A DNA stretch of 64,000 bases. Source: Candidatus Woesearchaeota archaeon (GTDB taxonomy: Archaea; Nanobdellota; Nanobdellia; Woesearchaeales; UBA10216). A program made the translations under genes and the position numbers. The DNA lies in contig JACPTE010000024.1 in the NCBI GenBank assembly GCA_016192945.1, positions 16,001 to 80,000 on the forward strand, read 5' to 3'. Below are positions 1 through 64,000 of this stretch, one piece after another; within the stretch, counting starts at the first letter, position 1; each line of letters begins with the position of its first letter. Under the pieces are notes generated by a model. The model was not told the origin of the DNA and searched no databases. It saw only the letters and a program-made list of their open reading frames with translations.

Positions 1-311
1 TTCAGGAAGCCTATTATAGTCCTTAAAAGTGTGCTTTTTCCATGCCCGCTCGGCCCAACTATTCCAAAAACCTCCCCCCTGAATATCTCAAGGTTGATGC
101 TGTTGAGGATTTTTTTCTGCCCTATGCTGACAGATACGTTGTTCAGCTTTATTATGGGCTCCAAAGTTTCACCTGTTATTTATTCTGTCCTGTGCAATAT
201 ATAAAACTTCGCAAGCGAAAAATTTAAATATAAGAGATACTACTTTAAAGTGTAAACATAGAAAAGCTATTTACGAGTGAAAAATAGCCATATTTATCAC
301 CTCTTTTCCCA

Positions 312-337
312 GGAAGGCTCCCGAAAGGGGGCCTTCC
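312..337. other. Stable 11-bp hairpin capped by a GAAA (GNRA) tetraloop in the intergenic region 3' of the Lon-like gene
   Basis: ggaaggctccc-gaaa-gggggccttcc read directly. Same structure on both strands. Weak T-tract only. Confidence 0.35.
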
Positions 338-393
338 CAGGGTTTAGTGTGCATAATAAGAAGGAAATGAAGAACAGATAGTTCTGCAGGATT

Positions 394-2262
394 TCAACGC
401 CTTCTGAGGGATGCTTTTTTGACTATCCGCCTTTTTCTGGCTTTGAGTATGGCAAGTGTTATAACAGCCCCTGAAATCAGTCCGATGGAAAAAATCGCAT
501 AGTTTTTTGCTTCAGTTGGCAGCTGCAATGGAAGTCTCTGCCAGAGCTCAATTATTGTCTGGTTGGTGCCTGTTGCAGGGTTGGATTTTGGCTCCTTGAA
601 GTATATGTCCATGTCGCTTAGTTCTAGCGCATATTCAGCATACAAAAGCGATGAGTAAGGGTCTGTCTGGTTCAGTGAAGTGGAGTATTCATAATAGCTG
701 TATCCTACTATTGGGAATATCCCCTTGTTCGTATTTCTTGATATTGTTCTTTTTGCTGCCTCCAGTTTCCTCGCAACCAGCTTGCTGATGTCGCCGTCAT
801 CAAGCCCTAGTGAGCTTAAAAGCACATCTGACTCTGCCTTGGCCTTTGAGGCTTTTGAAAGGCAAAGCCCGTAATCCTTGTTTTTGAGGTCATCATACGC
901 CCTGTCTATGTCTTTCCTTGATGGCAGTATGCTTTCCGGGATATAAATCTGCGAATACTCGTACCTCTCTTCAGCCTCCGATATCTTGCTCCTGCACGAG
1001 GCTTCCAGCACTTCCTTGTCAGCAGCCAGCTTTTGTGAGCCCTTTCCGAGGAACTGCGCCCACGCCCTGGCGCTCATCACTCTTTCCTGGGCGTATGCAA
1101 GGTAGAACAGTGCATCATGAATCCTGTTCTGGTCATTATAGCTGGCTGAGGTGTTCAGGTTGTAGTATGCCTCAATCAGCCGCTCTTTTACTGCCGCATA
1201 TGCCTGAAAATCTGTTATTGTGGCTGATTCTGGAATGCCCTTTTCCATGGTTTCTGCGTCTGTTTTTGTCTGCTGAATCTGGCTGGGCAATTCGCTTTTT
1301 GTGTAGTTCTGGGCTTCAAGGAGTAAATACCTGTTTCGCACGTTTGCCCCGAAGCAATAGCTCGCTGCCGAGTAGTAATGCCCTGATTTAAGTTCATCCT
1401 GCCCCCTTTTGCTCAGGTTTCTGGCAATGCTGTATGAGTCAGCATAATTTGACTGCGCTTTTGATGGTTGCGCACTTGATGCCTGGGCTGTCAGGAGTGT
1501 ATTGTTCTCAATCAGCAGTTCTGAAGAGATGCTTTCATTGCATATTGTAAATGCGAGGTTTTTCATTGTCTCTATGTAAGACTGCTCAATCCCGAAGTCA
1601 GGGTTGGATTCGGCTGTTTTTTTCCCTGTAAACTGGTATAATGCCTCCTTTATGTCGCTCACTTCTATTACTTCAATGCCCAAGTTCTTCCCATAATCAG
1701 ACAGGTCTGTGCTCTGGTTGGTTGAGTTGCCTGATTTGTAATACCTCTCCCCTTCTGGTATGAGGACTTTTTTCAGGCCAGCCTCTTTTGCAGCAGTTAT
1801 CTTCTCCTTGAGCCCTCCGACAGGGCCTATAAGGCCGCCTGAGTTTATTGTTCCTGTCATAACAACATCATCCCTTGTAGGAATGCCCTCAATTACTGAC
1901 ACTGTAAGGACTGATGCCGCTGCACCAGCGCTTGGCCCTCCTACAAGAGCAGTGTCTGCCTTGATTGTGTAAAAGAAGTTATACTTGTCGCAGTCAAACT
2001 GGAATTCAGTGCATGCTATCTCTTTGGCAAACCGGGTGGATATCTGGGTGTCCATCTTGGTGAGCGGGAATGACTCTATGAATACCTTTCCCTCTCCAGG
2101 CTGGATTTCAAGGTATAAGTCTGCTGAAAGCCCTGAGTAGCCATCCTGCTGTTCAGAGACTGCCAGGAGCTTCATATGGCCTTTCCTGTAAGCCTCTGCA
2201 CCAGCGCTTGAGCTTATTATTATGGCAAATGCAAGGAATATTGGCAGTATTTTTGTTTTCAT
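394..2262 (-). CDS. Secreted, membrane-anchored Lon-like serine protease (S16 proteolytic domain) with a ~400 aa Ser/Asn/Tyr-rich extension and C-terminal TM anchor
   Basis: N-terminal signal peptide MKTKILPIFLAFAIIISSSAGAEA. S16 catalytic motifs VGGPSAGAAAS...GGLKEK (Ser-Lys dyad spacing like Lon). C-terminal hydrophobic helix plus KARKRRIVKK. TATA aaaattataaaca about 25 nt upstream. Confidence 0.8.
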   Translation of the reverse strand: MKTKILPIFLAFAIIISSSAGAEAYRKGHMKLLAVSEQQDGYSGLSADLYLEIQPGEGKVFIESFPLTKMDTQISTRFAKEIACTEFQFDCDKYNFFYTIKADTALVGGPSAGAAASVLTVSVIEGIPTRDDVVMTGTINSGGLIGPVGGLKEKITAAKEAGLKKVLIPEGERYYKSGNSTNQSTDLSDYGKNLGIEVIEVSDIKEALYQFTGKKTAESNPDFGIEQSYIETMKNLAFTICNESISSELLIENNTLLTAQASSAQPSKAQSNYADSYSIARNLSKRGQDELKSGHYYSAASYCFGANVRNRYLLLEAQNYTKSELPSQIQQTKTDAETMEKGIPESATITDFQAYAAVKERLIEAYYNLNTSASYNDQNRIHDALFYLAYAQERVMSARAWAQFLGKGSQKLAADKEVLEASCRSKISEAEERYEYSQIYIPESILPSRKDIDRAYDDLKNKDYGLCLSKASKAKAESDVLLSSLGLDDGDISKLVARKLEAAKRTISRNTNKGIFPIVGYSYYEYSTSLNQTDPYSSLLYAEYALELSDMDIYFKEPKSNPATGTNQTIIELWQRLPLQLPTEAKNYAIFSIGLISGAVITLAILKARKRRIVKKASLRRR

Positions 2263-2370
2263 TGGATTAAAGAACAGCTATTTGTTTATAATTTTTAGTA
2301 TTGAGAACTTTGAAAAACTCCCTTTGGTCGTTTTTCAACTGCGGTTTCTCCCAAGGGCATCCGCAGCTTT

Positions 2371-2739
2371 TTAGCGCTTCCTTCTTCTGGCAGCTGGTTT
2401 AGTGGCCTTTTTCCTGCTGGATGGCTTTGCTGCTCTTTTCGCTGGCTTTTTTGATGGCTTTTTCCCTGATGGCACCTTCCTGGATATCAGCCCCATAACA
2501 GAAGTGGACTGTGCCGGAGCCCCTGAAAGTGCAGCCCTTGATAGGATAGGCCTTTCTGGCTTTTCAACAGAAGGAGGGGTTATTGATATCATGGATGCTA
2601 TGAACATCAGTGCAAATGCGAAGTCAAATGCAAAGCCCCATTTAAGGTCTATTTTGCCGGATGCAGTGTAAACAGTGACAACAAGGAATCCTATCATGCT
2701 TGTGAGCATGAACATTCTTGGCAGCGGCACTCTTTCCAT
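2371..2739 (-). CDS. Small membrane protein with Lys/Arg/Pro-rich (histone-H1-like) C-terminal tail
   Basis: 122 aa ORF, two predicted TM helices, tail KKPSKKPAKRAAKPSSRKKATKPAARRRKR. No recognisable family. Confidence 0.5.
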   Translation of the reverse strand: MERVPLPRMFMLTSMIGFLVVTVYTASGKIDLKWGFAFDFAFALMFIASMISITPPSVEKPERPILSRAALSGAPAQSTSVMGLISRKVPSGKKPSKKPAKRAAKPSSRKKATKPAARRRKR

Positions 2740-2749
2740 TTGTGTGTCC

Positions 2750-3145
2750 TTATGCTATTGATTTGAGCTTCTGCTCTATATCATTCAATTCTGCTTCCAG
2801 CCTGTCAACGCTGGGCATTCTTTTTTTGGGAATCTTTTTTTCCTCAGAGCCGGGCTCAGCGATTTCATGCTCTTCTGCAGGCAGTTCCTCTTTCATTCGC
2901 ACATCCCATTTTGGGAGCGTCTTGACATCTATTTTAGGGAGCTCTGATTTTATCTCTGGGATCATGCTTAAGATGTCATCGTATATTATCCTGAGTTTCG
3001 CTATCTGGGCTTGCTTTTCTGCCCTTATCGCCTTTAGCTTCTCGTATTTCTGCAGGAACTGGATGAGGTCTTTTGATGACTCCAGCACCCCTTTTCTTAT
3101 TACATTGGGGTTTTCTATTCCCATATAAAGGATGTCGCTTGGCAT
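2750..3145 (-). CDS. Hypothetical coiled-coil protein
   Basis: 131 aa, charged heptad-like sequence (EKLKAIRAEKQAQIAKL; LEAELNDIEQKLKSIA). Tightly spaced with neighbours on the same strand. Confidence 0.5.
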   Translation of the reverse strand: MPSDILYMGIENPNVIRKGVLESSKDLIQFLQKYEKLKAIRAEKQAQIAKLRIIYDDILSMIPEIKSELPKIDVKTLPKWDVRMKEELPAEEHEIAEPGSEEKKIPKKRMPSVDRLEAELNDIEQKLKSIA

Positions 3146-3153
3146 TGGTTCTC

Positions 3154-3372
3154 CTATCTGGGCTTTGAGAGGGCTGACTGGATGTTGGAAATCTTGTTTT
3201 CAATCCTGGCCAGCTCAGATTGCCAAGCGCCCAGCTCATGCTCCTCCTCAGTTTTAAGCTCGTTGATTCGCTTGAAGACTATCTTGGCATCTTCAAGCCG
3301 TTTCTTGACTCGGTCTATTGCTGTTTGGACCTTCTTGTATCTTTCAACCTTGACAAACACTGGTGTGCTCAT
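3154..3372 (-). CDS. Hypothetical small coiled-coil protein
   Basis: 72 aa ORF in a tandem array with 2750-3145 and 3375-4040. Lys/Glu-rich helical sequence. Confidence 0.5.
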   Translation of the reverse strand: MSTPVFVKVERYKKVQTAIDRVKKRLEDAKIVFKRINELKTEEEHELGAWQSELARIENKISNIQSALSKPR

Positions 3373-3374
3373 TT

Positions 3375-4040
3375 TTAAACCTCAAACAAAGTTTTATCCA
3401 TGAACATCATGCCTCGCTGCATATCCTCAAGGCATATGCTCAACTTTTCGTATTCACTCTCGCTTGAATTTCTGATTCTCTCAAAATCAGGGCCAGCCTG
3501 ATTATAGCCTGCTATCTCATCCAGGTCTTCCACAATCTGCCTGAACTTGTAGTCTTTTATGAATATGTGTGGCTCCTCATACTTTTTTTCCTCTGCATGC
3601 GCCGCAGGCTCTTTGGATTCTTCAGCCAATTTGGGAGTGAACTCTGTGATTCGGGTCATTTCCTTCATGTCTGTTTCTTTAATCGGGGTTATAGGAGCCG
3701 CTGCCCATTGTGGAACAGGTGCGGTTTTTGGAATGTCGGGCTGGAATGGCTGCTGCTGCAAAGGAGCAGGTATTGCTTGTTGTTCGTATGAATTGTAGTT
3801 GAATGGCTTGATTTCAGGCAGGCTGTCCAGTTCAGGGAATGGCGCTGGTTTTGGCATGTTAGCAGAAGTTGAGCTGTCTAATGGCGCTAATGGCTGGAGC
3901 GTGGTTGGAGATGTGCTGGCTCCGGAGAATACTGGCAGGTCTGAGGAGAATGATTCTATTTTAGGGGGAGGGGGAAGTTCAAACTCCTGCATTTGGGGCA
4001 TTAGCTCCTTTTGGCCCTTGTTTTCCCCGCCTTTTTTCAT
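3375..4040 (-). CDS. Hypothetical protein with Pro/Gln-rich low-complexity N-terminal half and structured acidic C-terminal domain
   Basis: ORF 3375-4058. TATA tgttatatagagg lies inside the first codons of the long ORF, so the start is probably the internal ATG at 4040 (MKKGGENKG). Confidence 0.5.
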   Translation of the reverse strand: MKKGGENKGQKELMPQMQEFELPPPPKIESFSSDLPVFSGASTSPTTLQPLAPLDSSTSANMPKPAPFPELDSLPEIKPFNYNSYEQQAIPAPLQQQPFQPDIPKTAPVPQWAAAPITPIKETDMKEMTRITEFTPKLAEESKEPAAHAEEKKYEEPHIFIKDYKFRQIVEDLDEIAGYNQAGPDFERIRNSSESEYEKLSICLEDMQRGMMFMDKTLFEV

Positions 4041-4183
4041 AAACCCGAATAAGCCCACTTGCCCACCTCTATATAACAGATTAACCCTTGTTGAAGACCA
4101 GTATCTTTGCTGAATACTGCATAAGGGGATTATAAATCTTTCGTATTACTGGCTGGGGGTATTATAAACTTTTCCATTCAAAA

Positions 4184-5713
4184 TCACTCATATTCTATGG
4201 TGGCTGGGGGCTTCTGTGTTATGTCATATAATACCCTGTTGACTCCCTTGACGTTCTTTACTATGTCTGATGATGCCCTTTCCAGTAGCGTGTATGGCAG
4301 TTTTGCCCAGTCCGCTGTCATTGCATCGCTGCTTGTGACTGCCCTTAGGGCTATTATGTAGCTGTATGTCCTCTCATCTCCCATGACTCCCACTGCCTTT
4401 ACAGGAAGTAGTGCTGCAAGTGCCTGCCATGTTTTTTTGTAGAATCCGTGCTTCTTTAGCTGCTCTATGAATATGAAGTCAGCCTCTCTCAGGATTTTGA
4501 GCTTTTCATTTGTGACCTCTCCTATCACCCTTATTGCAAGACCTGGCCCTGGGAATGGGTGGCGCTCAAGCAGCTCTTCACTTATGCCCATAGACCTCCC
4601 TAAAGCCCTGACTTCGTCCTTGTAGAGGTCTCGTAGCGGCTCTACTGTTTTGAGCTTCATTTTTTCAGGCAGCCCGCCTACATTGTGGTGGGTCTTTATC
4701 AACGATGCTGTTTTTGATGGCTGTGCGCTTTCTATCCTGTCTGGATAGATTGTCCCCTGTCCCAGGAATTCTATGTCTCCGTGCCTCTTCTTGAGTTCGG
4801 CAGCCTTCCTTTCAAACACGTCTATGAATGTGTGCCCTATTACTTTCCTTTTCTGCTCTGGCTCTACAACTCCCTTCAGCCTTTTGAGGAACAATTCTGA
4901 GGCATCTATGAAATGGAAGTTCTCAAATTCCAGCTCATGGAATGTCTTCCTGACCTGCTCTGCCTCATTTTTCCTGAGCAGCCCGTTGTCAACAAACACG
5001 AGATGTATATTCCTGGTTGCCTTTCTTATGATGGTTGCTGCGACAAGGCTGTCAACTCCCCCGCTTACTGCCATTATTACGCCCATGCTGCCAATCCTGC
5101 TTTTTGCCTCTTCAGCCAGCCTGGTGCCAATGCCCTTTGCAGAATAGTTCCTTTTTGCCTTGCATATCCTGAGGAAATTGTCAAGAATCCTGATTCCATT
5201 CAGTGTATGCTGGACTTCTGGATGGAACTGGACCCCGAATATCTTTGCCGGTTCATTTGCATAAGCTGCTACTTTGCAGTCTGGCGTTGATGCCAGCAGC
5301 TCAAATCCTGGCTTCAGCTCAGTGACAGAATCCCCGTGGCTCATCCATACCTGCTCTTTCCTCTTCATGCCTTTCAGCAGTTGGGATGGCTTTTTTATGC
5401 TCATCATCTCCCTGCCGTATTCCTTGCTGCTTGAAACAACCCTGCTTCCAGTAAGGTGGGCAACCAGCTGGTGGCCGTAGCAAATCCCAAGAACAGGTAT
5501 TCCGAGCTTCAGTACACCTGGGCTTATTGTGGGAGCGTCCTTCTCATAAACGCTTCTTGGCCCGCCTGACAGGATAATGCCTTCAGGCATCATTGACTTT
5601 ATGCTTTCAACAGGCTCTGTCCAGTGGACAAGCTCTGAGTAAACGCCAAGCTGCCTTATCCTCCGGGCTATCAGATGCGATACCTGGGATCCAAAGTCAA
5701 TGATGAGAATCAT
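4184..5713 (-). CDS. guaA: GMP synthase (glutamine-hydrolysing), GATase + ATP-PPase domains
   Basis: MILIIDFGSQ...GICYGHQ (class I GATase) and SGGVDSLVAATI PP-loop. Probable start at internal Met. Overlaps the upstream HEPN gene by 4 nt. Confidence 0.93.
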   Translation of the reverse strand: MILIIDFGSQVSHLIARRIRQLGVYSELVHWTEPVESIKSMMPEGIILSGGPRSVYEKDAPTISPGVLKLGIPVLGICYGHQLVAHLTGSRVVSSSKEYGREMMSIKKPSQLLKGMKRKEQVWMSHGDSVTELKPGFELLASTPDCKVAAYANEPAKIFGVQFHPEVQHTLNGIRILDNFLRICKAKRNYSAKGIGTRLAEEAKSRIGSMGVIMAVSGGVDSLVAATIIRKATRNIHLVFVDNGLLRKNEAEQVRKTFHELEFENFHFIDASELFLKRLKGVVEPEQKRKVIGHTFIDVFERKAAELKKRHGDIEFLGQGTIYPDRIESAQPSKTASLIKTHHNVGGLPEKMKLKTVEPLRDLYKDEVRALGRSMGISEELLERHPFPGPGLAIRVIGEVTNEKLKILREADFIFIEQLKKHGFYKKTWQALAALLPVKAVGVMGDERTYSYIIALRAVTSSDAMTADWAKLPYTLLERASSDIVKNVKGVNRVLYDITQKPPATIEYE

Positions 5714-6108
5714 TCTTGAAGCACGCTTTTCATCCATTTATAAAATCTTTCTGCATTTAATATGGCTTCATCAGCTTCCGATTTGCTGATAAGAATTGGC
5801 TCATATTCAGCCCTGCTCTTCAGGCTTAAAAGGTTCAAAAGCTGCCTGTTCTTCTTGCTCACATCGTCTAGTTTTATCTCATTCAGGAGCCTTGCAACAT
5901 CATCATGCCTGATTCCTCTATGTCTTATACCCTTGAATTTTACGGTAAGAGCATCAGCAGAATTAATACCGCAATGCACAGCAGCTATTACGCAGACATT
6001 CCAATGGCTTTTCTGATATGCGTCGTTCATGGATTCAAAGCATTCATCTGCCTTCTTGATGTAATTCTTGTAAAGGCTGCTAGCAACATTTACCGTGTCA
6101 GTTCCCAT
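5710..6108 (-). CDS. HEPN-domain protein (toxin-like partner of the adjacent nucleotidyltransferase)
   Basis: 132 aa all-helical. RHRGIRH (R-x4-6-H-like) motif and C-terminal SRAEYE segment typical of MNT-associated HEPN. 19 nt overlap with the MNT gene. Confidence 0.7.
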   Translation of the reverse strand: MGTDTVNVASSLYKNYIKKADECFESMNDAYQKSHWNVCVIAAVHCGINSADALTVKFKGIRHRGIRHDDVARLLNEIKLDDVSKKNRQLLNLLSLKSRAEYEPILISKSEADEAILNAERFYKWMKSVLQE

Positions 6109-6692
6109 ATATCCTCGCCCATTACCATTATATATTTTTCCAGCACTTCATTAACAAGAGTGCTTTTCCTCCTGTCCTGAAATTCCTTCCTGCTCAACAC
6201 AATGGGAATAATCACATTCCCGTATTTTTGCATTACTTCAGATGCCTTGGCTTCAATAAATCTCATCGCCTCTTCCTTATCAGATGAAATAACCACTAAA
6301 TCTATATCGCTTTCAGGAACCTCGCTTCTCTTTGCAATGCTGCCAAAAATAGCCATTGAAGTTATTTTACCCGTTGCGCTGGCAGCAAGAAATTGCCTGA
6401 ACTTTTCAAATGCCTGCAATTCCTCCTCAAATATTGTTTTGAATTCATCATAAATCGCGCTTTTCCTGTTCAGCACAATATTATTTGACTGTCCGTGATG
6501 TTCCATTAATATGGCATTTGATTTTCTCAATTCTATAACCGCTTTTCTTACGCCTGCATGCGTTACGTCCTTTATAGAGCTTGCAAGTTCCCTAATAGTA
6601 TAAACTTTTGTAGGGTACTTGTGCAGTTCCCTGAGTACCTTAATCCTAACCTTGGTTCCAAGCATATCCTCCAGATAGTTCCTAAATCTCAT
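6090..6692 (-). CDS. Minimal nucleotidyltransferase (MNT, Pol-beta superfamily) with N-terminal winged-HTH
   Basis: FGSIAKRSEVPESDIDLVV (G-S-x9-13-D-x-D) motif. N-terminal RELASSI...THAGVRKAVIELRK resembles a wHTH. Paired with downstream HEPN. Confidence 0.75.
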   Translation of the reverse strand: MRFRNYLEDMLGTKVRIKVLRELHKYPTKVYTIRELASSIKDVTHAGVRKAVIELRKSNAILMEHHGQSNNIVLNRKSAIYDEFKTIFEEELQAFEKFRQFLAASATGKITSMAIFGSIAKRSEVPESDIDLVVISSDKEEAMRFIEAKASEVMQKYGNVIIPIVLSRKEFQDRRKSTLVNEVLEKYIMVMGEDIWELTR

Positions 6693-6693
6693 T

Positions 6694-6709
6694 GTAAACT
6701 TTTGTTTAC
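6694..6709. promoter_or_regulatory. Perfect palindrome GTAAAC-TTTT-GTTTAC abutting the MNT start codon; candidate autoregulatory operator
   Basis: Read directly. Lies 2 nt upstream of the MNT ATG, between it and a TATA-like gcttatatac (about 6726-6735). Confidence 0.4.
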
Positions 6710-6845
6710 AAATGGAAACTAAAGTTGTATATAAGCTTTTCTATCAAATCCCCTGCGAACCCATTTCAAATATTGCTTGAGAAATGAATATAATGGCTTC
6801 TTCCTATATAAAACGCATTCAACAAATTTGCCTTTGCTTTCCGAA

Positions 6846-7973
6846 TCATGTCAAAACCTCCATCAGCTTTTTGTTTTCAATAGCAGCCTTTATCTCCATT
6901 GCAATCCTTTTCCCTACGCTTATGTCCTCGCCGTAGAGGTAGTGGCCGTAGGGCGTGTATCTTGTTCCAGGGCTTCCTGGTATGCGGAGGCTGCAGTCAA
7001 AGATTATGAATTCCTCTTTTGGGGGGCCTGGGGTTATTGCGCCCTGCAGTGCGAAGGGCCCTATTATGCCTGGCTTGTAATATTGCTGTGTTGCCTTTAC
7101 AAATCCCTCGCCAAGCTCATATGCCTTTTCAAGCAGCGATTCCTTTAATGTTACTGCCATATGCCCGTTTTCTATGTATTTTGGCCTTGCATCATCCCCT
7201 AAATCAAGCTGCTGCCTTGCAGTCAGCCTTAGGAAGCCATCAATGTTTGTCTGCCTCCTTGTGTCTGTCCCGAGAAGCTCAAGCTCTTTTGTCAGGGGGG
7301 AATGGAAAAAGTTCAGGTTTACCTGGGGCCCCAGCACGAATTCCTCAATAACCGCCTTTTTCAGGGATTCCGGGGTTATCCTTCCAGCCTTTACAAGCTC
7401 TCTTGACTTTTTAAGGTAATCTTCATGGCTTTTTACAAAGAAGAACTCCCTCTCGTAAGGCCGTTCTGCCTCTGATGCCTTCACTATTGAAAGCCTGTCT
7501 ATTTCCTCTGGCTTGCTGAACCGCCTGGGTGTTTTTATTCCTGCCTTCTCAAGAAGGAAGTACTGGTTGTTGGGCTGGTCTCTTTCCTCTGCCCTTATCA
7601 GCGACCTTGTTCCGAATATGGGAACCATGAACTTGTTTTCTATGTCAGGATAGTTGCAGTAAACCCAGAAGTATCTGCTGTGGATGAATATTGTGTTCAG
7701 CTTCCTTAGCTTTTCCTGGACTTCCTCCCTTGCGATGTCAGCAAAGCTGTCAACCAGTATAACCTCATCAACAATTCCCCTGCCGCCCCTTGACTTGTAA
7801 TGGCTGGAATAGGTTTTTTCCCTTCCTTTCTGGCATACGACAACTGTCCTTAATCCGAGGTCTTTTGCCCCCCTGCATACATCAAGCGCTGAATGGCCCC
7901 CTAGTGTCCCTATTGTGACTTTATCAAGGTCGTATTTTTCAACAATCCGCTTTATTTCTGCCTGGGCTATCAT
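6846..7973 (-). CDS. purP: 5-formaminoimidazole-4-carboxamide ribonucleotide (FAICAR) synthetase, formate/ATP-dependent (ATP-grasp)
   Basis: IGTLGGHSALDVCRGAKDLG N-terminus and overall length match archaeal PurP. Paralog of 8450-9451. Confidence 0.85.
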   Translation of the reverse strand: MIAQAEIKRIVEKYDLDKVTIGTLGGHSALDVCRGAKDLGLRTVVVCQKGREKTYSSHYKSRGGRGIVDEVILVDSFADIAREEVQEKLRKLNTIFIHSRYFWVYCNYPDIENKFMVPIFGTRSLIRAEERDQPNNQYFLLEKAGIKTPRRFSKPEEIDRLSIVKASEAERPYEREFFFVKSHEDYLKKSRELVKAGRITPESLKKAVIEEFVLGPQVNLNFFHSPLTKELELLGTDTRRQTNIDGFLRLTARQQLDLGDDARPKYIENGHMAVTLKESLLEKAYELGEGFVKATQQYYKPGIIGPFALQGAITPGPPKEEFIIFDCSLRIPGSPGTRYTPYGHYLYGEDISVGKRIAMEIKAAIENKKLMEVLT

Positions 7974-8428
7974 TTCAGGCTCACTATTAATATGCCTACT
8001 ATCATTACAGCCGCTCCCAGCAGTGTTCTTATGAGTTCCCTTGTTGACTGAAGCTCTTTCAGCACGAGTATCCCAAGCAGCACTGCGATTATGAAGTTGA
8101 GGTTGTAGATTAGTGACATCTTGGAAATTTCAAAGTTCCTTGCAACCCCCAGTGTAATCATCAGGTACCCCGCTGCCCAGATTATCCCTGCAATTACAAG
8201 CAGCAGCCCGCTGCCGAATGGAACGCTGAAGTCTGGCTTGTTCATGAGCCATGCTATGAGGAATACGGCGATTATTCCAGCCCCGAAGAGGAGCTCTGCA
8301 AGGAATGGGCTGGGATTTCCCCTGAAGCCCAGCTTGTACACTATCACGCTGGCTCCGAATGCAACAGCCGCTATGAGGCTGTAAATTATCCACAATTCCA
8401 TTTTAAACACCCTGTTTTTTTTATTCAT
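7970..8428 (-). CDS. Small 4-TM membrane protein, EamA/DMT-like transporter half
   Basis: 152 aa, four hydrophobic helices, sits between the two purP paralogs with 4 nt overlap. Confidence 0.6.
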   Translation of the reverse strand: MNKKNRVFKMELWIIYSLIAAVAFGASVIVYKLGFRGNPSPFLAELLFGAGIIAVFLIAWLMNKPDFSVPFGSGLLLVIAGIIWAAGYLMITLGVARNFEISKMSLIYNLNFIIAVLLGILVLKELQSTRELIRTLLGAAVMIVGILIVSLK

Positions 8429-8449
8429 TTTTTGATATAACAGCCCTTA

Positions 8450-9451
8450 TCATCCAAGAACCCTCTCAACCTGGTTTGATGCTATGGCGTTCTTTATCTC
8501 CCGCGATATCCTCCTGCCTGTGCTCATTGGCTCGCTGTACTTCAGGTCTGTGTATGGGCTGCCGTTTATGTAGGGGTTTGTGCCTGCAACTATCCTTGCT
8601 GAAACCTCAAAAACGTAGAATTTCAGGTCTGGGGTGATTACAGTTTCAAGGCTGAACGGCCCGAATATGCCCCTTTTCTCTATTGCCTTTGATGCGGCAA
8701 CTACTGCCTCTCCCATCCTGAAAATCTCTGGCAGCAGCGACTCGCGAACAACCATGGGCACGTTTCCTGTTATATTGTATGAGGTGTCAAGCCCCATGTC
8801 AAGCTGGTCTTTTGCAGCTATCCTTCCTATTGAGTCCACGTTGCTTTCATATCTCTTGTCAAAGCTCATCACTTCAACCTCGTCATTAAGGGGGGAATAA
8901 AAATAGTGTATGTATATCGGAGCTCCAACTATGTATTCCTGTATTATGTACGCCTTGCCGTGGTGCTCCTTTATCTTTCGCTCAAACTCGCTGCCGCTTT
9001 TCGCAAGGAAAAATCCCTTTCCCCCTTTTGCGCCATAGAACTTTATTATTGACGGCACGTCTATGTCTTCCGGATTCCTGAAAATCCTTGGCAGCGTAAG
9101 GCCTGCCTTCTTGAGCCATTCCCTCTGCATTTCCCTGTCAGTTTCCCACTTGAGTATTTTCTTGTTGCCGAAGTAGCTTACCTTGAGCCGCTCTATCTGC
9201 TCTGTGCTCATTGCTCCTGTGAAGCTTCCGTGTGGTATTACTATGGCGTTTTCGGATATGAGCTCATTTTCAACTGAGGGGAATTCCTTGAATGAATTGA
9301 GGGTTATTATCCTGTCAGCCACTTTAAACCTTTTGTACGGCTCTTCCCTGTTTTTTTCGCATACGGCTATTGTCCTGAATCCCTCGTCCCTAGCGCCCTT
9401 GAGTATCTGGAGTGCTGAGTGGCTGCCGAGGGTGGCTATCCTTGTGGCCAT
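8450..9451 (-). CDS. purP: FAICAR synthetase paralog (PurP family, ATP-grasp)
   Basis: MATRIATLGSHSALQILKGARDEGF. Alignable along its whole length with the 6846-7973 product. Start taken at internal Met. Confidence 0.85.
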   Translation of the reverse strand: MATRIATLGSHSALQILKGARDEGFRTIAVCEKNREEPYKRFKVADRIITLNSFKEFPSVENELISENAIVIPHGSFTGAMSTEQIERLKVSYFGNKKILKWETDREMQREWLKKAGLTLPRIFRNPEDIDVPSIIKFYGAKGGKGFFLAKSGSEFERKIKEHHGKAYIIQEYIVGAPIYIHYFYSPLNDEVEVMSFDKRYESNVDSIGRIAAKDQLDMGLDTSYNITGNVPMVVRESLLPEIFRMGEAVVAASKAIEKRGIFGPFSLETVITPDLKFYVFEVSARIVAGTNPYINGSPYTDLKYSEPMSTGRRISREIKNAIASNQVERVLG

Positions 9452-10827
9452 AGCCTTTCCTCCCAGTGCCTGCATATGCTTTCTGTTTTTGATGCTGCTA
9501 TCCCTGTGTAGGAAGACGGCTCTTTTAGGATGCTGATTTGCTGCTCAGTCATCTTTTTTATGTAAGGCTCTGCTTCCCTGTCGCTGAAAAGCAGCTCTGC
9601 AATGCTTTTTCCTGATGTGTGTGCTTTCAGGGTGAGCTTCCGGACATATTCGTGGGCGTCAGGATGCCCGCTGGCTGCGAGGAGTATGTATGCCGGCTCT
9701 GCAGATATCATGCCCTTGTTTTTTTCAAGATTCTTTGTGAGGCTGCCTGCATCAACTGTTATTTTTGACATTATCCTGTTGAGCCTGTTTGCTGATAGCG
9801 TGAGCCCGGCTATTATTTCAGTGGCGAACCTTGAGCTGGCAGAGTTTGTGAGGTCCCTCTGGTGCTCTGAAATCTGGTCCATGTAAAGGGTTGTCATTCT
9901 CGGCATGAAGGCTTTCCACATTGACTTTACGTTCTCAAAGTTTATCGGGTTCCTCTTGTGGGGCATTGTGCTGGAGCCAACCTGGGCCTGCTCAAACGCC
10001 TCTGCTACTTCAGAGATTTCTGACCTCTGGAGGTGCCTCATGTCATCAGCAAGGTTTGCCAGGACTCCGAATGCAGAAACAGCAGCATGGATGTAATCTG
10101 TCACGAATTCAGGCTCAACTATCTGGGTTGAGTGTGTTGCCGGCTTTAGCCCGAGCTTTGAGAGGTAGTCTATCTCAAGCTTTTCAGGCTCCCTGAAGAA
10201 AAGCGATGATGCATTGTAGTTCCCTACTGCGCCGGACAGCTTCCCCCTAAGATTAGACGCCGCCTCTTTTATGGCGATTATCCTCCCTCCAAGCCTGCTC
10301 ACGTATTCAGCTATTGCAAACCCGAATGTTATGGGCTCTGCGTGCTGGCCGTGTGTCCTTCCTATCTGGAGCGTGTTTTTTTCCCTTCTTGCAAGCTCTA
10401 TGAGGGTTTTTTCAAGGTTTAGCAGCTGCGGGATTATGAGATTGCTTGCAGCGTCCTTAAGCCTCGCTGCCTCAGCAGTCCCTATTATGTCTGATGATGT
10501 GGCTGTGAAGTGCACATATGGCTTTGCCTTGTCAGAAACCCTTGACCTGATGCAATTGACAAGGGCCCGGATATCGTGCTTGATTCTTTCCTCTTCCTTG
10601 TATACATCCTCTGCTGTGACTTTCCTGCACGCCTCAGATACTTCCTGCACCACTTCCTTGCTGCACACCCTGTTTTCAGCGAGTGCCTCAACAAGCTTTT
10701 CCTCTGCAATGAGGAGGTATCTGATTGATGCTTTTTCTGAGAGGTATTTGTTTATTTCGCTGTAAAGCTCCCTGTTTCCTGCATAATACCTGTAGTCCAG
10801 CGGGCTTATTGAGTCAAACCTGTCCAT
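9436..10827 (-). CDS. purB: Adenylosuccinate lyase
   Basis: Fumarate-lyase signature GSSTMPHKRNPINFE. Typical PurB N-terminus MDRFDSISPLDYRY. Confidence 0.93.
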   Translation of the reverse strand: MDRFDSISPLDYRYYAGNRELYSEINKYLSEKASIRYLLIAEEKLVEALAENRVCSKEVVQEVSEACRKVTAEDVYKEEERIKHDIRALVNCIRSRVSDKAKPYVHFTATSSDIIGTAEAARLKDAASNLIIPQLLNLEKTLIELARREKNTLQIGRTHGQHAEPITFGFAIAEYVSRLGGRIIAIKEAASNLRGKLSGAVGNYNASSLFFREPEKLEIDYLSKLGLKPATHSTQIVEPEFVTDYIHAAVSAFGVLANLADDMRHLQRSEISEVAEAFEQAQVGSSTMPHKRNPINFENVKSMWKAFMPRMTTLYMDQISEHQRDLTNSASSRFATEIIAGLTLSANRLNRIMSKITVDAGSLTKNLEKNKGMISAEPAYILLAASGHPDAHEYVRKLTLKAHTSGKSIAELLFSDREAEPYIKKMTEQQISILKEPSSYTGIAASKTESICRHWEERLWPQG

Positions 10828-11798
10828 CAGATATACCCCCTTCTTGCGAGGTTTTTCCTGATTCTTTCTGTTGCGTCTCCTGGAACTGCATTGAGCTTGC
10901 TCCCTGTTACCTGCTCATAAGCTGTTATGTACCTGTTTGCTGCCTCAATCCTCACTTCATCAGGTATCTCAGGCATTGTTCCCTGCCCCAGGTATCCTTG
11001 GTCTGCCAGCCACTTCCTTACGTATTCCTTGTCTATCCTTCTCTGCTCAAGGCCTTTTTCAAAAAGCCCGTGGTAGCTGTCCTTGTACCAGAATCTTGAG
11101 CTGTCAGGCGTGTGCATCTCGTCAATGAGCATTATCTCACCGCCTTCATCCCTTCCGAACTCGTATTTTGTGTCCACAAGGATTATGTTGTTTTGGGCGG
11201 CGATTCTTGTTCCCAGCTCAAAGAGCTTGAGGCTTGTCTCTGAAACCGCGTCAAACTCATCCCTGTCCATGAGCCCCCTTTTTATTACCTCATTTCCTGA
11301 TACAGACTCGTCATGCCCTCCCTTCTCTGCCTTTGTTGAGGGCGTTACAATTGGCATTTCAAGCTTTTGGTCTTTCTTGAGCCCGTCAGGAAGCCTGTGC
11401 CCGCAGAACTCCCTCGCGCCCCTGCTGTAGCTGTACCAGATTGATGTTGTGGTGACTCCTGTAAGGTATCCGCGAACAACAAACTCCACAGGTATTGGAG
11501 TGCAGTTCCTGGCAACTGTTACATTCGGGTCTGGGATTTCTATGACATGGTTCGGCGCGATGCTCTTTGTCTTGCTGAACCAGAATTCCGACATCTGGTT
11601 CAGCACCTGGCCTTTGAAAGGCAGGGTGCACAGCACAACATCAAATGCAGAGAGCCTGTCTGTTGTGACTATTATTCTTTTATCGCCAACTATGTAGTTG
11701 TCCCTTACCTTTCCCCTGTAAACCTCGCAATCATCTAAGGCAAAATCAGTCTTTTCCAGGACAAGCCTAAGCTGCTTCCTGATTGTATCGGTGTCCAT
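10827..11798 (-). CDS. purC: SAICAR synthetase
   Basis: YRGKVRD and DRLSAFD motifs. Eukaryotic/archaeal long form. Confidence 0.93.
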   Translation of the reverse strand: MDTDTIRKQLRLVLEKTDFALDDCEVYRGKVRDNYIVGDKRIIVTTDRLSAFDVVLCTLPFKGQVLNQMSEFWFSKTKSIAPNHVIEIPDPNVTVARNCTPIPVEFVVRGYLTGVTTTSIWYSYSRGAREFCGHRLPDGLKKDQKLEMPIVTPSTKAEKGGHDESVSGNEVIKRGLMDRDEFDAVSETSLKLFELGTRIAAQNNIILVDTKYEFGRDEGGEIMLIDEMHTPDSSRFWYKDSYHGLFEKGLEQRRIDKEYVRKWLADQGYLGQGTMPEIPDEVRIEAANRYITAYEQVTGSKLNAVPGDATERIRKNLARRGYI

Positions 11799-11803
11799 GC
11801 TTC

Positions 11804-12445
11804 TCAGAGCTCCTTAAGCATACTTAATTTTATTTCCATGATGCTGTTTACAACAATGTCTGCAATTGCCAGCTCATCTGGCTTGTGGGTGGTGGCAACG
11901 GCTATGCATTTCATGCCAGCGTTCCTTGCAGCCTGGATGCCGTGCTTTGAGTCTTCAACTATGACGCACTCATCTGGCTTGGCATTGAGCTTCTCAGCAG
12001 CTTTTATGAAGACTTCGGGGTCAGGCTTGCCTTTTTTAGTGTCTGCCGCTGTTACAACTGCATCAAAAAAGTTCCCTAGCGAAAGCTTGCCAAGTATGAG
12101 GTCAGCATTCCCTTGTGTGGCGGCAGTTGCAAGCGCTACTTTATATCCGAGAGATTTTATTTTGTGAAGAAGTTCCACAGAGCCATTGATTGGCTTAAGG
12201 TCGCGTCTTACAGACTCCCTGAAATAACTATCTTTTTCCAGCGCCAATTCCTTGAGCTTTTCTTCGTCATCAATCCCGAGAAAATGCCTGAGGGTGACCC
12301 TTGGCTGTATTCCGAACCACTTCTTGTAAACATCCGCTGTGATGGTTTTCCCATGCCTTTCAAGAACTTTCTTATAGGCTGCAAAATGCAGGGGTTCAGA
12401 ATCTATGATGACGCCATCCATGTCAAAGATTACTGCCTTGATCAT
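11804..12445 (-). CDS. HAD-superfamily hydrolase (beta-phosphoglucomutase/phosphatase-like)
   Basis: Motif I VIFDMDGVI. Motif III/IV K...DS..G. 4 nt overlap with purE. Confidence 0.8.
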   Translation of the reverse strand: MIKAVIFDMDGVIIDSEPLHFAAYKKVLERHGKTITADVYKKWFGIQPRVTLRHFLGIDDEEKLKELALEKDSYFRESVRRDLKPINGSVELLHKIKSLGYKVALATAATQGNADLILGKLSLGNFFDAVVTAADTKKGKPDPEVFIKAAEKLNAKPDECVIVEDSKHGIQAARNAGMKCIAVATTHKPDELAIADIVVNSIMEIKLSMLKEL

Positions 12446-13206
12446 TTTTTGCTTTCCTCTTTGTCTGCATTGATGACAGCTGCAGCAATTTCCTTTCTGT
12501 AATCAGCAAGCGCCTTATTATTTCCAACGATTTCTGCGGCTGCAACAGCAGCATTGTCTGCCCTGTTAAGGCTGACCCAGATTCCATTTTTTATGCTTGC
12601 AAGCTTCAAGGCATCTTTAGCACTTGTGTTTTCCTTCACAGGGCAGTTTATTGTCAGGCCATTTGGCTTTCCAACCTTTCCTGCGCCGGCAATGCTGACA
12701 AACCTTATGTTAATGCAGTCGTCCTGCAGGATATAGGAAAGCTCGTACTGGACATTGAGCCTCTTTAGCATGTCTGCTGACCTTTCTGCGTAAGGGCTTT
12801 TTACCAGGACAGAAACTTTTTTCCAGCCTTTCGCAATCAATGCGGCAGCATCAGCAGCCTCTTCCGCAGCATCAATGCCGACAGACAGAACAGGAATGCC
12901 TGGGGGCATCTGAAGGGTTGAAAGAAGCGCATCCAGGCCGTTGAAGTTGTCGCTGCATGGCACGCCGATGACAGGCGTCATAGTCCTTGCAGCAATTGCG
13001 CCGGCAAGGTGCGCAGCCATTCCAGCGCCCGCAATTATAGCAGATGGTTTGGAGCCATTAAGGATTTCGTCAAGCTTGCCAGGGCTCTTGTGAGCCGAGC
13101 ATATCCTCAATTCAAAAGGGGCGTTAAGTTCCTTAAGCCTTGAAACAACCCTGTCGTAAACTGCCTTGTTGCTCTTGCTTGCAAAAATGACAAGTACGGT
13201 TCCCAT
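12442..13206 (-). CDS. purE: N5-CAIR mutase / AIR carboxylase catalytic subunit with a C-terminal extension (partial second repeat)
   Basis: AGMAAHLAGAIAARTMTPVIGVP and GIPV.SVGIDAA motifs. 254 aa, versus ~160 for a single PurE domain. Confidence 0.85.
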   Translation of the reverse strand: MGTVLVIFASKSNKAVYDRVVSRLKELNAPFELRICSAHKSPGKLDEILNGSKPSAIIAGAGMAAHLAGAIAARTMTPVIGVPCSDNFNGLDALLSTLQMPPGIPVLSVGIDAAEEAADAAALIAKGWKKVSVLVKSPYAERSADMLKRLNVQYELSYILQDDCINIRFVSIAGAGKVGKPNGLTINCPVKENTSAKDALKLASIKNGIWVSLNRADNAAVAAAEIVGNNKALADYRKEIAAAVINADKEESKK

Positions 13207-13246
13207 GTGTATAGGTAAAGCCGTTTATTTTTAAATTGAACTGTTT

Positions 13247-14014
13247 TCACGCCAGCATAGCCTTTGCGTGATTTACGATGTTCCTGTATAATGCAAGGCC
13301 CTGCCCCTCCTCAGGAAGCTGCTCGCGGCTCCATCTCGGATGCTGGTTTCGGATAACGTATTTTTCAGGGTGTGGCATCATCCCAAAGACATTGCCCTTG
13401 ATATTCGTTACTGCAGCTATGTTCCGCATTGCCCCGTTTGGGTTTTCAGGATAGCCCCTTGTATCATTCAGCAGCCTGTCGCAGTACCTGAACGATACCT
13501 GGCCGTTCCTTTCAAGCCTGGCGAGGTCTGCCTCTGAGGCAACAAACTTTCCCTCGCCGTGGTTTACAGGGACATGCATGCTTTTGATGCCCCGCGTGAA
13601 TATGTTGTCAGCAGCAGGCTTGATGTAAATCCACCTGTCCTCAAAGTGGCCTGAGTCGTTGCCTGTTAGTGTGGCTTCGCAGTTTCCAGGAAGAAATCCT
13701 GTCTTCACCAGCACCTGGAACCCGTTGCATATTCCTATAAGCAGTTTTCCATCCTTGACAAATTTTTGGAAGTCAGATTTCAGCGAATGGCTGATTTGGG
13801 CTGCCATTATCTTTCCAGCGCCTAAATCGTCGCCATAGCTGAACCCGCCTGGAATGACAGCTATATGGAAGCTGTCCAGGCTTGTCCTGCCTTCTATGAG
13901 GTCATTGATATGGGCCTGCCTGGTCTCAGCCCCTGCCAGTTTTAATGCGTGCTCAGTCTCGTTGTTGCAGTTCAGCCCTGAGCCCCTCAGCACCAGTGCA
14001 TTTGGAACAGCCAT
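13247..14014 (-). CDS. purQ: FGAM synthase glutamine amidotransferase subunit
   Basis: Class I GATase with GICNGFQVL. Adjacent to purL. Confidence 0.9.
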   Translation of the reverse strand: MAVPNALVLRGSGLNCNNETEHALKLAGAETRQAHINDLIEGRTSLDSFHIAVIPGGFSYGDDLGAGKIMAAQISHSLKSDFQKFVKDGKLLIGICNGFQVLVKTGFLPGNCEATLTGNDSGHFEDRWIYIKPAADNIFTRGIKSMHVPVNHGEGKFVASEADLARLERNGQVSFRYCDRLLNDTRGYPENPNGAMRNIAAVTNIKGNVFGMMPHPEKYVIRNQHPRWSREQLPEEGQGLALYRNIVNHAKAMLA

Positions 14015-14015
14015 T

Positions 14016-16853
14016 TTACCACCTGAATGTTTGCTGCCATGAGTCTTTCAGCTCGGAAATCCTGGCAGATATTGCTATTTCCCCATCAAGCCCTTTTACA
14101 GAGAAGAGCCTGTCATCTGAAAGCTCGCCAACCCTTGCTGTGGGGGCTGGTTTCATTGCAGACTCAAATTCCTTTTCCCTTCCCTTCTCAACCTCTGCAA
14201 TGAATCTCGTGTTGGATTCTGAGAACAGGAGCTTGTAGTTTTTCTTGTCGCCCTCGTATGGGACTGCAGCAAGGCTGAGTTTCATTCCGAGGTCGCCTGA
14301 AAATGCCATCTCTGCTGCTGCCACAGCGATTCCGCCCTCTGAGCAGTCGTGGCAGCTTCTTACCAGCCCCTTGCTGATTGCTGAGCTCATTTTCTCAAAC
14401 ACAATGGGGGCTGAGTCCCTTACTCTCGGAACATTGGCTCCGGTCTCGTTTTTAAGGCCGTAAAAATAGCTTCCCCCAAGCTCGTCATAGGTAGCTCCAA
14501 CAATGTAGATGCTGTTGCCTGCCTTCTTGGCATCCATTGATACTGTCTTCCTTATGTCGTCAGTTACGCTTACTGCTGAGATGAGAAGCGTGTCAGGGAT
14601 GGTTATTGTCTTTCTCTCTATGTTGAATGCGTTGTTCAGGCTGTCCTTGCCTGATATGTACGGGAGTTCAAGCATTACTGCGAATTCCCTGCATGCCTTT
14701 GCAGCCCTTGTGAGCCTGCCCATGCTCTCCTCGCTGGAGACCCCGCCCCAGCAGAAGTTGTCCAGGATTGCCGTGTGGGCTGGGTTGCCTCCGGCTGCGA
14801 CTGCATTTCTTAATGCCTCGTCTATTGCTGAGGCTGCCATCCAGTATGGGTCTATCAGGCTGTATCTCGGGTTTATTCCGTTTGAGACTACGATGCCCCT
14901 CCACGAGTCAAACAGGGGCTTGATGACTGCTGCGTCGCTTGGCCCGTCGTTGAATGCCCCGACAAGGGGCTTCAGTATTGTGGCTGCCTGGACTTCGTGG
15001 TCATACTGCCTTATTACCCATTCCTTGCTGGCTATTGATGGGTGTGAAAGGATGCTTTTTAGTGCGGGAGTATAGTCTTTTTCCTCCCTGAAATCAGGCT
15101 CTTTCAGCATTGGCGTTTTCCATACTGCCTTCCTGCTGCGCTTAGGCAGGCCCTGGTGCAGGAATTCCATGTCCAGGTCAATAACCCTCTTGGTTCCGTA
15201 GTAAACCTCCAGCCTCTTGTTTCCTGTAAACTCTCCGATGATAGTTGCCTCAGTTCCCTCTTTTCTGCATATCCTGATGAACTCGTCAACATTCCCTGTT
15301 GGGACAGAGAAAACCATTCTCTCCTGGGATTCTGAAACCCAAATCTCCCAGGGGACCATTGCCTGGTGCTTGAGTGGAACCCTGTCCAGGAAAACACGAA
15401 CTCCTGTGTCTTTTGCCATTTCGCCTATGGCAGAGCTGAATCCCCCTCCGCCGCAGTCAGACACGAATGTGTAAAGCCCCTTGTCTCTTGCTTCAAGCAT
15501 GGCGTCCATGAATTTTTTTTCCTCTATGGCGTTTCCAATCTGGACTGCGCTGCTTGGCGAGTCCTCGTCAAGCTCGGCTGAGCTGAATGTGGCTCCGTGA
15601 ATCCCATCCCGCCCAGTCCTCCCTCCAATAACAACTAAAAGCTCTCCCTCGGAAATCCTTTTTTTCTCCATTCCGTCAGGGATTATGCCTGCTGTGCCGC
15701 AGTAGACCAGGGGTGCTCCAAGGTAGTTGTCATGGAATATAATAGCGCCGTTGACTGTTGGTATGCCCATCCTGTTGCCGTAATCACGGACAGCGTTGAC
15801 AACGCCCTTCATTATTCTCTTCGGATGCAGGATTTTCTCAGGGATTTTGCCCTTGTAGTTGGGTGGTGCGAAGCAGAAAACATCTGTATTGAAAATTGGC
15901 TTTGCTCCCAGGCCTGCTGCCAGGATGTCTCTTATGACTCCTCCTATTCCGGTTCCTGCGCCTCCGTAGGGGTCCAGGGCTGATGGGTGGTTGTGGGTTT
16001 CCACCTTGAACGCTACATTCACGTTATCAGTGAACCTTATGATGCCTGCATTGTCGCTGAAGACAGACACGAGCCAGTCCTTATTTAATGATTCTGTTGC
16101 TGCTACTATTGTTTCCTTGAACAGGTTCCTGATGAGCTGCCTTTTTCCATCTTCAAGGTATTCCACTTCAGAGTTGAATGTCTTGTGCTTGCAGTGCTCG
16201 CTCCATGTCTGCGCAATGGTCTCAAGCTCGCCGTCAGTGGGGTTGCGCTTTATCTCCCTGAAATAGTCCCTTATTGTCTTCATTTCCTCAATGTTCAGGG
16301 ACAGCAGCCCCTCCCTGCTAATTCTCATAAGCTCAGTTTCGTCAGCATCTGCCAGGTCTATGGTTTCAACCCTTGGCTCAACTGAGTGCCCTGATAAAGG
16401 TGCTGTTTTTGTAGCTGAGGTTTCATATCCAACAGTGCAGTCCTGGATTATCTCGTTTGAAAGGAACTTTCCAATCCTTCCTGCATCCGGCTCGCCTATT
16501 CCCTCAACGATTACCTTCTGGGAGGTTTTGACTGAGCCTGCATCAATTCCTATGCCTGCTATCGCCTCCATTGCGCTGAGCTCAACAGGGTCCTGGACTC
16601 CCCTCCTGTATGCGATTTCAATTATCCAGCATCCCTTGAAGCCCTTGTTGCCGATGAAATGCTCCTGCACCAGCCTTTCAGTGAGCAGCTCTTCAGCTAT
16701 TGCCTTTGCCTGGTTTTCGTCAACGCCCTCAATGGTGTAAACATCAGCAACAGAAACCATTTTGCAGGATATTCCCAGGTCTTCTGAAAGGGCATTCTTC
16801 AGGGATTCCCCCCTTAAGTCTTTTCCTTTTGGGTAAATCTCAATCCTCGGCAT
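14016..16853 (-). CDS. purL: FGAM synthase II fused to N-terminal PurS-like domain(s) (PurS-PurL fusion)
   Basis: 945 aa versus ~720 for PurL. PurL core begins near RISREGLLSLNIEEM...ETIAQTWSEHCKHKTF. The preceding ~170 aa look like one or two PurS-like units. No separate purS in the window. Confidence 0.9.
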   Translation of the reverse strand: MPRIEIYPKGKDLRGESLKNALSEDLGISCKMVSVADVYTIEGVDENQAKAIAEELLTERLVQEHFIGNKGFKGCWIIEIAYRRGVQDPVELSAMEAIAGIGIDAGSVKTSQKVIVEGIGEPDAGRIGKFLSNEIIQDCTVGYETSATKTAPLSGHSVEPRVETIDLADADETELMRISREGLLSLNIEEMKTIRDYFREIKRNPTDGELETIAQTWSEHCKHKTFNSEVEYLEDGKRQLIRNLFKETIVAATESLNKDWLVSVFSDNAGIIRFTDNVNVAFKVETHNHPSALDPYGGAGTGIGGVIRDILAAGLGAKPIFNTDVFCFAPPNYKGKIPEKILHPKRIMKGVVNAVRDYGNRMGIPTVNGAIIFHDNYLGAPLVYCGTAGIIPDGMEKKRISEGELLVVIGGRTGRDGIHGATFSSAELDEDSPSSAVQIGNAIEEKKFMDAMLEARDKGLYTFVSDCGGGGFSSAIGEMAKDTGVRVFLDRVPLKHQAMVPWEIWVSESQERMVFSVPTGNVDEFIRICRKEGTEATIIGEFTGNKRLEVYYGTKRVIDLDMEFLHQGLPKRSRKAVWKTPMLKEPDFREEKDYTPALKSILSHPSIASKEWVIRQYDHEVQAATILKPLVGAFNDGPSDAAVIKPLFDSWRGIVVSNGINPRYSLIDPYWMAASAIDEALRNAVAAGGNPAHTAILDNFCWGGVSSEESMGRLTRAAKACREFAVMLELPYISGKDSLNNAFNIERKTITIPDTLLISAVSVTDDIRKTVSMDAKKAGNSIYIVGATYDELGGSYFYGLKNETGANVPRVRDSAPIVFEKMSSAISKGLVRSCHDCSEGGIAVAAAEMAFSGDLGMKLSLAAVPYEGDKKNYKLLFSESNTRFIAEVEKGREKEFESAMKPAPTARVGELSDDRLFSVKGLDGEIAISARISELKDSWQQTFRW

Positions 16854-17868
16854 ATTTTACTCCATTCCCACTTGCTGTCTCTCCTATTATCCATGCCTTC
16901 TCTTTCATCTGCCTTAATTTTGCCAGCATTCCTGCTGCATCGCGCTTGTCAACCGCCAGTATGATTCCTATGCCCATGTTGAATGTGCGCATCATGTCGC
17001 TGTCAGGTATGCCCCCCTTCTTCTGCAATAGCCTGAATATCGGCGGAACTTCCCAGTTCTTGGTTATTATCTTTGCCCCGACTCCCTCAGGCAGTATCCT
17101 TGGGAGGTTGTCTGTTATTCCTCCTCCTGTTATGTGTGCAATTCCCTTTATTATAAATTTTTTTTCAAGCCCAAGGAACATGCCCACATATTCCCTGTGC
17201 GGCTCAAGCAATGCCTCTCCTATTGTTGAGTTAAGCTCTTTAATGTAATCTCCTGGTTTGTAGCCTGCCATCTCAAACAGCACTTTTCTTGCCAGGGAGT
17301 AGCCGTTAGTGTGAAGTCCTGTTGATGCCACTCCTATCAGGGCGTCCCCCTCAGCTATCCTGGAGCCGTCAATTATTTCAGACTCCTCAACCAGCCCGCC
17401 TATGACCCCCGCAATGTCATTCTCGCCCTTTACATAAACGCCTGGCATCTGGGCTGTTTCGCCTCCTGCGAGGGTTATGCCGAGCTTTTTGCAGGCCTCT
17501 GCAACGCCCTTCACAATTTCAGGGGCAATATCCTGGTCTATCTTCCCGCTTGCTATGTAGTCCAGGAAAAAGAGCGGCTTTGCCCCGCTTGTGAGTATGT
17601 CATTTGCGCAGTGGTTGACAAGGTCTATCCCGACTGTGTCGTACTTGTTCATCATTCTTGCAACCATCAGCTTTGTTCCGACCCCGTCTGCGCTGAGCAT
17701 CAGCACCGGCTCCCTGTACTTGTTTAGGTTAAGCCTTATGCCCCCGCAGAAGAATCCTGGCTTGACAAATGAATCAGCAGTCAAAGTTCCCTTTACAAGC
17801 TCCTTTATCCTCGCCTTTGCCTTCTCGGCAACATCAATGTCAACGCCGGAATCCTTGTATGTTGTCAT
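16840..17868 (-). CDS. purM: AIR synthetase
   Basis: MTTYKDSGVDIDVAEKAKARIKELVKG. Typical PurM length and motifs. Confidence 0.93.
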   Translation of the reverse strand: MTTYKDSGVDIDVAEKAKARIKELVKGTLTADSFVKPGFFCGGIRLNLNKYREPVLMLSADGVGTKLMVARMMNKYDTVGIDLVNHCANDILTSGAKPLFFLDYIASGKIDQDIAPEIVKGVAEACKKLGITLAGGETAQMPGVYVKGENDIAGVIGGLVEESEIIDGSRIAEGDALIGVASTGLHTNGYSLARKVLFEMAGYKPGDYIKELNSTIGEALLEPHREYVGMFLGLEKKFIIKGIAHITGGGITDNLPRILPEGVGAKIITKNWEVPPIFRLLQKKGGIPDSDMMRTFNMGIGIILAVDKRDAAGMLAKLRQMKEKAWIIGETASGNGVKYAED

Positions 17869-18707
17869 TTTTCTCCCTCAATGTTTTTGTAGCACTGCAG
17901 GGTGTTCTCAAGCAGCATGGCAACTGTCATGGGCCCTACGCCGCCTGGGACTGGTGTTATCCAGCCTGCCTTTTCCCTTGCCTTTTCGTAGTCAACGTCT
18001 CCAATGAGCCTGCCGTTGACCTTTGTTGTGCCGACATCTATTACTGCCGATCCCTGCCTGACCATTTCTGCTGTAACAAGCCCTGGCTTTCCTGCGGCTG
18101 CAACTATTATGTCTGCCTTGAGCGTGTGCTCCCTCAAATTAGCTGTCTTGCTGTGGCAGATTGTTACTGTTGCGTTCCTGTTGAGCAGCATAAGCGCGGT
18201 TGGCTTCCCGACTATCTCGCTTCTTCCGATAATGACGGCGTTTTTTCCCTCTATTGGGATTTTATACAGCTCCAGAAGCCTTATGATGCCCTTTGGGGTG
18301 CATGGGACTGAACTTTCATTCCCTGCCAGCAACTGGCTCTTGCTATGGCTGGTGAACCCGTCAACATCCTTGCTGGCTTCTATCGCTGAAAGTATTCTGT
18401 GTTCGCTGATGTGCTTTGGCAGGGGGAGCTGGACGAGTATGGCGTGGATTGTTTTTTTGGAGTTTAAGCTTTTTATCAGCTCAGTCAGCCCGCTTTCTGT
18501 TGTTGCCTCAGGAAGGCTGTATCTCTCTGAGAGTATTCCTGTCTCCCTGCATGTCCGCTCTTTTATGTCCACGTACATTTTTGATGCAGGGTTGCTGCCG
18601 ACTATTATGGCTGCAAGCCCGGGCTTCTTTCCGAGCCTGCTTATCTCATCCCTGAGCTGGCTTCTTATCGCTTCAGCTGCTTTTTTGCCGTCAAGTATTG
18701 TTGCCAT
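17865..18707 (-). CDS. folD: Methylene-THF dehydrogenase / methenyl-THF cyclohydrolase
   Basis: MATILDGKKAAEAIRSQLRDE...GLAAIIVG...MYVDIKE. Rossmann GGVGPMTVAMLLENT. Confidence 0.9.
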   Translation of the reverse strand: MATILDGKKAAEAIRSQLRDEISRLGKKPGLAAIIVGSNPASKMYVDIKERTCRETGILSERYSLPEATTESGLTELIKSLNSKKTIHAILVQLPLPKHISEHRILSAIEASKDVDGFTSHSKSQLLAGNESSVPCTPKGIIRLLELYKIPIEGKNAVIIGRSEIVGKPTALMLLNRNATVTICHSKTANLREHTLKADIIVAAAGKPGLVTAEMVRQGSAVIDVGTTKVNGRLIGDVDYEKAREKAGWITPVPGGVGPMTVAMLLENTLQCYKNIEGEK

Positions 18708-18718
18708 TTTGATTGTTT

Positions 18719-20056
18719 TCAGTAAAGCTCAAACCCGGATGACAGTTTAGCCACTTCCTGCTTAATCATCCTTATTTTCTTATTTTCCTTTATCTGCTTC
18801 CTGAACTGCTCAGCAAAAGCAGCCCTTTCCTTCTCAGGCATCTCAAAGCCCTTAACTTCCTCAATGACCTCTGCGATAAAGCCTGCAATCAGCTTCATCT
18901 CAGGCTCCTTCATGCCCATTGTCGTGACTGTTGGGGTGCCAAGCCTGATTCCGCTGGGAAAGAAGGGTGATGATGGGTCTGAAGGAACTGTGTTCTTGTT
19001 GACGGTGATTCCTGCAGCATCCAGAGCGTCCTGGACCAGAACACCCTTGCCAATGCCAAAAGGTGTGAGGTCAACAAGCATAAGGTGGTTGTCAGTTCCG
19101 CCTGAGACAATCCTTATGCCTTTAGCCATCAGCGCCTCTGAAAGGGCTTTTGCGTTCTTTACTATCTGGCTTGCATAATCCCTGAACTCAGGCTGCAAGG
19201 CCTCGCCAAGAGCGACTGCAATAGCTGCTGTCTGGTGATTATGGGGCCCTCCCTGAAGGCCTGGAATGACTGCCTTGTCAATTTTTGAAGGCAGTTCAGG
19301 GTCTTTGTCAATGCCCTTTTGGGTTACCATTATCATGCCGCCCCTCGGCCCCCTGAGAGTCTTATGAGTGGTTGTAGTGACTATGTGGGCAAAGGGCACA
19401 GGGCTCTTATGAGCGCCGCCAACAACAAGCCCTGCAATGTGGGCAATGTCAGCAGCAAGATAAGCGCCAGCATCGTCAGCAATCCTTGACATTTCCGCAA
19501 ACGGAAGCTCGCGTGAATATGCAGTCGTGCTGCACCAAATCAGCTTTGGCTTATTCTCCCTGGCGAGCCTTTCAACCTCATCAATATCTATGTAGCCATC
19601 TGACTTGACATGGTAAGGGAAGCTCTTGTACAGTGTGCCTGAAAAGTTTGTCTTCCAGCCGTGGGTCAAATGCCCGCCGTCAGCGAGATTAAGCCCCATA
19701 ACTACGTCGCCAGGTTTCATCAATGCAAAATAGACAGCCTGATTCGCAGGCGAGCCTGAATGCGGCTGGACATTTGCATAAGGCACCCCAAAAGCCTTTT
19801 TCGCCCTTTCAATTGCAAGGTTCTCAATGACATCAATAAACTCATTGCCGCCATAATACCTTTTTCCAGGGTATCCTTCAGAATACTTGTCTGTGAGTAT
19901 TGAACCCAGGGCTTCCAGAACAGCCCTGCTGGTAATGTTCTCTGAGGGTATCAGCTCAAGCCCCTCCCTTCTCCTTTTCAGCTCATTCTGTATTGCTGCA
20001 TAGATTTCCGGGTCTGCTGTTTTCAAGCTGGCTTTTCTGTCCATTTGTATCACCAC
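18719..20056 (-). CDS. glyA: Serine hydroxymethyltransferase
   Basis: LELIPSENITSRAVLEALGS...KYSEGYPGKRYYGG. PLP-lysine region TTTTHKTLRGPRGG. Confidence 0.93.
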   Translation of the reverse strand: MVIQMDRKASLKTADPEIYAAIQNELKRRREGLELIPSENITSRAVLEALGSILTDKYSEGYPGKRYYGGNEFIDVIENLAIERAKKAFGVPYANVQPHSGSPANQAVYFALMKPGDVVMGLNLADGGHLTHGWKTNFSGTLYKSFPYHVKSDGYIDIDEVERLARENKPKLIWCSTTAYSRELPFAEMSRIADDAGAYLAADIAHIAGLVVGGAHKSPVPFAHIVTTTTHKTLRGPRGGMIMVTQKGIDKDPELPSKIDKAVIPGLQGGPHNHQTAAIAVALGEALQPEFRDYASQIVKNAKALSEALMAKGIRIVSGGTDNHLMLVDLTPFGIGKGVLVQDALDAAGITVNKNTVPSDPSSPFFPSGIRLGTPTVTTMGMKEPEMKLIAGFIAEVIEEVKGFEMPEKERAAFAEQFRKQIKENKKIRMIKQEVAKLSSGFELY

Positions 20057-20071
20057 CGCAGGTATTCTCGT

Positions 20072-20686
20072 TTAGGCCATCATTGATAGCAACGCTGGCG
20101 CTATGGCGCTGAATAGGAGCGCGTTGAAGCCGAGGCTTGTTATTCCAAACCTCAGGCACTTGTCAGGATGCCCTCCCATGAATCCGAGTATGAATATCCC
20201 TGTGAATATGCTGTAAAATATGGTGAGCATTATTCCCAGCGTGAATATGTTTACTCTGGAAAAAGTTCCGGCTAAAATCCCTACCAGGGCGAATGAGGGG
20301 ATTGTTATTATGCTGAAATAAGAGAGCCTCATGGAAAAGGCATAGTCAATGGACATTGCTGCTGCCCCGATTATGGCGCCTGCCTTCGCGCCGTAGGCGA
20401 CCCCGCTTAGCACTGTTATGAGTGTGGTTAGCTCAATTCCGATGTGGTTTCTCTTCAGGGTTTTGAGAAGGAAGCATGAGGCGGCATGCGCCAGGAGGAG
20501 CAATGCCAGGATGAAGTATTTGCTTAATGCAAGGGCTGCCAGGGTAAATGTTATGGATAATGTTATTGCTAAAAGGTATTTGCTGAGGAACGCCCTGATA
20601 TGGGGAATTGACTGCCTGAATTGGAATAGTATTAGTTTCATTATCCGGTTAATCTGTAAATTAATGTATCCCGTCATCTTCTGCAT
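20072..20686 (-). CDS. Polytopic membrane protein (5-6 TM), unknown; possible small-substrate (vitamin/folate?) transporter component
   Basis: 204 aa hydrophobic ORF between glyA and 5-FCL, overlapping the latter by 13 nt. Function inferred only from context. Confidence 0.5.
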   Translation of the reverse strand: MQKMTGYINLQINRIMKLILFQFRQSIPHIRAFLSKYLLAITLSITFTLAALALSKYFILALLLLAHAASCFLLKTLKRNHIGIELTTLITVLSGVAYGAKAGAIIGAAAMSIDYAFSMRLSYFSIITIPSFALVGILAGTFSRVNIFTLGIMLTIFYSIFTGIFILGFMGGHPDKCLRFGITSLGFNALLFSAIAPALLSMMA

Positions 20687-21258
20687 TCAATAACCCTTGT
20701 TTCTGTGACTACCTTGTCAAGCCTGACGTCATGCTCTTCCTGGGGCACATTGTCTGCCTTTTGGAAGTCGTATGCAAATCCCACTTTGATGCACCTTGTT
20801 TTTTTCAGGAACCGGTCATAATAGCCCAGCCCCCTGCCAATCCTGTCTCCCTCCTCGTCAAATGCAACTACTGGCACAACAATGATGTCAATCTCGCCTG
20901 GCTCTACAGGCTCTCCTATTGGCTCTGTTATTCCAAATGCTCCCTTTCTGGTGTTTGCAATGCTTTTCAGCTGGACAGGGACCAGCTCATTATTTCCCGG
21001 GTTAGTCACAGGCAAGACCACCCTTTTTCCAAGCTCCAATGCCTGCCGTATGGCTTCCTTTGTGCTAACTTCATTTCCAGTCGCCCAGTAGAGCATTATT
21101 GTGTCAGCCTCGCTGTATTCTGTCAGCCCTGAAAACCTTTCCTGTATGGCTGCGCTTTTTTTGGAAGTCTCTCCCTGTTCCATGCTGTTCCTTTTCCCTG
21201 TGAAAAAAGCCCTTTGCTGCTCTTTCCTGAGCTGTTTTTTTTCAGGGCCTGTAGCCAT
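20674..21258 (-). CDS. 5-formyltetrahydrofolate cyclo-ligase
   Basis: 194 aa. IDIIVVPVVAFDEEGDRIGRGLGYYDRFL matches the MTHFS C-terminal motif. Confidence 0.85.
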   Translation of the reverse strand: MATGPEKKQLRKEQQRAFFTGKRNSMEQGETSKKSAAIQERFSGLTEYSEADTIMLYWATGNEVSTKEAIRQALELGKRVVLPVTNPGNNELVPVQLKSIANTRKGAFGITEPIGEPVEPGEIDIIVVPVVAFDEEGDRIGRGLGYYDRFLKKTRCIKVGFAYDFQKADNVPQEEHDVRLDKVVTETRVIECRR

Positions 21259-22003
21259 TTTTCATCAGCACCCCGTCAAGATAAACCTCTGAATTTCCCA
21301 TTATCTTCAGCCTTCCCTCTGCAATGAGCCTTATGGTGTCCGGGTAAATCATCCAGTCGCCATTTTCCTTGAGCTGGTTCAGGTATTTTTCTGCATCCTC
21401 TTCCATCCTGCCCCTGTTGAACCCTGATAAGTCCACTGGCCTGGAAACCGATATTATGGGCCCTCCGTCAAGCTCTCCGTTGACTATGTGGACTGTAGCC
21501 CTTATTTCCCTTTCCCTGTTCAATACTGCTTTTTTCACGCATTCTGCTCCTGCGCATCCTGCATATACTCTTTTTCCTCCCCTTGTTTTTGTCAGGTCTG
21601 CCGGGTGAACATTGAGTGTTATGAAGTTTTCGTATATTGGCGCTGTGACAACGCTCATGTAGCCGCACAGGGCTACCAGGCCCACTTCGTATTGCCTCAG
21701 CTCCCTGGCTGTTTCTGTGTCATATTCTTCGCGTATTTTCATGTCTCTCCTGCTTGCCATTCCCCTCGCAAGATAATAGTCCTTTATGTCCCTGATGATT
21801 ACGGGTATTCTGTATTCCTCCCCTATCTTTCTGGCGTTGCACTTTTTTTCGTCTTTTGTGTCAGTGAATATTGCCGCAACCTTAAATGTTGTTTCGCCAA
21901 GATTTTTCTGAAGCTCTATGATTCTTCTCAGGTTTGTTCCTGAGCCTGACATAAACCCAGCCACTCTCAATGCTCCTGTCCTTGTGTGTTGCTCGTGCTC
22001 CAT
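21242..22003 (-). CDS. purN: Formyltransferase-domain protein, PurN-like GAR transformylase
   Basis: LNVHPADL resembles the PurN N.HPSLLP motif. Formyl_trans_N fold GFMSGSGTNL. Positioned between purD and folate genes. Confidence 0.75.
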   Translation of the reverse strand: MEHEQHTRTGALRVAGFMSGSGTNLRRIIELQKNLGETTFKVAAIFTDTKDEKKCNARKIGEEYRIPVIIRDIKDYYLARGMASRRDMKIREEYDTETARELRQYEVGLVALCGYMSVVTAPIYENFITLNVHPADLTKTRGGKRVYAGCAGAECVKKAVLNREREIRATVHIVNGELDGGPIISVSRPVDLSGFNRGRMEEDAEKYLNQLKENGDWMIYPDTIRLIAEGRLKIMGNSEVYLDGVLMKNGYRP

Positions 22004-22009
22004 GTCTGT

Positions 22010-23308
22010 TCATTTGAGGCTTGCCATGTGCTGCACTCTTTTCTGAAGGAGCTGCCTTGTTCCTATATCCCTTCTGTGGTATGTTTCGCCCCTGACCATG
22101 CATGCCGCCTGCTCTGCAATCCTCTCTGCATTCTCAATTGTGTCAGCAATCCCGACAAATGCAGCAGCCCGCGACCTGGTGGTGTATATGATTCCATCCT
22201 GTTCCCTGACAGCTGCATAAAACCTGAGTGCTCTTGTTTTTTCAGGGATGTCTATCCTGCCTGTGACAGGATTCTCTGGATATCCCTTTGGAACAACATA
22301 CTTGCATACTGTTGCCTTTCTCTCAAATTCTGCCTTTGCCTTGCGGAGCTCCCCTTCAGCAGCTGCCCTGCATATTTCTGCAAAGCTTGTCTTGAGGAGT
22401 GGAAGCACGTTCATGGCTTCAGGGTCACCGAACCTGGCGTTGTATTCAATCAGCTTAACGCCCTTTTTTGTAAGCATGAACCCGCCATACATCACGCCAC
22501 GATAGGTGCCTATCTCCTGCTTTAGGGCTTTTGCGGTCTTCTCTGTGATTTCGTGTGCCTGCTCAACGTGCTCCCTTTTCAGGAATGGCAGCAGGTGGTT
22601 TGAGTCGCTGTAGCTTCCCATGCCTCCTGTGTTTTGTCCTTCGTCATTTTCGTATGCCCTTTTATGGTCCTGTACAGGGGGGCAGTCAACAACAGTTTCG
22701 GCATCAGTTATTGACTGCAGGCTGAATTCCTCTCCATCCAGCTTTTCTTCAACAATGACATTTGAATGCGTTCTCAGAATGTCATTGCAATATGCAACTG
22801 CATCTTCTGAGCTTTGCAAATGCTCTCCTGAAACTTTCACACCCTTTCCTCCTGTCAGCCCATCAGGCTTCACAACAAACTTGCCAAGCTCATTCATAAA
22901 GTCTTTAATCTCGGATTCGCTGCTTTTGTTGCCGAATATTCTGTATTTTGGGTTTCCAGGTATCCTGTATTTTTCCAGCAGCTGCCTTGTGAATGACTTG
23001 CTTGTTTCAAGCTGGGCTAATGCCTTTGAGGGCCCGAAGCATGCAATGCCAATCTTCAGCAGCTCATCAGCCACGCCAGCTTCCAATGGCGCCTCAGGGC
23101 CTATTACCGCCAGGTCAGGTCTTGTCTTTTCTGCAAATTTTTTTATGGACTGGGCATCTGTTACTGAGCCAACAGTGAATTCCATGCACTGCCTGTAAAT
23201 GCCTGGGTTCCTGTTTGAGAGAAACCCATAGAGTTCTGAGCCTGAGCTGGCAAGGGCGTCTGCTATTGCGTGTTCCCTGGCTCCAGAGCCTATGATTAGA
23301 GCTTTCAT
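22010..23308 (-). CDS. purD: Phosphoribosylamine-glycine ligase (GAR synthetase)
   Basis: MKALIIGSGAREHAIADAL. ATP-grasp. Confidence 0.93.
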   Translation of the reverse strand: MKALIIGSGAREHAIADALASSGSELYGFLSNRNPGIYRQCMEFTVGSVTDAQSIKKFAEKTRPDLAVIGPEAPLEAGVADELLKIGIACFGPSKALAQLETSKSFTRQLLEKYRIPGNPKYRIFGNKSSESEIKDFMNELGKFVVKPDGLTGGKGVKVSGEHLQSSEDAVAYCNDILRTHSNVIVEEKLDGEEFSLQSITDAETVVDCPPVQDHKRAYENDEGQNTGGMGSYSDSNHLLPFLKREHVEQAHEITEKTAKALKQEIGTYRGVMYGGFMLTKKGVKLIEYNARFGDPEAMNVLPLLKTSFAEICRAAAEGELRKAKAEFERKATVCKYVVPKGYPENPVTGRIDIPEKTRALRFYAAVREQDGIIYTTRSRAAAFVGIADTIENAERIAEQAACMVRGETYHRRDIGTRQLLQKRVQHMASLK

Positions 23309-24735
23309 CTTGTTGCTATTTTCTGGTAATCCCTCTGCCTCTGTTCCTGCATCTCTTTTGCATGCCCTGTTTCTGTGGGGTATTCGCCTGTGATGCAGGC
23401 TGTGCAGGTGCTTTCAAGCCCGACTGCCTCCTTGAGGTCTTCAGTGTCCATGTAGATTAGCTTGTCTGCCCCTATTTCCCTCTCAATTTCTGCGATTGTC
23501 TTGCTGCCGGCTATCAGCTCTTTTTCATTAGTGAAGTCTATCCCGTAAAGGCAGGGGTTCCTTATCGGGGGGAATGTGCTTAGCAGGTATACTTTTTTTG
23601 CGCCAAAATCGCGCAGCAGCTGCACTATCCTCTTTGAAGTTGTTCCTCTTACGATTGAATCGTCAACTACCATTACGTTCTTTCCCCTTATCACAGACTC
23701 AATTGGCTTCAGCTTCAGCTTGAGTGCATTCTCCCTTATTTTCTGGGTGGGCATTATGAAGGTTCTTCCTATATACCTGTTTTTTACAAGCCCCTCTTCA
23801 TAAGGGATGCCAAGCGATTTTGCGATAGAGTCTGCCGCCGGCCTGCTTGTGTCAGGGACTGGTATTACCACGTCTATCTCAAGCTCTGGCCAGTGCTTTC
23901 TTACCTTGCTTGCCAGTGCCTGGCCAAGCCTCCTTCTCACTTCGTATATTGATTTGCCCTCAAGCTTTGATTCAACTGCTGAGAAGTAGACAAACTCAAA
24001 AACGCATGGCTTGTGCTGCTTTGCCATTGTTGTTTCTGACTGAACTCCGAGGTTTTTGTCAATGAAGACTGCCTCCCCGTTTTTCAGGTCTCTTATCTGG
24101 TTGTATCCCTCTATTGACAGGGCTATGCTTTCTGATGCGAATGCGTAGCTTGTCTCGCTTTTGTTGCCCCTCTTCCCGAATAGGAGCGGCCTTATCCCGT
24201 TGGGGTCCTTGAAGGCGAATATGCCCTTGCCCTCTATCACGCCCACTGCTGAATACCCTCCTGTCAGCTTTTCCTGAACTGCCCTTACTGCCTGGAAGAA
24301 TCCCTTTTCAGTGTATGCATCTGAAAAAACATAGAGAAGCAGCTCTCCATCTGAGTTTGAGATGAAGGTTCTTCCCTCTTTTTCCATCTGCGCCTTGAGG
24401 AAGGGGTAGTTTATTATGTTGCCGTTGAATGCTATGCCTATTCCATTGTTGTCTGTAAAGAAAGGCTGGCACTCCTTTATGTCGCCATATCCTGCTGTGG
24501 GATACCTGTTGTGGGCTATCCCCATGCATCCGTCAAGGGCTTTTATGCTGTCTTCTGTGAATATGTCAACGGCAAGCCCCTTTTCCCTCAGGATATTCAG
24601 CTTTCCTGAGCTGTTGGATGTTGCAATGCCTGCTGCGTCCTGCCCCCTGTGCTGCTGGTGGGTAAGGGCAATGTATAGCTCTGCGGCTGCTTGACTGCTT
24701 CCTATGACAGCGAAAACACCGCACAAATCACTCAC
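23305..24735 (-). CDS. purF: Amidophosphoribosyltransferase
   Basis: Ntn-hydrolase N-terminus (S)DLCGVFAV with catalytic Cys. PRTase motif VVDDSIVRGTT. Apparent GTG start. Confidence 0.93.
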   Translation of the reverse strand: MSDLCGVFAVIGSSQAAAELYIALTHQQHRGQDAAGIATSNSSGKLNILREKGLAVDIFTEDSIKALDGCMGIAHNRYPTAGYGDIKECQPFFTDNNGIGIAFNGNIINYPFLKAQMEKEGRTFISNSDGELLLYVFSDAYTEKGFFQAVRAVQEKLTGGYSAVGVIEGKGIFAFKDPNGIRPLLFGKRGNKSETSYAFASESIALSIEGYNQIRDLKNGEAVFIDKNLGVQSETTMAKQHKPCVFEFVYFSAVESKLEGKSIYEVRRRLGQALASKVRKHWPELEIDVVIPVPDTSRPAADSIAKSLGIPYEEGLVKNRYIGRTFIMPTQKIRENALKLKLKPIESVIRGKNVMVVDDSIVRGTTSKRIVQLLRDFGAKKVYLLSTFPPIRNPCLYGIDFTNEKELIAGSKTIAEIEREIGADKLIYMDTEDLKEAVGLESTCTACITGEYPTETGHAKEMQEQRQRDYQKIATR

Positions 24736-24892
24736 CTATCAGCCATTTTTCTTGCTATTCAATGCTGGAATCGTCTCAGGCTGTAAATCGGCTAATATGC
24801 CCCATTTATATAGTTTTGGTAGCCCTTCTTTTCCTGCTGATTTTGTTGCAAAAAATTTTTAATCGGAGGGCTCTTATGGCATTAGAACGAAC

Positions 24893-25420
24893 TCAGAAAG
24901 TCCAGGTCAACTGTGATTTATGGCCGTTCGTGGATGGGGCTGGATTGTGTGTGGTTCCTGATTTTTCTGCGTATTTTATCTCGCTAACAAGCCTGAGCGC
25001 CTCTATCAGTTGAGCCTGAAAGTCCAGATTATCCTGGTAAGTGAGGGTTGGCTGGAGTTCTGCGTATAGTTTTTCAGCCATTAACGAGAAATATTCTGCT
25101 GTTTGCAGGGCTTTGTTAACATGTCTCTCAAGGCAGTCCCTTTCTGAATTGTATAAGTTAGTTCTTTCCGAATCAACCAAAAAGCTCATTGCCAATTTAA
25201 GGTCAGTGGCACGAAGAAGCTCGGAGTTTATCCCGACAGTATATGCCTTGAATCTTAAAATCTCTGCATCATGCTGGTTTACGTCCCCCTCTGCAAGTAA
25301 TTTCTCTAGTGCTGATTCCGCATAGCAGGGCAGGTTTATTGCTAGGGCATACCTTGTTCGCGCCTGTCCCATCTCAACAGCTCTCCTTAAGATTTCCAGA
25401 TTGGGTGTTCGTTGAGCCAT
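24893..25420 (-). CDS. Hypothetical all-helical protein, translationally coupled to purH (AICARFT)
   Basis: 175 aa ORF. Its ATG lies 3 nt after the purH TGA. No family recognised. Confidence 0.45.
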   Translation of the reverse strand: MAQRTPNLEILRRAVEMGQARTRYALAINLPCYAESALEKLLAEGDVNQHDAEILRFKAYTVGINSELLRATDLKLAMSFLVDSERTNLYNSERDCLERHVNKALQTAEYFSLMAEKLYAELQPTLTYQDNLDFQAQLIEALRLVSEIKYAEKSGTTHNPAPSTNGHKSQLTWTF

Positions 25421-25422
25421 TT

Positions 25423-26694
25423 TCAGTGCTTAAAAGCCCTTTGCCCGGTGAATGCCATTGTTATGTTATGCCTGTTGCAGGCTTCTATGCTTTCATGGTC
25501 CCTTATTGAGCCTCCTGGCTGCACAATCCCGATAACGCCATAGCTCGCAGCCACCTCCACAGTGTCAGGAAAAGGAAAAAACCCGTCAGAAGCCATTACA
25601 GAGCCTATAAGGTTGCCTTTCTTTTCCTCAACAATCAGGTCAATTTCCCTCTTTTTTTTTGCATCCTGAAGCAGCCAATAGGGAGTGCCGTATTTCTCAA
25701 TTGAAAGCCTTGCAGCGTATTTTTCATATGCCTTGAATGCAGCTATCTTTGCAACGCCAACCCTGTCCTGCTCACCTGTTCCTATCGCAACAGTAGACTC
25801 GTTCTTTACGAAGATTACTGAGTTTGAGGTAACTCCCTGCTGGACTTTCCAGCTGAAAAGAATGTCCTTATACTCCTGTTCTGTAGGCTTTCGCTGGATA
25901 GAGTATGTCTTTCCATTATTTTCTGCAGATGCTGCTGCAAGGTCTTCCCTGCTTCTGATTTTGTTGACTGGGGACTGCTGCAGGATTATTCCCCCGTCAA
26001 TGAGGGGCTTTATGTCAACAAACCTTGTTTGGGCGTATTTATTGAGGGTTTTTATGTTGGGAATCCTTATTATTCTCAGGCTCTTTTTTTTTGAGAGTAT
26101 CTGGAGTGCCTCTTCTTCAAAGTCTGGAGCGCATACGACTTCAAGGTAGTTCTTGTCTATCTCGCTGGCTGTTGCAGTGTCCAGTGTTCTGTTGAACACA
26201 GCCACTCCACCGAATGCTGCGATTGTGTCTGTGAGATTCGCCTCCATGTAGGCTTCAGCAATCGTGCCTCTTGAAGCCACCCCGCTGGGGTTGTTGTGCT
26301 TTATGATGATGGCTGTTGGCTTCTCATCAAAGTATTTCAGGATGTTAAGCGCAGCGTCAACATCAGTAAGGTTGTTCATGCTAGGATGCTTTCCTGCCTG
26401 GATTAGGTCAGCGTCTGTTATCCCGCTTACGAGAGGATTTCCAGGCTTTATGTATTCGCAGTTTCCAAGAGCCAGGCTGCCGCTGGCCAGCTCGTACATT
26501 GCAGCCTCCTGGCCGGGGTTTTCCCCGTATCTCAGTCCCTTTTTGGAGTGCTCTTTTGAATCCTCCTGAATGACCTGCCATAGCTTTTTCCTGTATGTCA
26601 GGCTCTGGTCTCCATAGGATATCCTGATGCTGTCTGGAAAATGGTCGCCTATTATTTCCGTGTAGTCTTTCCTGTAGTCTTTTTTTGGCGCCAT
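25423..26694 (-). CDS. purH: AICAR transformylase domain of PurH (stand-alone C-terminal half)
   Basis: RYGENP...VAVFN...IVQPGGSIRD...FTGQRAFKH. No IMP-cyclohydrolase domain in this ORF. Confidence 0.88.
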   Translation of the reverse strand: MAPKKDYRKDYTEIIGDHFPDSIRISYGDQSLTYRKKLWQVIQEDSKEHSKKGLRYGENPGQEAAMYELASGSLALGNCEYIKPGNPLVSGITDADLIQAGKHPSMNNLTDVDAALNILKYFDEKPTAIIIKHNNPSGVASRGTIAEAYMEANLTDTIAAFGGVAVFNRTLDTATASEIDKNYLEVVCAPDFEEEALQILSKKKSLRIIRIPNIKTLNKYAQTRFVDIKPLIDGGIILQQSPVNKIRSREDLAAASAENNGKTYSIQRKPTEQEYKDILFSWKVQQGVTSNSVIFVKNESTVAIGTGEQDRVGVAKIAAFKAYEKYAARLSIEKYGTPYWLLQDAKKKREIDLIVEEKKGNLIGSVMASDGFFPFPDTVEVAASYGVIGIVQPGGSIRDHESIEACNRHNITMAFTGQRAFKH

Positions 26695-26695
26695 G

Positions 26696-27328
26696 TCAAT
26701 CCAGGTATTCTTTCCTTACCTTGCCTATCGTTGTTGCCTGAAAATACTTGTCTATGCTGTCCATGTAATTGCTGATGTGGCTGAATCCTTTTTTTGCGAG
26801 CAAGTGCCTTGCTGCAAGGCTGGTGCAGCCGTTGTTGCCTCGCATTAAGCTGAGTATGCCCTCGTAGTCTGTTGGCTCTGTGATTACTGCAACCCGCAGG
26901 AAATTCTTGCATCCTGCCTCTATAAGGCTTACTCCCCCTATGTCTATTTTGTTTCTTGCGTCCTCTATTTTTCCGCTTTTGGAGGAGGCTTGCTGGAATG
27001 GGTAAAGGTTCACTGCAACCATGTCTATTTTTCTTATTCTGTGCTGCTCCATGTAATCCCTGTCATCCATGCCCCCCAGTATTCCGCAGTGGATGAGCGG
27101 GTGCAGGGTTTTGACAAGCCCTGATGGCATTTCAGGAAAGCCTGTGTAATCAGATGCCTGAACCACGTTTTTTGGGGCTGCCTTTTCAATTTCCCTGAAT
27201 GTTCCGCCGCTGCTTATTATTTTTATGCCAGGATTTATTTTTACCAGTTCTGATGCGAGGTATTTTATTCCGCTCTTTTCATAGGTGCTTATTATGGCTG
27301 TATTTACTTTAATCAGGTCATCAGTCAT
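26696..27328 (-). CDS. purH: IMP cyclohydrolase domain of PurH (MGS-like, stand-alone N-terminal half)
   Basis: AIISTYEKSG...SSGGTF...VKTLHPLIHCGIL...MVAVNLYPF. TGA stop is separated from the next ATG by a single nt. Confidence 0.85.
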   Translation of the reverse strand: MTDDLIKVNTAIISTYEKSGIKYLASELVKINPGIKIISSGGTFREIEKAAPKNVVQASDYTGFPEMPSGLVKTLHPLIHCGILGGMDDRDYMEQHRIRKIDMVAVNLYPFQQASSKSGKIEDARNKIDIGGVSLIEAGCKNFLRVAVITEPTDYEGILSLMRGNNGCTSLAARHLLAKKGFSHISNYMDSIDKYFQATTIGKVRKEYLD

Positions 27329-28647
27329 TTTTGAAGGTGCTCTCTTGTCCTTTGAAGGGCGTTTTTTCTTACTGTAATCTCCCTTTTCGGGCTTAGGCTT
27401 ACCATGCTTATGGGCACTTGGGTGAATTGCACTAATTCCCTGAAGTATTCCTTCATGGGATCAGGCAGGCTGTCATAGCCTTGCCCGGCCATTTCAATGG
27501 CCTGCTGCTCGGTGAACCTTTCAAAATAGTATTCCTTGTCGCTGTATACTGGAGACCATCCGTCCAGCTTGAATGGGAACCTGGCTGTAATTGCGCCTTC
27601 TTTCTCGTATGCGATTGCTGCCTTGAACTTTTTTCCTGCAAGAACATCTATCTTGGTTACTGCGAAAGCGTCAAACCCGTTTATCATTGCAGAGTATTTG
27701 AGCGCAACAAGGTCTGGCATCCCTACTCTTCTTGGCCTTCCTGTTGTTGCCCCGAATTCCTGCCCCTCTTTCTGGATTTGCCTTCCAAGCTCATCTTTCA
27801 ATTCTGTTGGAAACAGCCCCTCTCCAACCCTTGTCGGGTATGCCTTGGCAACTCCCAGTATTGTGAACTCCCTTGGATTCACGCCCAGGTTTGAGAAAGC
27901 CCCTCCTGCAGTGGTATTTGAGCTTGTTACGTATGGCCTGGTTCCATGCACTATGTCCAGGAGGGCTCCCTGGGCCCCTTCAACAATTATTGACTTTCCA
28001 TGCCTGATTGATTCGTTCAGCTCATAGGCAACAGAGCCTGTGAATGGCCTTAGCTTCCCTGCATATTTATTGTATCGGCTTGCTATTGCTTCAGAATACT
28101 TGGCCAGCTCATCCTCATCCTTGATTATTCCCCTTTCCGCCAGCTCTGCTTTTTTGGCTCTCAGCACTGCATAGAGCCTTTTCGGGAAGTCTTTCTGAAG
28201 CAGGTCATGGATGGTTATGTCTTCTGTCCTGGATGCCTTGTCTTTTGCAGCAGGGCCTATTCCTCTTTTGGTTGTCCCGATTTTTAGCTCTCCACTGGCC
28301 TCCTGGCTGGAGTCAAGTGATATGTGGTATGGCATTATCAGGTGTGTGCGCTCGTCAATCAGGATTTTTCCGGCAATCTTGAAGCCTTTATTAACCACCT
28401 CCTGGCAATCCTTCAGGAAGGATTCCGGATTGAGAAACACATCAGGCCCTATTGCGACATTTTTTCCCTGGAGAACACCTGATGGCAGGGTATGAAGAAT
28501 AACCCTCTTGTCGCCGATTACGATTGTGTGGCCTGCGTTATCCCCCCCATTGAACCTTACAACCCAGTCAGCATCAGCGGCTATGAGGTCAACTATCTTG
28601 CCCTTTCCCTCATCGCCCCAGTAAGCCCCGATTACAACCGTGTTCAT
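27325..28647 (-). CDS. purA: Adenylosuccinate synthetase
   Basis: GAYWGDEGKGKIVD P-loop, GGDNAGHT. Confidence 0.93.
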   Translation of the reverse strand: MNTVVIGAYWGDEGKGKIVDLIAADADWVVRFNGGDNAGHTIVIGDKRVILHTLPSGVLQGKNVAIGPDVFLNPESFLKDCQEVVNKGFKIAGKILIDERTHLIMPYHISLDSSQEASGELKIGTTKRGIGPAAKDKASRTEDITIHDLLQKDFPKRLYAVLRAKKAELAERGIIKDEDELAKYSEAIASRYNKYAGKLRPFTGSVAYELNESIRHGKSIIVEGAQGALLDIVHGTRPYVTSSNTTAGGAFSNLGVNPREFTILGVAKAYPTRVGEGLFPTELKDELGRQIQKEGQEFGATTGRPRRVGMPDLVALKYSAMINGFDAFAVTKIDVLAGKKFKAAIAYEKEGAITARFPFKLDGWSPVYSDKEYYFERFTEQQAIEMAGQGYDSLPDPMKEYFRELVQFTQVPISMVSLSPKREITVRKNALQRTREHLQK

Positions 28648-29081
28648 AAGACCACATTATCTGCGCATGCTGCTTGGTTATTTCTTATGTAAGTGTGTGG
28701 AGGTTGGCCTTGGCCAGCGTAGAGGGGGCTTTCTCTTAATCTGATATCCTTTCTGAAGAGTGCATTATTAAGCGCGGAGTTTACAAGCCTTTCAAGGCTG
28801 CCTGGTGTTGTTCCTGAATCATCCTGAATCGGGTAGGCTGTCACAGTTACCGTATAATCCCTTGAAGGATTAAGTCCTATCATGGACGAAAGTTTAGCTC
28901 CCATTATTGACGCTAAAAAAGAAAGCAGTATTCTTGAATAGCCTATTTTTTCAGCCTCAACTTCTGGCATGTCCATTCCAAGGCCGAAGTATTCTGCCTG
29001 GTCTTGAATATACCGTGCCAGGCTATCTATGTGCGACTGGGTTACAGTGCTTGCCAGGAAAAGCTGAGCTTGGTAATGCAT
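28644..29081 (-). CDS. Hypothetical protein, first gene of the purA-containing transcription unit
   Basis: ORF to 29207. TATA aaaatatataaaac lies inside the long ORF about 24 nt upstream of an internal ATG (MHYQAQ), so a shorter product is likelier. 4 nt overlap with purA. Confidence 0.45.
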   Translation of the reverse strand: MHYQAQLFLASTVTQSHIDSLARYIQDQAEYFGLGMDMPEVEAEKIGYSRILLSFLASIMGAKLSSMIGLNPSRDYTVTVTAYPIQDDSGTTPGSLERLVNSALNNALFRKDIRLRESPLYAGQGQPPHTYIRNNQAACADNVVL

Positions 29082-29173
29082 GCATGTGCAAATTTTTTGT
29101 GTTTTATATATTTTGTCCAAAACCGGCATTATTGAAAACCTCAGTAGCGTGCTCATACATTGAGCCAGATTCG

Positions 29174-29250
29174 GTTCGCTTATGCGAACTTCTTTTCTTT
29201 CCCCCACGCTTACCGAGGGGGAGAAGAAAAGAACCTTTGTTTTACAAAGG
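29174..29250. other. Three tandem hairpins (gttcgc-ttat-gcgaac; 16-bp ttcttttctttccccc/gggggagaagaaaagaa stem; cctttg-tttta-caaagg)
   Basis: Inverted repeats read directly. They overlap the 3' end and stop codon of the 29210-29500 ORF and lie just upstream of the 28644-29081 promoter. Confidence 0.5.
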
Positions 29251-29500
29251 CGAATCTGGCTCTGAATGTGAAGTATATTATCGCGAAAACTGCGTGGATA
29301 AGAACTGAAATGAAGAAGAGCTTCCAGTAGTGGCAGTGCGCGTTGTAGAATTTCTTGTACCAGTCATGCTGCCATAGCCTCTTCTGGAGCGAACTGCCCA
29401 TCAGGCACCTGCATGAGAAAAACACAAGGAACAGCCCTATGATGTTGGTTATCCCAAGCATGAATGTTATTCGTGCTCCGGTTGCAGGCTCTATTAGCAT
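29210..29500 (-). CDS. Small 2-TM membrane protein (hypothetical), last gene of the pyrimidine operon
   Basis: 96 aa. ATG overlaps the pyrF stop. The C-terminus runs through the strong hairpins, so its coding status is uncertain. Confidence 0.35.
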   Translation of the reverse strand: MLIEPATGARITFMLGITNIIGLFLVFFSCRCLMGSSLQKRLWQHDWYKKFYNAHCHYWKLFFISVLIHAVFAIIYFTFRARFAFVKQRFFSSPPR

Positions 29501-30345
29501 CAGATTTCACCTATCTCAGAGTTAATCTCCTTAATTGCCCTTATAGCAGCGCCTGCGAAGTCATCTGTCTGCTGTTTCTCGTATGCATAGTTTATTGAGC
29601 TGCTGCTGTTTATCCTGTGCATTGCCAGGCTGCCATTCCTTCTCAGCACATCTGCAACCTCGTTAGCCAGGCCGCCCTGGGTGCCGACTCCTGGAATGAG
29701 CAGCGGAACCTGCTTGCCTGAATTGGCGAAAAATGAGCTTATTTCAGCAAGCTCTCCTGGGCTGGTTGCTCCTGCAACTGCCCCCAAGCCTTCAATATGC
29801 GAATCCAGCAGCTTCCCGGCTACGTGCATATAAACCTTTTTCCCCTCAGCGCTGAGGTCCTGAAAGTCAGAGGCTCCCTTGTTTGAAGTCCTCACAAGCA
29901 AATAAACGCCCTTTCCCTTGCTGCAGTATCTGAGAAAAGGCTCTATGCTGTCAATGCCCATATATGGGGAAACAGTGACTGCATCTGCCTTCCAGAAGCC
30001 AAAAGCCTCCCTTGCATAAGCTTCGCTGCTGCTTCCAATGTCGCCCCTCTTTGCATCAAGAATCACAGGAATTTTGTGGGATTTCGCGATAACAATTACT
30101 TTCTTAAGCGCCCTTAATCCTGAAAACCCATTCTGTGCAAAGAAGGCATAATTGGGCTTGACAGCAACTGGAACCGAATTATTAGAAACAGCAGCTTCAA
30201 TGATTTCTGAAAAGAACTTTACTATCTTCTTTTCAGAGCTCTGCTCCTTTAAGGGAATCCTCTTGACCACAGGGTCTATTCCCATGCACACTATGCTTTT
30301 TGATTCTTGGGCTTTCTCAACCAGAAGCTCTGTGAACGATTTCAT
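29500..30345 (-). CDS. pyrF: Orotidine-5'-phosphate decarboxylase (long type-2 form)
   Basis: DAKRGDIG motif, (beta/alpha)8 barrel length 281 aa. Confidence 0.9.
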   Translation of the reverse strand: MKSFTELLVEKAQESKSIVCMGIDPVVKRIPLKEQSSEKKIVKFFSEIIEAAVSNNSVPVAVKPNYAFFAQNGFSGLRALKKVIVIAKSHKIPVILDAKRGDIGSSSEAYAREAFGFWKADAVTVSPYMGIDSIEPFLRYCSKGKGVYLLVRTSNKGASDFQDLSAEGKKVYMHVAGKLLDSHIEGLGAVAGATSPGELAEISSFFANSGKQVPLLIPGVGTQGGLANEVADVLRRNGSLAMHRINSSSSINYAYEKQQTDDFAGAAIRAIKEINSEIGEI

Positions 30346-30348
30346 TAT

Positions 30349-30930
30349 TCAGTCAATCTGCTCATCAATCTTTCTTCGCTTGTTTATCTCTGTCAGGAGC
30401 TTTTTTACAAGCGTGTGCGGGTTCTTGTCGTATATGACAGTTGCCCCTGTTTTCTTGTTCATTATCTTGATGAGCTGCCTTAAGTGGTCTGCTATGCCCC
30501 CCGAGCCCTGCATCACGCCTATAATCTGGCCCTCATCATAGGCGATTGTGAACTCATTGAGCGTTCCAACCCTTCCCGCGACTATTATAGTGGCATCGCA
30601 GTTGGTTACGTTCACCACATTCCTGCCCTTGAACCCGAACCCTGTGAATATTATCACATCATAGTTCTTTGTTGGAAACTTGTACCTCTTTGAGTGCTCT
30701 TCAAGGTTTCCTGCTGGCGATATTCCAATCACAAACCCGTCATTATCCTTTGCTCCTCTGGCTGCATCATCAGGGATTCCCTTGCATGCGCCGTTTATGA
30801 GTATGCAGTTGTGCCTGGCGATTTCCCTGCCTAGCTCGTATGCCAGCTTTTTTGCAGGCAAGGTTATTTTGCCCCCTGTGCCGCGCTCAATGGCAGAGCC
30901 CATTATTCCTATTTTGGGTTTCATCTTCAT
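30349..30930 (-). CDS. LOG/TIGR00725-family Rossmann-fold nucleotide-binding protein (putative nucleotide 5'-monophosphate phosphoribohydrolase)
   Basis: KIGIMGSA...GAKDNDGFVIGISP...IIFTGFGFKGRNVVNV...GGIADHL pattern of the LOG/YgdH-like fold. Start taken at internal Met. Confidence 0.7.
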   Translation of the reverse strand: MKMKPKIGIMGSAIERGTGGKITLPAKKLAYELGREIARHNCILINGACKGIPDDAARGAKDNDGFVIGISPAGNLEEHSKRYKFPTKNYDVIIFTGFGFKGRNVVNVTNCDATIIVAGRVGTLNEFTIAYDEGQIIGVMQGSGGIADHLRQLIKIMNKKTGATVIYDKNPHTLVKKLLTEINKRRKIDEQID

Positions 30931-30944
30931 GGCCTCTTTATTCT

Positions 30945-31589
30945 TTATTGTAAATTGTCTTTCTTTGCCCATTCTTCAGGGTTTCTGCTCCATTCAAGGG
31001 CAGTTCGCAGCTCTTCTTTTTTAATATATCCTTTTTCTGCTGCAATTTCCACCAGAATGCTGAAATTGCATAGGGAATTCAGCTTGCAGTTCTGGCTGTC
31101 AAAGCCTTTCCTGGCAGCCTCCATTCCATATGTGAATATGGCAATGCAGTTTTCAACAACAGCGCCCTCCTTTCTTGCGGCAGCAACAGCTGACAATGAG
31201 CTGCCGCCTGTGCTTATCAAATCCTCAATAACCAGGACTTTCTGGCCCTGGGAAACCTTGCCTTCAATCAGGTTTTCCCTGCCGTGGTCTTTTGCTTCCT
31301 TCCTGACATATATCATGGGCTTCTTCAGCTTTTCGGCAACAAGAGCAGCCCACGGGATGCTTGCAGTTGCAACACCTGCAATGACATCAGCCTCAACATT
31401 CTCCTTCCTGATTTTTTTCACAAAATACACTGCAATTGCAGAGCGCTCTGCAGGCATGGAGAGCAGCAGCCTGTTATCGCAATACACAGGGCTTAAGATT
31501 CCTGAAACAAACTTGAATGGATTTGAAGGCCTGAGGATAATGGCATTTGATTTCAGCAATATTTCAGCAACTTTCTTTTCATCAGACAT
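30945..31589 (-). CDS. pyrE: Orotate phosphoribosyltransferase
   Basis: VLVIEDLISTGGS PRTase motif. N-terminus MSDEKKVAEILLKSNAI. Confidence 0.9.
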   Translation of the reverse strand: MSDEKKVAEILLKSNAIILRPSNPFKFVSGILSPVYCDNRLLLSMPAERSAIAVYFVKKIRKENVEADVIAGVATASIPWAALVAEKLKKPMIYVRKEAKDHGRENLIEGKVSQGQKVLVIEDLISTGGSSLSAVAAARKEGAVVENCIAIFTYGMEAARKGFDSQNCKLNSLCNFSILVEIAAEKGYIKKEELRTALEWSRNPEEWAKKDNLQ

Positions 31590-32898
31590 CAAAATCAGCC
31601 TCTTTTCCAGGGCTATTACTGGCAATTTCGCCGTTATTGAAGACCAGCCTTCCGCAGACAATGGTGTGAGTTACTGCTCCCTTCAGTTTCCACCCGTTGA
31701 ATGGTGACCATCCGCATTTCGTGAAAAGTTCATCGTTTTTTATTGTTTTTGTTTTTTTCATGTCAACAATCGTGAAGTCCCCGTCAAAGCCCTGCTCAAT
31801 CCTTCCCTTGCCTCTTATTCCAAAAACAGAGGCAGGGCTTGATGAAGCCAGCTCAACAAGCTTTTGCAGTGAAAGCGCATTCCTGTTCACGGCATCCAGC
31901 ATAAGGGGCATCATTGTCTCAAGCCCTGGCATTCCGGAAGGGGCGTGCCAGTAATCCTGCTCTTTTTCTTCCCTCAGGTGGGGAGCGTGGTCTGTTGCCA
32001 CCATGTCAATAGTGCCGTCGTTAATGTATTTCCAAAGCTCTGAAATTTCCTTTTCACTCCTCAAAGGAGGATTGACCTTGGCATAATTCCCTAGTTTAGA
32101 GGCCTTTTCAGCAGAAAGGAAAAGATGATGGGGCGTGACTTCGCAGGACAGGGTCATTGAACTTTTGTTTGCCTTTACAGCAGAAGCCTCTCCTGCAGTG
32201 CTGATATGGCAGATGTGCAGCCTTGCACTTTTCTTTTTGGCAATTGAAATGGCGCGCTCAACCTCTGATTTTGCCAGCCTGCTGTCCCTTATTTTGAGGT
32301 GAAATGAAGGAATGTCCCTTATGCATTCATTCCTGTATGCTTTGATATTCCTTTTGATGGCATCCTCGTTCTCTGCATGGGCAGCAATCCTTCTTCCAGC
32401 GCCGAAAATCCCCTCAAGCTGGCTCTCGCCAGTGACAAGCAAATCGCCTGTTGAAGAGCCCATGTAAACCTTCAGGGCAGCAATGTTCCCTGCCTTTTTA
32501 ATCTCGCCAAGATTGCTGGTTGCTGCACCGAAATGGAAGCCGAAGTTGACGATGCATCTCTCAGAAGCTATCCTTCTTTTCTCGTCAAGCAGTTTTACAG
32601 AAGTAGTCGGGGGGCTTGAGTTGGGCATGTCAATGAATGTTGTAACGCCGCCTGCTGCTGCAGCCATGCTGGCAGAGCGGAAGTCCTCTTTCCCTGTGAG
32701 CCCGGGCTCCCTGCAATGGACATGGGCATCAATAACTCCGGGGAGGGCAATATTTCCGCGGGCGTCAACAATCTCATCAGAGGATTTTATTGATGATGGT
32801 GCGCTTATCTTTTCTATTTTCCCAAGCTCATTAACAAGTATTCCCTTATTTTCAAGCCTGTCACCAACAAGAATTTTGCAGTTTTTTAATAACAACAT
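31582..32898 (-). CDS. pyrC: Dihydroorotase
   Basis: DAHVHCREPG...ATDHAPH metal-binding motifs. Confidence 0.92.
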   Translation of the reverse strand: MLLLKNCKILVGDRLENKGILVNELGKIEKISAPSSIKSSDEIVDARGNIALPGVIDAHVHCREPGLTGKEDFRSASMAAAAGGVTTFIDMPNSSPPTTSVKLLDEKRRIASERCIVNFGFHFGAATSNLGEIKKAGNIAALKVYMGSSTGDLLVTGESQLEGIFGAGRRIAAHAENEDAIKRNIKAYRNECIRDIPSFHLKIRDSRLAKSEVERAISIAKKKSARLHICHISTAGEASAVKANKSSMTLSCEVTPHHLFLSAEKASKLGNYAKVNPPLRSEKEISELWKYINDGTIDMVATDHAPHLREEKEQDYWHAPSGMPGLETMMPLMLDAVNRNALSLQKLVELASSSPASVFGIRGKGRIEQGFDGDFTIVDMKKTKTIKNDELFTKCGWSPFNGWKLKGAVTHTIVCGRLVFNNGEIASNSPGKEADFDV

Positions 32899-32905
32899 GG
32901 CAATC

Positions 32906-33712
32906 CTAAAGCTTTTCCTTCCTGCTGCTCTTGACTCTGTGATAGCTGCCTAGCTCTGAAATTTTAGCTGCCTGTGCGCTGCTGATGACTGGCCCTTCAG
33001 CACAGGCCCTGATTCCGATTGGGTCAACGCAGCAATGGCCGCACAATCCAAACCCGCATTTCATGTAACGCTCGATGCTGACTTCACAATCAATTTTGTT
33101 TTCATTGCAGATATCCGAAACTGCCTTAAGCATCCTGTCAGGGCCGCAGGCATAAACCCTGTCCACTTTTTGGGCTTTGAACAAATTTTTCAGTGCGTCA
33201 GTCACAAATCCCTTGATGCCTGCACTTCCGTCATCTGTTGTAATTATTAAATTTCCGCTTCCCAGTAATTTTTTTATGCGGTCAGCATAAACAAGCCTTG
33301 CTTTGGAGCGGGCGCCAAGTATGAATTTGACATTGCAGCCTTTTGACACTGCCTCTTCTGCAAGCATGGTAAGCGACGCAGAACCATAGCCTCCGCCAGC
33401 CATGACCAGTTGTTTTGAATTTTTTCCAAGATTATACCCCCTTCCGTATGGCCCCCTGATGCCTACTTTGTCGCCTTCCTTCATTGAGGAAAGCCTGTTT
33501 GAAAAGGGGCCGACTGCAGCAACAGTCAATCCAATCTCGCCTTTTTTCTGGTCGGAATAGCTGACAGCAAATGGCTTTTCATCAATTCCCGGAATCCAGA
33601 GCATTACAAACTGGCCTGGCTTTGCAACCATAGAATGTCTGAGGAAAATGGTTTTTATCCCCTCAGCTTCATCCTTGATTCCCGAAATCCGGATTATTTT
33701 TGGCCTTTCCAT
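32906..33712 (-). CDS. pyrK: Dihydroorotate dehydrogenase electron-transfer subunit (FAD / [2Fe-2S])
   Basis: CGFGLCGHCCVD cluster motif. Ferredoxin-reductase fold. Confidence 0.9.
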   Translation of the reverse strand: MERPKIIRISGIKDEAEGIKTIFLRHSMVAKPGQFVMLWIPGIDEKPFAVSYSDQKKGEIGLTVAAVGPFSNRLSSMKEGDKVGIRGPYGRGYNLGKNSKQLVMAGGGYGSASLTMLAEEAVSKGCNVKFILGARSKARLVYADRIKKLLGSGNLIITTDDGSAGIKGFVTDALKNLFKAQKVDRVYACGPDRMLKAVSDICNENKIDCEVSIERYMKCGFGLCGHCCVDPIGIRACAEGPVISSAQAAKISELGSYHRVKSSRKEKL

Positions 33713-33727
33713 TTTAAGTATCGTAAA

Positions 33728-34651
33728 TTATTTATGGGCAGCTCCTACCATTTCTTTTATTGATGAGTAGCCATTCCTTTGCATTATTTCCTCCATTTCA
33801 GCTGTTACCTTCCTGAAGACATCAATGCCCCTGTAATAAATGCCGGTTCCTATCTCAACAGCGCAGGCACCTGCCATTATGAACTCAACAGCATCCTCGC
33901 CTGTTGTGACTCCGCCAATGCCGATTATAGGAACCTTAACAGCCTTGTGGATTTCATAAACGCAGTTGACAGCCACAGGCTTTAATGCAGGGCCGCTGAC
34001 CCCTCCCTGCCTGTTATGCAGGACAGGCCTTGCGACATCAACATTGATGACCATCCCCGGCATCGTATTTATTGCTGAAATTGCATCAGCACCCGCTTCA
34101 ACAACTGCCCTCGCAACTTTCTTTATGTCCGGGACATTGGGAGCCAGCTTTGCAATAATTGGAACTTTTGTTTTTGACTTTACAATACGTATGACCTCGG
34201 CAGCCGCTTTCTCATTCAAGGCAAAAGCCTCGCCGAAATCACTCGCAGTATTAGGGCAGGACAGGTTAATTTCCAGCATCTGAGGATTCAGCGTTGAAAG
34301 CCTTTCAGCAACATAGCCGAATTCCTCTTTCGTGCCTCCAAAAAGGCTGGGAAAAACAGGAACGCCTGCGTTTTTCATCGCAAACTCTATTTCACCAAGG
34401 CTGTTGTCAACGCCGGAATTGGGAAGCCCCACAGCGTTAAGGAAACCCTTGTCAAACTCCACAAGAACAGGGTTTGCGTGCCCTTCCCTTTCTTTGGGAC
34501 CCAATGATTTGGGAACAATGGCACCAGCACCTTTCTTTGCCGCATAAACACAGGCAGCGCCTGATACTCCCATCACTCCGGAAGCAAGAATAGTGGGGTT
34601 TGAAAGCCTTATGTTCAGTATTTTCGTGCTGAGGTCAATTTGCATTTTCAT
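33728..34651 (-). CDS. pyrD: Dihydroorotate dehydrogenase catalytic subunit (class 1B)
   Basis: NPTILASGVMG...GLPNSG...GGV.TGEDA motifs. Confidence 0.92.
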   Translation of the reverse strand: MKMQIDLSTKILNIRLSNPTILASGVMGVSGAACVYAAKKGAGAIVPKSLGPKEREGHANPVLVEFDKGFLNAVGLPNSGVDNSLGEIEFAMKNAGVPVFPSLFGGTKEEFGYVAERLSTLNPQMLEINLSCPNTASDFGEAFALNEKAAAEVIRIVKSKTKVPIIAKLAPNVPDIKKVARAVVEAGADAISAINTMPGMVINVDVARPVLHNRQGGVSGPALKPVAVNCVYEIHKAVKVPIIGIGGVTTGEDAVEFIMAGACAVEIGTGIYYRGIDVFRKVTAEMEEIMQRNGYSSIKEMVGAAHK

Positions 34652-34662
34652 CCTTATAACAG

Positions 34663-34947
34663 TTAAAGTACTTCTCTTGCAGTTTGTAGTGCTCTTTTGA
34701 CATCTTCCTTTTCCAGGTTTAGGTCAACATTGTGCTCACCAAGCAGGTCAATGAACTCACTCAAAACAACACCTGCAAGCTTTGCGCCAAGCCCTAAGCT
34801 TACCTTTTTCATCTTGTAGAGTTCGACTGCTTTTTCCTTTTTCCCCGATTCCACAAGATTCCTGACTACTTCTGAACGATTCTTCTTCAAAACCCTGCTG
34901 AAATTGTCAAGCAGTTCAGTATCCGGCCTTGCAGAGATGATTTTCAT
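34663..34947 (-). CDS. Small UPF0175-like protein (antitoxin-like HTH), orphan
   Basis: 94 aa. VSLGLGAKLAGVVLSEFIDLLGEHNVDL resembles the UPF0175 C-terminal motif. No PIN partner nearby. Family assignment from memory. Confidence 0.45.
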   Translation of the reverse strand: MKIISARPDTELLDNFSRVLKKNRSEVVRNLVESGKKEKAVELYKMKKVSLGLGAKLAGVVLSEFIDLLGEHNVDLNLEKEDVKRALQTAREVL

Positions 34948-34979
34948 CTTATTGAACCATATAAATGTTTCTTAGTATA

Positions 34980-37900
34980 TCAATACTCATCCCGCGGCTT
35001 GATTTCCAGTTCAGACTCCTTCACTGAAGTTATTGCCTCTGCCAGCATTCTTGCCAGCTGGAGGTTTGTGATAAGCGGGATTGAAAAGTCAGCCGCCTTT
35101 CTCCTTATGACATATTCATCATCCAATTCTTCCTGTGTGAAAGCGCTTGGAATGTTAATCACCAGCTCAAGCTTGTTGCCATTGGTTCCGTTCAGGAACT
35201 CAATAATGTTAGGGCTCTTGTTCTCGTGAACCTTGTATAGAATGGTTGAGCTTATTCCATTTTCCCCCAGGAATAATCCTGTGTGCTCAGTTGAAAACAG
35301 CTTGAATCCTGCATTGTCAAGGATTTTAGCGAATGGCAGGAACTTATACCTTGATTTGTCACCGCCAATGCTTACAAGGATATTCTTCTTTGGAAGCTTT
35401 GAGCCTGCTGCAATTATCGCCTTCAGATATGCATCATAAACGTTCTTTCCAAGGCAGGCTACTTCGCCGGTAGAAGCCATCTCAACGCTTGCAATGGGGT
35501 CGGCGCCTTTAAGCCTTGCAAAGGAAAACTGGGGGGATTTGACTCCTGCAAAAGAAACTCCTGCAGATGCATCTCCGTGGTCTTCATGTGATTTTCCAGC
35601 AATCACGTTTGTAGAAATCTCGGCAAAATTCTTCCCGGAAATCTTGGAAACAAAAGGAAAGCTCCTTGAAGCGCGCAAGTTGCATTCTATGACCTTTATT
35701 TCATTGTCTCTTGCAAGGAACTGTATGTTAAAAGGCCCTGTGATTTTCAATTCTGAAGCGATTCTTCTTGCAATATCCTCAATCTGCCTTGAGGTTTCAG
35801 TGTATATTTTCTTGGCAGGGAAAACCATTGTAGCGTCTCCGGAATGTGTGCCTGCGTTCTCAATGTGCTCTGTGACTGCAAACAGGGTTATCTTCCCGTT
35901 GTCAGCGACTGCATCAAGCTCAATTTCCTTTGCATTGATTATGAACTTGCTTATCACAACAGGATACTCGCTGCTGACTTTGGAAGCCTTTGTAAGGTAA
36001 AGCTCAAGGTCATTGTCGTTGAAGGCGATGTTCATTGCAGCGCCGCTCAGCACGTAAGAGGGGCGGACAAGCACGGGGTATCCTGCATTTTTTGCAAACT
36101 CTGTCGCATCATTTATGTTTGTAAGCTCTTTCCATTTTGGCTGGTCAATGTTCAGCTTGTCAAGCATCTTTGAGAATTTCTGCCTGTCTTCAGCCCTGTC
36201 AATGCTTTCAGCGCTTGTGCCGAGAATTTTCACTCCGGCAGAAGAAAGCTTCATTGCAATGTTGTTTGGAATCTGGCCGCCCATTGAGATAATCACGCCT
36301 TCTGGCTGCTCCAGCCCATAAATGTCCATCACAGTTTCAGCGCTTATTTCGTCAAAATAAAGCTTGTCGCAGACATCATAATCAGTGCTGACAGTCTCCG
36401 GATTATAGTTAATCATAATGGTTTCATATCCGATATTTCTCAATGCCCTGACTGAATTCACACAGCACCAGTCAAACTCAACCGAGCTGCCTATCCTGTA
36501 AACACCAGAGCCGATGACAATCACTTTCTTTTTTTTGCTTATGAAATCAATGTCATGCTCAGTTGCGTTATAAGTGAAGTACAGGTAGTTTGTTACAGCA
36601 GGATATTCAGCAGCGAGAGTGTCTATCTGCTTTACAAACGGGACAATATTGTTTTCTTTTCTTATCTGCCTTATTTCTGAAAAAGGAACGCCTGTGATTA
36701 CTGAAATCTGTTTGTCGCTGAAACCCTGCTTTTTGGCTCTTTCCAGAATTTCTGGAGCAGGCCCGTATGAAATCAGCTGTTTTTCAGTCTCTATTACATT
36801 CGCGATTTTATGAAGGAACCATTTGCCAATTCCGGTTTTTTTATGGATTAGCTCTATTGAATAGCCTTCCATTAAGGCCTGGACAACAGCGAACAAACGC
36901 TCATCAGTTGGAGACTCAAGCTCCTTATCCACATCATATGAAAAATCATTCCCAACCAGCCCGTGCGCACGGATGTCAAGCATCCTTACAGCTTTCTGGA
37001 TTGCCTCCTCAAAAGTCCTTCCAATCGCCATGACTTCTCCAACGCTTTTCATAGAGCTGCCTATATTTCTTGAAACATGCCTGAACTTCTTCAGGTCCCA
37101 TCTGGGGATTTTTACGACAACATAGTCAAGTGCCGGCTCAAAGCATGCTACAGTCTTCTGAGTGATTGAATTTTTTATTTCAGCCAGCGAATATCCCAGC
37201 GCCAGTTTTGCAGCGACAAAAGCAAGAGGGTAGCCAGTTGCCTTTGAAGCAAGGGCAGAACTCCTTGAAAGCCGGGCATTCACTTCTATAATCCTGTAAT
37301 CGTCAGACTCCTTGCCCAACGCATACTGGATATTGCATTCCCCAACAATGCCCAGGTGCCTAATCAGCTTAATGGAAATCTCGCGCAGATTGTGGTATTC
37401 TTTGTTGTCCAATGTCTGTGAAGGCGCAACCACGATGCTATCGCCTGTATGGATGCCCATTGGGTCAAGATTTTCCATGTTGCAGACAGTGATGCAATTG
37501 TCATATGCATCCCGAACAACTTCATATTCAATTTCCTTCCAGTGCTCAAGATACTCTTCAACCAAAATCTGGGGGGAATTTGAAAAAGCCTGCGCTGCAG
37601 TCTCAATAATGTCGGAATCATTCCTGCAGAGGCCGCTGCCCAACCCGCCGAGGGCATAAGCTGCCCTTATCATCACAGGATAGCCAAGCTTGTTTGCTGC
37701 AGTGATTGCATCAGCTATTTTGTTGACTGCATGGCTTTTGGGCGTTTTCAGGCCTATTTCACTTAATTTTTTCACAAACAATTCACGGTCTTCAGTTGCC
37801 TTTATTGCTTCAACAGGCGTGCCGAGGACCTTCACTCCGTATTTCCCAAGAACGCCAGAATCATGCAAGGCAACGCCGCAGTTTAATGCAGTCTGGCCTC

Positions 37901-38168
37901 CGAAGCCCAATAAAATGCCTTCTGGCCTTTCCTTCTTGATTATTTTTTCTACAAATTCTGGAGTGATTGGAAGAAAATATACCTTATCTGCCATTTTCTC
38001 GTCGGATTGGACTGTGGCAATGTTCGCATTTACAAGCACTACTTCTATGCCCTCCTCGCGCAAACTTTTCTCGGCTTGTGCTCCACTATAGTCAAATTCT
38101 CCTCCTTGACCAATGGAAAGGGCTCCAGATCCCAATATCAATATTTTTTTTATTTCAGTTTTTTCCAT
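34980..38168 (-). CDS. carB: Carbamoyl-phosphate synthase large subunit
   Basis: 1062 aa, two ATP-grasp repeats, N-terminus MEKTEIKKILILGSGALSIGQGGEFDYSG. Confidence 0.95.
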   Translation of the reverse strand: MEKTEIKKILILGSGALSIGQGGEFDYSGAQAEKSLREEGIEVVLVNANIATVQSDEKMADKVYFLPITPEFVEKIIKKERPEGILLGFGGQTALNCGVALHDSGVLGKYGVKVLGTPVEAIKATEDRELFVKKLSEIGLKTPKSHAVNKIADAITAANKLGYPVMIRAAYALGGLGSGLCRNDSDIIETAAQAFSNSPQILVEEYLEHWKEIEYEVVRDAYDNCITVCNMENLDPMGIHTGDSIVVAPSQTLDNKEYHNLREISIKLIRHLGIVGECNIQYALGKESDDYRIIEVNARLSRSSALASKATGYPLAFVAAKLALGYSLAEIKNSITQKTVACFEPALDYVVVKIPRWDLKKFRHVSRNIGSSMKSVGEVMAIGRTFEEAIQKAVRMLDIRAHGLVGNDFSYDVDKELESPTDERLFAVVQALMEGYSIELIHKKTGIGKWFLHKIANVIETEKQLISYGPAPEILERAKKQGFSDKQISVITGVPFSEIRQIRKENNIVPFVKQIDTLAAEYPAVTNYLYFTYNATEHDIDFISKKKKVIVIGSGVYRIGSSVEFDWCCVNSVRALRNIGYETIMINYNPETVSTDYDVCDKLYFDEISAETVMDIYGLEQPEGVIISMGGQIPNNIAMKLSSAGVKILGTSAESIDRAEDRQKFSKMLDKLNIDQPKWKELTNINDATEFAKNAGYPVLVRPSYVLSGAAMNIAFNDNDLELYLTKASKVSSEYPVVISKFIINAKEIELDAVADNGKITLFAVTEHIENAGTHSGDATMVFPAKKIYTETSRQIEDIARRIASELKITGPFNIQFLARDNEIKVIECNLRASRSFPFVSKISGKNFAEISTNVIAGKSHEDHGDASAGVSFAGVKSPQFSFARLKGADPIASVEMASTGEVACLGKNVYDAYLKAIIAAGSKLPKKNILVSIGGDKSRYKFLPFAKILDNAGFKLFSTEHTGLFLGENGISSTILYKVHENKSPNIIEFLNGTNGNKLELVINIPSAFTQEELDDEYVIRRKAADFSIPLITNLQLARMLAEAITSVKESELEIKPRDEY

Positions 38169-39837
38169 TGTGCCTCAAATACTCGCGGAATACATCAACA
38201 GCAGAGGGAGAAAGCTTTCCTTCAGCAAGAAATTCTCTTACTTCACCGATGCCCATAAACCTTCCCTCAGCGACTTCAGAACTGTCAAGGGTGATTGGGC
38301 CGTTGTAAACGCACTTGAAGACAGACCTGTGTACATTGTTCTCTTTTCTGTTTGACCTCAGCTTGAACATAAGGGAAAGCTTTGCTCCAGTAATTCCCGC
38401 CTCCTCAAAGAGCTCCCTCTTTGCAGCCTCCTCGTAACTCTCGCCAGACCTTACTGAACCGCCGAATTTGACATCCCACAATCCGGGATAAAGCTTTAGG
38501 TGGGTGGCTCTCATGTGGACAAAAAGCTCTGCTTTTGAATTGAACACCATTGTGTTTGAAGTGCGGTGAAGGAGGCTGTTTTCCATTATTTCCTTCCACG
38601 GAACACTTCGTATCACTGCATCTGACTCGTCAACAATGTCAATAAATTCCTCATGCGAATCCCTGAATTTAAGGAGATTGGTAAGCAAGTCAGGGCGATT
38701 GCTGGATATGATGTCTGGCCCAAGCCCGATCATTGAATTGATATCCTCCTCTGTATCAGGATTCCAGACTCCAACTTTAAGCCCGTTTTTCCTGCAGTCG
38801 CTCATTATCTTCCTGTTTATGAATTTAAAATTGTGAAGAAGGATGCTTGCCCCGGCATCCTTTGCCAGCTCAATATTATTCTCTGTTTTAACGCATATGA
38901 GGCCTGTTTCAAGATTGCTTATGCTCCTGGCCTTTCTTAGCCTTTCATGGTTAAACGAAATTACGACAACAGTTTTCTCTGCCTTTCCTCGTTTCACAGC
39001 ATCAACAACCTGCTCCTCAAGAGAATCATCCTTCAGCTCAACATGAAGGATAACTTTGCCTTTTATCACAGATATCACTTCATCAAGAGTGGGTATCTTT
39101 TCGCCTTTTCCTGCATCCAGCTTCCTAAGCTCAGCCAACGTAAAGTCTGACACCTTTCCCCTGCCGTTGGTAGTTCTGTCCAGTGTAACGTCATGAATGA
39201 CCGCAGCCTTGCCATCCTTTGTAATCCTCACGTCTATCTCCACCATATCTACGCCAAGCTCAATGCCCTTCCTGATTGCCCTAATTGTGTTCTCAGGCTC
39301 CAAGATTCCGGCTCCCCTGTGGCCTGTCACTTTTATCTTCTTAAGTTCAAGATATCCTTTGAATGTGACTTCTGCCCCGGGACTTAATTTCCCCCTGTCA
39401 AGATATTCTTTCATCTCTCCTTCAGCCAAAAACCTGATTTCGTCTATTTCTTCATCCTGCTTTCTTATATGGCCATCGTAAACTATCCTGTAAACCTGAT
39501 AGTTGGCATTGGCTTTTTGTGAACGGAGCTTTGCATTGAAAATGCATTCAAGCTCTTTTGCTTCAATCCCCAGCTCTTCCTTTAGCTCCCTGATTGCTGT
39601 CTCTTCGTAAGACTCCCCTGTTTCCAGAGTGCCCGCTATTCCGATATCCCACATTCCAGGGTAAACATCCTTCTTCATTGACCTTTTCTGGGCAAGGAGC
39701 TTTCCTTCAGAATTGAGAACAATAACCCTTGCAACCCTGTTAAGAAGCGCTCCTTTCCTTACCTCTGCTCTTGTAGCCTGCCCGATGACCTCACCAGCTT
39801 CATTTATCAAATCGATAATTTCTCCCATTTTATTCAC
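38155..39837 (-). CDS. Tri-domain fusion: Nudix hydrolase - glycerophosphodiester phosphodiesterase (GDPD) - Nudix hydrolase
   Basis: Nudix boxes GESYEETAIRELKEELGI and GESYEEAAKRELFEEAGI. Central HRGAG...ENT...EIDVRITKDG...HD..LDRTTNG GDPD motifs. Confidence 0.8.
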   Translation of the reverse strand: MNKMGEIIDLINEAGEVIGQATRAEVRKGALLNRVARVIVLNSEGKLLAQKRSMKKDVYPGMWDIGIAGTLETGESYEETAIRELKEELGIEAKELECIFNAKLRSQKANANYQVYRIVYDGHIRKQDEEIDEIRFLAEGEMKEYLDRGKLSPGAEVTFKGYLELKKIKVTGHRGAGILEPENTIRAIRKGIELGVDMVEIDVRITKDGKAAVIHDVTLDRTTNGRGKVSDFTLAELRKLDAGKGEKIPTLDEVISVIKGKVILHVELKDDSLEEQVVDAVKRGKAEKTVVVISFNHERLRKARSISNLETGLICVKTENNIELAKDAGASILLHNFKFINRKIMSDCRKNGLKVGVWNPDTEEDINSMIGLGPDIISSNRPDLLTNLLKFRDSHEEFIDIVDESDAVIRSVPWKEIMENSLLHRTSNTMVFNSKAELFVHMRATHLKLYPGLWDVKFGGSVRSGESYEEAAKRELFEEAGITGAKLSLMFKLRSNRKENNVHRSVFKCVYNGPITLDSSEVAEGRFMGIGEVREFLAEGKLSPSAVDVFREYLRHNGKN

Positions 39838-40339
39838 TCTTCTCAGTATATTTGTTGAATATCATGGCTCCGTCCAAGGCAAAAACGCCATTTGAAATAA
39901 GTTCTGTTACTTCAGAAGTGCTTGCGTGCCTTACTTCATCCACTTCACCCGTATGTAGCTCTATTTTTCCATTATAGACCAGCTTGAATACCCTTGTGTT
40001 CGTATTGTATGAATCAGACCTGTATTTGACATCAAACAGGTGTCTCAGCTCATTTACTGTATAACCATCTATGCCAAGCTCCTCTTTCAAGCCCCGTAAC
40101 GCAGCAGCTTCATAAGGCTCACTTCTCAATACAGTTTCAGACATGCCCAAATCCCAGCAGCCAGGGAATATATCCTTTGAGTCAGGTCTTTTCTGGACAA
40201 TGAACCTGCCAAAATAATCCACAATTATCACATATACTGTCCTGTGTATCAATGCTTTTTCATCAACATCTTTTCTTGTTGCCTTGCCAACTATTGCGTC
40301 TTCATCATTCACTATATCAATCATTTCTTCAGGAGTCAT
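39830..40339 (-). CDS. Nudix hydrolase (stand-alone, paralogous to the fused Nudix domains)
   Basis: Nudix box SEPYEAAALRGLKEELGI. 169 aa. Confidence 0.8.
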   Translation of the reverse strand: MTPEEMIDIVNDEDAIVGKATRKDVDEKALIHRTVYVIIVDYFGRFIVQKRPDSKDIFPGCWDLGMSETVLRSEPYEAAALRGLKEELGIDGYTVNELRHLFDVKYRSDSYNTNTRVFKLVYNGKIELHTGEVDEVRHASTSEVTELISNGVFALDGAMIFNKYTEKSE

Positions 40340-41118
40340 TTTTTTCTAACTGCTGCTATCAGGTAGTGTCTTTTAACAATGAATTTAGGATGCATTTCAA
40401 AAGTCCTTTTCAGAGCAGCAGCCAATATGCTGTATCTTTTTTTGAATGGGATTTCCAATATCTTTTCACTTCTCCAGGGTATTTTATAATAGTCCATGAG
40501 GAATTTCAGATTATTTTTTCCCAGGGGAAGAATGCTCCAGCGCAAAACCCTGAATTTGCCCTTTCGCAGGGCTTCCTTAAATGCCTTATTCCTGGAATTA
40601 GGGTAATCCAGATAAGCCTTCTTACCAATATCCCTTTTTTCCAACTCAACCTTAATATTTCTTTCAAGTTCCTTTTTGAACTCATTGCTTGCCTTGTCTA
40701 TGCCAATTGTTATTCCAGTCCTGTACAAAGGTACGGCAAAAATCAAAAGGCCTTTTGGCTTCAGAATCTTGCTAATTGATGAGATGGCCTTATTTATTCT
40801 TGTAAACTGCAGCACAAGGCTTGCAAATACAACATCAACAGGCTCTTTTATCATAGAAATCTTCTCAGCAGGCAGCTTTCGGATAGTGATGTTTTGCTTG
40901 CGGAATTTCATTCTGCAATATGCAACCATATCGGTGCTTTTGTCAATAGCTATTATTTTTCCTTTCTTTCCAACCTGCTTGTGCAGCAGGTTCAGGTAAA
41001 TTCCGGTCCCGCAACCCATGTCAACTACTGTATCGCCTTTTTTTATGCGATTTTTTATTTCTGATACCATGGGCTTTAGCATGAAAGCATGCTTTTTGTA
41101 CAGCTGCGATATTCTCAT
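40336..41118 (-). CDS. Class I SAM-dependent methyltransferase
   Basis: Motif I VVDMGCGTG. Rossmann-like order of motifs. Confidence 0.8.
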   Translation of the reverse strand: MRISQLYKKHAFMLKPMVSEIKNRIKKGDTVVDMGCGTGIYLNLLHKQVGKKGKIIAIDKSTDMVAYCRMKFRKQNITIRKLPAEKISMIKEPVDVVFASLVLQFTRINKAISSISKILKPKGLLIFAVPLYRTGITIGIDKASNEFKKELERNIKVELEKRDIGKKAYLDYPNSRNKAFKEALRKGKFRVLRWSILPLGKNNLKFLMDYYKIPWRSEKILEIPFKKRYSILAAALKRTFEMHPKFIVKRHYLIAAVRKK

Positions 41119-42182
41119 TTCATCATCCCCAAAAACTCATCAAACAAAAATCCAGCGTCAACAGGGCCTGGAGTTGCCTCCGGGTGAAATTGGACGCTGA
41201 AGAAAGGCTTGTTCCTGTGCCTTAGCCCCTCGTTAGTGCCGTCATTGGCATTAATGAATGATTCCTCCCATCCTGATGGCATTTTCTTCATGTTGACTGC
41301 AAACCCGTGATTCTGGGAAGTTATATAGCATCTTTTTGTCTGGATATTGCTGCATGGCTGGTTCTGGCCCCTGTGGCCATATTTCAGCTTGTACGTATCT
41401 CCGCCTGCTGCCAAGGCCAGAATCTGGTTGCCCAGGCATATCCCGAATATTGGCATTTCCAGCTTCATCGCTGAGGCAACATTCCTTATCGTTTCCCTGC
41501 ACATCTTCGGGTCCCCAGGGCCGTTGCTTATTACCATGCCATCAAAAGTTTCCCTCGTGAAGTCATAATCCCATGGAACCCTTATTACTGTGCAGTTTCT
41601 TTCAGCGAGGTTCCTGATTATGCTGTTTTTCACTCCGCAATCAACCAGCAGTATCTTCCTGCTGCCTTTTTCGTTGTAGACAATTTTCTTTTTGACAGAA
41701 ACTTCAGCAACAAGATTGCGCTTGTTTGGGTCGTCAATAGGAGCGTCTTTGTTGCTTACGGTTAATTTTCCGAGCATTACCCCCTTTTCCCTTAGCTTCT
41801 TTGTCAAGGCTCTGGTGTCAACGCCATGAATGGCAGGTATATTGTGCTCCTTCAGCCACTCTGAAAGGCTTTTGGCAGCTTTCCAGTGGCTGTAATCAGG
41901 GGAGTAATCAGCAATTATAAGGCCGCTTGCCTGGATTTTATCTGACTCAAAATGCCTTGATAGCCCAAAAGAATCCCTCTCGTCAGCAGGAACCCCGTAA
42001 TTCCCAATAAGCGGGTAAGTTAGAACAAGAATCTGCCCCTTATAGCTGGGGTCGGTCAGGCTTTCAGGATAGCCAACCATTCCTGTGTTGAACACGACCT
42101 CGCCAGAAACAGATGTGCCTGCACCGAAAGAAACGCCATTAAAACGAGTTTTGTCTTCAAGCTCAATATAGCCAGTCATCAA
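41115..42182 (-). CDS. carA: Carbamoyl-phosphate synthase small (glutaminase) subunit
   Basis: Class I GATase with GICLGNQ. CarA N-terminal domain. Confidence 0.93.
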   Translation of the reverse strand: MMTGYIELEDKTRFNGVSFGAGTSVSGEVVFNTGMVGYPESLTDPSYKGQILVLTYPLIGNYGVPADERDSFGLSRHFESDKIQASGLIIADYSPDYSHWKAAKSLSEWLKEHNIPAIHGVDTRALTKKLREKGVMLGKLTVSNKDAPIDDPNKRNLVAEVSVKKKIVYNEKGSRKILLVDCGVKNSIIRNLAERNCTVIRVPWDYDFTRETFDGMVISNGPGDPKMCRETIRNVASAMKLEMPIFGICLGNQILALAAGGDTYKLKYGHRGQNQPCSNIQTKRCYITSQNHGFAVNMKKMPSGWEESFINANDGTNEGLRHRNKPFFSVQFHPEATPGPVDAGFLFDEFLGMMK

Positions 42183-42267
42183 AAAAAAGAGAAAATAAGT
42201 CCATGTTTATAAATTTATAGGTGAGTATGTTAATTTTTATAAATCAGTGCTCATTATCCTGCCTAAA

Positions 42268-42789
42268 ATGGGGATTGACCTGGAAGCAATAGCGAGTATG
42301 GGGTATGATGCTGAATCTCCATTAGAGCTTGATATGTCTCCTGGGGGAATCAGGGGAATAAGCCGCATTGCCTGGGGGTTATATAGTGGCAGCCGCATGA
42401 ACGACGGCTTGCTGGTCTTACACGGGCCATCAGTCCTTGAAAGAAGAAGCGAGTTTGGGATAGCAAAGCTATTATGGGCAGGCAATGGCCTCAATGAGAA
42501 TTATTTTGCAATATCAGGCTTGGGGCATGGAAGGATGGGAGTTGCTATCCTCCAGATAGGCAATCCCGAGTTTATTAATGGAAGGAGGATAATAGGGATA
42601 GGCGAGAATTACACCTTCAGGCTATTTCCTGATCGTGGTGTCTTTCTTGAGGCAGCTACCCTAAAACCCCTTGCAGCAAGCAGCACCAACCTTTTTTATT
42701 ATGCTGGCGCAAGCGTCCTTTTTTATCCATTGGAAAGTATGGAAGGCATTCCCCAGCAGCAGCTACAGCCCGCCGATAATCAGCCCTAG
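42268..42789 (+). CDS. Hypothetical Gly-rich protein divergent from carA, convergent with pyrB
   Basis: TATA atttttataaatc about 30 nt upstream of the ATG. No family recognised. Overlaps the pyrB 3' end by 27 nt. Could be non-coding. Confidence 0.3.
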   Translation: MGIDLEAIASMGYDAESPLELDMSPGGIRGISRIAWGLYSGSRMNDGLLVLHGPSVLERRSEFGIAKLLWAGNGLNENYFAISGLGHGRMGVAILQIGNPEFINGRRIIGIGENYTFRLFPDRGVFLEAATLKPLAASSTNLFYYAGASVLFYPLESMEGIPQQQLQPADNQP

Positions 42790-43683
42790 AAGCGCCATTC
42801 TTACTGGTATGCCGTTGTGAGCCTGCTGGAAGTATATGCTTTGCCTTGCCTCGTCCAGCCCGGGGTTTATCTCATCCACTCTTGGAAGCGGGTGTAGTAT
42901 TTTCATTTCAGGCTTTGCATGCCTCAGGAATGATGTATCAAGCTTGTAGAATCCCTTTACCTTTGCATAGTCCTCTGAGTTGAGGAATCTTTCCTTTTGG
43001 ATTCTGGTTACATAAAGTATGTCCAGTTCCCTGCTTACCTTCGTCAGCTCTTCCTCCTCAACATAGCTTATTCCAGAGGATTCCATCTCCTTGATGTATT
43101 TCTCAGGCAATTTGAGGGATGGGGGTGATATGAAGTAGAACTTCGGGCTGAAATGGGAGAGTGCGTGCGTGAGGCTGTGGACTGTTCTTCCGAATTTCAG
43201 GTCTCCCAGGAATCCTATGTTGAGCCCCTGCAGGGTGCCTTTTGTCTGCATTATCGTGAACAGGTCAACAAATGTCTGGGTAGGGTGCTCGTTTGTGCCG
43301 TCACCTGCGTTTATTATGGGGTTTGATGCTGCTTCGGCAGCTTTACTGACAGAGCCTGCTTCAGGATGCCTCATCACAATAACATCACAGTATCCATCAA
43401 CAATCCTTATTGTGTCGTGTGTTGTCTCCCCCTTTGAAATGGATGTATTGTCAGGCTCTGAAAATCCTATCACAGAGCCTCCAAGCCTGTGCATTGCAGC
43501 CTCAAAGCTCAGTCTTGTCCTGGTTGATGGCTCAAAGAATAGTGATGCCATTATCCTGCCTTTCAGAAGCCCTGAGTATTTGCTTCTGTCAGCCTGTATT
43601 TTGGCTGCAACATCAATTATGTGCAATAGTTCCTGCTTGGAGAAGTCCCTTATTGATATTATATCCCTGTTTTGGAAGCCCAT
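42763..43683 (-). CDS. pyrB: Aspartate carbamoyltransferase catalytic subunit
   Basis: STRTR and HPLP motifs. No pyrI follows. Confidence 0.93.
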   Translation of the reverse strand: MGFQNRDIISIRDFSKQELLHIIDVAAKIQADRSKYSGLLKGRIMASLFFEPSTRTRLSFEAAMHRLGGSVIGFSEPDNTSISKGETTHDTIRIVDGYCDVIVMRHPEAGSVSKAAEAASNPIINAGDGTNEHPTQTFVDLFTIMQTKGTLQGLNIGFLGDLKFGRTVHSLTHALSHFSPKFYFISPPSLKLPEKYIKEMESSGISYVEEEELTKVSRELDILYVTRIQKERFLNSEDYAKVKGFYKLDTSFLRHAKPEMKILHPLPRVDEINPGLDEARQSIYFQQAHNGIPVRMALLGLIIGGL

Positions 43684-43768
43684 TAAAAAAACAAGAGTAT
43701 CAAGCTTAGTTTATAAAGTTTATTTATTTTTTGTGGTGTTTGAAAAATCTGCCTATAATTTTATAAAC

Positions 43769-46768
43769 ATGAGCACCCAGTTAACGCTGATGGTCGGCAG
43801 CAGGCTTCACAATTTGTTTTTCATTGTTTGTGTCTCAATAATTGGCTTTCTGATGTTTTTTTTCATAAAGGTTTCATTCACAGGGTATGGTGTCTATGAG
43901 GAAAACCTGAAGACGTGGGATTTCAGCCAGCCAGCAGATTACTCATTTGATGCCTTATTGATAAATTTCAGCAGCGGGGTGAGGCTGCAGTCTGTCACGA
44001 TTATGACCCCTGCAACAGGCGTAACTACAAACAGGACTTCAGTCACAGCTGCCTACAAGATTGATGATGACAATGAAAGCGAGCTGGTAACTGGCAAGGT
44101 AACGGCTCTTGATGATTTATATGTCAACAATGGGAAAGATGACCTGCTTAATGTCTCTTTTGGCAGCCTGCTCAATAATGGAGACAATCTGTCGTTCTAT
44201 ATTGACCCCTCAAAGGCAGGCAAGATTCGGATTTGCCTGTCTGGAAGCTGCGCCTCCCCTGGATACGGCGAGGCCTCATTCAGCAAGTCAACTGGCTGGG
44301 TTTCAATAAGGCTTTCCAGCCTTCCTTCAGGCTCAAGCTCGTTCTTGATTGACACTGATTCAAGTGTCAAGTTTGATTATATCTATTCAAACTACACAGA
44401 CAGCTACAATTATTCTGTTCCAGGCAGTTCGTACACTGGCAGTGGAGAGATTGAGACAGCTGACTTTTCGCCATCAGGGGTTTCAATGTGGAATGTCTTC
44501 AATGCCTATGGAACCATGAACCAGCAAACATTGGCTTACAGCTACTCAACTGACTCAGGCGTGTCCTGGGTTTCAATAAGCAATGGCTCCAACATGTCAC
44601 TGCCTGCTTCGTCAGGGAAAATCAGGCTTAAGGCAGCACTCTCCAGCGATGGGACGTCAACGCCTGTGTTAAGCTCCATGAGCATATCATACTCCAGGCT
44701 GTTGTGCAGCGAGGATTGGAGGGCTGTTTATGGCACCTGCCTTGTGAATGACTCAAGATTGAAGACGTACAGTGATGCTAATAATTGCAGGACTTCCGAT
44801 GGCCTGCCTTCTGACAACAGTACTTATGTGCAGTGCGACTACTGCACGCCATCATGGGCTGAGCTGAACAGGAGCTGCCTTGTCAATGATACGCTTTTTT
44901 CATATTTCAGCGACACAAACAGCTGCTTTCCATTTACAGGGCTGGCTTCAGACAATAACCCCCCGGCAAACAAGAGTTATGCCTGCGATTATTGCACCCC
45001 GCATATAGCTTTCTTCAACACATCATGCCGGGCTGACGATACTCTGGTCATGTATGCGAACGACAGCAATGGATGTTATTCATTTACAGGGATTGCATCT
45101 GATAATGTGCCTGGCAATGTGACTTTAGGATGCGACTACTGCACGCCATCATGGGCATGCAGCAGCTATTCTTCATGCAGCATTGCTGGAAGGAGGGCAT
45201 GCACTGGTGCGGTGGATGTAAAGTCGTGCTATCAGCTTACAGGGCTTTTGGCAGATTCCTATCAGGGTAACTATTCTGAGTTTGACTCGCAGTGCTTTAA
45301 TGAAGCTGCATCTTTCATGGTTGCAGGGTTTGACATCGCCCCAAGAAGCGCTGAATCCGGGAAAAACATAACAGTGGTTGTCAAAATTTCGGACATGCCC
45401 AAGGTTAGCTCTGCATTTTTGGAAGCCTATGGCTCTGGGCGCATGAAAGCCCTTTCTGTCCAGGGAATGGCTGGCAACAGCACATTCAGGTTCATAATCC
45501 CGACCAGTTCCCTCAATAAGGGCATTTACACTATGAGAGTTAATGCATCAGACTATTACAACAACTCTGCATTGTTTGATATTGATGCCTTTGCAGTTTC
45601 AGGCTCATTAAGTTCTCTCATGAAGAGCGCTGTTGAAGGGAAGAATTTAATTTCAAACGACGCTGAAAGAAAGGTGAGCACGTCAATAAATTTCAGCAAA
45701 AGCGTGAATGGCACTGTTTTTGTAGCGACCTATAATGAAAGCACGAAGAACGAAACGCCTGCCTCCAAAAAGCAGCTCCATAAGTATGTTGAGATAATTC
45801 CTGACGAGTCAATAAGGCCCAGCATATTGGCGGTAACAATAAGGATAAACTACTCTGATGATGAGCTGTCTGTCTGGAATATTGATGCCAGCAGCCTGGC
45901 AATATACTATTACAATGAGTCCTCTTCAGTTTGGGAAAGGCAGGAATCATCTGTCAACTTGACAGGCCATTATGTAGAGGCAGTTGTAGCCCACGCAAGC
46001 CTCTTTGGGGTTTTTGGTGACCCTGCAAATGCGCCTATCGCAAGCGCTCCAAATGGTGATGGCAGCAGCGGCTCAGATGGAGGGGGCGCTGATGGATGCC
46101 AATCTATCCAAGAATGCCCTGGCTCTTCAGGTTCAGGGCCTGTGGCTAATGAAACCAACCAAAGCATAGGAAGCAGGAAGGGAGAAACTGAAAAGCTCAT
46201 TCCTGACTCTCAAAGAATCCTGGCCATTTCAGGCAACACCACTGCAAGAGCCAATGCCTCAGGATTGGCTGGAAAGGGAGCTGGCTGCGATTACAGCATG
46301 GTTATTGACCTCCCTTCAAATATTTCAATGGTAAGGGAAAATTACTTTATTGGAAGGTTCTCAAGCTCAGGCCAGTGCAGCATTGATGAGGTTGAGATGG
46401 TGCTCAAGGGGCCTGTAACTGATATTGTGTCAATAAATTACAGTACGGGCTCTTCAGGCTTCTTGAGGCTGAATTCAAAGCAGGCAAACGCCAATGCTCT
46501 CAGGGGGCTGCCTGTTGGCCTGATTGTCAACTCACGGGATATCCCGAAGAGGACTTATACAGGCAGCTTAATAGTCAGGGGAATTGTCAACAGGAGTGTT
46601 GTGTCTGAAGAATCCCTGCCCTTGTCTGTTGAGATCGGCGAATCCAGGGCTGGCAGCTCATTTGAAGTCCCGCCTGCTGCATGGATTGTTGCAGCAGGAT
46701 GCATAGTCAGCATCATAAGCCTGCTGCTCCTTCGGAGAATTGCCAAAAGGAAAAAGAAAGGAAGATAG
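43769..46768 (+). CDS. Large (~1000 aa) cysteine-rich-repeat cell-surface protein with N-terminal signal/anchor and C-terminal TM anchor plus basic tail
   Basis: Upstream part of the 1199 aa ORF overlaps pyrB antisense. Start at MSTQLT after the divergent promoter. Four ~45 aa repeats containing CDYCTP(S/H)WA...SC...DDTL..Y.D.N.C..FTG.ASDN. Many N-x-S/T sequons. C-terminus AAWIVAAGCIVSIISLLLLRRIAKRKKKGR. Confidence 0.8.
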   Translation: MSTQLTLMVGSRLHNLFFIVCVSIIGFLMFFFIKVSFTGYGVYEENLKTWDFSQPADYSFDALLINFSSGVRLQSVTIMTPATGVTTNRTSVTAAYKIDDDNESELVTGKVTALDDLYVNNGKDDLLNVSFGSLLNNGDNLSFYIDPSKAGKIRICLSGSCASPGYGEASFSKSTGWVSIRLSSLPSGSSSFLIDTDSSVKFDYIYSNYTDSYNYSVPGSSYTGSGEIETADFSPSGVSMWNVFNAYGTMNQQTLAYSYSTDSGVSWVSISNGSNMSLPASSGKIRLKAALSSDGTSTPVLSSMSISYSRLLCSEDWRAVYGTCLVNDSRLKTYSDANNCRTSDGLPSDNSTYVQCDYCTPSWAELNRSCLVNDTLFSYFSDTNSCFPFTGLASDNNPPANKSYACDYCTPHIAFFNTSCRADDTLVMYANDSNGCYSFTGIASDNVPGNVTLGCDYCTPSWACSSYSSCSIAGRRACTGAVDVKSCYQLTGLLADSYQGNYSEFDSQCFNEAASFMVAGFDIAPRSAESGKNITVVVKISDMPKVSSAFLEAYGSGRMKALSVQGMAGNSTFRFIIPTSSLNKGIYTMRVNASDYYNNSALFDIDAFAVSGSLSSLMKSAVEGKNLISNDAERKVSTSINFSKSVNGTVFVATYNESTKNETPASKKQLHKYVEIIPDESIRPSILAVTIRINYSDDELSVWNIDASSLAIYYYNESSSVWERQESSVNLTGHYVEAVVAHASLFGVFGDPANAPIASAPNGDGSSGSDGGGADGCQSIQECPGSSGSGPVANETNQSIGSRKGETEKLIPDSQRILAISGNTTARANASGLAGKGAGCDYSMVIDLPSNISMVRENYFIGRFSSSGQCSIDEVEMVLKGPVTDIVSINYSTGSSGFLRLNSKQANANALRGLPVGLIVNSRDIPKRTYTGSLIVRGIVNRSVVSEESLPLSVEIGESRAGSSFEVPPAAWIVAAGCIVSIISLLLLRRIAKRKKKGR

Positions 46769-47968
46769 TCAATCCTGCTTTTTTTTATTGATGCCTGATG
46801 CTACTTCCTGGTACGCCTCCCTGAACGGCATTCCCTGCTTTACCAGCTTTGCAGCCTCCTCAGCGGTATAAAGCTCAGAAGTCATAGCTTCCCTGCATCT
46901 TTTCTCATTTACTTTCAAGCCATTGATTATCTGTGCCATTATATCTGCTGATGACCCTGCCATCTCTATGCCATTGAACAAAGGCTCTTTCGTGAGCTTA
47001 AAGTCTCCATTATAGCCTGAAGGGAGATTAAGGATAATGTTGTTTACAGCATCGCAATAGCTCTTCATCATGCCTGCCTTAGCCCGCGCAATTTCAAGCA
47101 CGTCAGGGTTTGCCTTATGGGGCATTATGGAGCTGCCCATTGAGAATTCCTTCGGAAGCTCAAAGTAGCCGAATTCAGATGACGTGAAAAGCCATAAGTC
47201 TGTTGACAGCTTGTTTATGTCAAGCATAAGATTGTTCAGGGAATTTAATACCATGAGCTCAAACTTACCGCGGCTGTTCTGGACGTAAAGCGTGTTGTTC
47301 TGGACCTTGTCAAAGCCGAGAAGCTTTTGGGTCAGGTTCCTGTCAATGTTTAGGACCGGCACGCCATATCCCGCAGCGCTGCCCAATGGATTCTGGTTTA
47401 TCAGCTTCTTTGATGAATTTATCAGAGCAAGGTCATCCCGGAATGATTCTGAAAAAGCCTCTGCCCATTTTCCAACAGCATAGGGCATCGCCTTGCGGAG
47501 GTGGGTGTATCCTGGAATTGGAATTTTGCTGTTCTTGCTGCTGAACTTGTTTAGCTCTTCAATCAATCTGCTGACAGCAGAAATAATTTCCTCAAGCTCG
47601 TGCCTTTCGTAAAGCCTCAAAGCAACAATTATCTGGTCGTTCCTTGAGCGGCCTGTGTGGATTTTCTTGCCTAGCTTCCCTAGCTTTTTTGTAAGATGGT
47701 TTTCAATAGCAGTATGGCAGTCCTCCTGCTCTACAGTGATTTTAAACTCGCCTTTGCTGTCCAGGAGCATTATCTCCTCAAGCCCCGCAATCAGCTGTGA
47801 CAATTCAGTTTTATTCAGTATGCCTGCCTTGTGCAGTGCTTTGGCATGGGCAATGCTTGCAATGCAGTCATATTTGACCAGCTTCTGGTCTATTATGTTC
47901 TCGTTGCCAACTGTGAACTTCTCTATTGCCTTGTCAATGTTGAAATCTTTCTTTTGCCAGAGCTTCAT
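46769..47968 (-). CDS. argH: Argininosuccinate lyase
   Basis: Fumarate-lyase signature GSSIMPHKANPD. Confidence 0.92.
   Translation of the reverse strand: MKLWQKKDFNIDKAIEKFTVGNENIIDQKLVKYDCIASIAHAKALHKAGILNKTELSQLIAGLEEIMLLDSKGEFKITVEQEDCHTAIENHLTKKLGKLGKKIHTGRSRNDQIIVALRLYERHELEEIISAVSRLIEELNKFSSKNSKIPIPGYTHLRKAMPYAVGKWAEAFSESFRDDLALINSSKKLINQNPLGSAAGYGVPVLNIDRNLTQKLLGFDKVQNNTLYVQNSRGKFELMVLNSLNNLMLDINKLSTDLWLFTSSEFGYFELPKEFSMGSSIMPHKANPDVLEIARAKAGMMKSYCDAVNNIILNLPSGYNGDFKLTKEPLFNGIEMAGSSADIMAQIINGLKVNEKRCREAMTSELYTAEEAAKLVKQGMPFREAYQEVASGINKKKQD
46779..46788 (+). terminator. Oligo-T tract immediately after the surface-protein stop codon
   Basis: gcttttttttatt read directly, in the convergent gap before argH. 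Confidence 0.45.
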
Positions 47969-47991
47969 CTTGCCTCATTTTTATGGTTGTA

Positions 47992-49263
47992 TTAATAATA
48001 CTTCTTAATTTTATCAGATTTAGTTTTTACCTGATTGGCGAGCTTCATCTGGAAGCTCCACAGCTCAATGAATCCTGCACTCGCATTCTGGTTGAAAGAG
48101 TAGTCTTTCATGAATGTAACAAGGTTCTTGTCATAAAGCGCATTTTCAGAGTAAATAGCAACAGCTTCTGCCTTGCCCTTGTAAAGCTTTACAGTGACTG
48201 AGCCATTAACCTTTTCATTCAGCTTATTGCAGAAAATGTTTAGTTCATCTATCAACGGCTCAAGCCAGAATCCCCCATAGCAAAGATATGCCCATTTAGT
48301 GTCCACAATGCTCTTGAACTCGTTCTCCTGCCTTGTGCAGACATATTTCTCAATTACCTTGTGCGCCTCCAATATGATGGCTGCTGCCGGCATTTCGTAA
48401 ATGTCACGGTTCTTAAGACCAACAACCCTGTCTTCAATATGATAGCTTATCCCAATGCCGTGCTTTGCTCCTATCTTTGCCAATAACAGGATAATATCAG
48501 AAAGCTTCATTATTTTCCCTTCAACAGCAACAGGAAGTCCTTTCTCAAAATCAATCTTTATTAATTCGGGCTTGTCTGGAGCATTCTCAGGGGTGTTGCA
48601 TACAGCGAGTATTTTTTCAGCAGGAGGGATAAGACTGGGATCCTCAATTTCACCTGATTCTGCACTTGAGCCCCACATATTGTCATCATAGCTGTAAGGC
48701 TTGTCCTTGGTTGCTTTTACGGGAATGTTATTTTTCTTGGCATATTCAATCTCCTCATCCCTTCCCATGCTCCATTCACGGACTGGAGCGATGACTTTTA
48801 TCTTTGGACTGATGGTTATGGCAGTTGCTTCAATCCTCACCTGGTCATTTCCTTTTCCTGTGCATCCGTGTGCAATCGCATCTGCGCCTTCCTTTTCAGC
48901 TATTTCAACAGCAATCTTTGCAAGCAATGGCCTGCCCATTGCAGTTGCAAGATGATAAGCGCCCTGATATGAGGCATTGGCTTTTATGCCCTTTGCAACA
49001 TAATTATTAGCAAACTCGTCCTTGGCATCGACTACAAAAGCCTTTTTTGCACCAAGCTTTAATGCCTTTTTCCGGATTTCCTCCAAATCGTCACTATGCT
49101 GCCCAAGATCAACTGTGAGCGCAATTACCTCTGCATTATATTCCTCCTGAATCCACTTAAGCATTACAGAAGTGTCCAATCCGCCTGAATAAAGCAAAAC
49201 TACTTTCTTGACCTGTCCTTTTTCAGCTTCATAGCTTGCAACTTTGGAATATTCTTTTTTCAT
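47992..49263 (-). CDS. argG: Argininosuccinate synthase
   Basis: LLYSGGLDTSV PP-loop. ArgG length. Confidence 0.93.
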   Translation of the reverse strand: MKKEYSKVASYEAEKGQVKKVVLLYSGGLDTSVMLKWIQEEYNAEVIALTVDLGQHSDDLEEIRKKALKLGAKKAFVVDAKDEFANNYVAKGIKANASYQGAYHLATAMGRPLLAKIAVEIAEKEGADAIAHGCTGKGNDQVRIEATAITISPKIKVIAPVREWSMGRDEEIEYAKKNNIPVKATKDKPYSYDDNMWGSSAESGEIEDPSLIPPAEKILAVCNTPENAPDKPELIKIDFEKGLPVAVEGKIMKLSDIILLLAKIGAKHGIGISYHIEDRVVGLKNRDIYEMPAAAIILEAHKVIEKYVCTRQENEFKSIVDTKWAYLCYGGFWLEPLIDELNIFCNKLNEKVNGSVTVKLYKGKAEAVAIYSENALYDKNLVTFMKDYSFNQNASAGFIELWSFQMKLANQVKTKSDKIKKYY

Positions 49264-49274
49264 TTTTCCTCCAC

Positions 49275-49826
49275 TTATTTGAGCGTCATTATCATGGGTA
49301 TCTCATCACACAGTCCGTATTCCATGAGCCTACAGTCAGCGCAATCCTGCTGGTATTTTGAAGCAGGGAAATTTTGTGCTGTAACAAAGCCCCATCTTTC
49401 AAAAATAGGAACATTTTCTCTTTTCGTCAAGGTAAGCATCTGGGAGTGCCCCCTTGCCAAGGCCTCTTCTGCAACTGCCCTGACAAGCAATCCGCCAATG
49501 CCTCTTTTCTGGTATTGCCCATCAACAGCAAGAGTCCTCATTTCCGCAATATCTGCATATTCAACCAATGAATTGCATCCTATTATCCTGGGATTAGCAG
49601 CTACATAAAAGCCGTTCTGTAAAGTAACCTCGATCACCCTTTGCTCAGTTATTGGAAGTAGCATTCCTTTTGCCTCCAAAAAGCCGTTTGAAGCTATTGA
49701 AAACTTGTACTTGTCTGCCCAAGCCTTGATTTGAGGAGCATCAGCTAAGATAGCCTGCCTTACAATGCATGCAGCTGAAAAATCCGTTCCTCCACCGACT
49801 AATGCAAGGTCTTCTATCGTTGCCAT
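49275..49826 (-). CDS. GNAT-family N-acetyltransferase (candidate short N-acetylglutamate synthase or regulator) with C-terminal Cys motif
   Basis: Motif A TLAVDGQYQKRGIGGLLV. C-terminal CADCRLMEYGLCDE. The annotated long ORF's N-terminus (MSYLRQLCLICPVLVN) is really the translated conserved operator DNA. Confidence 0.7.
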   Translation of the reverse strand: MATIEDLALVGGGTDFSAACIVRQAILADAPQIKAWADKYKFSIASNGFLEAKGMLLPITEQRVIEVTLQNGFYVAANPRIIGCNSLVEYADIAEMRTLAVDGQYQKRGIGGLLVRAVAEEALARGHSQMLTLTKRENVPIFERWGFVTAQNFPASKYQQDCADCRLMEYGLCDEIPMIMTLK

Positions 49827-49846
49827 GTTTTCGGGAATCATCAATT

Positions 49847-49908
49847 GATTTATAAGCCTATTGACCAAAACAGGACAAATAAGACATAGTTGTCTTAAAT
49901 AGGACATC
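49847..49908 (-). promoter_or_regulatory. Arg-cluster promoter 1: TATA (cttataaatc) plus conserved upstream ~50-bp element
   Basis: Element ggtcaatagg...gtcctgttttggtc with GACA/TGTC half-sites. Same element at 51543-51605 and 55775-55832, each abutting a TATA box. Confidence 0.55.
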
Positions 49909-50157
49909 TACTTATTTGTCTAGTTTTAGTGAAATAGTATGTAGATATCCACAACATTGTTAATCTGCCTTAAATTAATTCCCTGAAGCACGAATCTGTA
50001 AAGGTTTTCAACAGAAGACCTGTGCTCTTTCGGCTTCGCTCCAAAAGCAGAATAGGCTTTTCTCCACGAATTTATTTTCGGGTGTTCTGATATGAGGGGA
50101 TTATTATGGGTTTCCCTGGCTTTTTTCTGTTCTGTTAACAGCTCTTGATAAATTTCT

Positions 50158-51042
50158 TCATTTTTCCTCCAGCAATTTCAGCATTATAGCCTTCTGCACA
50201 TGAAGCCTGTTCTCAGCCTGCTCAAAAACAATCGAGTTCTGGCTGTCTATCACTTCATCAGTTATCTCGAAGCCCCTATGGGCGGGGAGACAATGCATTA
50301 TCAAGGCATTCTCCGGAACAAGCCCCCTGTTCAGCTGATAAGGAGAAAAAACATTGTGCCTTTTCTCAGCTTCCTTTTCCTGGCCAAGAGAAACCCAGGT
50401 GTCTGTATAAACAATATCTGCCCCTTCAACAGCTTCCTTTGGATTGTTTGTGAAACTCAGAAGGCCTGTTTTTTTTGCAGATTCCATTATTCCCATATTT
50501 GGCTCATAGCCCTTTGGCGTTGCAACAGCAATCCTTATGCCTGTTTTTGTGCAGGCAGCGATAAGCGAATTGCAGACATTGTTGCCATCTCCGATAAATG
50601 CCAGCTTTGATTTGAGGCCTTTCTTTTCCTTGATAGTCATTACATCAGCCAATGCCTGGCATGGGTGCTCAAAGTCAGAAAGCCCGTTTATAACAGGAAC
50701 ACCTGCAACCTTGGCCATCTTTTCTACATCGCTATGTGAATAGACACGAACCATTATTATATCTGCATATCCTCCTATGCATTTTACCTCATCAAAAATA
50801 TTGCCAACTGCAAAGTTGCTGTCCTTCCAGTCAAGGAATGCGGCATGACCTCCAAGTTGTGTCATCCCAATTTCAAATGAAATCCTTGTCCTTGTTGAGG
50901 TTTTCTGGAAAATCATCACAAGGCTTTTGCCTTTCAAGGCTCCAGAATAATTCTCAGGACTCTTTTTGAGCTTTTCAGCTAATGAAATGATTTCATTTAC
51001 CTCTTTATTATCCAAATCCTTGATTGCAAGCAGATGATTCAT
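50158..51042 (-). CDS. argF: Ornithine carbamoyltransferase
   Basis: STRTR carbamoyl-phosphate motif and HCLPAHRG. Confidence 0.92.
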   Translation of the reverse strand: MNHLLAIKDLDNKEVNEIISLAEKLKKSPENYSGALKGKSLVMIFQKTSTRTRISFEIGMTQLGGHAAFLDWKDSNFAVGNIFDEVKCIGGYADIIMVRVYSHSDVEKMAKVAGVPVINGLSDFEHPCQALADVMTIKEKKGLKSKLAFIGDGNNVCNSLIAACTKTGIRIAVATPKGYEPNMGIMESAKKTGLLSFTNNPKEAVEGADIVYTDTWVSLGQEKEAEKRHNVFSPYQLNRGLVPENALIMHCLPAHRGFEITDEVIDSQNSIVFEQAENRLHVQKAIMLKLLEEK

Positions 51043-51051
51043 TTTTCCTGT

Positions 51052-51531
51052 TCAATTGTTTTCAATACTGCAAGATATTAGTTCAGTTTTACAGTTTGGA
51101 TAGCGCGAGCATTTAATGTCATGTGCAAGCATCATTACGTTTTCGGGTATGCTTTCCCTGTCAACAACCTCAAGCTTCAACTTCTTGAAAAACCCTGGCT
51201 TTTCAGTGAATGCTATAAGTTTCTGTACTCCCATTTCCTTTGCTTCCTGCATTGCCATCTCTACCAGCCTTGTCCCTATGCCTTTACCCTGATGCTTCTC
51301 TTTCACCGCCAGACTCCTGAGTTCAGCATAGCCATCCAGAACTATATGCAGGGCTATGCATCCCACAATTTCTCTCCCTATCTTGGCTATGAAGTATTCC
51401 CTTATGCTGCTATACACTTCGCTGAAAGGCTTTGGGGAAACTCCCTTGCCTGTAAAGCTGTTTATAAGGAAATTTATCTCCCCTGCATTGGATAGCTTCG
51501 CTTTTCCAAAAGTCACTTCAGGATTTTCCAT
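51052..51531 (-). CDS. GNAT-family N-acetyltransferase (short NAGS-like)
   Basis: Motif A YAELRSLAVKEKHQGKGIGTRLVEMA. Start MENPEV about 27 nt after the TATA. Paralog of 56538-56999. Confidence 0.72.
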   Translation of the reverse strand: MENPEVTFGKAKLSNAGEINFLINSFTGKGVSPKPFSEVYSSIREYFIAKIGREIVGCIALHIVLDGYAELRSLAVKEKHQGKGIGTRLVEMAMQEAKEMGVQKLIAFTEKPGFFKKLKLEVVDRESIPENVMMLAHDIKCSRYPNCKTELISCSIENN

Positions 51532-51542
51532 GGAAGGTAGTA

Positions 51543-51605
51543 AAGTTAGCTTTCTTATAAGGTTATTGACCAAAACCAGACTAATTAGACATAAATGTCC
51601 TAAAT
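51543..51605 (-). promoter_or_regulatory. Arg-cluster promoter 2: TATA (cttataag) plus conserved upstream element
   Basis: ttattgaccaaaaccagactaattagacataaatgtcctaaataagacaaaacc. Contains the GACATAAATGTC palindrome. Confidence 0.55.
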
Positions 51606-51634
51606 AAGACAAAACCTATTCTCCCTTCTTTGCT

Positions 51635-52810
51635 TTAGCTCCTGTAGCTTGCATTTATGCCAATGTACTTTTCTGTGAGGTCGCAGGTATATGCCGTGTG
51701 CTCTCCGTTTCCCTGTCCCATAACCGCTTTTATTTCTATGGATTTGTGTTTTAGATAATTCTCAGCATTGTTTTCATTGAATTTAAGGGGGTTGCCATTT
51801 TTGAAAACACATATTTTTCCCAGGAATATGGAAATTCCTTTTTCATTGGCACCTGATCCGCTTGCTCCTATGGCCGCAATTATACGCCCCCAATTGGCAT
51901 CATTGCCGTAAATGGCTGTCTTGACCAGATTTGAGTTTGCTATCCTCATTGAAATCTTCTTGGCTGCAATGCCACTTTTTGCCCCTGCAACCTTTACTGT
52001 TATCAGCTTTGTAGAGCCTTCCCCGTCTGCTACGATTTTTTTTGCAAGTGCCAGGCAAACATTTCCCAGTGCCAAAGAGAAGTTTTTTGCTTCTCTCATT
52101 GCCTTTAGCTCCTTATTTCCTGCCTCTCCACTGGACATTATGGCAGCACAGTCATTTGTGCTCATATCCCCATCAACGGTAATTGAGTTAAAAGTCGCAT
52201 CGCAGCAGCTTTTCCATAATTTCTCAAGCAATGCCTGGCTTATCGCCGCATCGGTAATGACGATTGCCAGCATTGTTGCCATATTGGGCGCAATCATGCC
52301 GCTTCCCTTTGCAATGCCTGCTATGGTGACTTTCTTTTTTGAAATCCAAATCTTTTTTAAGACAATCTTTTTCCTGGTGTCGGTGGTCATTATCGCTTCT
52401 GCAGCATTTCGAAGCCCTGCACTGCCTAGCTCAAAAACGGCTTTTTTAACTCCCCTTTTTATCAGCTGGACAGGAAGCCTTTTACCTATTATTCCTGTTG
52501 ACATGACCAAAATTTCATTCAGGCCTGTTTTAAGCTCTTTTGCAGCATGAGCTTGAATAGCCAGGGCATCTTTCAGTCCTTGTTTTCCTGTGCAGGCGTT
52601 TGCAACCCCGCTGTTTACTATGATTGCTTTTTTCTTTTTTTCCCTCATGGCTCTGATTGAAATTTTTACCGGGGCTGCTTTTATTTTGTTTGTAGTAAAT
52701 AGCACTGATGTTTTACATGGATTTTCTGAATAGATTATTGCAAAATCTTTTTTCCGGTTTTTCTTTATTCCGCAGCCGACTCCGGCAGCCAGGAATCCCT
52801 TGGGCATCAT
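51635..52810 (-). CDS. argJ: Bifunctional ornithine acetyltransferase / N-acetylglutamate synthase
   Basis: KGSGMIAPNMATML (ATML self-cleavage site with Thr nucleophile). Confidence 0.92.
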   Translation of the reverse strand: MMPKGFLAAGVGCGIKKNRKKDFAIIYSENPCKTSVLFTTNKIKAAPVKISIRAMREKKKKAIIVNSGVANACTGKQGLKDALAIQAHAAKELKTGLNEILVMSTGIIGKRLPVQLIKRGVKKAVFELGSAGLRNAAEAIMTTDTRKKIVLKKIWISKKKVTIAGIAKGSGMIAPNMATMLAIVITDAAISQALLEKLWKSCCDATFNSITVDGDMSTNDCAAIMSSGEAGNKELKAMREAKNFSLALGNVCLALAKKIVADGEGSTKLITVKVAGAKSGIAAKKISMRIANSNLVKTAIYGNDANWGRIIAAIGASGSGANEKGISIFLGKICVFKNGNPLKFNENNAENYLKHKSIEIKAVMGQGNGEHTAYTCDLTEKYIGINASYRS

Positions 52811-53727
52811 AGTAGTCCCTCGCTTTCTTTTATTCCGAACATAATATTCATGTTCTGGACGGCCTGTCCACTTGCTCCTTTTAACAGGTTATCAAGTGCC
52901 GATATTATCACTATCCTGTTGTTGTGGTCTGCTTCAAAGCCCCCTATGATGCAATAATTGGTGTTTCGGGCATCATGGAGGGTGGGTAGCCTGTCAACAA
53001 CCTTGACGAATTGTTCCTTCTCATAATGCTTTATGAATTCCGTCTTAACATCCCCGGCATCAACAGCCTCGTTCATTATGAAGTGCGAAGTGCAGAGTAT
53101 TCCCCTGAATAATGGAAGCACATGGGGTGTGAATGAAACTTTTTTCCCTAACGCTTTTTCAATCTCTTTTATGTGCTCGTGATTTGTGAGCTGATAGGGC
53201 ATGACATTTTCCTTCAGGTTTTCAGGTGAATTTCTTTGGCTCGGCGTTTTTCCTGCTCCGCTATATCCTGACTTGCAGTCAAATATGATGTTTTTGAGGT
53301 TATTGTTGCCCAGCATCGGCAGAGCAGAAAGTATTGCGGCTGTCGCGTAACAGCCCGGATTTGCTACAAATCTGGTCCTGCTTATTTTCTCACGGTTGAG
53401 TTCAGGAAGTCCATAAACAGCTTCGCTGCCCAAGCGGTAATCTGGGCTTAAGTCAATTATACGCGCCGTTACTTTCGGAACAATTTTCTTTGCCATTCCC
53501 TCCCGTACTGCGAGGAACACTATGTCAGCGATTTTATTTATTTTATCCATGCCGTAGTTTGTGAATGAAATATCACAGTCATATTCGGGATATATATCAC
53601 TGACTTTTTTCCCGTATTTGCTTTCTGAGTTGGCAGCCACTATCTCTACTTTATTGTGTCTGCTCAGTATTTTTATAAGTTCAAATCCTGTATAGCCTGA
53701 CGCGCCTATTATTGCAGCTTTAATCAT
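52807..53727 (-). CDS. argC: N-acetyl-gamma-glutamyl-phosphate reductase
   Basis: IGASGYTGFELIKIL Rossmann. Catalytic Cys in PGCYAT. Confidence 0.92.
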   Translation of the reverse strand: MIKAAIIGASGYTGFELIKILSRHNKVEIVAANSESKYGKKVSDIYPEYDCDISFTNYGMDKINKIADIVFLAVREGMAKKIVPKVTARIIDLSPDYRLGSEAVYGLPELNREKISRTRFVANPGCYATAAILSALPMLGNNNLKNIIFDCKSGYSGAGKTPSQRNSPENLKENVMPYQLTNHEHIKEIEKALGKKVSFTPHVLPLFRGILCTSHFIMNEAVDAGDVKTEFIKHYEKEQFVKVVDRLPTLHDARNTNYCIIGGFEADHNNRIVIISALDNLLKGASGQAVQNMNIMFGIKESEGLL

Positions 53728-54881
53728 TTTAGCACTCCATGCAGGATATCCATTCCTTCAAGAATTTCCGCCTCTGTTATTGTGAGTGATGGAAGCATTC
53801 TCAGCGTTTTCTCAGTGCATTTGTTTATCAAAAGTCCTTTCTTGATGCATTTTTCAGCAACATTTTCGGCATCAACAATGATGTCCATTCCAGCCATAAG
53901 ACCTTTTCCCCTAAACTGGGAGATCAAATCACTCTTGGATTTTAGTTCTGCAAGATTTTTTAGGATGATCGCTCCTTTGTTGTTTGCTTTTTCCACCAGC
54001 CCGTTTTTTTCCATATACGCTATTGTAGCCAAGGCTGCTGTGCATGCAAGCGGATTTCCTCCAAAAGTGCTTCCGTGGTCTCCTTTGCCGAATGAGTCAG
54101 CGATTTCTTCTGCAGCGATTGTCACGCCTATGGGCACGCCATTGGCCAGGCCTTTTGCAGAAGTGACTATGTCTGGCTTTATCTTGCTGTGCTGATAGCA
54201 AAAGTACTTGCCTGTCCTTCCATTTCCAGTCTGCACCTCATCAGCTATAAGGAGAATTCCTTTTTCGTCACAAATTTCTCTTACAGCCTTAAGGTATGAA
54301 TTATGCGGCACTATGACTCCAGCTTCACCCTGTATTGGCTCTACAATGAATGCCGCTGTATCTTCGGTAACTGCTTTACGCAGAGCTTCCGAATCATTAT
54401 ATGGTATGTGCATGAACCCGGGAACCAAAGGCTTAAACGGCTCAGTGTATTTGGCTTTTGAAGTGGCTGACAATGCACCAAATGTGCGCCCGTGAAATCC
54501 GCCATCGGCTGCTATTATGCCTGGCTTTCCTGTGTGCTTTCTTGCAAGCTTTATTGCTGTTTCATTCGCCTCTGCTCCTGAATTGGAGAAGAAACTCTTA
54601 TCAAGGCTTGAAAGCAGGGCTAGCTTCTGGGAGAGCTTTATTTGAGGTTCTGTGTAGTACAAGTTTGTTGTAGTAATTATTTTTCGGATTTGCTCAATAA
54701 TAGCGGAATTGACTTCTTCATTGCAATACCCAACGCTGCAGGTTCCTAGAGCTCCTGCAAGGTCAAGGTAGCTGTTTCCATCAATGTCTAATGCGCGGCA
54801 TCCTATACCTCGCTCTATTAGAAGGCTTATCCTATTATATGTCTGCATCAGACTTTTATTTGATTTTTGCAAATAAGTCAT
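53724..54881 (-). CDS. argD: Acetylornithine aminotransferase (class III PLP)
   Basis: LIADEVQTGNGRTGKYF. PLP-lysine region TSAKGLANG. Confidence 0.9.
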   Translation of the reverse strand: MTYLQKSNKSLMQTYNRISLLIERGIGCRALDIDGNSYLDLAGALGTCSVGYCNEEVNSAIIEQIRKIITTTNLYYTEPQIKLSQKLALLSSLDKSFFSNSGAEANETAIKLARKHTGKPGIIAADGGFHGRTFGALSATSKAKYTEPFKPLVPGFMHIPYNDSEALRKAVTEDTAAFIVEPIQGEAGVIVPHNSYLKAVREICDEKGILLIADEVQTGNGRTGKYFCYQHSKIKPDIVTSAKGLANGVPIGVTIAAEEIADSFGKGDHGSTFGGNPLACTAALATIAYMEKNGLVEKANNKGAIILKNLAELKSKSDLISQFRGKGLMAGMDIIVDAENVAEKCIKKGLLINKCTEKTLRMLPSLTITEAEILEGMDILHGVLK

Positions 54882-54903
54882 GTTTCACCGTAAAATTCTA
54901 ATA

Positions 54904-55734
54904 TCATAGCCTGCTGGCAGGTAAAAAGGCAGTTCTTCTGGTGGTGTGGTTCTTTATGACTATTGTCCCACATACTGATTGGTCAGTAAGGCTTTGCAGC
55001 ATTCCAGACGGGTCAACTATGAAAACGGACGGAGCCCTGTCCATCTTGCTTAGCATTTCAATAATCACTTTAACTTTCAGAAGCATGCCGCCATTCAGTG
55101 CATTTTTTTTGACTAGTTCAGGATAGCCCGATTCTGGGTACAGCTTTTCAATCAGGTTTCCTTCAGCATCCCTGACTCCTCCTTGCTCAGTCACCAGTAT
55201 GAATTTTTTTGGATTAAGCGCCTTCACAAGCTCCTTTGATGCCACGTCTGCATTGATATTGAATTGCTGTCCTGACTTATCAATGCCAATTGGGCAGATT
55301 ACCGGCAATTTTCCATCAATTAATGCGGTTTTTATTGCCTCCAGGTTTACTTTCTTGACATGCCCAACAAATCCGAGGTCCTTGCCATTTATTTTCCAAT
55401 GCTTTGTGCATTCGAAAATATCATATAACACTGTGACGTTCCCGCCTTTTTTCGCTACTTCTTCAGCCAATAAAATGCAGCTCTTTTTGAGCTGTTCAAT
55501 CACTATGCGCAGTTGTTTTTTCCCAGTTACCCTAAGACCCTGTACCTTCTTTGAACTCAGATTTTTCTTTTTCAGCTTTTCATCAATCTGAGGCCCGGCT
55601 CCGCATACTACTATTGAACATAGCCCAAGGCTCTGCGCATAGCTTAAGGCTTCGCCTAGCTCTTGAAGCTGGTTGATTATAACCTTCCCTCCAATCTTTA
55701 TCAATGCAAGTTCCGGATTATTCGAGTCGTTCAT
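54904..55734 (-). CDS. argB: Acetylglutamate kinase
   Basis: LIKIGGKV amino-acid-kinase N-terminus. Start at internal MNDSNN. The longer ORF upstream is translated operator DNA. Confidence 0.9.
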   Translation of the reverse strand: MNDSNNPELALIKIGGKVIINQLQELGEALSYAQSLGLCSIVVCGAGPQIDEKLKKKNLSSKKVQGLRVTGKKQLRIVIEQLKKSCILLAEEVAKKGGNVTVLYDIFECTKHWKINGKDLGFVGHVKKVNLEAIKTALIDGKLPVICPIGIDKSGQQFNINADVASKELVKALNPKKFILVTEQGGVRDAEGNLIEKLYPESGYPELVKKNALNGGMLLKVKVIIEMLSKMDRAPSVFIVDPSGMLQSLTDQSVCGTIVIKNHTTRRTAFLPASRL

Positions 55735-55774
55735 TGTCAAGCTGGTTGTTGATTGAAGTATTATTCTGACATCG

Positions 55775-55832
55775 CTTATAATCCTATTGACCAAAACAGG
55801 ACAAAATAAACAAAAATGTCCAAAACAAAACA
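55775..55832 (-). promoter_or_regulatory. Arg-cluster promoter 3: TATA (cttataat) plus conserved upstream element, shared divergent region with the regulator gene
   Basis: cctattgaccaaaacaggacaaaataaacaaaaatgtccaaaacaaaaca. Confidence 0.55.
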
Positions 55833-55835
55833 TTT

Positions 55836-55900
55836 TAATAGTTAATAGTTAATCGTTTGTAGTTTGCAGTATGAACTACTAACTACTTACCACTTACCTA
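55836..55900. repeat. Short direct and inverted repeats (TAGTTAA x2 / AACTAC x2 / TTACC x2) immediately upstream of the HTH-ACT regulator gene
   Basis: Read directly: tagttaatagttaat...gaactactaactacttaccacttacc. Confidence 0.4.
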
Positions 55901-55906
55901 TTTAGG

Positions 55907-56530
55907 ATGAACATCACAAAGGCTGTTGAAAAGCATGTTTCAGGAAGGCCAAGCATCAAGGACTGCCTCAAGAGGAAGCTGATAAACTACTCTGCGCTCT
56001 CAAGGCAGATTGGCTCGGAGCTTGGAATAAGCAATTTCGATGCAATCCTTATAGCCTGCAGGAGATATGCTGAAAAGCTCAAGTCAGAGGAGGTTCTGGA
56101 AAAAAGAATCATAGACATCCTGAAGAAAAGCAGGATAGGTGTCAAGAACAGGATTGTTGCTGTTGTGATTGAAAAAACGATATATTATAACAGCCTTCTG
56201 GAATTGGAGAAGGAGATAAGGAAAAAAGATGAAACTCTCCATATCATGGAAGGGGCAAATGCGATTACTCTTGTAACAAGCTCGGACTACACTGATAATA
56301 TAAGGAAGCTGTTCAAGGGTCAGATAATAAAGATAAGCAAGGACCTCGCTGAAATAAATGTGAAGAGCCCAAGGGAACTGGAGAATACGCCTGGAGTCCT
56401 CTCACAGATGTGCTCCCTTTTTGCTGAGCGGGGGATAAACATTGTTGAAAGCATGAGCTGCTGGACTGACACGCTGTTCGTAATAAATGAAAGCGACATC
56501 GCAAAAGTGATGGATGCATTGAAGTTCTGA
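55907..56530 (+). CDS. Putative amino-acid-responsive transcription regulator: N-terminal HTH + C-terminal ACT domain
   Basis: HTH-like LSRQIGSELGISNFDAILIACRRY. C-terminal ACT-like SPRELENTPGVLSQMCSLFAERGINIVESMS. Divergent from argB. Confidence 0.65.
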   Translation: MNITKAVEKHVSGRPSIKDCLKRKLINYSALSRQIGSELGISNFDAILIACRRYAEKLKSEEVLEKRIIDILKKSRIGVKNRIVAVVIEKTIYYNSLLELEKEIRKKDETLHIMEGANAITLVTSSDYTDNIRKLFKGQIIKISKDLAEINVKSPRELENTPGVLSQMCSLFAERGINIVESMSCWTDTLFVINESDIAKVMDALKF

Positions 56531-56537
56531 TTGAGAG

Positions 56538-56999
56538 TCAGTATTTTATGACATAGTCTATTTCATCAAGGTTTATAACGATTCCTGTGCATCCTGAAAT
56601 GCAGCTTTTTTTCAGGCTTTCAGGAAGCTCATTATCCTTTGCCACTCTGAACTTGAATTTCCTGAAGAAATCAGGGCTTTTTGTAAAGCCAACTGCATGC
56701 CTTGCATCAAGGAGCTTTGCCTCGTACAGGGCAAGCTCAACGAGCCTTGTCCCTATTCCCTTTCCTCGGAATCCCTGGTTGACAGCAAGGCTGCGGAGCT
56801 CTGCATAATCAGAGTCAATTATGTCAACTGCTATAACGCCAACTATCCTGCCGCTGTCCTTCGCAACAAAGAAGCTCCTTATTTCATGCAGGATGTCATC
56901 AATGCTTCTGGAGAGTATGCGTGCATTGTCAATCAGCAGCTTGATTTCTGCAGCATCAGAAACGCGGGCCTTGCAATAGACTATGTTCGGGCTTGGCAT
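56538..56999 (-). CDS. GNAT-family N-acetyltransferase, paralog of 51052-51531
   Basis: YAELRSLAVNQGFRGKGIGTRLVELALYEAK nearly matches the GNAT2 motif A. Confidence 0.72.
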   Translation of the reverse strand: MPSPNIVYCKARVSDAAEIKLLIDNARILSRSIDDILHEIRSFFVAKDSGRIVGVIAVDIIDSDYAELRSLAVNQGFRGKGIGTRLVELALYEAKLLDARHAVGFTKSPDFFRKFKFRVAKDNELPESLKKSCISGCTGIVINLDEIDYVIKY

Positions 57000-57175
57000 G
57001 GATTAAGGAGAGTTCAATTTATTAATAAAATTAGTGGAATTCTGTTGTTTGAATAAAAAATCCCCATCAAAGCACACAAGTTGGCTTGCCAATCGAGCAA
57101 TCACAAAATTTATATATTCCCATCACGATATTTATAGAGTTTTTACAACTTTAAAATAGTATAGGAGGGATATCC

Positions 57176-57457
57176 ATGCTTAAGACAAAAAGGATGACAG
57201 AGTCATACGATATGAAGGTATTCACTGATTCGGGGGAGTATTTTGGCGATGTGGAAGAGGCCATTATGACCCCGACAAAAGTGGTTGGATGGCGCGTGAA
57301 GGCAACCAAGAACTCTTTTTTGACCAAGATTCTTGGAGGGGGGGCAAAGGGAGTTATTATTCCCCACCAGCACGTAAAGTCTGTGGGGGACGTTATGATA
57401 ATAAGCAAGCTGGCAGTCCCTGCATACAGCAAGGAAAGCGACGAAGATGAAAAGTAA
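57176..57457 (+). CDS. PRC-barrel domain protein
   Basis: 93 aa. SD-like aggaggg 7 nt upstream. Sequence pattern of small archaeal PRC-barrel proteins. Confidence 0.6.
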   Translation: MLKTKRMTESYDMKVFTDSGEYFGDVEEAIMTPTKVVGWRVKATKNSFLTKILGGGAKGVIIPHQHVKSVGDVMIISKLAVPAYSKESDEDEK

Positions 57458-57464
57458 AAAAAAT

Positions 57465-57488
57465 GGCCATAAATGGCCTGGTTTATTG
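57465..57488 (+). terminator. Hairpin GGCCAT-AA-ATGGCC followed by T-rich tract after the PRC-barrel gene
   Basis: Palindrome read directly 8 nt after the stop. Confidence 0.45.
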
Positions 57489-57609
57489 CGCAATTCAAAA
57501 GAAATCCTACACCCCCGGTCAAAGACCTGGTGATTGCTCGCTCCCTTCTGTCGCTCGGTCGGATTTCTAAGAATAAAAATATTCCCGATGAATGTACAGA
57601 GAAGATTTA

Positions 57610-57648
57610 CCACCAGTTAGAAACTGGTGGAATATTTTTATTTAATAG
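57610..57648 (+). terminator. 9-bp hairpin CCACCAGTT-aga-AACTGGTGG followed by aatatttttattt
   Basis: Read directly. No annotated gene ends here. Confidence 0.45.
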
Positions 57649-57740
57649 TTTAATCAGCTCAACTCTAACCTCTCTATATATCTGGCGGCAATTTCTTGTA
57701 CCAAAACACTTTTATTTCAGGAATCCTGCCCAAAATTCAT

Positions 57741-57827
57741 ACGGTAGTGGTCTAACGGCATGACAGGAGCTTCCCAAGGCTAAGCTGGAGTCAGCTTCTA
57801 GTCCGGGTTCAATTCCCGGCTACCGTA
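57741..57827 (+). tRNA. tRNA-Gly: tRNA-Gly (anticodon CCC) with a ~16-nt canonical intron between positions 37/38
   Basis: Hand-folded:
- acceptor ACGGTAG/CTACCGT with discriminator A
- U8, D-arm GTCT-AACGGCA-TGAC
- anticodon stem GGAGC/GCTTC, loop TTCCCAA (U33, CCC, A37)
- intron about 57777-57792
- T-arm CCGGG-TTCAATT-CCCGG (G53-C61, A58)
- C2-G71/G3-C70 Gly identity pairs
- TATA-like tttatttcag about 25 nt upstream
- CCA not encoded. Confidence 0.65.
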
Positions 57828-57829
57828 TT

Positions 57830-60271
57830 TCACTCCTGCTTCAGGATGCCCCTGAGTATTGACATGATTTCTGGGTGCTTCTCAGGATTCAGCATATCTA
57901 CATGAAGCAAGACAGGCTGCAGGCTCGCAGAGCAGTTTCCCCTGGCATAGTAATTATTGGCGCCATCAATGTATGCACTTCTTGCTGTTATGATGCCGTC
58001 ACCATCCTCCCCCTCTGTGTTGCATCCAGTCCCAATTATGTTGTAAACAGGAATGCCTTGAGGCTGGTTTTGCGGGTCGTTGAGCTTCCTGAGGAAGAAT
58101 GAGCCTGAAGACATGTCCTCGCACTCTTTTTCTTCACCCAGGAAAGAGCAGATTTTTGTTGATGTCTTGTTTATCCCGCTGTTTGGTGTGCCTATCATTA
58201 TGAGCTTTGAAACTGATTCGTCACCAAAAATCTGCATGTAGCTCCTTGCTACAAGCCCGCCCATGGAATGCGCAACTATTATCACCTTGTCCTTCCCGGT
58301 TCTCTGCTTAACTATGTCCACCAGTTCCTTGAGCCTTACAGCGTAAACAGTGATTTCATGGCTGCTCCTCTGGACAAGCAGGTATCCTCCCCTCTGGTCG
58401 CTTATTATGTCATAATAATAAGCCACGCTGACGCTTACCGGCTTTCCTGACAGCCCCCAGTCACCAGGCTTGATAGTATCGCTGGAGTTGGGGTATAATA
58501 TGCCTGCATTCAAGTATCCTTCTGACTGCAAGGCCCTCTGAAGGGGGCCAAATGCCTCTGCAGTGAATTCTGGAACACTGCCCCTGCCGATTGAATGGCC
58601 GTGGACTAAAATTATCGGGTAGGTTTTAGGGTCATTCCTGCACTCAGGGCCTGTGCAGCAGGACCTGCATTCCCCCAGAACGCAGCATTCTGGAAAAGGC
58701 TCCCCAAGGCTCTGGTTGATTTTTATGATGTCTGAATGGATTTCAGGCATTATTGCTTGAGAAATATTCGCCCTGGCCAGGGTTAATGAAATGTTCGGGT
58801 ATCTTATGCAGTGAAGCCTGTAAAACTCTGTGGTGTCATTGCTTTCTGTGAGATTGAGGGAAAACCTGAGTGTGGTGTTTTCTGTCAAAGCGCCGCCTGA
58901 TGATAGGTTGCTTTCAAGTTCTCTGAGCTGGAAAAGGAAGGATGACTGGTTCATCATGCTGGAAATATTCAGCTTGTCAAGCATATAGGAGTATGCCCTG
59001 GGGCCGTTGAGTGACCGATTAGATTCGCCGAGAAGCTGTTCTGCATAGTAATATGAGGCGTTTTCAAGTTCACCGCTTACCCCATTGAGCATGGTGCAGT
59101 AGCCTGACCTTATTGAATTTATTTCAGATATTCTTCCCTGTCCCTTGAAGGAGTAATTCACTGTCTTGCAATACCCTTTCAGCAAGCAGGCCTTTTTCAG
59201 TTCATTTTCAGCAATTCTGGTTGCCTTTTCTGATATGTTGCCCAAATGTCCTGCTGCTTTTTTCTCAGATAAATCCAGCCCAAAATTGGCAGCCTCCAGC
59301 ATCGCCTTTATCTCAGACACGTTTTCATAATCAAGCAGTAAAAGCCTGGTTACAGTGTCATTGAAATCTTTGCTTTCAGAAATGATTTCCTGCTGCAGGG
59401 CCGTGTCATTTGCTTCAGCAGCAATTGATATGCTCGGGCCAAGCTCTCCCTTATCAGAATATGTCCTGTTCAGCTCCAGCACTATGCTGTTGTAGGATGA
59501 AATGTCTTCATTCAGTGAGCTGTTAATTTTCTCAATGAGCTTGTAAGAAACCTCTGTCCTGTTTTGGAACCTGTTGTTCAGAAGGGCGTATTCCTGCTCA
59601 TTCCAGAGCGTCCTGAATGTTTCCGACTCAAGAATCACTGATTGAATCTCATCATTAAGCTGCGCCCTCATGGCAGACAGGTCCTTCAGGCTCATCTTGC
59701 TTTCAAGCTGGTTAATCTGGCTGTCCAATAAATCGGCTTCTCCATAGAAAGAGCTCAGTTCGCCAATATGCGCTGTAAGGTTGCTGTGGAGGGTTTCCTT
59801 CAGTTTAAGCTCTGCCTCTGTGTAGTCATAGTTGAATGTTATTAGCGAGGCATATGATTTCCATTCATATCCTGAAAGGCATCCAATGGACTGGATATTC
59901 CTGCAGGTTGCATCAAAATTATACAGGAACTGGCCTCTGCCCCTCCTTGTGAGCTTCAGGCTATAGTTCCTTTCAAACGACTCCCATGGCCTTATGCTAA
60001 AGCTTCCGCTATCAATCCCAATCCCGCTGCTTTGGTCGCTGAAACTGTATTCGCAGCTGACAGTGCAAAAGATTCCTGTATTTGGCCTGATGCTGAACCT
60101 TACAACCGAAACATTCCCATAATTCCCATGAAGTGAAGTGTTGCTTGTAGAGAGGTATACTGTAAGGTCGTTTTTTACATAATTTACCAGGAATATTGCA
60201 GCGATAACTATAATGAAGGCAATGGCCAGCAGGGAGATTATTATTACCCTCTTTGCCTTTGAATGCAGCAT
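57830..60271 (-). CDS. Membrane-anchored extracellular protein: N-terminal TM, long coiled-coil/N-glycosylation-rich region, Cys-rich linker, C-terminal PGAP1-like alpha/beta-hydrolase (lipase/esterase) domain
   Basis: N-terminal VIIISLLAIAFIIVIAAIFLV. GxSxG nucleophile elbow IIVAHSMGGLVARSY with upstream LVHGHS. CCVLGECRSCCTGPECR. Many N-x-S/T sequons. Confidence 0.8.
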   Translation of the reverse strand: MLHSKAKRVIIISLLAIAFIIVIAAIFLVNYVKNDLTVYLSTSNTSLHGNYGNVSVVRFSIRPNTGIFCTVSCEYSFSDQSSGIGIDSGSFSIRPWESFERNYSLKLTRRGRGQFLYNFDATCRNIQSIGCLSGYEWKSYASLITFNYDYTEAELKLKETLHSNLTAHIGELSSFYGEADLLDSQINQLESKMSLKDLSAMRAQLNDEIQSVILESETFRTLWNEQEYALLNNRFQNRTEVSYKLIEKINSSLNEDISSYNSIVLELNRTYSDKGELGPSISIAAEANDTALQQEIISESKDFNDTVTRLLLLDYENVSEIKAMLEAANFGLDLSEKKAAGHLGNISEKATRIAENELKKACLLKGYCKTVNYSFKGQGRISEINSIRSGYCTMLNGVSGELENASYYYAEQLLGESNRSLNGPRAYSYMLDKLNISSMMNQSSFLFQLRELESNLSSGGALTENTTLRFSLNLTESNDTTEFYRLHCIRYPNISLTLARANISQAIMPEIHSDIIKINQSLGEPFPECCVLGECRSCCTGPECRNDPKTYPIILVHGHSIGRGSVPEFTAEAFGPLQRALQSEGYLNAGILYPNSSDTIKPGDWGLSGKPVSVSVAYYYDIISDQRGGYLLVQRSSHEITVYAVRLKELVDIVKQRTGKDKVIIVAHSMGGLVARSYMQIFGDESVSKLIMIGTPNSGINKTSTKICSFLGEEKECEDMSSGSFFLRKLNDPQNQPQGIPVYNIIGTGCNTEGEDGDGIITARSAYIDGANNYYARGNCSASLQPVLLHVDMLNPEKHPEIMSILRGILKQE

Positions 60272-60362
60272 ATTGGCCGATTAGTCCTGTTTTTATTAAA
60301 AACTTGCGTTCCTTTCATAAACTTTTTAAACATTCCTGAACTTCTTAACGATTGTTAACAAA

Positions 60363-60725
60363 ATGGCAGTTTTACCCCAGGAAATACAGGTTTGGTATGT
60401 CCTTCCTGCGTTGAGGAGGGAGATGGCGCGGATGCTTATAGGGCATCATGGAATGCCGCAGAAAAAGGCAGCTGCCATTCTGGGGGTTTCTGAAGGGGCA
60501 GTTTCGCAGTACTTGAGCTCAAAAAGGGGGGCTAATGTCAAATTCAGCAGGCCGGTTATGCAGAACATCAAGGCTGCAGCAAACAGGATAGCTGAAGACA
60601 ACTCAACAGCAATACATGAGCTGATAAAGCTCTCTGAGATGGATTCTGTAAAGCGCATGATATGCGAACTGCACATTGAGCAGGACCCGGCAATCAAGCG
60701 GGAATGCAATATCTGCTTCAGGTGA
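60363..60725 (+). CDS. Small HTH transcriptional regulator (sigma-70 region-4-like HTH) with C-terminal Cys pair, first gene of suf operon
   Basis: [23 protein letters not shown]-terminal CELH...CNIC. Stop overlaps the sufB start region. Confidence 0.6.
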
Positions 60726-60729
60726 AATT

Positions 60730-62139
60730 ATGACAGAGCAAGCATTAAACCTGCTGAACTCAGACTATGGGCAGAAATATGGATTCAGGGACCCTGAACA
60801 ATATGTAAGAAAGTTTGACAGGGGGCTGACCAGGCAGGCGGTTCAGGAAATATCATCTCTCAAGAATGAGCCTGAGTGGATGAGGAACTTCAGGCTTAAG
60901 TCTCTTGAAATATTCTTCAGGAAGAAAATGCCTGCGTGGGGGGCTGACCTGAGCCACATTAATTTTGATGATATCGTGTATTATCTCAGCCCCACTGAAA
61001 GGAAAAGCGCGTCTTGGGATGATGTTCCTGCGAATATCAAGAGCACTTTTGAGAAGCTGGGGATTCCAGAGGCTGAAAGGAGGTTCCTTGGAGGTGTTGG
61101 TGCGCAATATGATTCGGAGACAGTTTACCACAAGCTGAGAAAGGACCTTGAGGAAAAAGGAATAATATTCACGGACACTGACACAGCACTCAAGGAGCAC
61201 GAGGGCATATTCAGGAAATACTTTGGCACTATAGTTCCCCCTCAGGACAACAAGTTTTCTGCATTGAACAGCGCTGTATGGAGCGGTGGGAGCTTTATTT
61301 ACATTCCCAAAGGTGTCAAGGTTGATGTCCCATTGCAGGCATATTTCAGGATTAATGCGAAGAACATGGGGCAATTTGAGAGGACTCTTATTATAGCTGA
61401 TGAGGGCTCTTCTGTCAACTATGTTGAAGGTTGCACTGCACCCATCTACTCCAGCGACTCCCTCCATGCTGCGGTTGTTGAGCTTATAGCCCTGAAGAAC
61501 GCCAGGATAAGGTATACCACAATCCAGAACTGGTCAGGCAATGTCTACAATCTTGTGACCAAGCGGGCATATGCGCACGAACATGCAGTTGTTGAGTGGA
61601 TTGACGGGAATTTGGGCTCAAAGGCAACGATGAAGTATCCGAGCGTCTACCTGATGGGAAGGAATGCTAAGGCAGACATACTTTCAGTGGCATTTGCAGG
61701 AAAGGGGCAGCACCAGGACGCTGGAGGGAAGGCGTACCATTTCGCTCCGGATACCACCTCAACAATAATCTCAAAGTCAATAAGCAGGGATGGGGGAAGG
61801 ACATCATACAGGGGCCTGCTTCATGTAGAGAAGGGGGCTGAGAATGTGAAGTCAAGCGTAAGGTGCGATGCGCTGATTCTTGATGAGGAATCAAGGTCCG
61901 ATACATATCCGGTGATGGAAATAGATGAGGAAAACGTCACTATAACCCACGAGGCAACTGTGGGGAAAATTGGGGAGGACCAGATATTCTACCTTATGTC
62001 GCGGGGGCTTACAGAGCAGCAGGCAGTGACTATGATAGTGCTTGGATTTGTAGAGCAGTTTACCAAGGAGCTGCCGATGGAATATGCGATTGAGCTTAAC
62101 AGGCTCATACAGCTTGAGATGACTGGCTCTGTAGGGTAG
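60730..62139 (+). CDS. sufB: Fe-S cluster assembly scaffold protein SufB
   Basis: Typical SufB N-terminus and length. The long ORF extension upstream overlaps the regulator and is not used. Confidence 0.92.
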
Positions 62140-62154
62140 CCTTGGGGGGTTTTC

Positions 62155-63297
62155 ATGCATAAAGAGCTTTTCATCAAGAGTGAGGAATCAGAGCCTGATT
62201 GGCTGAAGAGGGAAAGGCAGGAGGCTTTTCAGATTTTCATCCAGCAGCAAATCGGGCAATCAGCATACGCTGACATTGGTATAGACTTCAACAGGGCGAT
62301 TTCCGAAGCAGGAAAAACAGGCATTATCTGCAGGGGCGGCGATAAAACAATGGTAAGGGACATAACTGCAGCAATCATGGAAAATCAGGAATTAATGGGA
62401 TTTCTCTCTCAAAAGCTGGTAAGTGATGATGGCTGGATGGCAGCCATGAACACTGCGTGTTTCAATTCAGGCTCATTCATAAGAGTCCCAAAAAACACCT
62501 CAATGAGGCTGTTTAGGAACTTAGTGTCTGGAAATTCTGGCTTCACAAGGACAATCATAGTGGTTGAGGAGGGGGCTGGATTGGAGCTGATTGATGAATT
62601 CACGTCAGGTGCGGATAATTATTTTCACAATGACATGACTGAGCTTCACATAAAAGACAACGCAAGGGTGAGCTACACTTCAATACAGAACCTTGGTGAT
62701 GGGGCTGCATTTATCAGCTGCAGGAAAGCGATTGTGGGAAGAAACTCAAAAATATCGTGGAGTATCATTGGCTCAGGCTCAAAATTTTCAAAAAGCAGGC
62801 GGGAAACAATCCTTGATGCAGAAGGGGCTGAGGTAACGGAAGCAGAGGTAATCCTTACGCGGGGCAGCCAGAGAATGGATTCTGATGCCAGCATACTGCA
62901 TAATGCCAGGAATACGCGGAGCTGGTCCTCAACCAGGGGTGTGCTTGATGGCAGTTCAAGGCAGACTGCTCACGGCATGGTCAGGATAGGGGAGCATGCC
63001 TCAGGCACCAATTCGTTCCTGGAAGAGCATTCAATCCTGCTCAGCAAAGATGCAAAGGCAGACTCTATGCCTGCACTGGAAATCCTCACAAATGATGTCA
63101 GGGCGAAGCACGCTGCTACATGCTCCCAGATTGATGATGAAAGGCTCTTTTACATCATGGCACGCGGATTGTCCAGGGAAGACTCAAAGAAGCTGATTGT
63201 TGAGGGGTTCATAAAGTCGGCCATATCAAGAATGCCAGAACAAGATGAGATTATAGGGATGACGTGCGAGAAATGGCTTCAGGAACTATGCAGCTAA
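62155..63297 (+). CDS. sufD: Fe-S cluster assembly protein SufD
   Basis: SufBD-fold paralog directly after sufB. Confidence 0.9.
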   Translation: MHKELFIKSEESEPDWLKRERQEAFQIFIQQQIGQSAYADIGIDFNRAISEAGKTGIICRGGDKTMVRDITAAIMENQELMGFLSQKLVSDDGWMAAMNTACFNSGSFIRVPKNTSMRLFRNLVSGNSGFTRTIIVVEEGAGLELIDEFTSGADNYFHNDMTELHIKDNARVSYTSIQNLGDGAAFISCRKAIVGRNSKISWSIIGSGSKFSKSRRETILDAEGAEVTEAEVILTRGSQRMDSDASILHNARNTRSWSSTRGVLDGSSRQTAHGMVRIGEHASGTNSFLEEHSILLSKDAKADSMPALEILTNDVRAKHAATCSQIDDERLFYIMARGLSREDSKKLIVEGFIKSAISRMPEQDEIIGMTCEKWLQELCS

Positions 63298-64000
63298 ATG
63301 CCAGCTCAATAAGGGAAGACTTCCCAATACTTGGAAGAAAAGTCAATGGGAAGCCGCTAATTTACCTAGACAATGCTGCAACATCCCAAAAGCCAAGGCA
63401 GGTGATTGATTCCATAAGGGATTATTACGGGAATTACAATGCGAATGTTCACCGGGGCATACACAGGCTGAGTGAGGAGGCATCTGAGGCATACGAATCC
63501 TCCCGCGAAAAAGCCGCCAGGTTCATCAATGCAGGATTTGAAGAGACAATATTCACTAAAAACGCCACTGAATCGCTAAACCTGGTAGCATATTCAATCG
63601 GGATGCAGCTTGGCAAAGGCGATGAGGTGGTTGTTTCGGAAATGGAGCACCATAGCAACTTTGTTCCTTGGCAGCAAATCTGCCTGAAGAAAGGGGCAAG
63701 GCTCAGGTTTGTGAAGATTGATAAAGAAGGCAGGCTTGACATGGATGACCTGGCTGGCTGCCTGAACAGGAAAACCAGGATTGTCTCCATTACGCATGTT
63801 TCAAATGTCCTGGGGACAATAAACCCTGTAAGGGAAATCGCGAAGCTGGCCCATGATTGTGGTGCGCTTTTCATAGTTGACGCAGCACAGAGCGCCCCTC
63901 ACATGCCTCTTGATGTCCGCTCAATAGGCTGTGACTTCCTTGCATTCTCATCGCACAAGATGCTCGGGCCAACAGGCATAGGTGTTCTTTACGGGAAAAA
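63288..64000 (+). CDS. sufS: Cysteine desulfurase SufS (class V aminotransferase), 5' part; continues beyond window
   Basis: DFPIL...IYLDNAATSQKP...HHSN...SSHKMLGPTGIGVLYGK (PLP-Lys). 10 nt overlap with sufD. Confidence 0.9.
   Translation, partial: MQLNASSIREDFPILGRKVNGKPLIYLDNAATSQKPRQVIDSIRDYYGNYNANVHRGIHRLSEEASEAYESSREKAARFINAGFEETIFTKNATESLNLVAYSIGMQLGKGDEVVVSEMEHHSNFVPWQQICLKKGARLRFVKIDKEGRLDMDDLAGCLNRKTRIVSITHVSNVLGTINPVREIAKLAHDCGALFIVDAAQSAPHMPLDVRSIGCDFLAFSSHKMLGPTGIGVLYGK

Follow-up and report, generated by a model that had tools for sequence, protein, structure and literature searches.

How an archaeal cell processes or degrades proteins outside its membrane is poorly understood. 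To our knowledge, archaea are the textbook case of a Lon protease, LonB, that faces the cytoplasm only. A gene in the window, the 64-kb stretch of Candidatus Woesearchaeota DNA that was analysed, raises the question of whether a Lon-type protease can also work on the outer side of an archaeal membrane. The reading frame given for it in a preliminary description holds: the coding sequence is complete (394..2262 on the minus strand, as are all features of the gene and protein given below; stop at 394-396) and specifies 622 amino acids, and the start used, the most upstream in the ORF list, gives an N-terminus that agrees with the alignment of homologues. The product is 100% identical to NCBI HYY72_03330 from a Candidatus Woesearchaeota MAG, where it is annotated "hypothetical protein". 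A TATA-box-like element, TTATAAA (2285..2291), read from the sequence, is centred ~26 nt upstream of the ATG, and 108 bp separate the gene from its upstream neighbor; the element suggests that the gene may be transcribed from a promoter of its own, into an mRNA that is leaderless or nearly so. No paralogue was found within the 64-kb window.

The first part of the answer lies in the protease itself. Directly after the signal sequence, and with no other domain N-terminal to it, comes a complete Lon (S16) proteolytic domain (residues 25-215; 1618..2190). The Pfam Lon_C model (PF05362, cutoff 21.1 bits) matches with 56.7 bits (E 3.1e-15), phmmer against the PDB aligns GGPSAG and GGLKEK with Lon P-domains column for column, and residues 26-215 of the AF2 model (pLDDT 82.5) match the E. 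coli Lon P-domain over its entire length (Foldseek against 3wu6/1rr9: E 1.5e-9, TMt 0.79-0.81, ~200 columns). Ser111 in GGPSAG (1930..1932), Lys154 in GGLKEK (1801..1803), and Thr136 align with S679, K722, and T704 of E. coli Lon, and the S111-K154 spacing of 43 residues equals that between S679 and K722. Conservation was counted in a family alignment of 237 members, where S111 and K154 are both present in 237/237, position 136 is T in 228 members and S in the other 9, and the mean column conservation of the Lon domain is 0.65. The preliminary description had aligned the stretch from GGPSAG to GGLKEK with the catalytic region of Lon P-domains, and this region is the right one; within it, the catalytic lysine is the second K of GGLKEK, the first (K152) being variable across the 237 members. 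The Pfam search finds no AAA+, PDZ, or further domain in the protein, as had been stated for the AAA+ module, and full-length Lon models reach only 47-56 bits against cutoffs of 517-891, with a matched span limited to residues 85-177. A comparison of S16 with YlbL/LonC-like families, suggested earlier, gives the Lon_C match above cutoff and 25.2 bits for the SepM family model NF041438, whose cutoff is 200. As such, the sequence comparisons support the assignment of the protein as a putative ATP-independent, catalytically competent Lon-fold (S16) Ser-Lys endopeptidase.

The second part of the answer concerns the side of the membrane on which this domain resides, for which we used simple rules based on hydropathy, tail charge, cysteines, and sequons. 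Hydropathy marks two segments, residues 3-24 and 587-608. The N-terminal segment, present in 222/237 homologues, belongs to a Sec-type signal sequence (residues 1-24; 2191..2262) with a basic n-region (K2, K4), a hydrophobic core, and A-E-A before Y25; in the homologue alignment A/V-x-A precedes a conserved GHMKLLAV. Cleavage probably takes place at the A-E-A site before Y25, or the signal sequence could instead be an uncleaved anchor. The C-terminal segment is a TM helix (residues 586-608; 439..507) that is present in 234/237 homologues and contains G594-x-x-x-G598, with G594 kept in 234/237 and G598 in 222/237. It is followed by a basic cytoplasmic stop-transfer tail (residues 609-622, ARKRRIVKKASLRRR; 397..438) in which 9 of the last 14 residues of the protease are K/R, and the family median net charge over the last 15 residues is +7. 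A variable, probably disordered linker (residues 557-585; 508..594) connects the ectodomain to the membrane, with pLDDT <50 at residues 558-582 and a column conservation of 0.12, the least conserved part of the protein. The family alignment reveals no shared motif in the linker ahead of the TM helix, and no CTERM model in NCBIfam (archaeosortase-type sorting signals, PGF-CTERM and relatives) matches at E<=1; the anchor therefore looks like a permanent TM.

The composition of the ectodomain is consistent with an extracytoplasmic location. Six cysteines are invariant in 237/237 members, and disulfide bonds between them are likely. The protease contains nine N-x-S/T sequons where ~4 are expected, a number reached in 0.7% of shuffles, and their density of 1.45 per 100 aa compares with 0-0.41 for six cytoplasmic enzymes encoded elsewhere in the window. 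Three sequons, N182, N282, and N319, are positionally conserved. The first, N182-Q-S (1711..1719), sits inside the Lon domain, with a sequon at this column in 23/25 sequences, N in 220/237 members, and S/T at the S/T position in 223/237; N-glycosylation of the ectodomain is thus a probable modification. From the signal-like N-terminus, the C-terminal TM with its basic tail, the six invariant cysteines, and the enriched and conserved sequons, we infer that the Lon domain is extracytoplasmic and tethered to the membrane through the C-terminal TM. The signal peptide, the TM helix with basic stop-transfer, and the many sequons had all been anticipated in the preliminary description, and the indicators point outward, not to a cytoplasmic topology. 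As a side observation, sequons are also abundant in two further proteins of the window with a predicted surface location, and one of these, a 1199-aa ORF, likewise ends in a TM and a basic tail.

Between the Lon domain and the linker, residues 216-556 (595..1617) form a family-specific all-alpha ectodomain of 12 long helices (AF2 pLDDT 88, pTM 0.84). A 400-aa low-complexity tail rich in Ser/Asn/Tyr/Gln had been described here, a reading rejected by the Shannon entropy (3.3-3.95 bits in 40-aa windows, the same range as in the Lon domain), the conservation, and the AF2 model; the composition is Ser/Ala/Leu/Glu/Tyr-rich (Tyr 7.5%), not Asn/Gln-rich. The domain is 38-59% identical across hundreds of homologues and has many invariant columns, including Cys 241, 303, 423, and 467 and the surface-type motifs YSYYEY, EERxQY, and KASKAKA, and it carries the conserved sequons N282 and N319. 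An internal duplication was considered and rejected, as hhalign of the two halves yields a 20-column match only (E 0.17). Foldseek finds no fold relative at E<=0.001 in the PDB or BFVD (best TM ~0.2), an HMM profile of the domain finds no match among PDB sequences (best E 0.14), and Pfam returns nothing at E<=1. In every full-length match among the 150 listed, the domain occupies ~residues 210-560 of proteins of 560-660 aa, behind the Lon domain. The helical domain appears confined to this protease family, with no detectable sequence or fold relative in Pfam, the PDB, or BFVD; confidently predicted and lacking a fold relative, it is a good target for structure determination.

The family is widespread. 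For the helical domain/protease family, phmmer at E<=0.001 gives at least 764 clusters at 50% identity, a relative is encoded in 536 GTDB species genomes, and typical identity is ~44%. As read from the best 80 of the 536 genome loci, which come from 80 different assemblies, and from the best 120-150 protein matches, it occurs across Woesearchaeota/Nanoarchaeota. The protease is therefore a candidate for envelope proteolysis or for host or nutrient interaction in hundreds of species of a major uncultivated archaeal lineage. Searches of the literature on Lon-like proteases in archaea, DPANN, and Woesearchaeota, and on COG1750, found no description of the family, which appears to be unstudied. 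Stand-alone Lon domains may also make up part of an older COG, the "predicted archaeal serine proteases".

We propose that the protein is a type-I membrane, outward-facing, ATP-independent Lon-fold protease with a helical domain, a housekeeping enzyme that processes the proteins which the cell itself exports or inserts into its membrane, or controls their quality, and we consider the chances of this whole reading to be about even. The Sec signal would export the N-terminal portion, while the C-terminal TM and basic cytoplasmic tail would keep the protein at the cell surface. The exported part would be disulfide-bonded and N-glycosylated, with the Lon-fold Ser-Lys endopeptidase first and a rigid helical domain of 340 residues behind it. 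Since no nucleotide-binding module is detected in the protein and no ATP should be available outside the cell, the protease would have to be ATP-independent. We infer three further features. Candidate substrates are unfolded or loosely folded proteins or peptides; a ring oligomer is probable by analogy with other Lon P-domains, and the conserved GxxxG of the TM helix may aid self-association; and the helical domain, placed between protease and membrane, may serve as a stalk and as a substrate-recognition or gating platform, comparable to the PDZ domain in YlbL and SepM. In vitro, isolated Lon P-domains and a TM-less YlbL are inactive or nearly so (PMC6051672), and protease activity may thus depend on assembly or on a partner. 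A housekeeping role for Woesearchaeota exported and membrane proteins is judged the most likely one on phyletic breadth and conservation, its housekeeping character being suggested by the 536 species genomes, the typical identity, and a location among core genes.

The gene neighborhood bears on this role and on its main rival. We analysed 85 loci, taking ~6 kb of flanking sequence in each direction from the protease gene; for the window, this comprised 14 kb. In relatives, the gene often lies among the core genes TopA, PfkB, and AdoHcy hydrolase. A ~320-aa protein with two HKD motifs is encoded directly downstream on the same strand in 42/80 loci, and the gene for this Nuc-like tandem-HKD hydrolase is present in 63/85. 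Its signal or lipobox-like N-terminus and conserved Cys, together with best matches to the Nuc endonuclease 1BYR (E 1e-15) and to NucT, would make it an extracellular hydrolase alongside the protease. This pairing favors a nutrient-scavenging or host-directed surface protease, which would break down environmental or host proteins to peptides that a DPANN cell of limited biosynthetic capacity could take up; the adjacency fits such a role at least as well as it fits housekeeping. [quoted passage not shown] However, the gene downstream of the protease in this window encodes an ABC ATPase, and tblastn finds no Nuc-like, TopA, PfkB, or AdoHcyase homologue in the whole 64 kb. The same blocks elsewhere also contain core genes unrelated to the pair; the gene order that related genomes share may thus be a matter of common descent, not of function. 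Moreover, the short-linker tether holds the active site near the cell's own membrane, and the genome, which encodes purine and pyrimidine synthesis enzymes, is thus not extremely reduced. High conservation and the lack of a second copy, both among the best 80 loci and in the window, are untypical of nutritional proteases. Taken together, we regard scavenging as somewhat unlikely. A bolder form of the idea is a lineage-defining surface machine of Woesearchaeota/Nanoarchaeota, with a Lon-fold ring held above the membrane on a new helical fold and joined by the Nuc-like hydrolase in an extracellular digestive module that obtains proteins and nucleic acids (or lipids) from a host or the environment. 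It is an unlikely proposal, and if true, it would be a use of an ATP-independent Lon fold not described in archaea, by small-celled and probably host-dependent organisms.

A dedicated site-specific protease in the manner of SepM and YlbL would instead cut a small number of defined substrates, perhaps only one, in the membrane or among the secreted proteins; these could include a signalling peptide, a regulator of division, or the precursor of a surface protein, and the helical domain would be the recognition module. The known extracytoplasmic Lon-domain proteases act in this way, YlbL on YneA (PMC6051672) and SepM on pheromone peptides (bioRxiv 10.1101/2022.05.27.493805), and the three invariant motifs of the helical domain suggest a conserved binding partner. 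Against this stand the absence of a PDZ domain, the low score of the SepM model, and the lack of a conserved candidate substrate gene nearby, and we hold such a role to be quite improbable. The small upstream genes at 2371-4058 are found together with the protease gene in only ~5-8/85 loci, all from the closest relatives, where they lie next to GuaA; they have no informative Pfam or NCBIfam match, coiled-coil noise aside. A functional link with the protease, for which co-conservation with the small genes at 2371-4040 had been proposed as a check, is rejected. The Cys-repeat protein and the 813-aa hydrolase are encoded 40-57 kb from the protease gene, beyond the 14 kb covered by the neighborhood analysis; nothing ties them to the protease, and their earlier nomination as substrates is pure speculation. 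That the protein is a non-catalytic scaffold, or that its Lon domain faces inward as in LonB, is very improbable: although some isolated Lon P-domains (A. fulgidus LonB) crystallise with an inactive site geometry and the topology derives from simple rules, Ser111 and Lys154 are invariant, the N-terminus, the strongly positive C-terminal tail, the six cysteines, and the sequons point outward, and there is no ATPase to feed a cytoplasmic chamber.

Comparison with known Lon-type proteases helps to place the proposed housekeeping protease. Archaeal LonB is likewise an archaeal, membrane-associated S16 protease, and its P-domain is comparably similar (A. fulgidus 1z0b, E 5e-11), but in LonB the TM helices are inserted in a functional AAA+ module, and both that module and the protease domain face the cytoplasm (PMC4343526), which is not the case here. 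The NCBIfam models of LonB, with cutoffs of 517-723, give the woesearchaeal protein 53-56 bits. The catalytic motif of LonB is of the GDSA type, whereas the woesearchaeal protease has GPSAG. LonC of Meiothermus taiwanensis (MtaLonC) shares the P-domain fold (Foldseek 7ev6/7eux, E 4e-7) and degrades unfolded substrates without ATP (PMC3391209). It is cytoplasmic, however, and has a degenerate AAA-like domain ahead of its protease domain, while the woesearchaeal protein has no AAA-like domain, is predicted to be exported, and bears its extra domain C-terminally.

The closest parallels in design are YlbL of Bacillus subtilis, which acts extracellularly without an ATPase, and SepM of streptococci. 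Common to these and the woesearchaeal protease are a Lon domain with a Ser-Lys dyad, a LonA-like GPSAG, no AAA+ module, and a membrane-anchored catalytic domain that lies outside and works independently of ATP, the latter being predicted here (PMC6051672; bioRxiv 10.1101/2022.05.27.493805). The order of parts differs: N-terminal TM, PDZ, and Lon_C in YlbL and SepM, and signal peptide, Lon_C, a 340-aa orphan helical domain, and C-terminal TM, with no PDZ, in this protein, whose family is archaeal (Woesearchaeota/Nanoarchaeota) and has conserved sequons and six invariant cysteines. The preliminary description had called an extracytoplasmic ATP-independent Lon-fold protease unusual. The word holds only in part, as such Lon-domain proteases are already known in bacteria and the archaeal family is itself large; what is new is the architecture, which would carry the theme of a Lon domain without an ATPase, outside the cell, from Firmicutes to archaea.

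The protease gene occupies a single ORF of 622 aa on the minus strand (394-2262) that begins at the most upstream ATG, and a protein database comparison returns an NCBI entry identical to its product (100%), which assigns the window to a MAG of a DPANN archaeon. The 108-bp gap after the preceding gene contains a TTATAAA element about 26 nt upstream of the protease ATG, read from the sequence on the same strand; this placement suggests that the gene has its own promoter and may give rise to a leaderless mRNA.

The protease is an S16/Lon_C member on every testable feature. Pfam Lon_C matches it at 56.7 bits (cutoff 21.1), and its GGPSAG and GGLKEK motifs align with the same motifs in Yersinia and E. 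coli Lon (phmmer, PDB; E 3e-12). Although sequence models reach only residues ~85-177, the AF2 model, built from a 25-sequence alignment (pLDDT 82.5, pTM 0.77), places a full P-domain at residues 26-215, and this region superimposes on E. coli Lon P-domain structures over ~200 columns (Foldseek E 1.5e-9, TMt 0.79-0.81). When 237 full-length members of the family, 38-59% identical to the query, are aligned with MAFFT, Ser111 and Lys154 show no variation, while the Thr136 column holds T in 228 and S in nine, and K152, the first Lys of GGLKEK, is variable. Thr136 corresponds to E. coli Lon T704, and the 43-residue spacing from Ser111 to Lys154 matches that of S679/K722 in that enzyme. No AAA+, PDZ or further domain is detected by Pfam and family-model searches, and the full-length LonA and LonB models score 47-56 bits against cutoffs of 517-891, about one tenth of the cutoff or lower. 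An intact S16 catalytic domain is thus demonstrated by sequence and modelled fold, with no energy-coupling module, and both the Ser-Lys dyad and the lack of AAA+ proposed in the preliminary description hold. The S16 assignment stands through Lon_C, and the more specific family models remain far below their cutoffs.

Residues 216-556, previously described as a low-complexity tail, instead form a helical domain. Low complexity is ruled out by normal sequence entropy, a mean column conservation of 0.51 across the family, and a confident separate model with 12 long helices (pLDDT 88, pTM 0.84). Conserved motifs include YYSSASYCFGAN, LAYAxERxxSAxSW, SCxxKxSEAEERxQY, YELCLFKASKAKA and FPIxGYSYYEYAxSL, and the domain shows no trace of an internal duplication. 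Foldseek gives no match in PDB and BFVD at E<=0.001, an HMM profile of the domain finds no PDB sequence, and Pfam holds no model for it; the domain is without detectable relatives outside the family in these databases. A phmmer search of 1.84 billion representatives recovers 764 clusters at E<=0.001, of which 449 also pass E<=1e-30, and in every full-length match among the 150 listed the domain lies directly behind the Lon domain, at ~210-560 of proteins of 560-660 aa.

Several independent indicators agree in predicting that the bulk of the protease lies outside the cell. By hydropathy and the AF2 model, the N-terminus combines a basic n-region with a hydrophobic core at residues 3-24, and an A-E-A site immediately precedes the strand with which the Lon domain begins; a comparable signal-like segment, ending mostly in A/V-x-A, is present in 222 of the 237 homologues. 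The C-terminal TM helix (residues 587-608) has a counterpart in 234 members and carries a G594xxxG598 motif (G594 in 234/237, G598 in 222/237). The tail that follows has a median net charge of +7, which fits the positive-inside rule. All six Cys (C84, C91, C241, C303, C423, C467) are invariant in 237/237, a pattern expected of three structural disulfides. Nine N-glycosylation sequons are present, as against ~4 in shuffles, of which 0.7% reach nine; those at N182, N282 and N319 recur in 23, 23 and 18 of 25 sequences, and the family mean is 7.6 per protein versus 3.8 in shuffles. Sequon density is 1.45 per 100 aa, compared with 0-0.41 in six cytoplasmic enzymes of the window and 3.2-3.6 in two other predicted surface proteins encoded there. 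The linker ahead of the TM helix lacks conservation (0.12) and is disordered, with pLDDT below 50, so that the 237-member alignment and the AF2 model offer no archaeosortase-type motif, and the helix looks like a permanent anchor. The signal-like N-terminus, stop-transfer anchor and abundant sequons noted earlier are therefore upheld, and the indirect evidence is strong that the ectodomain faces outward, is tethered to the membrane and is both glycosylated and disulfide-bonded.

The two other proteins, the Cys-repeat protein and the 813-aa hydrolase named in the preliminary description as possible substrates, appear to be surface proteins from their membrane anchors and very high sequon counts. 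The 1199-aa ORF (43169-46768, plus strand; no Pfam match) contains repeats of a CDYCTP...C module together with 36-39 sequons, and its C-terminus bears a TM followed by a basic tail (…LLLLRRIAKRKKKGR), an anchoring style shared with the protease; translation probably begins at an internal start near residue 201, immediately ahead of a hydrophobic segment. The 813-aa protein (57830-60271, minus strand) is anchored by an N-terminal TM segment and carries 26 sequons and 18 Cys; its sole recognised part is a C-terminal alpha/beta-hydrolase (lipase-like) core at 636-766, after ~600 residues.

The protease has full-length matches in more than 2,277 proteins, and relatives occupy 536 loci in GTDB species genomes. 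The best 80 of these are labelled Woesearchaeota, Nanoarchaeota or Nanoarchaeia, apart from records titled "uncultured Methanosarcinales archaeon"; many such third-party MAG records hold family members (e.g. L005, L008, L011), and the label probably serves as a placeholder or is mistaken. Where more distant clusters have named members, these too belong to Woesearchaeota or Nanoarchaeota. Databases call the family "hypothetical" or "S16 family serine protease", and our literature search found no published description.

Gene neighbourhoods were compared by calling and clustering ORFs in 85 homologous loci. Four small minus-strand genes (2371-4058) lie between GuaA and the protease gene, none with an informative Pfam or NCBIfam match; their products are a 227-aa protein whose N-terminus is amphipathic (MGLFGFMKK) and which contains a Pro-rich linker, two coiled-coil proteins (72 aa and 131 aa), and a 122-aa protein in which two TM segments are joined to a long tail of Lys, Arg, Pro and Ala. 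Their suggested co-conservation with the protease holds only in the nearest relatives (5-8 of 85 loci), where the array with GuaA is repeated (for example L001, 2680-4205). The commonest neighbour is a ~320-aa secreted Nuc-like protein, encoded immediately downstream on the same strand in 42/80 loci and somewhere in 63/85 (L001, 7908-8864; L003, 7883-8848; L004, 7969-8601), with no homologue within the 64-kb window. Its N-terminus resembles a signal sequence or lipobox, and a conserved YFCPxxxC stands ahead of each of its two HKD motifs; the protein best matches Nuc endonuclease 1BYR (E 1e-15) and NucT, with further matches to MitoPLD/Zucchini. Topoisomerase I lies upstream in 29/78 loci, and PfkB and AdoHcy hydrolase farther downstream. 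In the window, the downstream gene is an ABC-transporter ATPase (1-170, minus strand) cut by the window edge, with Walker A GPSGHGKST visible.

Nucleotide-synthesis genes on the minus strand (6846-16853 and 34980-39837) are dense for a DPANN genome and include a 945-aa fused PurL, GuaA, the carbamoyl-phosphate synthase large chain and two PurP paralogues (6846-7973, 8450-9475). A NUDIX-GDPD fusion, an unusual combination, is also encoded there (38155-39837). Overlapping minus-strand HEPN (5710-6108) and nucleotidyltransferase (Polbeta/NTP_transf_2; 6090-6692) genes form an insertion between GuaA and PurP and resemble a toxin-antitoxin-like pair of the HEPN-MNT type.

LonC degrades unfolded substrates without ATP (PMC3391209), and by analogy the protease would cleave unfolded or peptide substrates without ATP, probably as a ring oligomer. 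YlbL (PMC6051672) and SepM (bioRxiv 10.1101/2022.05.27.493805) are Lon-domain proteases active outside the cell, as this one would be, with the helical domain serving as a stalk and a recognition or gating module that replaces the bacterial PDZ. We favour a housekeeping role in which the protease processes the cell's own envelope proteins or controls their quality, because the family is broad and strongly conserved, the membrane tether is short, and no second copy occurs in the loci and window examined. Given the Nuc-like protein encoded next to the gene in many relatives, scavenging or a host-directed function stays plausible; it is also possible that the protease is dedicated to a single substrate in the manner of SepM.

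Compared with known systems, the protease differs from LonA and LonB in lacking their AAA+ module, with family models far below cutoffs, and from LonC in lacking its AAA-like module. Unlike YlbL and SepM, it lacks a PDZ and carries its domains in the opposite order, and their family model scores far under its cutoff, yet it resembles both functionally in being predicted outside the cell with no ATPase. The concept of an ATPase-less extracellular Lon-domain protease is already known from bacteria; new in this family are its architecture, its helical domain, which is an orphan, and its occurrence in an archaeal lineage.

What the first reader, a model, noticed from the sequence alone, without database searches (positions are those of the whole stretch)
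29210..42182. Pyrimidine super-operon with foreign-looking genes spliced between carA and carB and between pyrE and pyrF
carA, pyrD, pyrK, pyrC, pyrE and pyrF are chained on one strand with 1-14 nt overlaps or gaps, consistent with a single transcript. Inserted in frame-coupled fashion are: a SAM methyltransferase, a stand-alone Nudix, a Nudix-GDPD-Nudix fusion (all three between carA and carB, which are normally adjacent), an UPF0175-like small protein (after carB), and a LOG/TIGR00725-family nucleotide phosphoribohydrolase-like protein (between pyrE and pyrF). Start/stop overlaps of 4, 4, 8 and 14 nt argue that the inserted genes are co-translated with CPSase subunits. This suggests a dedicated nucleotide-sanitising or salvage/turnover module wired to de novo UMP synthesis. 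A LOG-type enzyme could cleave (d)NMPs to ribose-5-P plus base, and Nudix enzymes could hydrolyse NDP-X or aberrant nucleotides.
Basis: partly seen in the sequence, partly recalled or inferred. Interest (0 to 1): 0.75.

Follow-up and report, generated by a model that had tools for sequence, protein, structure and literature searches.

The report
Hydrolase genes embedded in archaeal pyrimidine operon
In a tiny-genome archaeon (Woesearchaeota), the genes for making pyrimidines are packed into one operon that also carries a Nudix hydrolase module wedged between the two carbamoyl-phosphate synthetase genes and a LOG-like protein next to pyrF. Both arrangements recur in related genomes, which gives a first functional lead for two uncharacterised protein families.

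Summary
On the minus strand, carA-MTase-Nudix-(Nudix-GDPD-Nudix)-carB-UPF0175-pyrD-pyrK-pyrC-pyrE-SLOG4-pyrF-orf96 form one block with junctions of -14 to +32 nt. It has no TATA-like octamer and no T>=6 tract inside.

The block is a slice of a ~52 kb arginine, pyrimidine, purine/C1 and guaA supercluster. The source is a Candidatus Woesearchaeota MAG (NCBI proteins MBI3034198-209).

Two insertions are conserved in relatives:
- A YfcD-type Nudix lies between carA and carB in all 7 loci where both genes are visible. carA overlaps the next gene by 4 nt in every one. The module holds 1-3 Nudix domains, sometimes with GDPD, HAD or an MTase.
- A SLOG-cluster-4 protein lies directly upstream of pyrF in 5 of 6 loci found through SLOG4 itself.

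The MTase, the GDPD insertion and UPF0175 are lineage-specific. They sit in an operon that relatives also fill with toxin-antitoxin genes, transporters and other hydrolases.

"Foreign-looking" holds only mildly (MTase GC 0.38, Nudix169 0.40, against about 0.44-0.50 for the biosynthetic genes). SLOG4 is not a LOG-family member by curated cut-offs.

A nucleotide turnover or house-cleaning role is plausible but unproven. No paper found in the library describes either arrangement. I rate this a new variant of a known kind, of moderate interest.

The parts
42763..43683 (-). pyrB (aspartate carbamoyltransferase catalytic chain). It lies upstream of the reported block and forms its own unit. TATA TTTATAAA at 43710-43717 is 34 nt before the ATG, and a T7 run at 43685-43691 directly precedes the ATG.
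   Evidence: Pfam OTCace_N/OTCace; sequence; TATA and T-run scans.
42181..42213 (-). carA promoter region. TATA TTTATAAA at 42206-42213 is 34 nt before the ATG, and a T8 run at 42181-42188 is followed by G-ATG. The layout 'TTAAcTTTAtAAA-N17-18-C-T(6-8)-G-ATG' is conserved upstream of carA in L001, L002, L003/L004 and L009.
   Evidence: Only 3 runs of T>=7 occur on this strand in 64 kb, and two of them are these.
41115..42179 (-). carA, the CPSase small (glutaminase) subunit, 354 aa.
   Evidence: PF00988 and PF00117; 48-77% identity to carA in relatives.
40336..41118 (-). Class I SAM-dependent methyltransferase, 260 aa, with a C-terminal cap domain. It belongs to a small clade-specific family. 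GC is 0.384. It overlaps carA and Nudix169 by 4 nt each.
   Evidence: Pfam; 12 homologues only; AF2 model with pLDDT 92; Foldseek finds small-molecule MTases, best TM 0.69; present in L001 at the same place.
39830..40339 (-). Nudix 'A-type' domain protein, 169 aa. Its Nudix box is degenerate (ETVLRSEPYEAAALRGLKEELGI: the first G is E, and RE is RG). This signature is conserved in the N-terminal domain of the tandem Nudix proteins of relatives.
   Evidence: PF00293; alignment A1; Nudix-box table.
38155..39828 (-). Nudix(B)-GDPD-Nudix(C) fusion, 557 aa. Both Nudix boxes are canonical. The GDPD HRG...PENT / ExD / HD motifs are intact. It overlaps carB by 14 nt.
34980..38168 (-). carB, the CPSase large subunit, 1062 aa, with the C-terminal MGS-like allosteric domain.
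   Evidence: Pfam.
34663..34947 (-). UPF0175-family small protein, 94 aa, antitoxin-like, with no adjacent toxin gene. It is lineage-specific (absent in L001, L002, L003, L175 and L173).
   Evidence: PF03683, 46 bits; relatives.
33728..34651 (-). pyrD (dihydroorotate dehydrogenase B, catalytic subunit).
   Evidence: PF01180.
32906..33712 (-). pyrK (DHOD B electron-transfer subunit).
   Evidence: PF10418, PF00175 and PF00970.
31582..32898 (-). pyrC (dihydroorotase).
   Evidence: PF01979.
30945..31589 (-). pyrE (orotate phosphoribosyltransferase), 214 aa from ATG 31589, with an 8-nt overlap with pyrC.
   Evidence: PF00156; sequence.
30349..30930 (-). SLOG cluster 4 / TIGR00725-like protein, 193 aa (NCBI 'LOG family protein' MBI3034200.1).
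   Evidence: PF18306, 139.8 bits; TIGR00725, 87 bits, below its cut-off of 106.9; PDB 1rcu, 6y01 and MoCo carrier 2iz5; directly upstream of pyrF in L003, L169, L171, L173, L174 and L175.
29500..30345 (-). pyrF (OMP decarboxylase), 281 aa.
   Evidence: PF00215.
29210..29500 (-). orf96, a small protein with two hydrophobic segments. It is conserved after pyrF in L173 (48% identity over residues 9-79). Its last ~19 codons run into an inserted structured element.
29162..29262 (-). A 101-nt element that folds into a three-way junction (12-bp outer stem plus three hairpins). It sits at the 3' boundary of the unit and is absent from the orf96 allele of a near-identical strain.
   Evidence: Fold: -75.8 kcal/mol against -41.2 +/- 4.5 for shuffles, z = -7.65; no Rfam match; not repeated in the window; P0252 diverges from orf96 after residue 77.
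29081..29110 (-). Probable internal promoter of the next unit. TATA TATATAAA at 29103-29110 is 29 nt before the in-frame ATG at 29081 (orf145, then purA...).

Best explanation
**What is shown**

The region is the carA-to-orf96 transcription unit of a nucleotide-biosynthesis supercluster in a Woesearchaeota (DPANN) archaeon.

The unit is bounded by archaeal TATA boxes (34 nt before carA; 29 nt before the ATG at 29081). It has no internal TATA octamer or oligo-T tract.

Two accessory genes are old, clade-conserved residents of the pathway operon:
1. A YfcD-type Nudix diphosphatase module lies between carA and carB. carA overlaps the next gene by 4 nt in all 7 loci, and the module overlaps carB in 6 of them. 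Each module has at least one canonical catalytic domain (C-type). Most also have one or two degenerate partner domains with the 'ET..RG' box (the L011 module is a single canonical domain). In this lineage the module is enlarged by a GDPD phosphodiesterase inserted between two Nudix domains and by an upstream methyltransferase.
2. A SLOG-cluster-4 protein lies directly upstream of pyrF.

The methyltransferase, the GDPD insertion and the UPF0175 gene are lineage-specific additions. The operon in this clade tolerates many insertions.

**What is inferred**

- The Nudix module is made in step with CPSase. It hydrolyses a pyrimidine nucleoside di- or triphosphate, or an NDP-X compound of the CDP-alcohol type, to the monophosphate.
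- The GDPD domain cleaves a glycerophosphodiester in the same substrate stream.
- SLOG4 binds or cleaves a nucleoside 5'-monophosphate near the OMP-to-UMP step.
- Together they act as pool-trimming, salvage or house-cleaning enzymes tied to de novo UMP synthesis.
For: **Anatomy and coupling**

**Unit boundaries**
- Strict TATA octamers: 13 on this strand in 64 kb, three of them 29-34 nt before start codons, and none in 29210-42179.
- No T>=6 run on the coding strand inside the unit, against 108 on the opposite strand of the window.

**Conservation of carA-Nudix-carB**
- Seen in the window, L001, L002, L003/4, L009, L011 and L175, with overlapping junctions.
- L173 and L175 were retrieved through SLOG4, so independently of the Nudix. 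Both show a Nudix upstream of carB.

**Fusion and fission of the same parts**
- One 717-aa A-B-GDPD-C protein in L001.
- A-B, GDPD, C and HAD as separate ORFs in L009.
- An A-C tandem in L002, L003 and L175, and C alone in L011.

**Catalytic motifs**
- Canonical Nudix boxes in domains B and C, and a conserved degenerate box in A.
- GDPD motifs intact.

**Family placement**
- The nearest characterised relative is DR0079. [quoted passage not shown]

**SLOG4**
- Directly upstream of pyrF in 5 of 6 SLOG4-ascertained loci, with a 4-nt overlap in L171 and L174.
- It keeps the GTxxE motif and an invariant Arg that align with the LOG nucleotide-binding and catalytic region.

**Other hydrolases in relatives' clusters**
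HAD (L009), Metallophos (L173, L174) and MazG-like (L175).
Against: - No substrate is known for YfcD itself. The link to DR0079 is distant (51 bits over the N-terminal 90 residues).
- Close tandem-Nudix relatives also occur in a mevalonate-pathway cluster (L005-7) and inside a bacterial 2-oxoacid dehydrogenase cluster (L008). The family is therefore not pyrimidine-specific.
- SLOG4's closest solved relatives include a non-catalytic cofactor carrier (MoCo carrier protein). A 52%-identical SLOG4 (L172) is not near any pyr gene.
- The same operons hold clearly unrelated insertions (toxin-antitoxin genes, transporters), so position alone is weak evidence of function.
- Most Nudix-bearing loci were found by searching with the Nudix, which is an ascertainment bias. 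I could not survey Woesearchaeota that have carAB but might lack the Nudix.
- There are no transcript data.
Confidence: 0.45

Rival explanations
1. Hitch-hikers. In these reduced genomes the long, strongly expressed nucleotide operons act as landing pads. The Nudix, GDPD, MTase, UPF0175 and SLOG4 genes are simply expressed from them and have no functional tie to pyrimidine synthesis.
For: - Relatives carry many unrelated insertions at various junctions: PIN/MazE, HEPN-MNT, RlaP, HepT, CitMHS and EamA transporters, a DNA-alkylation repair gene and a non-orthologous MTase.
- MTase, Nudix169 and UPF0175 have lower GC, like the HEPN-MNT pair.
- Tandem-Nudix relatives occur in unrelated contexts.
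Against: - The Nudix at carA|carB and the SLOG4 at |pyrF hold the same position across lineages down to 48% carA identity. The truly variable insertions do not.
- Overlapping stop and start codons are maintained at the Nudix junctions (4 nt after carA in all 7 loci; 4-20 nt into carB in 6).
Confidence: 0.25
2. The Nudix module is a physical accessory of CPSase. It would be a third subunit or a ligand-sensing regulator, with the degenerate A-type domain as the binding module, rather than a free house-cleaning enzyme.
For: - It always lies between the two subunit genes with translational-coupling overlaps.
- The degenerate Nudix box is conserved in one domain of the tandem, which suggests binding rather than catalysis.
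- Non-enzymatic Nudix proteins are a recognised class (PMC5389931).
Against: - At least one canonical, presumably active Nudix box is always present. L011 has only that one.
- carB keeps its own allosteric MGS-like domain.
- No Nudix-CPSase fusion was seen among the listed homologues (best 120, with precomputed Pfam domains) or (best 150, no domain data).
Confidence: 0.15
3. The module (small-molecule MTase, IDI/YfcD-like Nudix, GDPD and sometimes HAD) acts on lipid head-group or isoprenoid diphosphate compounds. These would be CDP-alcohols, glycerophosphodiesters or prenyl diphosphates scavenged by this host-dependent archaeon. Its link to pyrimidines would only be the release of CMP.
For: - The GDPD domain is a bona fide glycerophosphodiesterase fold.
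- A tandem-Nudix relative sits in a mevalonate-pathway cluster with HAD and GHMP kinases.
- The MTase model resembles phospho-base and prenyl-diphosphate MTases among others.
Against: - The ancestral and most widespread form has no GDPD and no MTase (L002, L003, L011, L175).
- The IDI signature is not met: TIGR02150 scores are below cut-off and the box is RE, not RR.
- The MTase fold hits are generic, with TM at most 0.69.
Confidence: 0.12
4. A nucleotide-centred defence or conflict system (SLOG, Nudix and MTase) embedded in the operon.
For: Domain-level PADLOC hits: MTase to mad2, Nudix to candidate PDC-S07, SLOG4 weakly to PsyrA.
Against: - The hits are generic domain similarities.
- The genes are 7 kb apart, each tied to a biosynthetic gene, with no effector or sensor partners.
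- They are conserved as parts of a biosynthetic operon.
Confidence: 0.03

Closest known systems
Bacterial pyrimidine operons (e.g. Bacillus subtilis pyrR-P-B-C-AA-AB-K-D-F-E) and E. coli carAB (own knowledge; carAB regulation in PMC6245113)
   Same: - De novo UMP genes are chained on one strand with overlapping stop and start codons.
- carA and carB are co-transcribed.
- A T-run lies at the start of the pyrB and carA units, as in the UTP-sensitive promoters of E. coli.
   Different: - carA and carB are separated by 1-4 accessory genes.
- There is no PyrR, and no PyrI in this window.
- The promoters are archaeal TATA-type.
- The operon continues into purine, C1 and guaA genes and is preceded by the whole arginine pathway.
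E. coli YfcD (PDB 2fkb), an uncharacterised Nudix hydrolase, and its neighbour YfcE phosphodiesterase
   Same: - Canonical Nudix box.
- In E. coli the Nudix gene lies 57 nt downstream of a phosphodiesterase gene. This parallels the Nudix+GDPD arrangement here and the Metallophos genes in L173 and L174.
   Different: - Tandem or triple domains, with a conserved degenerate partner domain.
- Fusion to GDPD.
- Fixed position inside the CPSase operon.
- The L173 Metallophos is only weakly similar to YfcE (31% over 51 aa).
Deinococcus radiodurans DR0079 (PDB 1q27), a Nudix that prefers CDP/CTP/dCDP/dCTP (Buchko et al. 2008, cited in PMC5158307)
   Same: It is the nearest biochemically characterised sequence relative (E 8e-13). 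It offers a pyrimidine-nucleotide substrate precedent.
   Different: The similarity is distant and partial. DR0079 is a single-domain enzyme with no operon link to CPSase.
LOG / PpnN nucleotide 5'-monophosphate phosphoribohydrolases, and the SLOG-family MoCo carrier protein (PDB 2iz5) and TM1055-like 1rcu
   Same: Rossmann-like SLOG fold. The GTxxE motif and a conserved Arg lie in the ligand-phosphate/catalytic region.
   Different: - It scores below the LOG family cut-offs (PF03641 20.6 < 27; TIGR00730 26 < 96).
- Its closest solved relatives are of unknown function or are a non-catalytic carrier.
- Its fixed position beside pyrF is not described in the papers found.
House-cleaning or damage-pre-emption hydrolases encoded beside the pathway they serve (e.g. 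Nudix with thiamin genes, MazG/Nudix with nucleotide genes; own knowledge)
   Same: The logic is the same: a hydrolase co-expressed with a biosynthetic operon.
   Different: The substrate and the damage product are unknown here. The position between two subunit genes of one enzyme is unusual.

Membership tests
Nudix hydrolase (PF00293) | Nudix fold and Pfam score above the gathering threshold | tested here: met
   [not shown]
Nudix hydrolase (PF00293) | Catalytic Nudix box GX5EX7REUXEEXGU | tested here: met
   Met for domains B (GTLETGESYEETAIRELKEELGI) and C (GSVRSGESYEEAAKRELFEEAGI). NOT met for Nudix169, the A-type domain (first G is E; RE is RG). The same change is conserved in relatives.
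YfcD family (NCBIfam NF011922) | Full-length similarity to E. coli YfcD above the curated cut-off of 152 bits | tested here: inconclusive
   [not shown]
Type 1 IPP isomerase (TIGR02150) | Score above 105.8 bits, and the IDI box variant with RR instead of RE | tested here: not met
   Scores are 73.8 bits (two domains) and 46.2 bits. The boxes carry RE or RG, not RR (IDI box from PMC5389931).
Glycerophosphodiester phosphodiesterase (PF03009) | GDPD TIM barrel with the HRG..PENT, ExD and HD motifs | tested here: met
   [not shown]
LOG family (PF03641 / TIGR00730) | Score above the curated cut-offs | tested here: not met
   PF03641 scores 20.6, below 27. TIGR00730 scores 26.1, below 96.35. LOG structures are reached only at E 1e-4 with a profile.
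SLOG cluster 4 (PF18306) / TIGR00725 | Score above the cut-off | tested here: met
   PF18306 scores 139.8 against 26.3. TIGR00725 scores 87.0, below 106.9, so that narrower family is not met.
UPF0175 antitoxin-like family (PF03683) as part of a toxin-antitoxin pair | UPF0175 domain plus an adjacent toxin gene (usually PIN) | tested here: not met
   The domain is met (46.3 bits against 27.9). The neighbours are carB and pyrD, with no toxin ORF.
Class I SAM-dependent methyltransferase | Rossmann MTase domain with a GxGxG SAM motif | tested here: met
   Methyltransf_11/25/31 score 60-63 bits. DxGCGTG is invariant in the family. The AF2 model matches small-molecule MTases. Substrate class was not testable.
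Glutamine-dependent CPSase (carA + carB) | Small chain with CPSase_sm and GATase domains; large chain with two ATP-grasp halves, an oligomerisation domain and an MGS-like domain | tested here: met
Single operon (one transcript, carA to orf96) | No internal promoter or terminator; one mRNA | tested here: inconclusive
   Sequence proxies agree: junctions are at most 32 nt, and there is no strict TATA octamer or T>=6 run inside. The sigma-70/terminator scan does not apply to archaea. No RNA data are available.

The most novel reading that the evidence does not exclude
The YfcD-type Nudix module and the SLOG4 protein may be genuine, previously unrecognised components of the de novo pyrimidine pathway in these archaea. 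For example, the Nudix could be a CPSase-bound enzyme that removes a CPSase-specific side product or sets the local UMP/CMP signal. SLOG4 could hand over or proof-read OMP between PyrE and PyrF. In addition, the conserved T8 tract at the carA start could be an archaeal counterpart of UTP-sensitive reiterative transcription.
Probability: 0.12. Interest if true: 0.8.

Novelty: new variant of a known kind. Interest (0 to 1): 0.5.

Why it matters
YfcD-type Nudix proteins (1358 cluster representatives at E<=1e-10) and the TIGR00725 / SLOG-cluster-4 proteins have no assigned physiological role. A fixed, translationally coupled position inside the CPSase genes and beside pyrF, in several independent genomes, is a concrete context-based lead. 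It narrows the substrate screen to pyrimidine nucleotides and NDP-X compounds.

It also shows how the few biosynthetically capable Woesearchaeota organise arginine, pyrimidine, purine and C1 metabolism. Most of the phylum has minimal nucleotide synthesis (PMC8421398). These organisms place the four pathways in one ~52 kb block with compact promoter and terminator signals. That is useful for judging host dependence and for reading archaeal operon regulation.

Tried and rejected
- **Sigma-70 promoter and intrinsic-terminator scan.** Hit counts were near shuffle expectation, and the model does not apply to an archaeon. I replaced it with TATA-octamer and oligo-T scans.
- **Genome scan with the diverse alignment A1.** I redid it with the C-domain alignment A2.
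- **Metagenome scan with A2.** It returned only distant bacterial Nudix genes and no further carA-Nudix-carB loci. A tblastn of all 168 loci found none either.
- **pyrI remnant or conserved gene in the 583-nt pyrB-carA gap.** Nothing was found. The 180-aa plus-strand ORF and the 85-aa minus-strand ORF have no Pfam hit and no homologue in any locus.
- **TMP-TENI domain on P0006.** The protein is only GDPD plus Nudix (397 aa), so this Pfam hit is probably another TIM-barrel model overlapping GDPD.
- **IPP isomerase identity.** Rejected.
- **Defence-system reading.** PADLOC gave only generic domain hits.
- **Rfam on the structured element.** Nothing.
- **Locating the source contig through P0121.** No record. 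The organism was identified through the cluster look-up instead.
- **The MTase in L173 between pyrK and pyrC.** It is not orthologous to the window MTase (no tblastn hit). A 46%-identical one (P0264) is on a contig of the same length (170,554 bp) as L173's, probably the same contig; its position there is unknown.
- **AFDB fold library.** Unavailable.
- **Literature searches.** I found no paper describing a Nudix between carA and carB, or a SLOG protein beside pyrF.

Full report
**Observation**

The minus strand of 29210-42182 carries, in order of transcription:
- carA (41115-42179)
- a class I SAM methyltransferase (40336-41118)
- a 169-aa Nudix protein (39830-40339)
- a 557-aa Nudix-GDPD-Nudix fusion (38155-39828)
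- carB (34980-38168)
- a UPF0175 protein (34663-34947)
- pyrD, pyrK, pyrC and pyrE (30945-31589)
- a SLOG-cluster-4 / TIGR00725-like protein (30349-30930)
- pyrF (29500-30345)
- a 96-aa small protein with two hydrophobic segments (29210-29500)

The ORFs come, Pfam, and NCBIfam.

Reading the junctions in the sequence confirms the ATGA overlaps carA/MTase and MTase/Nudix169, and the 14-nt overlap of the fusion with carB. It also confirms an 8-nt overlap pyrC/pyrE, a 1-nt overlap pyrF/orf96, and gaps of 1-32 nt elsewhere.

The in-frame ATG one base after the stop fits the homologues and the NCBI product of 557 aa.

The window comes from a Candidatus Woesearchaeota MAG (proteins MBI3034198-MBI3034209, contig 96,565 bp). 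NCBI's gene calls agree with mine.

**The block is a slice of something larger**

Every gene from about 55.8 kb down to 4.2 kb is on the same strand, apart from one large surface-protein gene.
- **Arginine pathway:** argB-D-C-J, GNAT, argF, GNAT, argG, argH.
- **Pyrimidines:** pyrB, then the reported block.
- **Purines, C1 and GMP:** purA, a split purH, purF, purD, purN, 5-formyl-THF cyclo-ligase, SHMT, folD, purM, purL, purQ, purE, a HAD hydrolase, purC, purB, two purP genes, a HEPN-MNT pair and guaA.

PurP marks the organism as an archaeon, so the sigma-70 and terminator scan is not informative.

Woesearchaeota as a phylum are described as having minimal nucleotide synthesis. A few subgroups have gained arginine and nucleotide pathways (PMC8421398). 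This genome is one of the capable ones.

**Transcription-unit logic**

I scanned for archaeal signals instead.

Strict TATA-like octamers occur 13 times on the coding strand in 64 kb. Three of them lie in the few real intergenic gaps, at fixed distances from start codons:
- TTTATAAA, 34 nt before the pyrB ATG
- TTTATAAA, 34 nt before the carA ATG
- TATATAAA, 29 nt before an in-frame ATG at 29081, just downstream of orf96

None lies within 29210-42179.

Runs of six or more T, the archaeal termination signal, number 108 on the opposite strand but only 16 on the coding strand. None is inside the block.

pyrB is a separate unit, followed by a 583-nt gap that is not conserved in the closest relative. 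A further promoter probably starts the purine part.

This is sequence inference only. No RNA data exist here.

**Comparative test: the Nudix module**

Homologues of the fusion are very rare. Their contigs show the same arrangement.

| Locus | Source | Arrangement |
|---|---|---|
| L001 | GCA_053531215.1 | argF..argG-argH-pyrB-carA-MTase-[one 717-aa Nudix-Nudix-GDPD-Nudix protein]-carB-pyrD-pyrK, no UPF0175 |
| L002, L175 | 1.09 and 1.14 Mb circular contigs | carA-[333-aa tandem Nudix]-carB with 4-nt overlaps; no MTase, no GDPD |
| L003/L004 | ENA contigs of 213,682 and 48,610 bp | carA-[338-aa tandem Nudix]-carB, with a 4-nt overlap after carA and a 20-nt overlap into carB; no MTase, no GDPD |
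| L009 | GTDB representative | carA-[Nudix-Nudix]-[GDPD]-[Nudix]-[HAD]-carB as separate ORFs |
| L011 | 'Nanoarchaeota' MAG, carA only 48% identical | carA-[single 167-aa Nudix]-carB-carB-pyrB-pyrI-pyrD-pyrK, with 4- and 17-nt overlaps |

L173 and L175 were retrieved through SLOG4, not through the Nudix. Both show a Nudix (plus GDPD in L173) immediately upstream of carB.

Alignment and a Nudix-box table resolve three domain types:
- **A-type** (the window's 169-aa protein). Its degenerate box is conserved: the first G is E, and RE is RG.
- **B-type**, with a canonical box here but a degenerate one in L009.
- **C-type**, always canonical, and the only domain present in L011.

The core is therefore carA-Nudix(C)-carB. 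The GDPD domain was inserted between two Nudix domains in one sub-lineage. Fusion and fission of the same parts in different genomes argues that the Nudix and GDPD parts work together.

**Comparative test: SLOG4**

The SLOG4 protein is common in Woesearchaeota (740 hits at E<=1e-10).
- It lies directly upstream of pyrF in L003, L169, L171, L173, L174 and L175, with a 4-nt overlap in L171 and L174.
- A 52%-identical copy in L172 is solitary.
- In several relatives other genes separate pyrE from SLOG4. There SLOG4 has its own TATA box of the same 'cagTTAAcTTTATAAA' type as carA.

The conserved pair is therefore SLOG4-pyrF rather than pyrE-SLOG4.

**What the inserted proteins are**

*Nudix domains.* They are YfcD-type.
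- Domain C aligns end to end with E. coli YfcD (28% identity, E 4e-18).
- YfcD is uncharacterised.
- The nearest characterised relative by sequence is DR0079. [quoted passage not shown]
- IPP isomerase membership fails.

*Methyltransferase.* It belongs to a 12-member Woesearchaeal family. It models with pLDDT 92 and resembles small-molecule MTases that have a C-terminal cap, with no specific match.

*SLOG4.*
- It passes PF18306 but not the LOG models.
- Its nearest structures are 1rcu, 6y01 and the MoCo carrier protein. LOG enzymes are reached only at E 1e-4.
- The GTxxE motif and an invariant Arg are conserved. They are also present in the non-catalytic carrier, so they do not prove catalysis.

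*UPF0175.* It is a solo antitoxin-like gene.

'Foreign-looking' is weakly true. MTase GC is 0.384, Nudix169 0.400 and UPF0175 0.421, similar to the HEPN-MNT pair. The biosynthetic pyr and pur genes are about 0.44-0.50, the fusion is 0.450 and SLOG4 is 0.476.

Relatives' clusters hold many other insertions:
- PIN/MazE, RlaP and HepT toxin-antitoxin-type genes
- CitMHS and EamA transporters
- a non-orthologous MTase
- further hydrolases: HAD, Metallophos and MazG-like

Insertion into this operon is therefore common and, by itself, weak evidence of function. What sets the Nudix and SLOG4 apart is that they keep the same position across deep divergence.

So does the E. coli pairing of yfcE (a phosphodiesterase) with yfcD.

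Against a pyrimidine-specific role, tandem-Nudix relatives also lie in a mevalonate cluster and in a bacterial 2-oxoacid dehydrogenase cluster.

**Most likely mechanism and rivals**

*Best reading (confidence about 0.45 for the functional part; high for the anatomy and conservation).* A catalytically active YfcD-type Nudix, paired with a degenerate partner domain, is produced in step with CPSase. It hydrolyses pyrimidine NDP/NTP or NDP-X compounds to NMP. In this lineage GDPD adds cleavage of a glycerophosphodiester. SLOG4 binds or cleaves an NMP at the OMP-to-UMP step.

*Rivals:*
- neutral hitch-hiking (0.25)
- a CPSase-bound subunit or regulator (0.15)
- a lipid head-group or isoprenoid-diphosphate module whose only link to pyrimidines is CMP release (0.12)
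- a defence system (0.03; PADLOC gave only generic hits)

**Novelty**

Each protein is annotated generically in NCBI, and each family is known. I found no paper describing a Nudix between carA and carB, or a SLOG protein beside pyrF.

The C-type clade is small: 27 cluster representatives at E<=1e-30 among 1.84 billion.

I class this as a new variant of a known kind, namely a biosynthetic operon with embedded accessory hydrolases. Interest is moderate, because it gives testable substrate hypotheses for two orphan families.

**Other things seen**

1. A T7 run and a T8 run lie immediately 5' of the pyrB and carA start codons. They are two of only three T>=7 runs on this strand. The carA arrangement (TATA-N17-18-C-T(6-8)-G-ATG) is conserved in four relatives while the spacer is not.
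   - It could be an oligo-T terminator that insulates the unit, a melting region of the promoter, or an archaeal analogue of UTP-sensitive reiterative transcription.
   - That mechanism is known for E. coli pyrBI and carAB (PMC6245113).
2. A 101-nt element (29162-29262) folds into a very stable three-way junction (z = -7.65). It replaces the end of orf96 relative to a near-identical strain.
3. A 57-nt repeat precedes three genes of the arginine cluster. Its core is recognisable upstream of a GNAT gene in the arginine cluster of L001, so it is likely a shared operator-promoter.

Noticed in passing
window 42181-42188 and 43685-43691 (- strand); L001, L002, L003/L004 and L009 upstream of carA: A T8 run and a T7 run lie directly 5' of the carA and pyrB ATGs, 17-18 nt downstream of a TTTATAAA box. 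They are two of only three T>=7 runs on this strand in 64 kb. The carA layout (TATA-N17-18-C-T(6-8)-G-ATG) is conserved in four relatives while the spacer sequence is not. Candidate roles are a UTP-sensing (reiterative transcription) site, an insulating oligo-T terminator, or a promoter melting element.
   Followed up: partly
window 29162-29262 (- strand): A 101-nt element folds into a three-way junction (12-bp outer stem, three hairpins; -75.8 kcal/mol, z = -7.65). It has no Rfam match and is single-copy in the window. It overlaps the 3' end of orf96. The orf96 allele of a near-identical strain (P0252, 81 aa) diverges 7 nt upstream of the element's 5' end (after residue 77), so the element looks like a small insertion.
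   Followed up: partly
window 49850-49906, 51555-51611 and 55776-55832: Three copies of a 57-nt sequence (79-82% identical) lie at the called 5' ends of two GNAT genes and argB. They contain repeated TGTCYTATTT boxes and a TTATAA. The core (TGTCCTG..TTGGTCAATA.GCTTA.AA) also occurs upstream of a GNAT gene in the arginine cluster of L001. It is likely a shared operator-promoter of the arginine cluster, and the true starts of these three genes are probably downstream of it.
   Followed up: partly
window 4184-55833: Nearly the whole de novo arginine, pyrimidine, purine, folate-C1 and GMP gene set lies in one ~52 kb same-strand supercluster. It belongs to a phylum described as mostly unable to make nucleotides. 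It includes two purP genes, a split purH, and purE and purL with extra length.
   Followed up: partly
window 42183-42762: The 583-nt gap between pyrB and carA holds no conserved gene. There is no pyrI anywhere in the window. A 180-aa plus-strand ORF (42247-42789) and an 85-aa minus-strand ORF have no family hit and no homologue in any fetched locus. The gap is not alignable with the 400-nt gap in L001.
   Followed up: yes
window ~43772-46768 (+ strand): A large (~1000 aa) Cys-rich protein with an N-terminal signal anchor, CDYCTPSW-like repeats and a C-terminal membrane anchor is transcribed divergently from pyrB. It has no Pfam hit. It is absent in L001, where argH abuts pyrB. It is probably a surface protein inserted between the arginine and pyrimidine units.
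   Followed up: no
window 5710-6692; 28644-29081; 24893-25420; 20072-20686: A HEPN-MNT toxin-antitoxin-type pair (GC 0.39-0.40) lies between purP2 and guaA. Three orphan ORFs inside the purine part (about 145, 175 and 204 aa) have no family hits and no homologues in relatives' clusters.
   Followed up: partly
L173 7756-8262; L174 9965-10474; L175 18331-18732; L009 3918-4547; E. coli L176 8635-9789: Relatives carry other small hydrolases inside the same cluster. Metallophos lies between pyrC and pyrE (L173) and after pyrF (L174). A MazG-like gene lies between purF and purD (L175). A HAD gene follows the Nudix genes (L009). In E. coli the YfcD Nudix gene lies 57 nt downstream of the YfcE phosphodiesterase gene on the same strand.
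   Followed up: partly
proteins P0059, P0066, P0085, P0100, P0102, P0115, P0118, P0046 and P0044: YfcD-like Nudix domains are fused to KsgA/RrnaAD-type methyltransferases, to HAD and to alpha/beta hydrolases in other organisms. The MTase-Nudix fusions echo the MTase-Nudix gene pair here.
   Followed up: no
window 57740-57828 (+ strand): An 89-nt tRNA passes the Rfam tRNA threshold (48.8 bits), but ARAGORN cannot assign its anticodon. It may contain an archaeal intron.
   Followed up: no

What the first reader, a model, noticed from the sequence alone, without database searches (positions are those of the whole stretch)
38155..40339. Nudix-GDPD-Nudix tri-domain fusion plus an adjacent paralogous stand-alone Nudix
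One 560 aa polypeptide carries two complete Nudix boxes (GESYEETAIRELKEELGI and GESYEEAAKRELFEEAGI) flanking a glycerophosphodiester phosphodiesterase domain (HRGAG/ENT/EIDV/HD..LDRTT). A third, similar Nudix protein is encoded immediately upstream. The combination of a pyrophosphohydrolase and a phosphodiesterase suggests sequential breakdown of a nucleotide-linked glycerophospho compound (for example CDP-glycerol, CDP-archaeol-type lipid precursors, or ADP-ribose derivatives). I do not recognise this domain architecture as described.
Basis: seen in the sequence. Interest (0 to 1): 0.65.

Follow-up and report, generated by a model that had tools for sequence, protein, structure and literature searches.

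The report
Nudix-GDPD-Nudix fusion between carA and carB
This is a real but very rare three-domain hydrolase in a small Woesearchaeota-type archaeon, made by fusing neighbouring genes of an undescribed Nudix/phosphodiesterase gene set that in this lineage sits between the two carbamoyl-phosphate synthetase genes; its substrate is still unknown.

Summary
ORF 38155-39837 (-) is one uninterrupted 560-aa (probably 557-aa) protein. It has a Nudix domain with a canonical box, a GDPD domain with all catalytic residues, and a second Nudix domain with a canonical box (AF2 pLDDT 93.6). A 169-aa Nudix paralogue lies directly upstream, but its box is non-canonical (E..RG instead of G..RE).

The genes sit inside carA | SAM-methyltransferase | Nudix | Nudix-GDPD-Nudix | carB, all overlapping or 1 nt apart, within a pyrimidine/arginine/purine biosynthesis supercluster.

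In about 14 related loci, where named Woesearchaeota/Nanoarchaeota, a 'C-type' YfcD/DR_0079-like Nudix lies between carA and carB. It occurs alone or with variant Nudix, GDPD, methyltransferase or HAD genes, as separate genes or in other fusions.

Only two 50%-identity clusters among 1.84 billion representatives carry Nudix and GDPD together. I found no literature on the fusion or on a Nudix inside carAB.

My best guess at function (confidence about 0.35) is a pyrimidine-linked NDP-X pyrophosphatase plus a glycerophosphodiesterase that recycle CDP-activated head-group compounds. No data show the substrate.

Verdict: a new architecture built from known enzyme families, of moderate interest.

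The parts
41115..42182 (-). carA (CPSase small, glutaminase subunit); its stop overlaps the methyltransferase start by 4 nt
   Evidence: ORF coordinates. CPSase_sm_chain/GATase is called for the orthologous genes in L001, L002 and L004. tblastn identity to L098 and L099 is 64-75%.
40336..41118 (-). Class I SAM-dependent methyltransferase (260 aa) with a conserved C-terminal extension of about 130 aa. It is a recurrent accessory gene of the module.
   Evidence: Pfam Methyltransf_31/11/25, E about 1e-17. Orthologues sit between carA and the Nudix genes in L001 (72% id) and L093/L094 (52% id). L098 has a truncated remnant.
39830..40339 (-). Stand-alone 'A-type' Nudix paralogue (169 aa), YfcD-like
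   Evidence: Pfam NUDIX E 5e-9. NCBIfam YfcD 84 bits, below the cut-off of 152. PDB 2fkb (YfcD) E 7e-16.
40070..40138 (-). Variant Nudix box ETVLRSEPYEAAALRGLKEELGI: the first Gly is replaced by Glu, and the Glu of 'RE' by Gly
   Evidence: The same double change occurs in 15 of 49 related domains, with no mixed cases.
38155..39837 (-). Nudix-GDPD-Nudix fusion gene (560 aa from GTG 39837; probably 557 aa from ATG 39828). Its stop overlaps the carB start by 14 nt.
39343..39837 (-). N-terminal Nudix domain ('B', residues 1-165) with a canonical box at 39565-39633
   Evidence: Foldseek match to YfcD (2fkb), TM 0.89-0.91 normalised to the target.
38662..39342 (-). GDPD (UgpQ-type glycerophosphodiester phosphodiesterase) TIM-barrel domain, residues 166-392, with catalytic H173/R174/E182/E200/D202/H215/E267/K269 present
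   Evidence: Pfam GDPD E 4e-38 over the full profile, positions 1-244. PDB 2pz0 E 1e-41, with aligned catalytic motifs. Foldseek TM 0.90, rmsd 1.3 A. H173, P181, E182, E200 and H215 are nearly invariant in a 47-sequence alignment.
38155..38661 (-). C-terminal 'C-type' Nudix domain (residues 393-560) with a canonical box at 38392-38460. This is the constant element of the carA-carB module across the lineage.
   Evidence: 854 clusters at E<=1e-20; the named ones are all Woesearchaeota or Nanoarchaeota.
34980..38168 (-). carB (CPSase large subunit, 1062 aa)
   Evidence: Orthologues are annotated with CPSase_L domains. 60-69% identity to L098 and L099.

Best explanation
**Anatomy (shown).** The 560-aa protein is cytoplasmic, with no N-terminal signal-like or hydrophobic segment visible in the sequence. 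It arose by fusing three adjacent genes of a conserved gene module that, in Woesearchaeota/Nanoarchaeota-type (DPANN) archaea, sits between carA and carB and is translationally coupled to them.
- The constant member of the module is a canonical YfcD/DR_0079-type Nudix ('C-type').
- The variable members are a variant-box Nudix ('A-type'), a UgpQ-type GDPD, a SAM methyltransferase and, once, a HAD hydrolase.

**Mechanism (inferred).**
- The two canonical Nudix domains hydrolyse the pyrophosphate bond of a nucleoside-diphosphate-X compound to NMP + phospho-X. The substrate is most likely pyrimidine- or cytidine-based: CDP-alcohols such as CDP-glycerol, CDP-choline, CDP-ethanolamine or CDP-inositol, or CDP/CTP themselves.
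- The GDPD domain hydrolyses glycerophosphodiesters to glycerol phosphate + alcohol.
- The two activities work in parallel rather than strictly in sequence. They dismantle CDP-activated and glycerophospho-linked head-group compounds and return CMP to the pyrimidine pool, whose de novo pathway is encoded by the same operon.
- The upstream A-type Nudix probably pairs with a canonical domain, as in the A-C tandem proteins of relatives. It is either an altered-metal-site or a non-catalytic partner.
For: **Domains and intact catalytic motifs:**. Confident fold: pLDDT 93.6, pTM 0.72.

**The same parts occur as separate genes or in other fusions between carA and carB:**
- L001: MT | A-B-GDPD-C
- L098: MT remnant | A' | GDPD | A | C
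- L091/L092: A | GDPD | C
- L006: A-A' | GDPD | C | HAD
- L090: GDPD-C
- P0005 contig: Nudix | GDPD-C
- L003: A-C'-C
- L002, L004/L005: A-C
- L086: C'-A plus an HNH-repeat gene
- L093/L094: MT | C
- L095/L096: degenerate A | C
- L008, L099: C alone

Most gene junctions in these loci overlap by 4-44 nt; L086 and L093 have short gaps before carB.

**Pyrimidine link:**
- The operon also carries pyrB, pyrD, pyrK, pyrC, pyrE and pyrF.
- The only biochemically characterised relative that the PDB searches hit besides YfcD is DR_0079 (E 7e-13, 2e-10 and 3e-7). [quoted passage not shown] 2008, as cited in PMC5158307).

**Nudix plus phosphodiester-hydrolase pairing recurs:** E. coli yfcD lies 57 nt downstream of, and co-directional with, the phosphodiesterase gene yfcE.

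**Accessory enzymes:** a methyltransferase and a HAD-IA hydrolase are the enzyme classes used in phospho-alcohol head-group metabolism. This rests on established knowledge of phosphoethanolamine methyltransferases and PHOSPHO1-type phosphatases and is inference only.
Against: - There are no biochemical data for any member, and YfcD itself has no known substrate.
- The C-type Nudix occurs between carA and carB without any GDPD in about half of the loci (L002, L003, L004, L008, L086, L093, L095, L099). Its core role therefore cannot depend on a phosphodiesterase.
- The order of the modules differs between loci, and fusion states vary. This fits fusion by stop-codon loss in a very compact genome as well as it fits catalytic coupling.
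- Homing-endonuclease-type genes occupy the same gap in L086 and L092, so the gap may simply tolerate insertions.
- One C-type relative (L007) sits next to ribosomal protein and eIF2-gamma genes, not carAB.
- More distant di-Nudix relatives sit in mevalonate-pathway clusters.
- The DR_0079 link is at sub-family level only (about 30% identity).
- I could not inspect inter-domain geometry.
Confidence: 0.35

Rival explanations
1. **Pyrimidine nucleotide pool enzyme with an unrelated passenger.** The C-type Nudix, and the B domain, are (deoxy)pyrimidine NDP/NTP pyrophosphatases. Possible roles are dCTP/dUTP to dCMP/dUMP supply for thymidylate synthesis, sanitation of aberrant pyrimidine nucleotides, or control of the UMP/UTP/CTP levels that feed back on CPSase. 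GDPD, the methyltransferase and HAD are functionally unrelated genes that accreted at the same spot.
For: - The C-type Nudix alone is the minimal and commonest form between carA and carB.
- DR_0079, a sub-family relative, acts on CDP/CTP/dCDP/dCTP.
- NCBIfam also gives weak Nudix-box-level hits to the pyrimidine (d)NTP pyrophosphatases NudG and NudI.
- The operon is a pyrimidine biosynthesis operon.
Against: - GDPD is found with the Nudix genes in at least 7 independent loci and is fused to them in at least three different ways. That is more than expected for a random passenger.
- The NudG and NudI hits are far below their cut-offs.
- I did not test whether these genomes lack dut/dcd.
Confidence: 0.25
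2. **Hitch-hiking.** The carA-carB gap is a permissive, well-expressed insertion site. The Nudix, GDPD and methyltransferase genes are housekeeping hydrolases with no functional tie to CPSase or pyrimidines. The tri-domain protein is a by-product of genome compaction, formed by loss of stop codons between overlapping genes.
For: - Selfish-element genes occupy the same gap: an HNH-repeat protein in L086 and a LAGLIDADG ORF in L092.
- Module order and fusion state vary freely.
- The window and L001 differ at the A/B junction only by a stop codon and a small indel.
- L098 carries a decayed methyltransferase.
Against: - The C-type Nudix keeps this position down to 39% identity and in 14 of the 15 contexts I looked at.
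- It is well conserved, with 42 invariant positions among 8 sequences.
- Tight start/stop overlaps with carA and carB imply co-translation.
Confidence: 0.15
3. **Regulatory or structural accessory of CPSase.** The Nudix domains, especially the variant A-type, act mainly as nucleotide-binding sensor modules. They are made stoichiometrically with CarA and CarB and modulate the enzyme.
For: - The genes are translationally coupled and placed exactly between the two subunit genes in many genomes.
- A-type domains carry a systematically altered box and degenerate further in L095, where R is replaced by Y.
- Non-enzymatic Nudix homology proteins are known (PMC5389931).
Against: - The B and C domains keep every Nudix-box catalytic residue.
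- carB retains its own C-terminal MGS-like allosteric domain.
Confidence: 0.12
4. **Isoprenoid function.** The Nudix domains are type-1 isopentenyl-diphosphate isomerases, or isoprenoid-diphosphate hydrolases.
For: - JGI names several C-type homologues 'isopentenyl-diphosphate isomerase'.
- NCBIfam IDI models hit at 101 bits, against a cut-off of 127.
- The distant di-Nudix relatives P0024 and P0123 lie in mevalonate-pathway clusters with GHMP kinases, an MVD-like gene and an isopentenyl-phosphate-kinase-type gene.
Against: - By comparison with the E. coli IDI sequence, recalled from memory and not aligned with a tool here, the positions matching the catalytic Cys67 and Glu116 and the metal ligands His25 and His69 are not conserved. 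The motifs are WDVKFGGSV and KENNV in C, and WDIGIAGTL in B (sequences).
- The scores are below the IDI cut-offs.
- The context is pyrimidine, not mevalonate.
- The canonical hydrolase box REUXEE is present, where IDI has RRxxxE (PMC5389931).
Confidence: 0.05
5. **Assembly or sequencing artefact.** A hidden frameshift or a chimeric contig joins separate genes.
For: One homologue, P0004, does look chimeric at its C-terminus.
Against: - The reading frame is continuous.
- A 100%-identical protein occurs in an independent assembly (P0001), and a 74%-identical protein with the same architecture on another MAG (P0002).
- GDPD-C fusions occur in three further lineages.
- The AF2 model is confident through both linkers.
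Confidence: 0.01

Closest known systems
E. coli YfcD (PDB 2fkb), putative Nudix hydrolase
   Same: It is the best solved-structure match for all three Nudix units (E 1.7e-21, 4.9e-15 and 7.3e-16), with Foldseek TM 0.89-0.91. It shares the N-terminal 'VDIVxExD' extension. Its gene also lies next to a phosphodiesterase gene, yfcE.
   Different: YfcD is a single-domain protein with no known substrate. It is only about 26% identical, is not fused to anything and is not in a car/pyr operon. Its neighbour YfcE is annotated simply as a phosphodiesterase; from memory it is a metallophosphoesterase, not a GDPD.
Deinococcus radiodurans DR_0079 (PDB 1q27/2o5f)
   Same: It is in the same YfcD-like sub-family (E 7e-13 to 3e-7). 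[quoted passage not shown] That fits the pyrimidine-operon context here.
   Different: It is single-domain and bacterial, with low identity and no operon link to carAB. The primary paper could not be read here.
Cytosolic UgpQ-type GDPDs (T. tengcongensis 2pz0; T. kodakarensis 4oec; P. furiosus 7e0v)
   Same: The GDPD domain is 39% identical to 2pz0 over the whole barrel, with rmsd 1.3 A and TM 0.90. All catalytic and metal residues are conserved.
   Different: The known enzymes are stand-alone proteins of about 230-250 aa. Here the barrel is embedded between two Nudix domains.
Type-1 isopentenyl-diphosphate isomerase (IDI)
   Same: It belongs to the same Nudix clan and is a neighbour of the YfcD sub-family. 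NCBIfam and PDB give sub-threshold hits, and automated pipelines name homologues IDI.
   Different: The catalytic Cys/Glu and the His metal ligands appear absent. This comparison with E. coli IDI is by eye and from memory. The hydrolase-type REUXEE box is present, and the context is pyrimidine rather than mevalonate.
Tandem di-Nudix proteins of the same archaeal lineage (P0008, P0009, P0121, P0124 and others)
   Same: They share the same A-type and C-type domains and the same position between carA and carB.
   Different: They have no GDPD domain and are 320-340 aa long. They are themselves uncharacterised and, as far as I could find, undescribed.

Membership tests
Nudix hydrolase superfamily (PF00293) | Nudix fold | tested here: met
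   Pfam NUDIX E 9e-34 (two stretches) for the fusion and E 5e-9 for the 169-aa protein. The AF2 model is confident and superposes on 2fkb with TM about 0.9.
Nudix hydrolase superfamily (PF00293) | Canonical Nudix box GX5EX7REUXEEXGU (catalytic and metal-binding residues) | tested here: met
   Met for both domains of the fusion, at residues 69-91 and 460-482. Not met for the upstream 169-aa protein, whose box is EX5EX7RGUXEEXGU.
YfcD equivalog (NCBIfam NF011922) | Whole-protein score at or above the curated cut-off (152 bits) for one YfcD-like domain | tested here: inconclusive
   The fusion scores 160.7 bits, but only as the sum of two domains. The 169-aa protein scores 84 bits, below the cut-off. 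This is sub-family resemblance, not demonstrated equivalence.
Type-1 IDI (TIGR02150 / NF002995) | Score above the cut-off, plus catalytic Cys67/Glu116 and His25/His32/His69 metal ligands (E. coli numbering, from established knowledge) | tested here: not met
   Scores are 100.8 bits (cut-off 127) and 73.8 bits (cut-off 105.8). By eye, against the recalled E. coli IDI sequence, the Cys67, His69 and Glu116 equivalents are Gly/Ala, Ser/Thr and Asn in the domain sequences.
GDPD family (PF03009) | Full-length match to the profile and to the TIM-barrel fold | tested here: met
   132 bits against a cut-off of 23.6, covering profile positions 1-244 of 244. Foldseek against 2pz0 gives TM 0.90 and rmsd 1.3 A.
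GDPD family (PF03009) | Catalytic His-Arg, Glu/Asp metal triad, second His and Glu-x-Lys | tested here: met
   H173 R174, E182, E200 and D202, H215, E267 and K269 are present and align with 2pz0 and 4oec. H173, E182, E200 and H215 are nearly invariant in 47 sequences.
GDPD family (PF03009) | Glycerophosphodiester hydrolysis activity and substrate range | not testable with these tools
   This needs enzymology.
Periplasmic or secreted GlpQ-type GDPD | N-terminal signal peptide and extracytoplasmic location | tested here: not met
   The protein begins MNKMGEIIDLINEAGEV, with no hydrophobic leader. The GlpQ equivalog NF008354 scores 32 bits against a cut-off of 254.
Anti-phage defence systems (PADLOC) | Match to a defence-system protein model in a defence-like context | tested here: not met
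   There are only generic domain-level hits: PDC-S07 at 59 bits for the Nudix domains and mad2 for the methyltransferase domain. The context is a biosynthetic operon.

The most novel reading that the evidence does not exclude
The C-type Nudix, with its A-type partner, GDPD and methyltransferase accessories, is an integral and previously unrecognised component of the carbamoyl-phosphate synthetase/pyrimidine pathway in Woesearchaeota/Nanoarchaeota. It would be made in step with CarA and CarB, and would either sense or trim a pyrimidine nucleotide effector or proofread a pathway-derived metabolite. The E..RG Nudix box would then be a genuine alternative metal-site design, with the carboxylate moved from the helix to the first box position, rather than decay.
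Probability: 0.15. Interest if true: 0.75.

Novelty: new variant of a known kind. Interest (0 to 1): 0.5.

Why it matters
- The YfcD-like branch of the Nudix superfamily has had a solved structure since 2006 (2fkb), yet no assigned substrate. A conserved, translationally coupled position inside a pyrimidine/carbamoyl-phosphate operon, together with recurrent partners (GDPD, methyltransferase, HAD), gives that branch its first concrete set of candidate substrates to test.
- DPANN archaea are thought to depend on hosts for many building blocks. A dedicated nucleotide/phosphodiester recycling module wired into one of the few biosynthetic operons they keep would bear on how they balance nucleotide and head-group pools.
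- The perfectly covarying G..RE / E..RG box pair is a small natural experiment on Nudix metal-site architecture.

Tried and rejected
- **Artefact or frameshift:** rejected.
- **IDI function:** rejected on sub-threshold scores and on apparently missing catalytic residues, compared by eye with the recalled E. coli IDI sequence.
- **Defence-system membership:** only generic PADLOC hits.
- **Literature:** searches for YfcD, a Nudix+GDPD fusion, Nudix+CPSase+archaea, DPANN+glycerophosphodiester and Woesearchaeota+Nudix returned nothing relevant. The DR_0079 primary paper is not held.
- **Methyltransferase structure:** PDB sequence hits are only uncharacterised SAM methyltransferases.
- **JGI metagenome scan:** only 2 of 80 loci were close relatives, and both lie between carA and carB. 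The other 78 (32-48% identity) are distant YfcD-like genes with no carA or carB hit in the flanks available, many of them on contigs of only 1-3 kb. The association is therefore clade-specific.
- **Origin of the B domain:** the NJ tree puts it in the A clade, but pairwise scores to A- and C-types are equal at 38-45%. I make no claim of a box 'reversion'.
- **Inter-domain geometry:** it could not be examined because model coordinates and PAE are not exposed.

Full report
**1. Observation**

ORF 38155..39837 on the minus strand is one uninterrupted 560-codon frame starting at a GTG. The upstream gene ends ...GAA TAA. One base later comes ATG GGA GAA (M-G-E-I-I-D), so the real start is probably the ATG at 39828, giving 557 aa. 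P0001, a 100%-identical 557-aa protein from an independent Logan assembly, starts there too.

Pfam finds GDPD at residues 173-384 (E 4e-38, the full profile) and two NUDIX stretches (E 9e-34). An HMM of the family places the Nudix domains at residues 1-168 and 391-559.

Both Nudix boxes, at residues 69-91 and 460-482, fit GX5EX7REUXEEXGU exactly. They align with the catalytic residues of solved GDPDs (2pz0 E 1e-41, 4oec E 6e-33).

An AlphaFold2 model built on a 47-sequence alignment is confident throughout (mean pLDDT 93.6, pTM 0.72). Its parts superpose on T. tengcongensis GDPD (TM 0.90, rmsd 1.3 A) and on E. coli YfcD (TM 0.89-0.91).

The upstream ORF 39830..40339 is a 169-aa Nudix paralogue, 38% identical to the N-terminal domain and 34% to the C-terminal domain.

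**2.

The genes lie in a tightly packed minus-strand operon:
- carA (41115-42182)
- SAM methyltransferase (40336-41118)
- Nudix-169 (39830-40339)
- Nudix-GDPD-Nudix (38155-39837)
- carB (34980-38168)

The junctions overlap by 4, 4 and 14 nt, or are separated by 1 nt.

On either side are pyrB, and pyrD, pyrK, pyrC, pyrE, a SLOG/LOG-like gene and pyrF. Further out are argF, argJ, argG and argH, and most of the purine pathway.

The organism is most likely a Woesearchaeota-type DPANN archaeon:
- The window's argG is 77-83% identical to its best hits, and the named ones among these are 'Candidatus Woesearchaeota archaeon' at 77-80%.
- The named homologues of the C-terminal Nudix are all Woesearchaeota or Nanoarchaeota.
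- Related genes lie on contigs of 1.09 and 1.25 Mb.

**3. Comparative anatomy**

The C-terminal ('C-type') Nudix is common as a stand-alone protein of about 166 aa, with 854 clusters at E<=1e-20. In 14 of the 15 contexts I examined it lies between carA and carB.

| Locus | Genes between carA and carB |
|---|---|
| L008, L099 | C |
| L093/L094 | MT, C |
| L095/L096 | degenerate A, C |
| L002, L004/L005 | A-C |
| L086 | C'-A, HNH-repeat gene |
| L003 | A-C'-C |
| L090 | GDPD-C |
| L091/L092 | A, GDPD, C |
| L006 | A-A', GDPD, C, HAD |
| L098 | MT remnant, A', GDPD, A, C |
| L001 | MT, A-B-GDPD-C |
| window | MT, A, B-GDPD-C |

Hyphens join domains within one protein; commas separate genes. One further contig encodes a stand-alone Nudix followed by a GDPD-C fusion (P0005).

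The one exception is L007, where a 48%-identical Nudix sits beside S6e and eIF2-gamma genes.

The tri-domain protein is therefore the fused state of a gene set that exists unfused in relatives. The window and L001 differ at the A/B junction only by a stop codon and a small indel.

The association is clade-specific. In a JGI metagenome scan, only the two close hits had carA and carB flanks. The 78 distant YfcD-like hits showed none in the flanks available.

**4. Rarity**

An exhaustive HMMER pass over 1.84 billion 50%-identity representatives found only P0001 and the fragment P0004 with Nudix and GDPD together. About a dozen clusters are tandem di-Nudix proteins.

The 5.8-billion-protein search found six Nudix+GDPD proteins, all within this clade. 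A more divergent Nudix-GDPD fusion scoring below about 140 bits would have been missed by the top-150 list.

Full-text searches returned no description of such a fusion or of a Nudix gene inside carAB.

**5. The Nudix paralogues**

All three units are YfcD/DR_0079-like.

A domain-level alignment of 49 related domains shows a perfect two-state pattern at two box positions:
- 34 domains have Gly at box position 1 and Glu in 'RE'.
- 15 domains have Glu at position 1 and Gly in place of that Glu ('RG').
- There are no mixed cases.

The 169-aa protein is of the second kind, and so is the first domain of almost every tandem protein. In L095 this type has decayed further, with R replaced by Y.

From memory of the MutT literature, not checked here, the backbone carbonyl at box position 1 and the Glu of 'RE' both lie at the metal/general-base site. 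The covariation could therefore be a relocation of a carboxylate rather than simple loss. Alternatively, the A-type may be a non-catalytic partner of the C-type in a pseudo-heterodimer.

The B domain of the fusion is about equally distant from the A- and C-types (38-45%). I leave its origin open.

**6. Function**

Shown:
- Two canonical Nudix pyrophosphohydrolase domains and one catalytically complete UgpQ-type GDPD in a leaderless, hence cytoplasmic, protein.
- Co-translation with CPSase and pyrimidine genes.
- Recurrent association with a methyltransferase and, once, with a HAD-IA hydrolase.

Inferred:
- The Nudix domains cleave NDP-X to NMP + P-X, probably with a cytidine or pyrimidine nucleotide. 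The grounds are the operon context and the reported CDP/CTP/dCDP/dCTP preference of the only characterised sub-family relative, DR_0079 (reference in PMC5158307).
- The GDPD domain cleaves glycerophosphodiesters.

A Nudix cut of CDP-glycerol leaves no diester. The two activities are therefore better seen as parallel routes that dismantle CDP-activated and glycerophospho-linked head-group compounds and return CMP and glycerol phosphate.

In E. coli, yfcD lies directly downstream of the phosphodiesterase gene yfcE. This is an independent instance of the same pairing of activities.

I give this reading about 0.35. The main rivals are:
- a pyrimidine (d)NTP/(d)NDP pool enzyme with GDPD as a passenger (0.25);
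- pure hitch-hiking in a permissive gap that also hosts homing-endonuclease genes (0.15);
- a regulatory accessory of CPSase (0.12);
- an IDI-like role (0.05), contradicted by sub-threshold scores and apparently missing catalytic residues, although distant di-Nudix relatives do sit in mevalonate clusters.

**7. Comparison with known families**

The domains are members of PF00293 and PF03009 by every feature I could test.
- They are not demonstrable equivalogs of YfcD. Per-domain scores are below the cut-off, and YfcD has no known function in any case.
- They are not IDI.
- They are not GlpQ-type secreted GDPDs.
- They are not part of any PADLOC defence system.

The architecture is new. The chemistry is probably conventional.

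**8. Verdict**

This is a real, very rare fusion and a new variant built from known enzyme families. The more interesting result is the conserved, undescribed Nudix-centred module between carA and carB in Woesearchaeota/Nanoarchaeota, together with the covarying Nudix-box variant.

The fusion itself looks like a lineage-specific joining of neighbouring genes, and no unusual mechanism is required. The score stays moderate because the module offers the first testable substrate hypothesis for the YfcD-like branch.

Noticed in passing
window 40070-40138, and 15 domains in related proteins (e.g. P0008 d1, L006:1586-2614, L098:3273-3812): Two Nudix-box positions covary perfectly. 34 domains have G..RE and 15 have E..RG, with none mixed. 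This suggests either a relocated metal-site carboxylate or a conserved pseudo-enzyme partner.
   Followed up: partly
window 4184-52810 (minus strand): Almost the whole window is one co-directional biosynthetic supercluster. It holds guaA, purB, purL, SHMT, purD, purF, purH, purA, pyrF, pyrE, pyrC, pyrK, pyrD, carB, carA, pyrB, argH, argG, argF and argJ. That is unusually complete for a DPANN-type genome.
   Followed up: partly
window 25423-27328: purH appears split into two adjacent ORFs. ORF 26696-27328 carries the MGS domain plus the first ~60 positions of the AICARFT profile, and ORF 25423-26694 carries the rest. This is either a genuine split or a frameshift.
   Followed up: no
window 30349-30972: A SLOG/LOG-like protein (Pfam LDcluster4; TIGR00725 at 87 bits, below its cut-off) is encoded inside the pyrimidine operon between pyrF and pyrE. 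It is another nucleotide-processing-type gene of unknown role.
   Followed up: no
window 47992-49263: After the Woesearchaeota hits (77-83%), the next-best argG relatives are CPR/Patescibacteria proteins at 69-72% identity that carry an extra MGS domain. This hints at DPANN-CPR gene exchange.
   Followed up: no
window 43169-46768 (+): A large plus-strand ORF has repeated Cys-rich 'CDYCTP' modules, Ser/Asn-rich stretches and a C-terminal hydrophobic anchor, with no Pfam hit for 43871-46768. It interrupts the minus-strand arg/pyr cluster, and its annotated 5' end overlaps pyrB on the other strand.
   Followed up: no
window 57740-57828: ARAGORN calls an 89-nt tRNA of undetermined identity with an odd two-base anticodon call. 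It may be an intron-containing archaeal tRNA.
   Followed up: no
L086:2569-3855; L092:2103-3392: Homing-endonuclease-type genes sit in the same carA-carB gap in relatives: an HNH_repeat protein in L086 and a LAGLIDADG ORF directly before, or within the start of, carB in L092. The gap may be an insertion hot spot, or carB may carry an intein.
   Followed up: partly
L006 (CAZDCW010000015.1) compared with L091 (GCA_016192905.1): L006 is titled 'uncultured Methanosarcinales archaeon'. By eye, its A-type Nudix and GDPD are roughly 90% identical to those of a Woesearchaeota MAG. This suggests mis-binning, possibly reflecting co-occurrence with methanogens.
   Followed up: partly
L087:6001-6984; L088:6001-6987: More distant tandem di-Nudix proteins (P0123, P0024) lie in mevalonate-pathway clusters with GHMP kinases, an MVD-like gene, an isopentenyl-phosphate-kinase-type gene and a HAD gene. 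This branch of the same sub-family may act on isoprenoid diphosphates.
   Followed up: partly
P0004 (489 aa); L098:2868-3266: P0004 is a GDPD-Nudix protein whose last ~150 residues switch to unrelated sequence, so it probably comes from a chimeric contig. In L098 the module's methyltransferase is an internally deleted 132-aa remnant.
   Followed up: no
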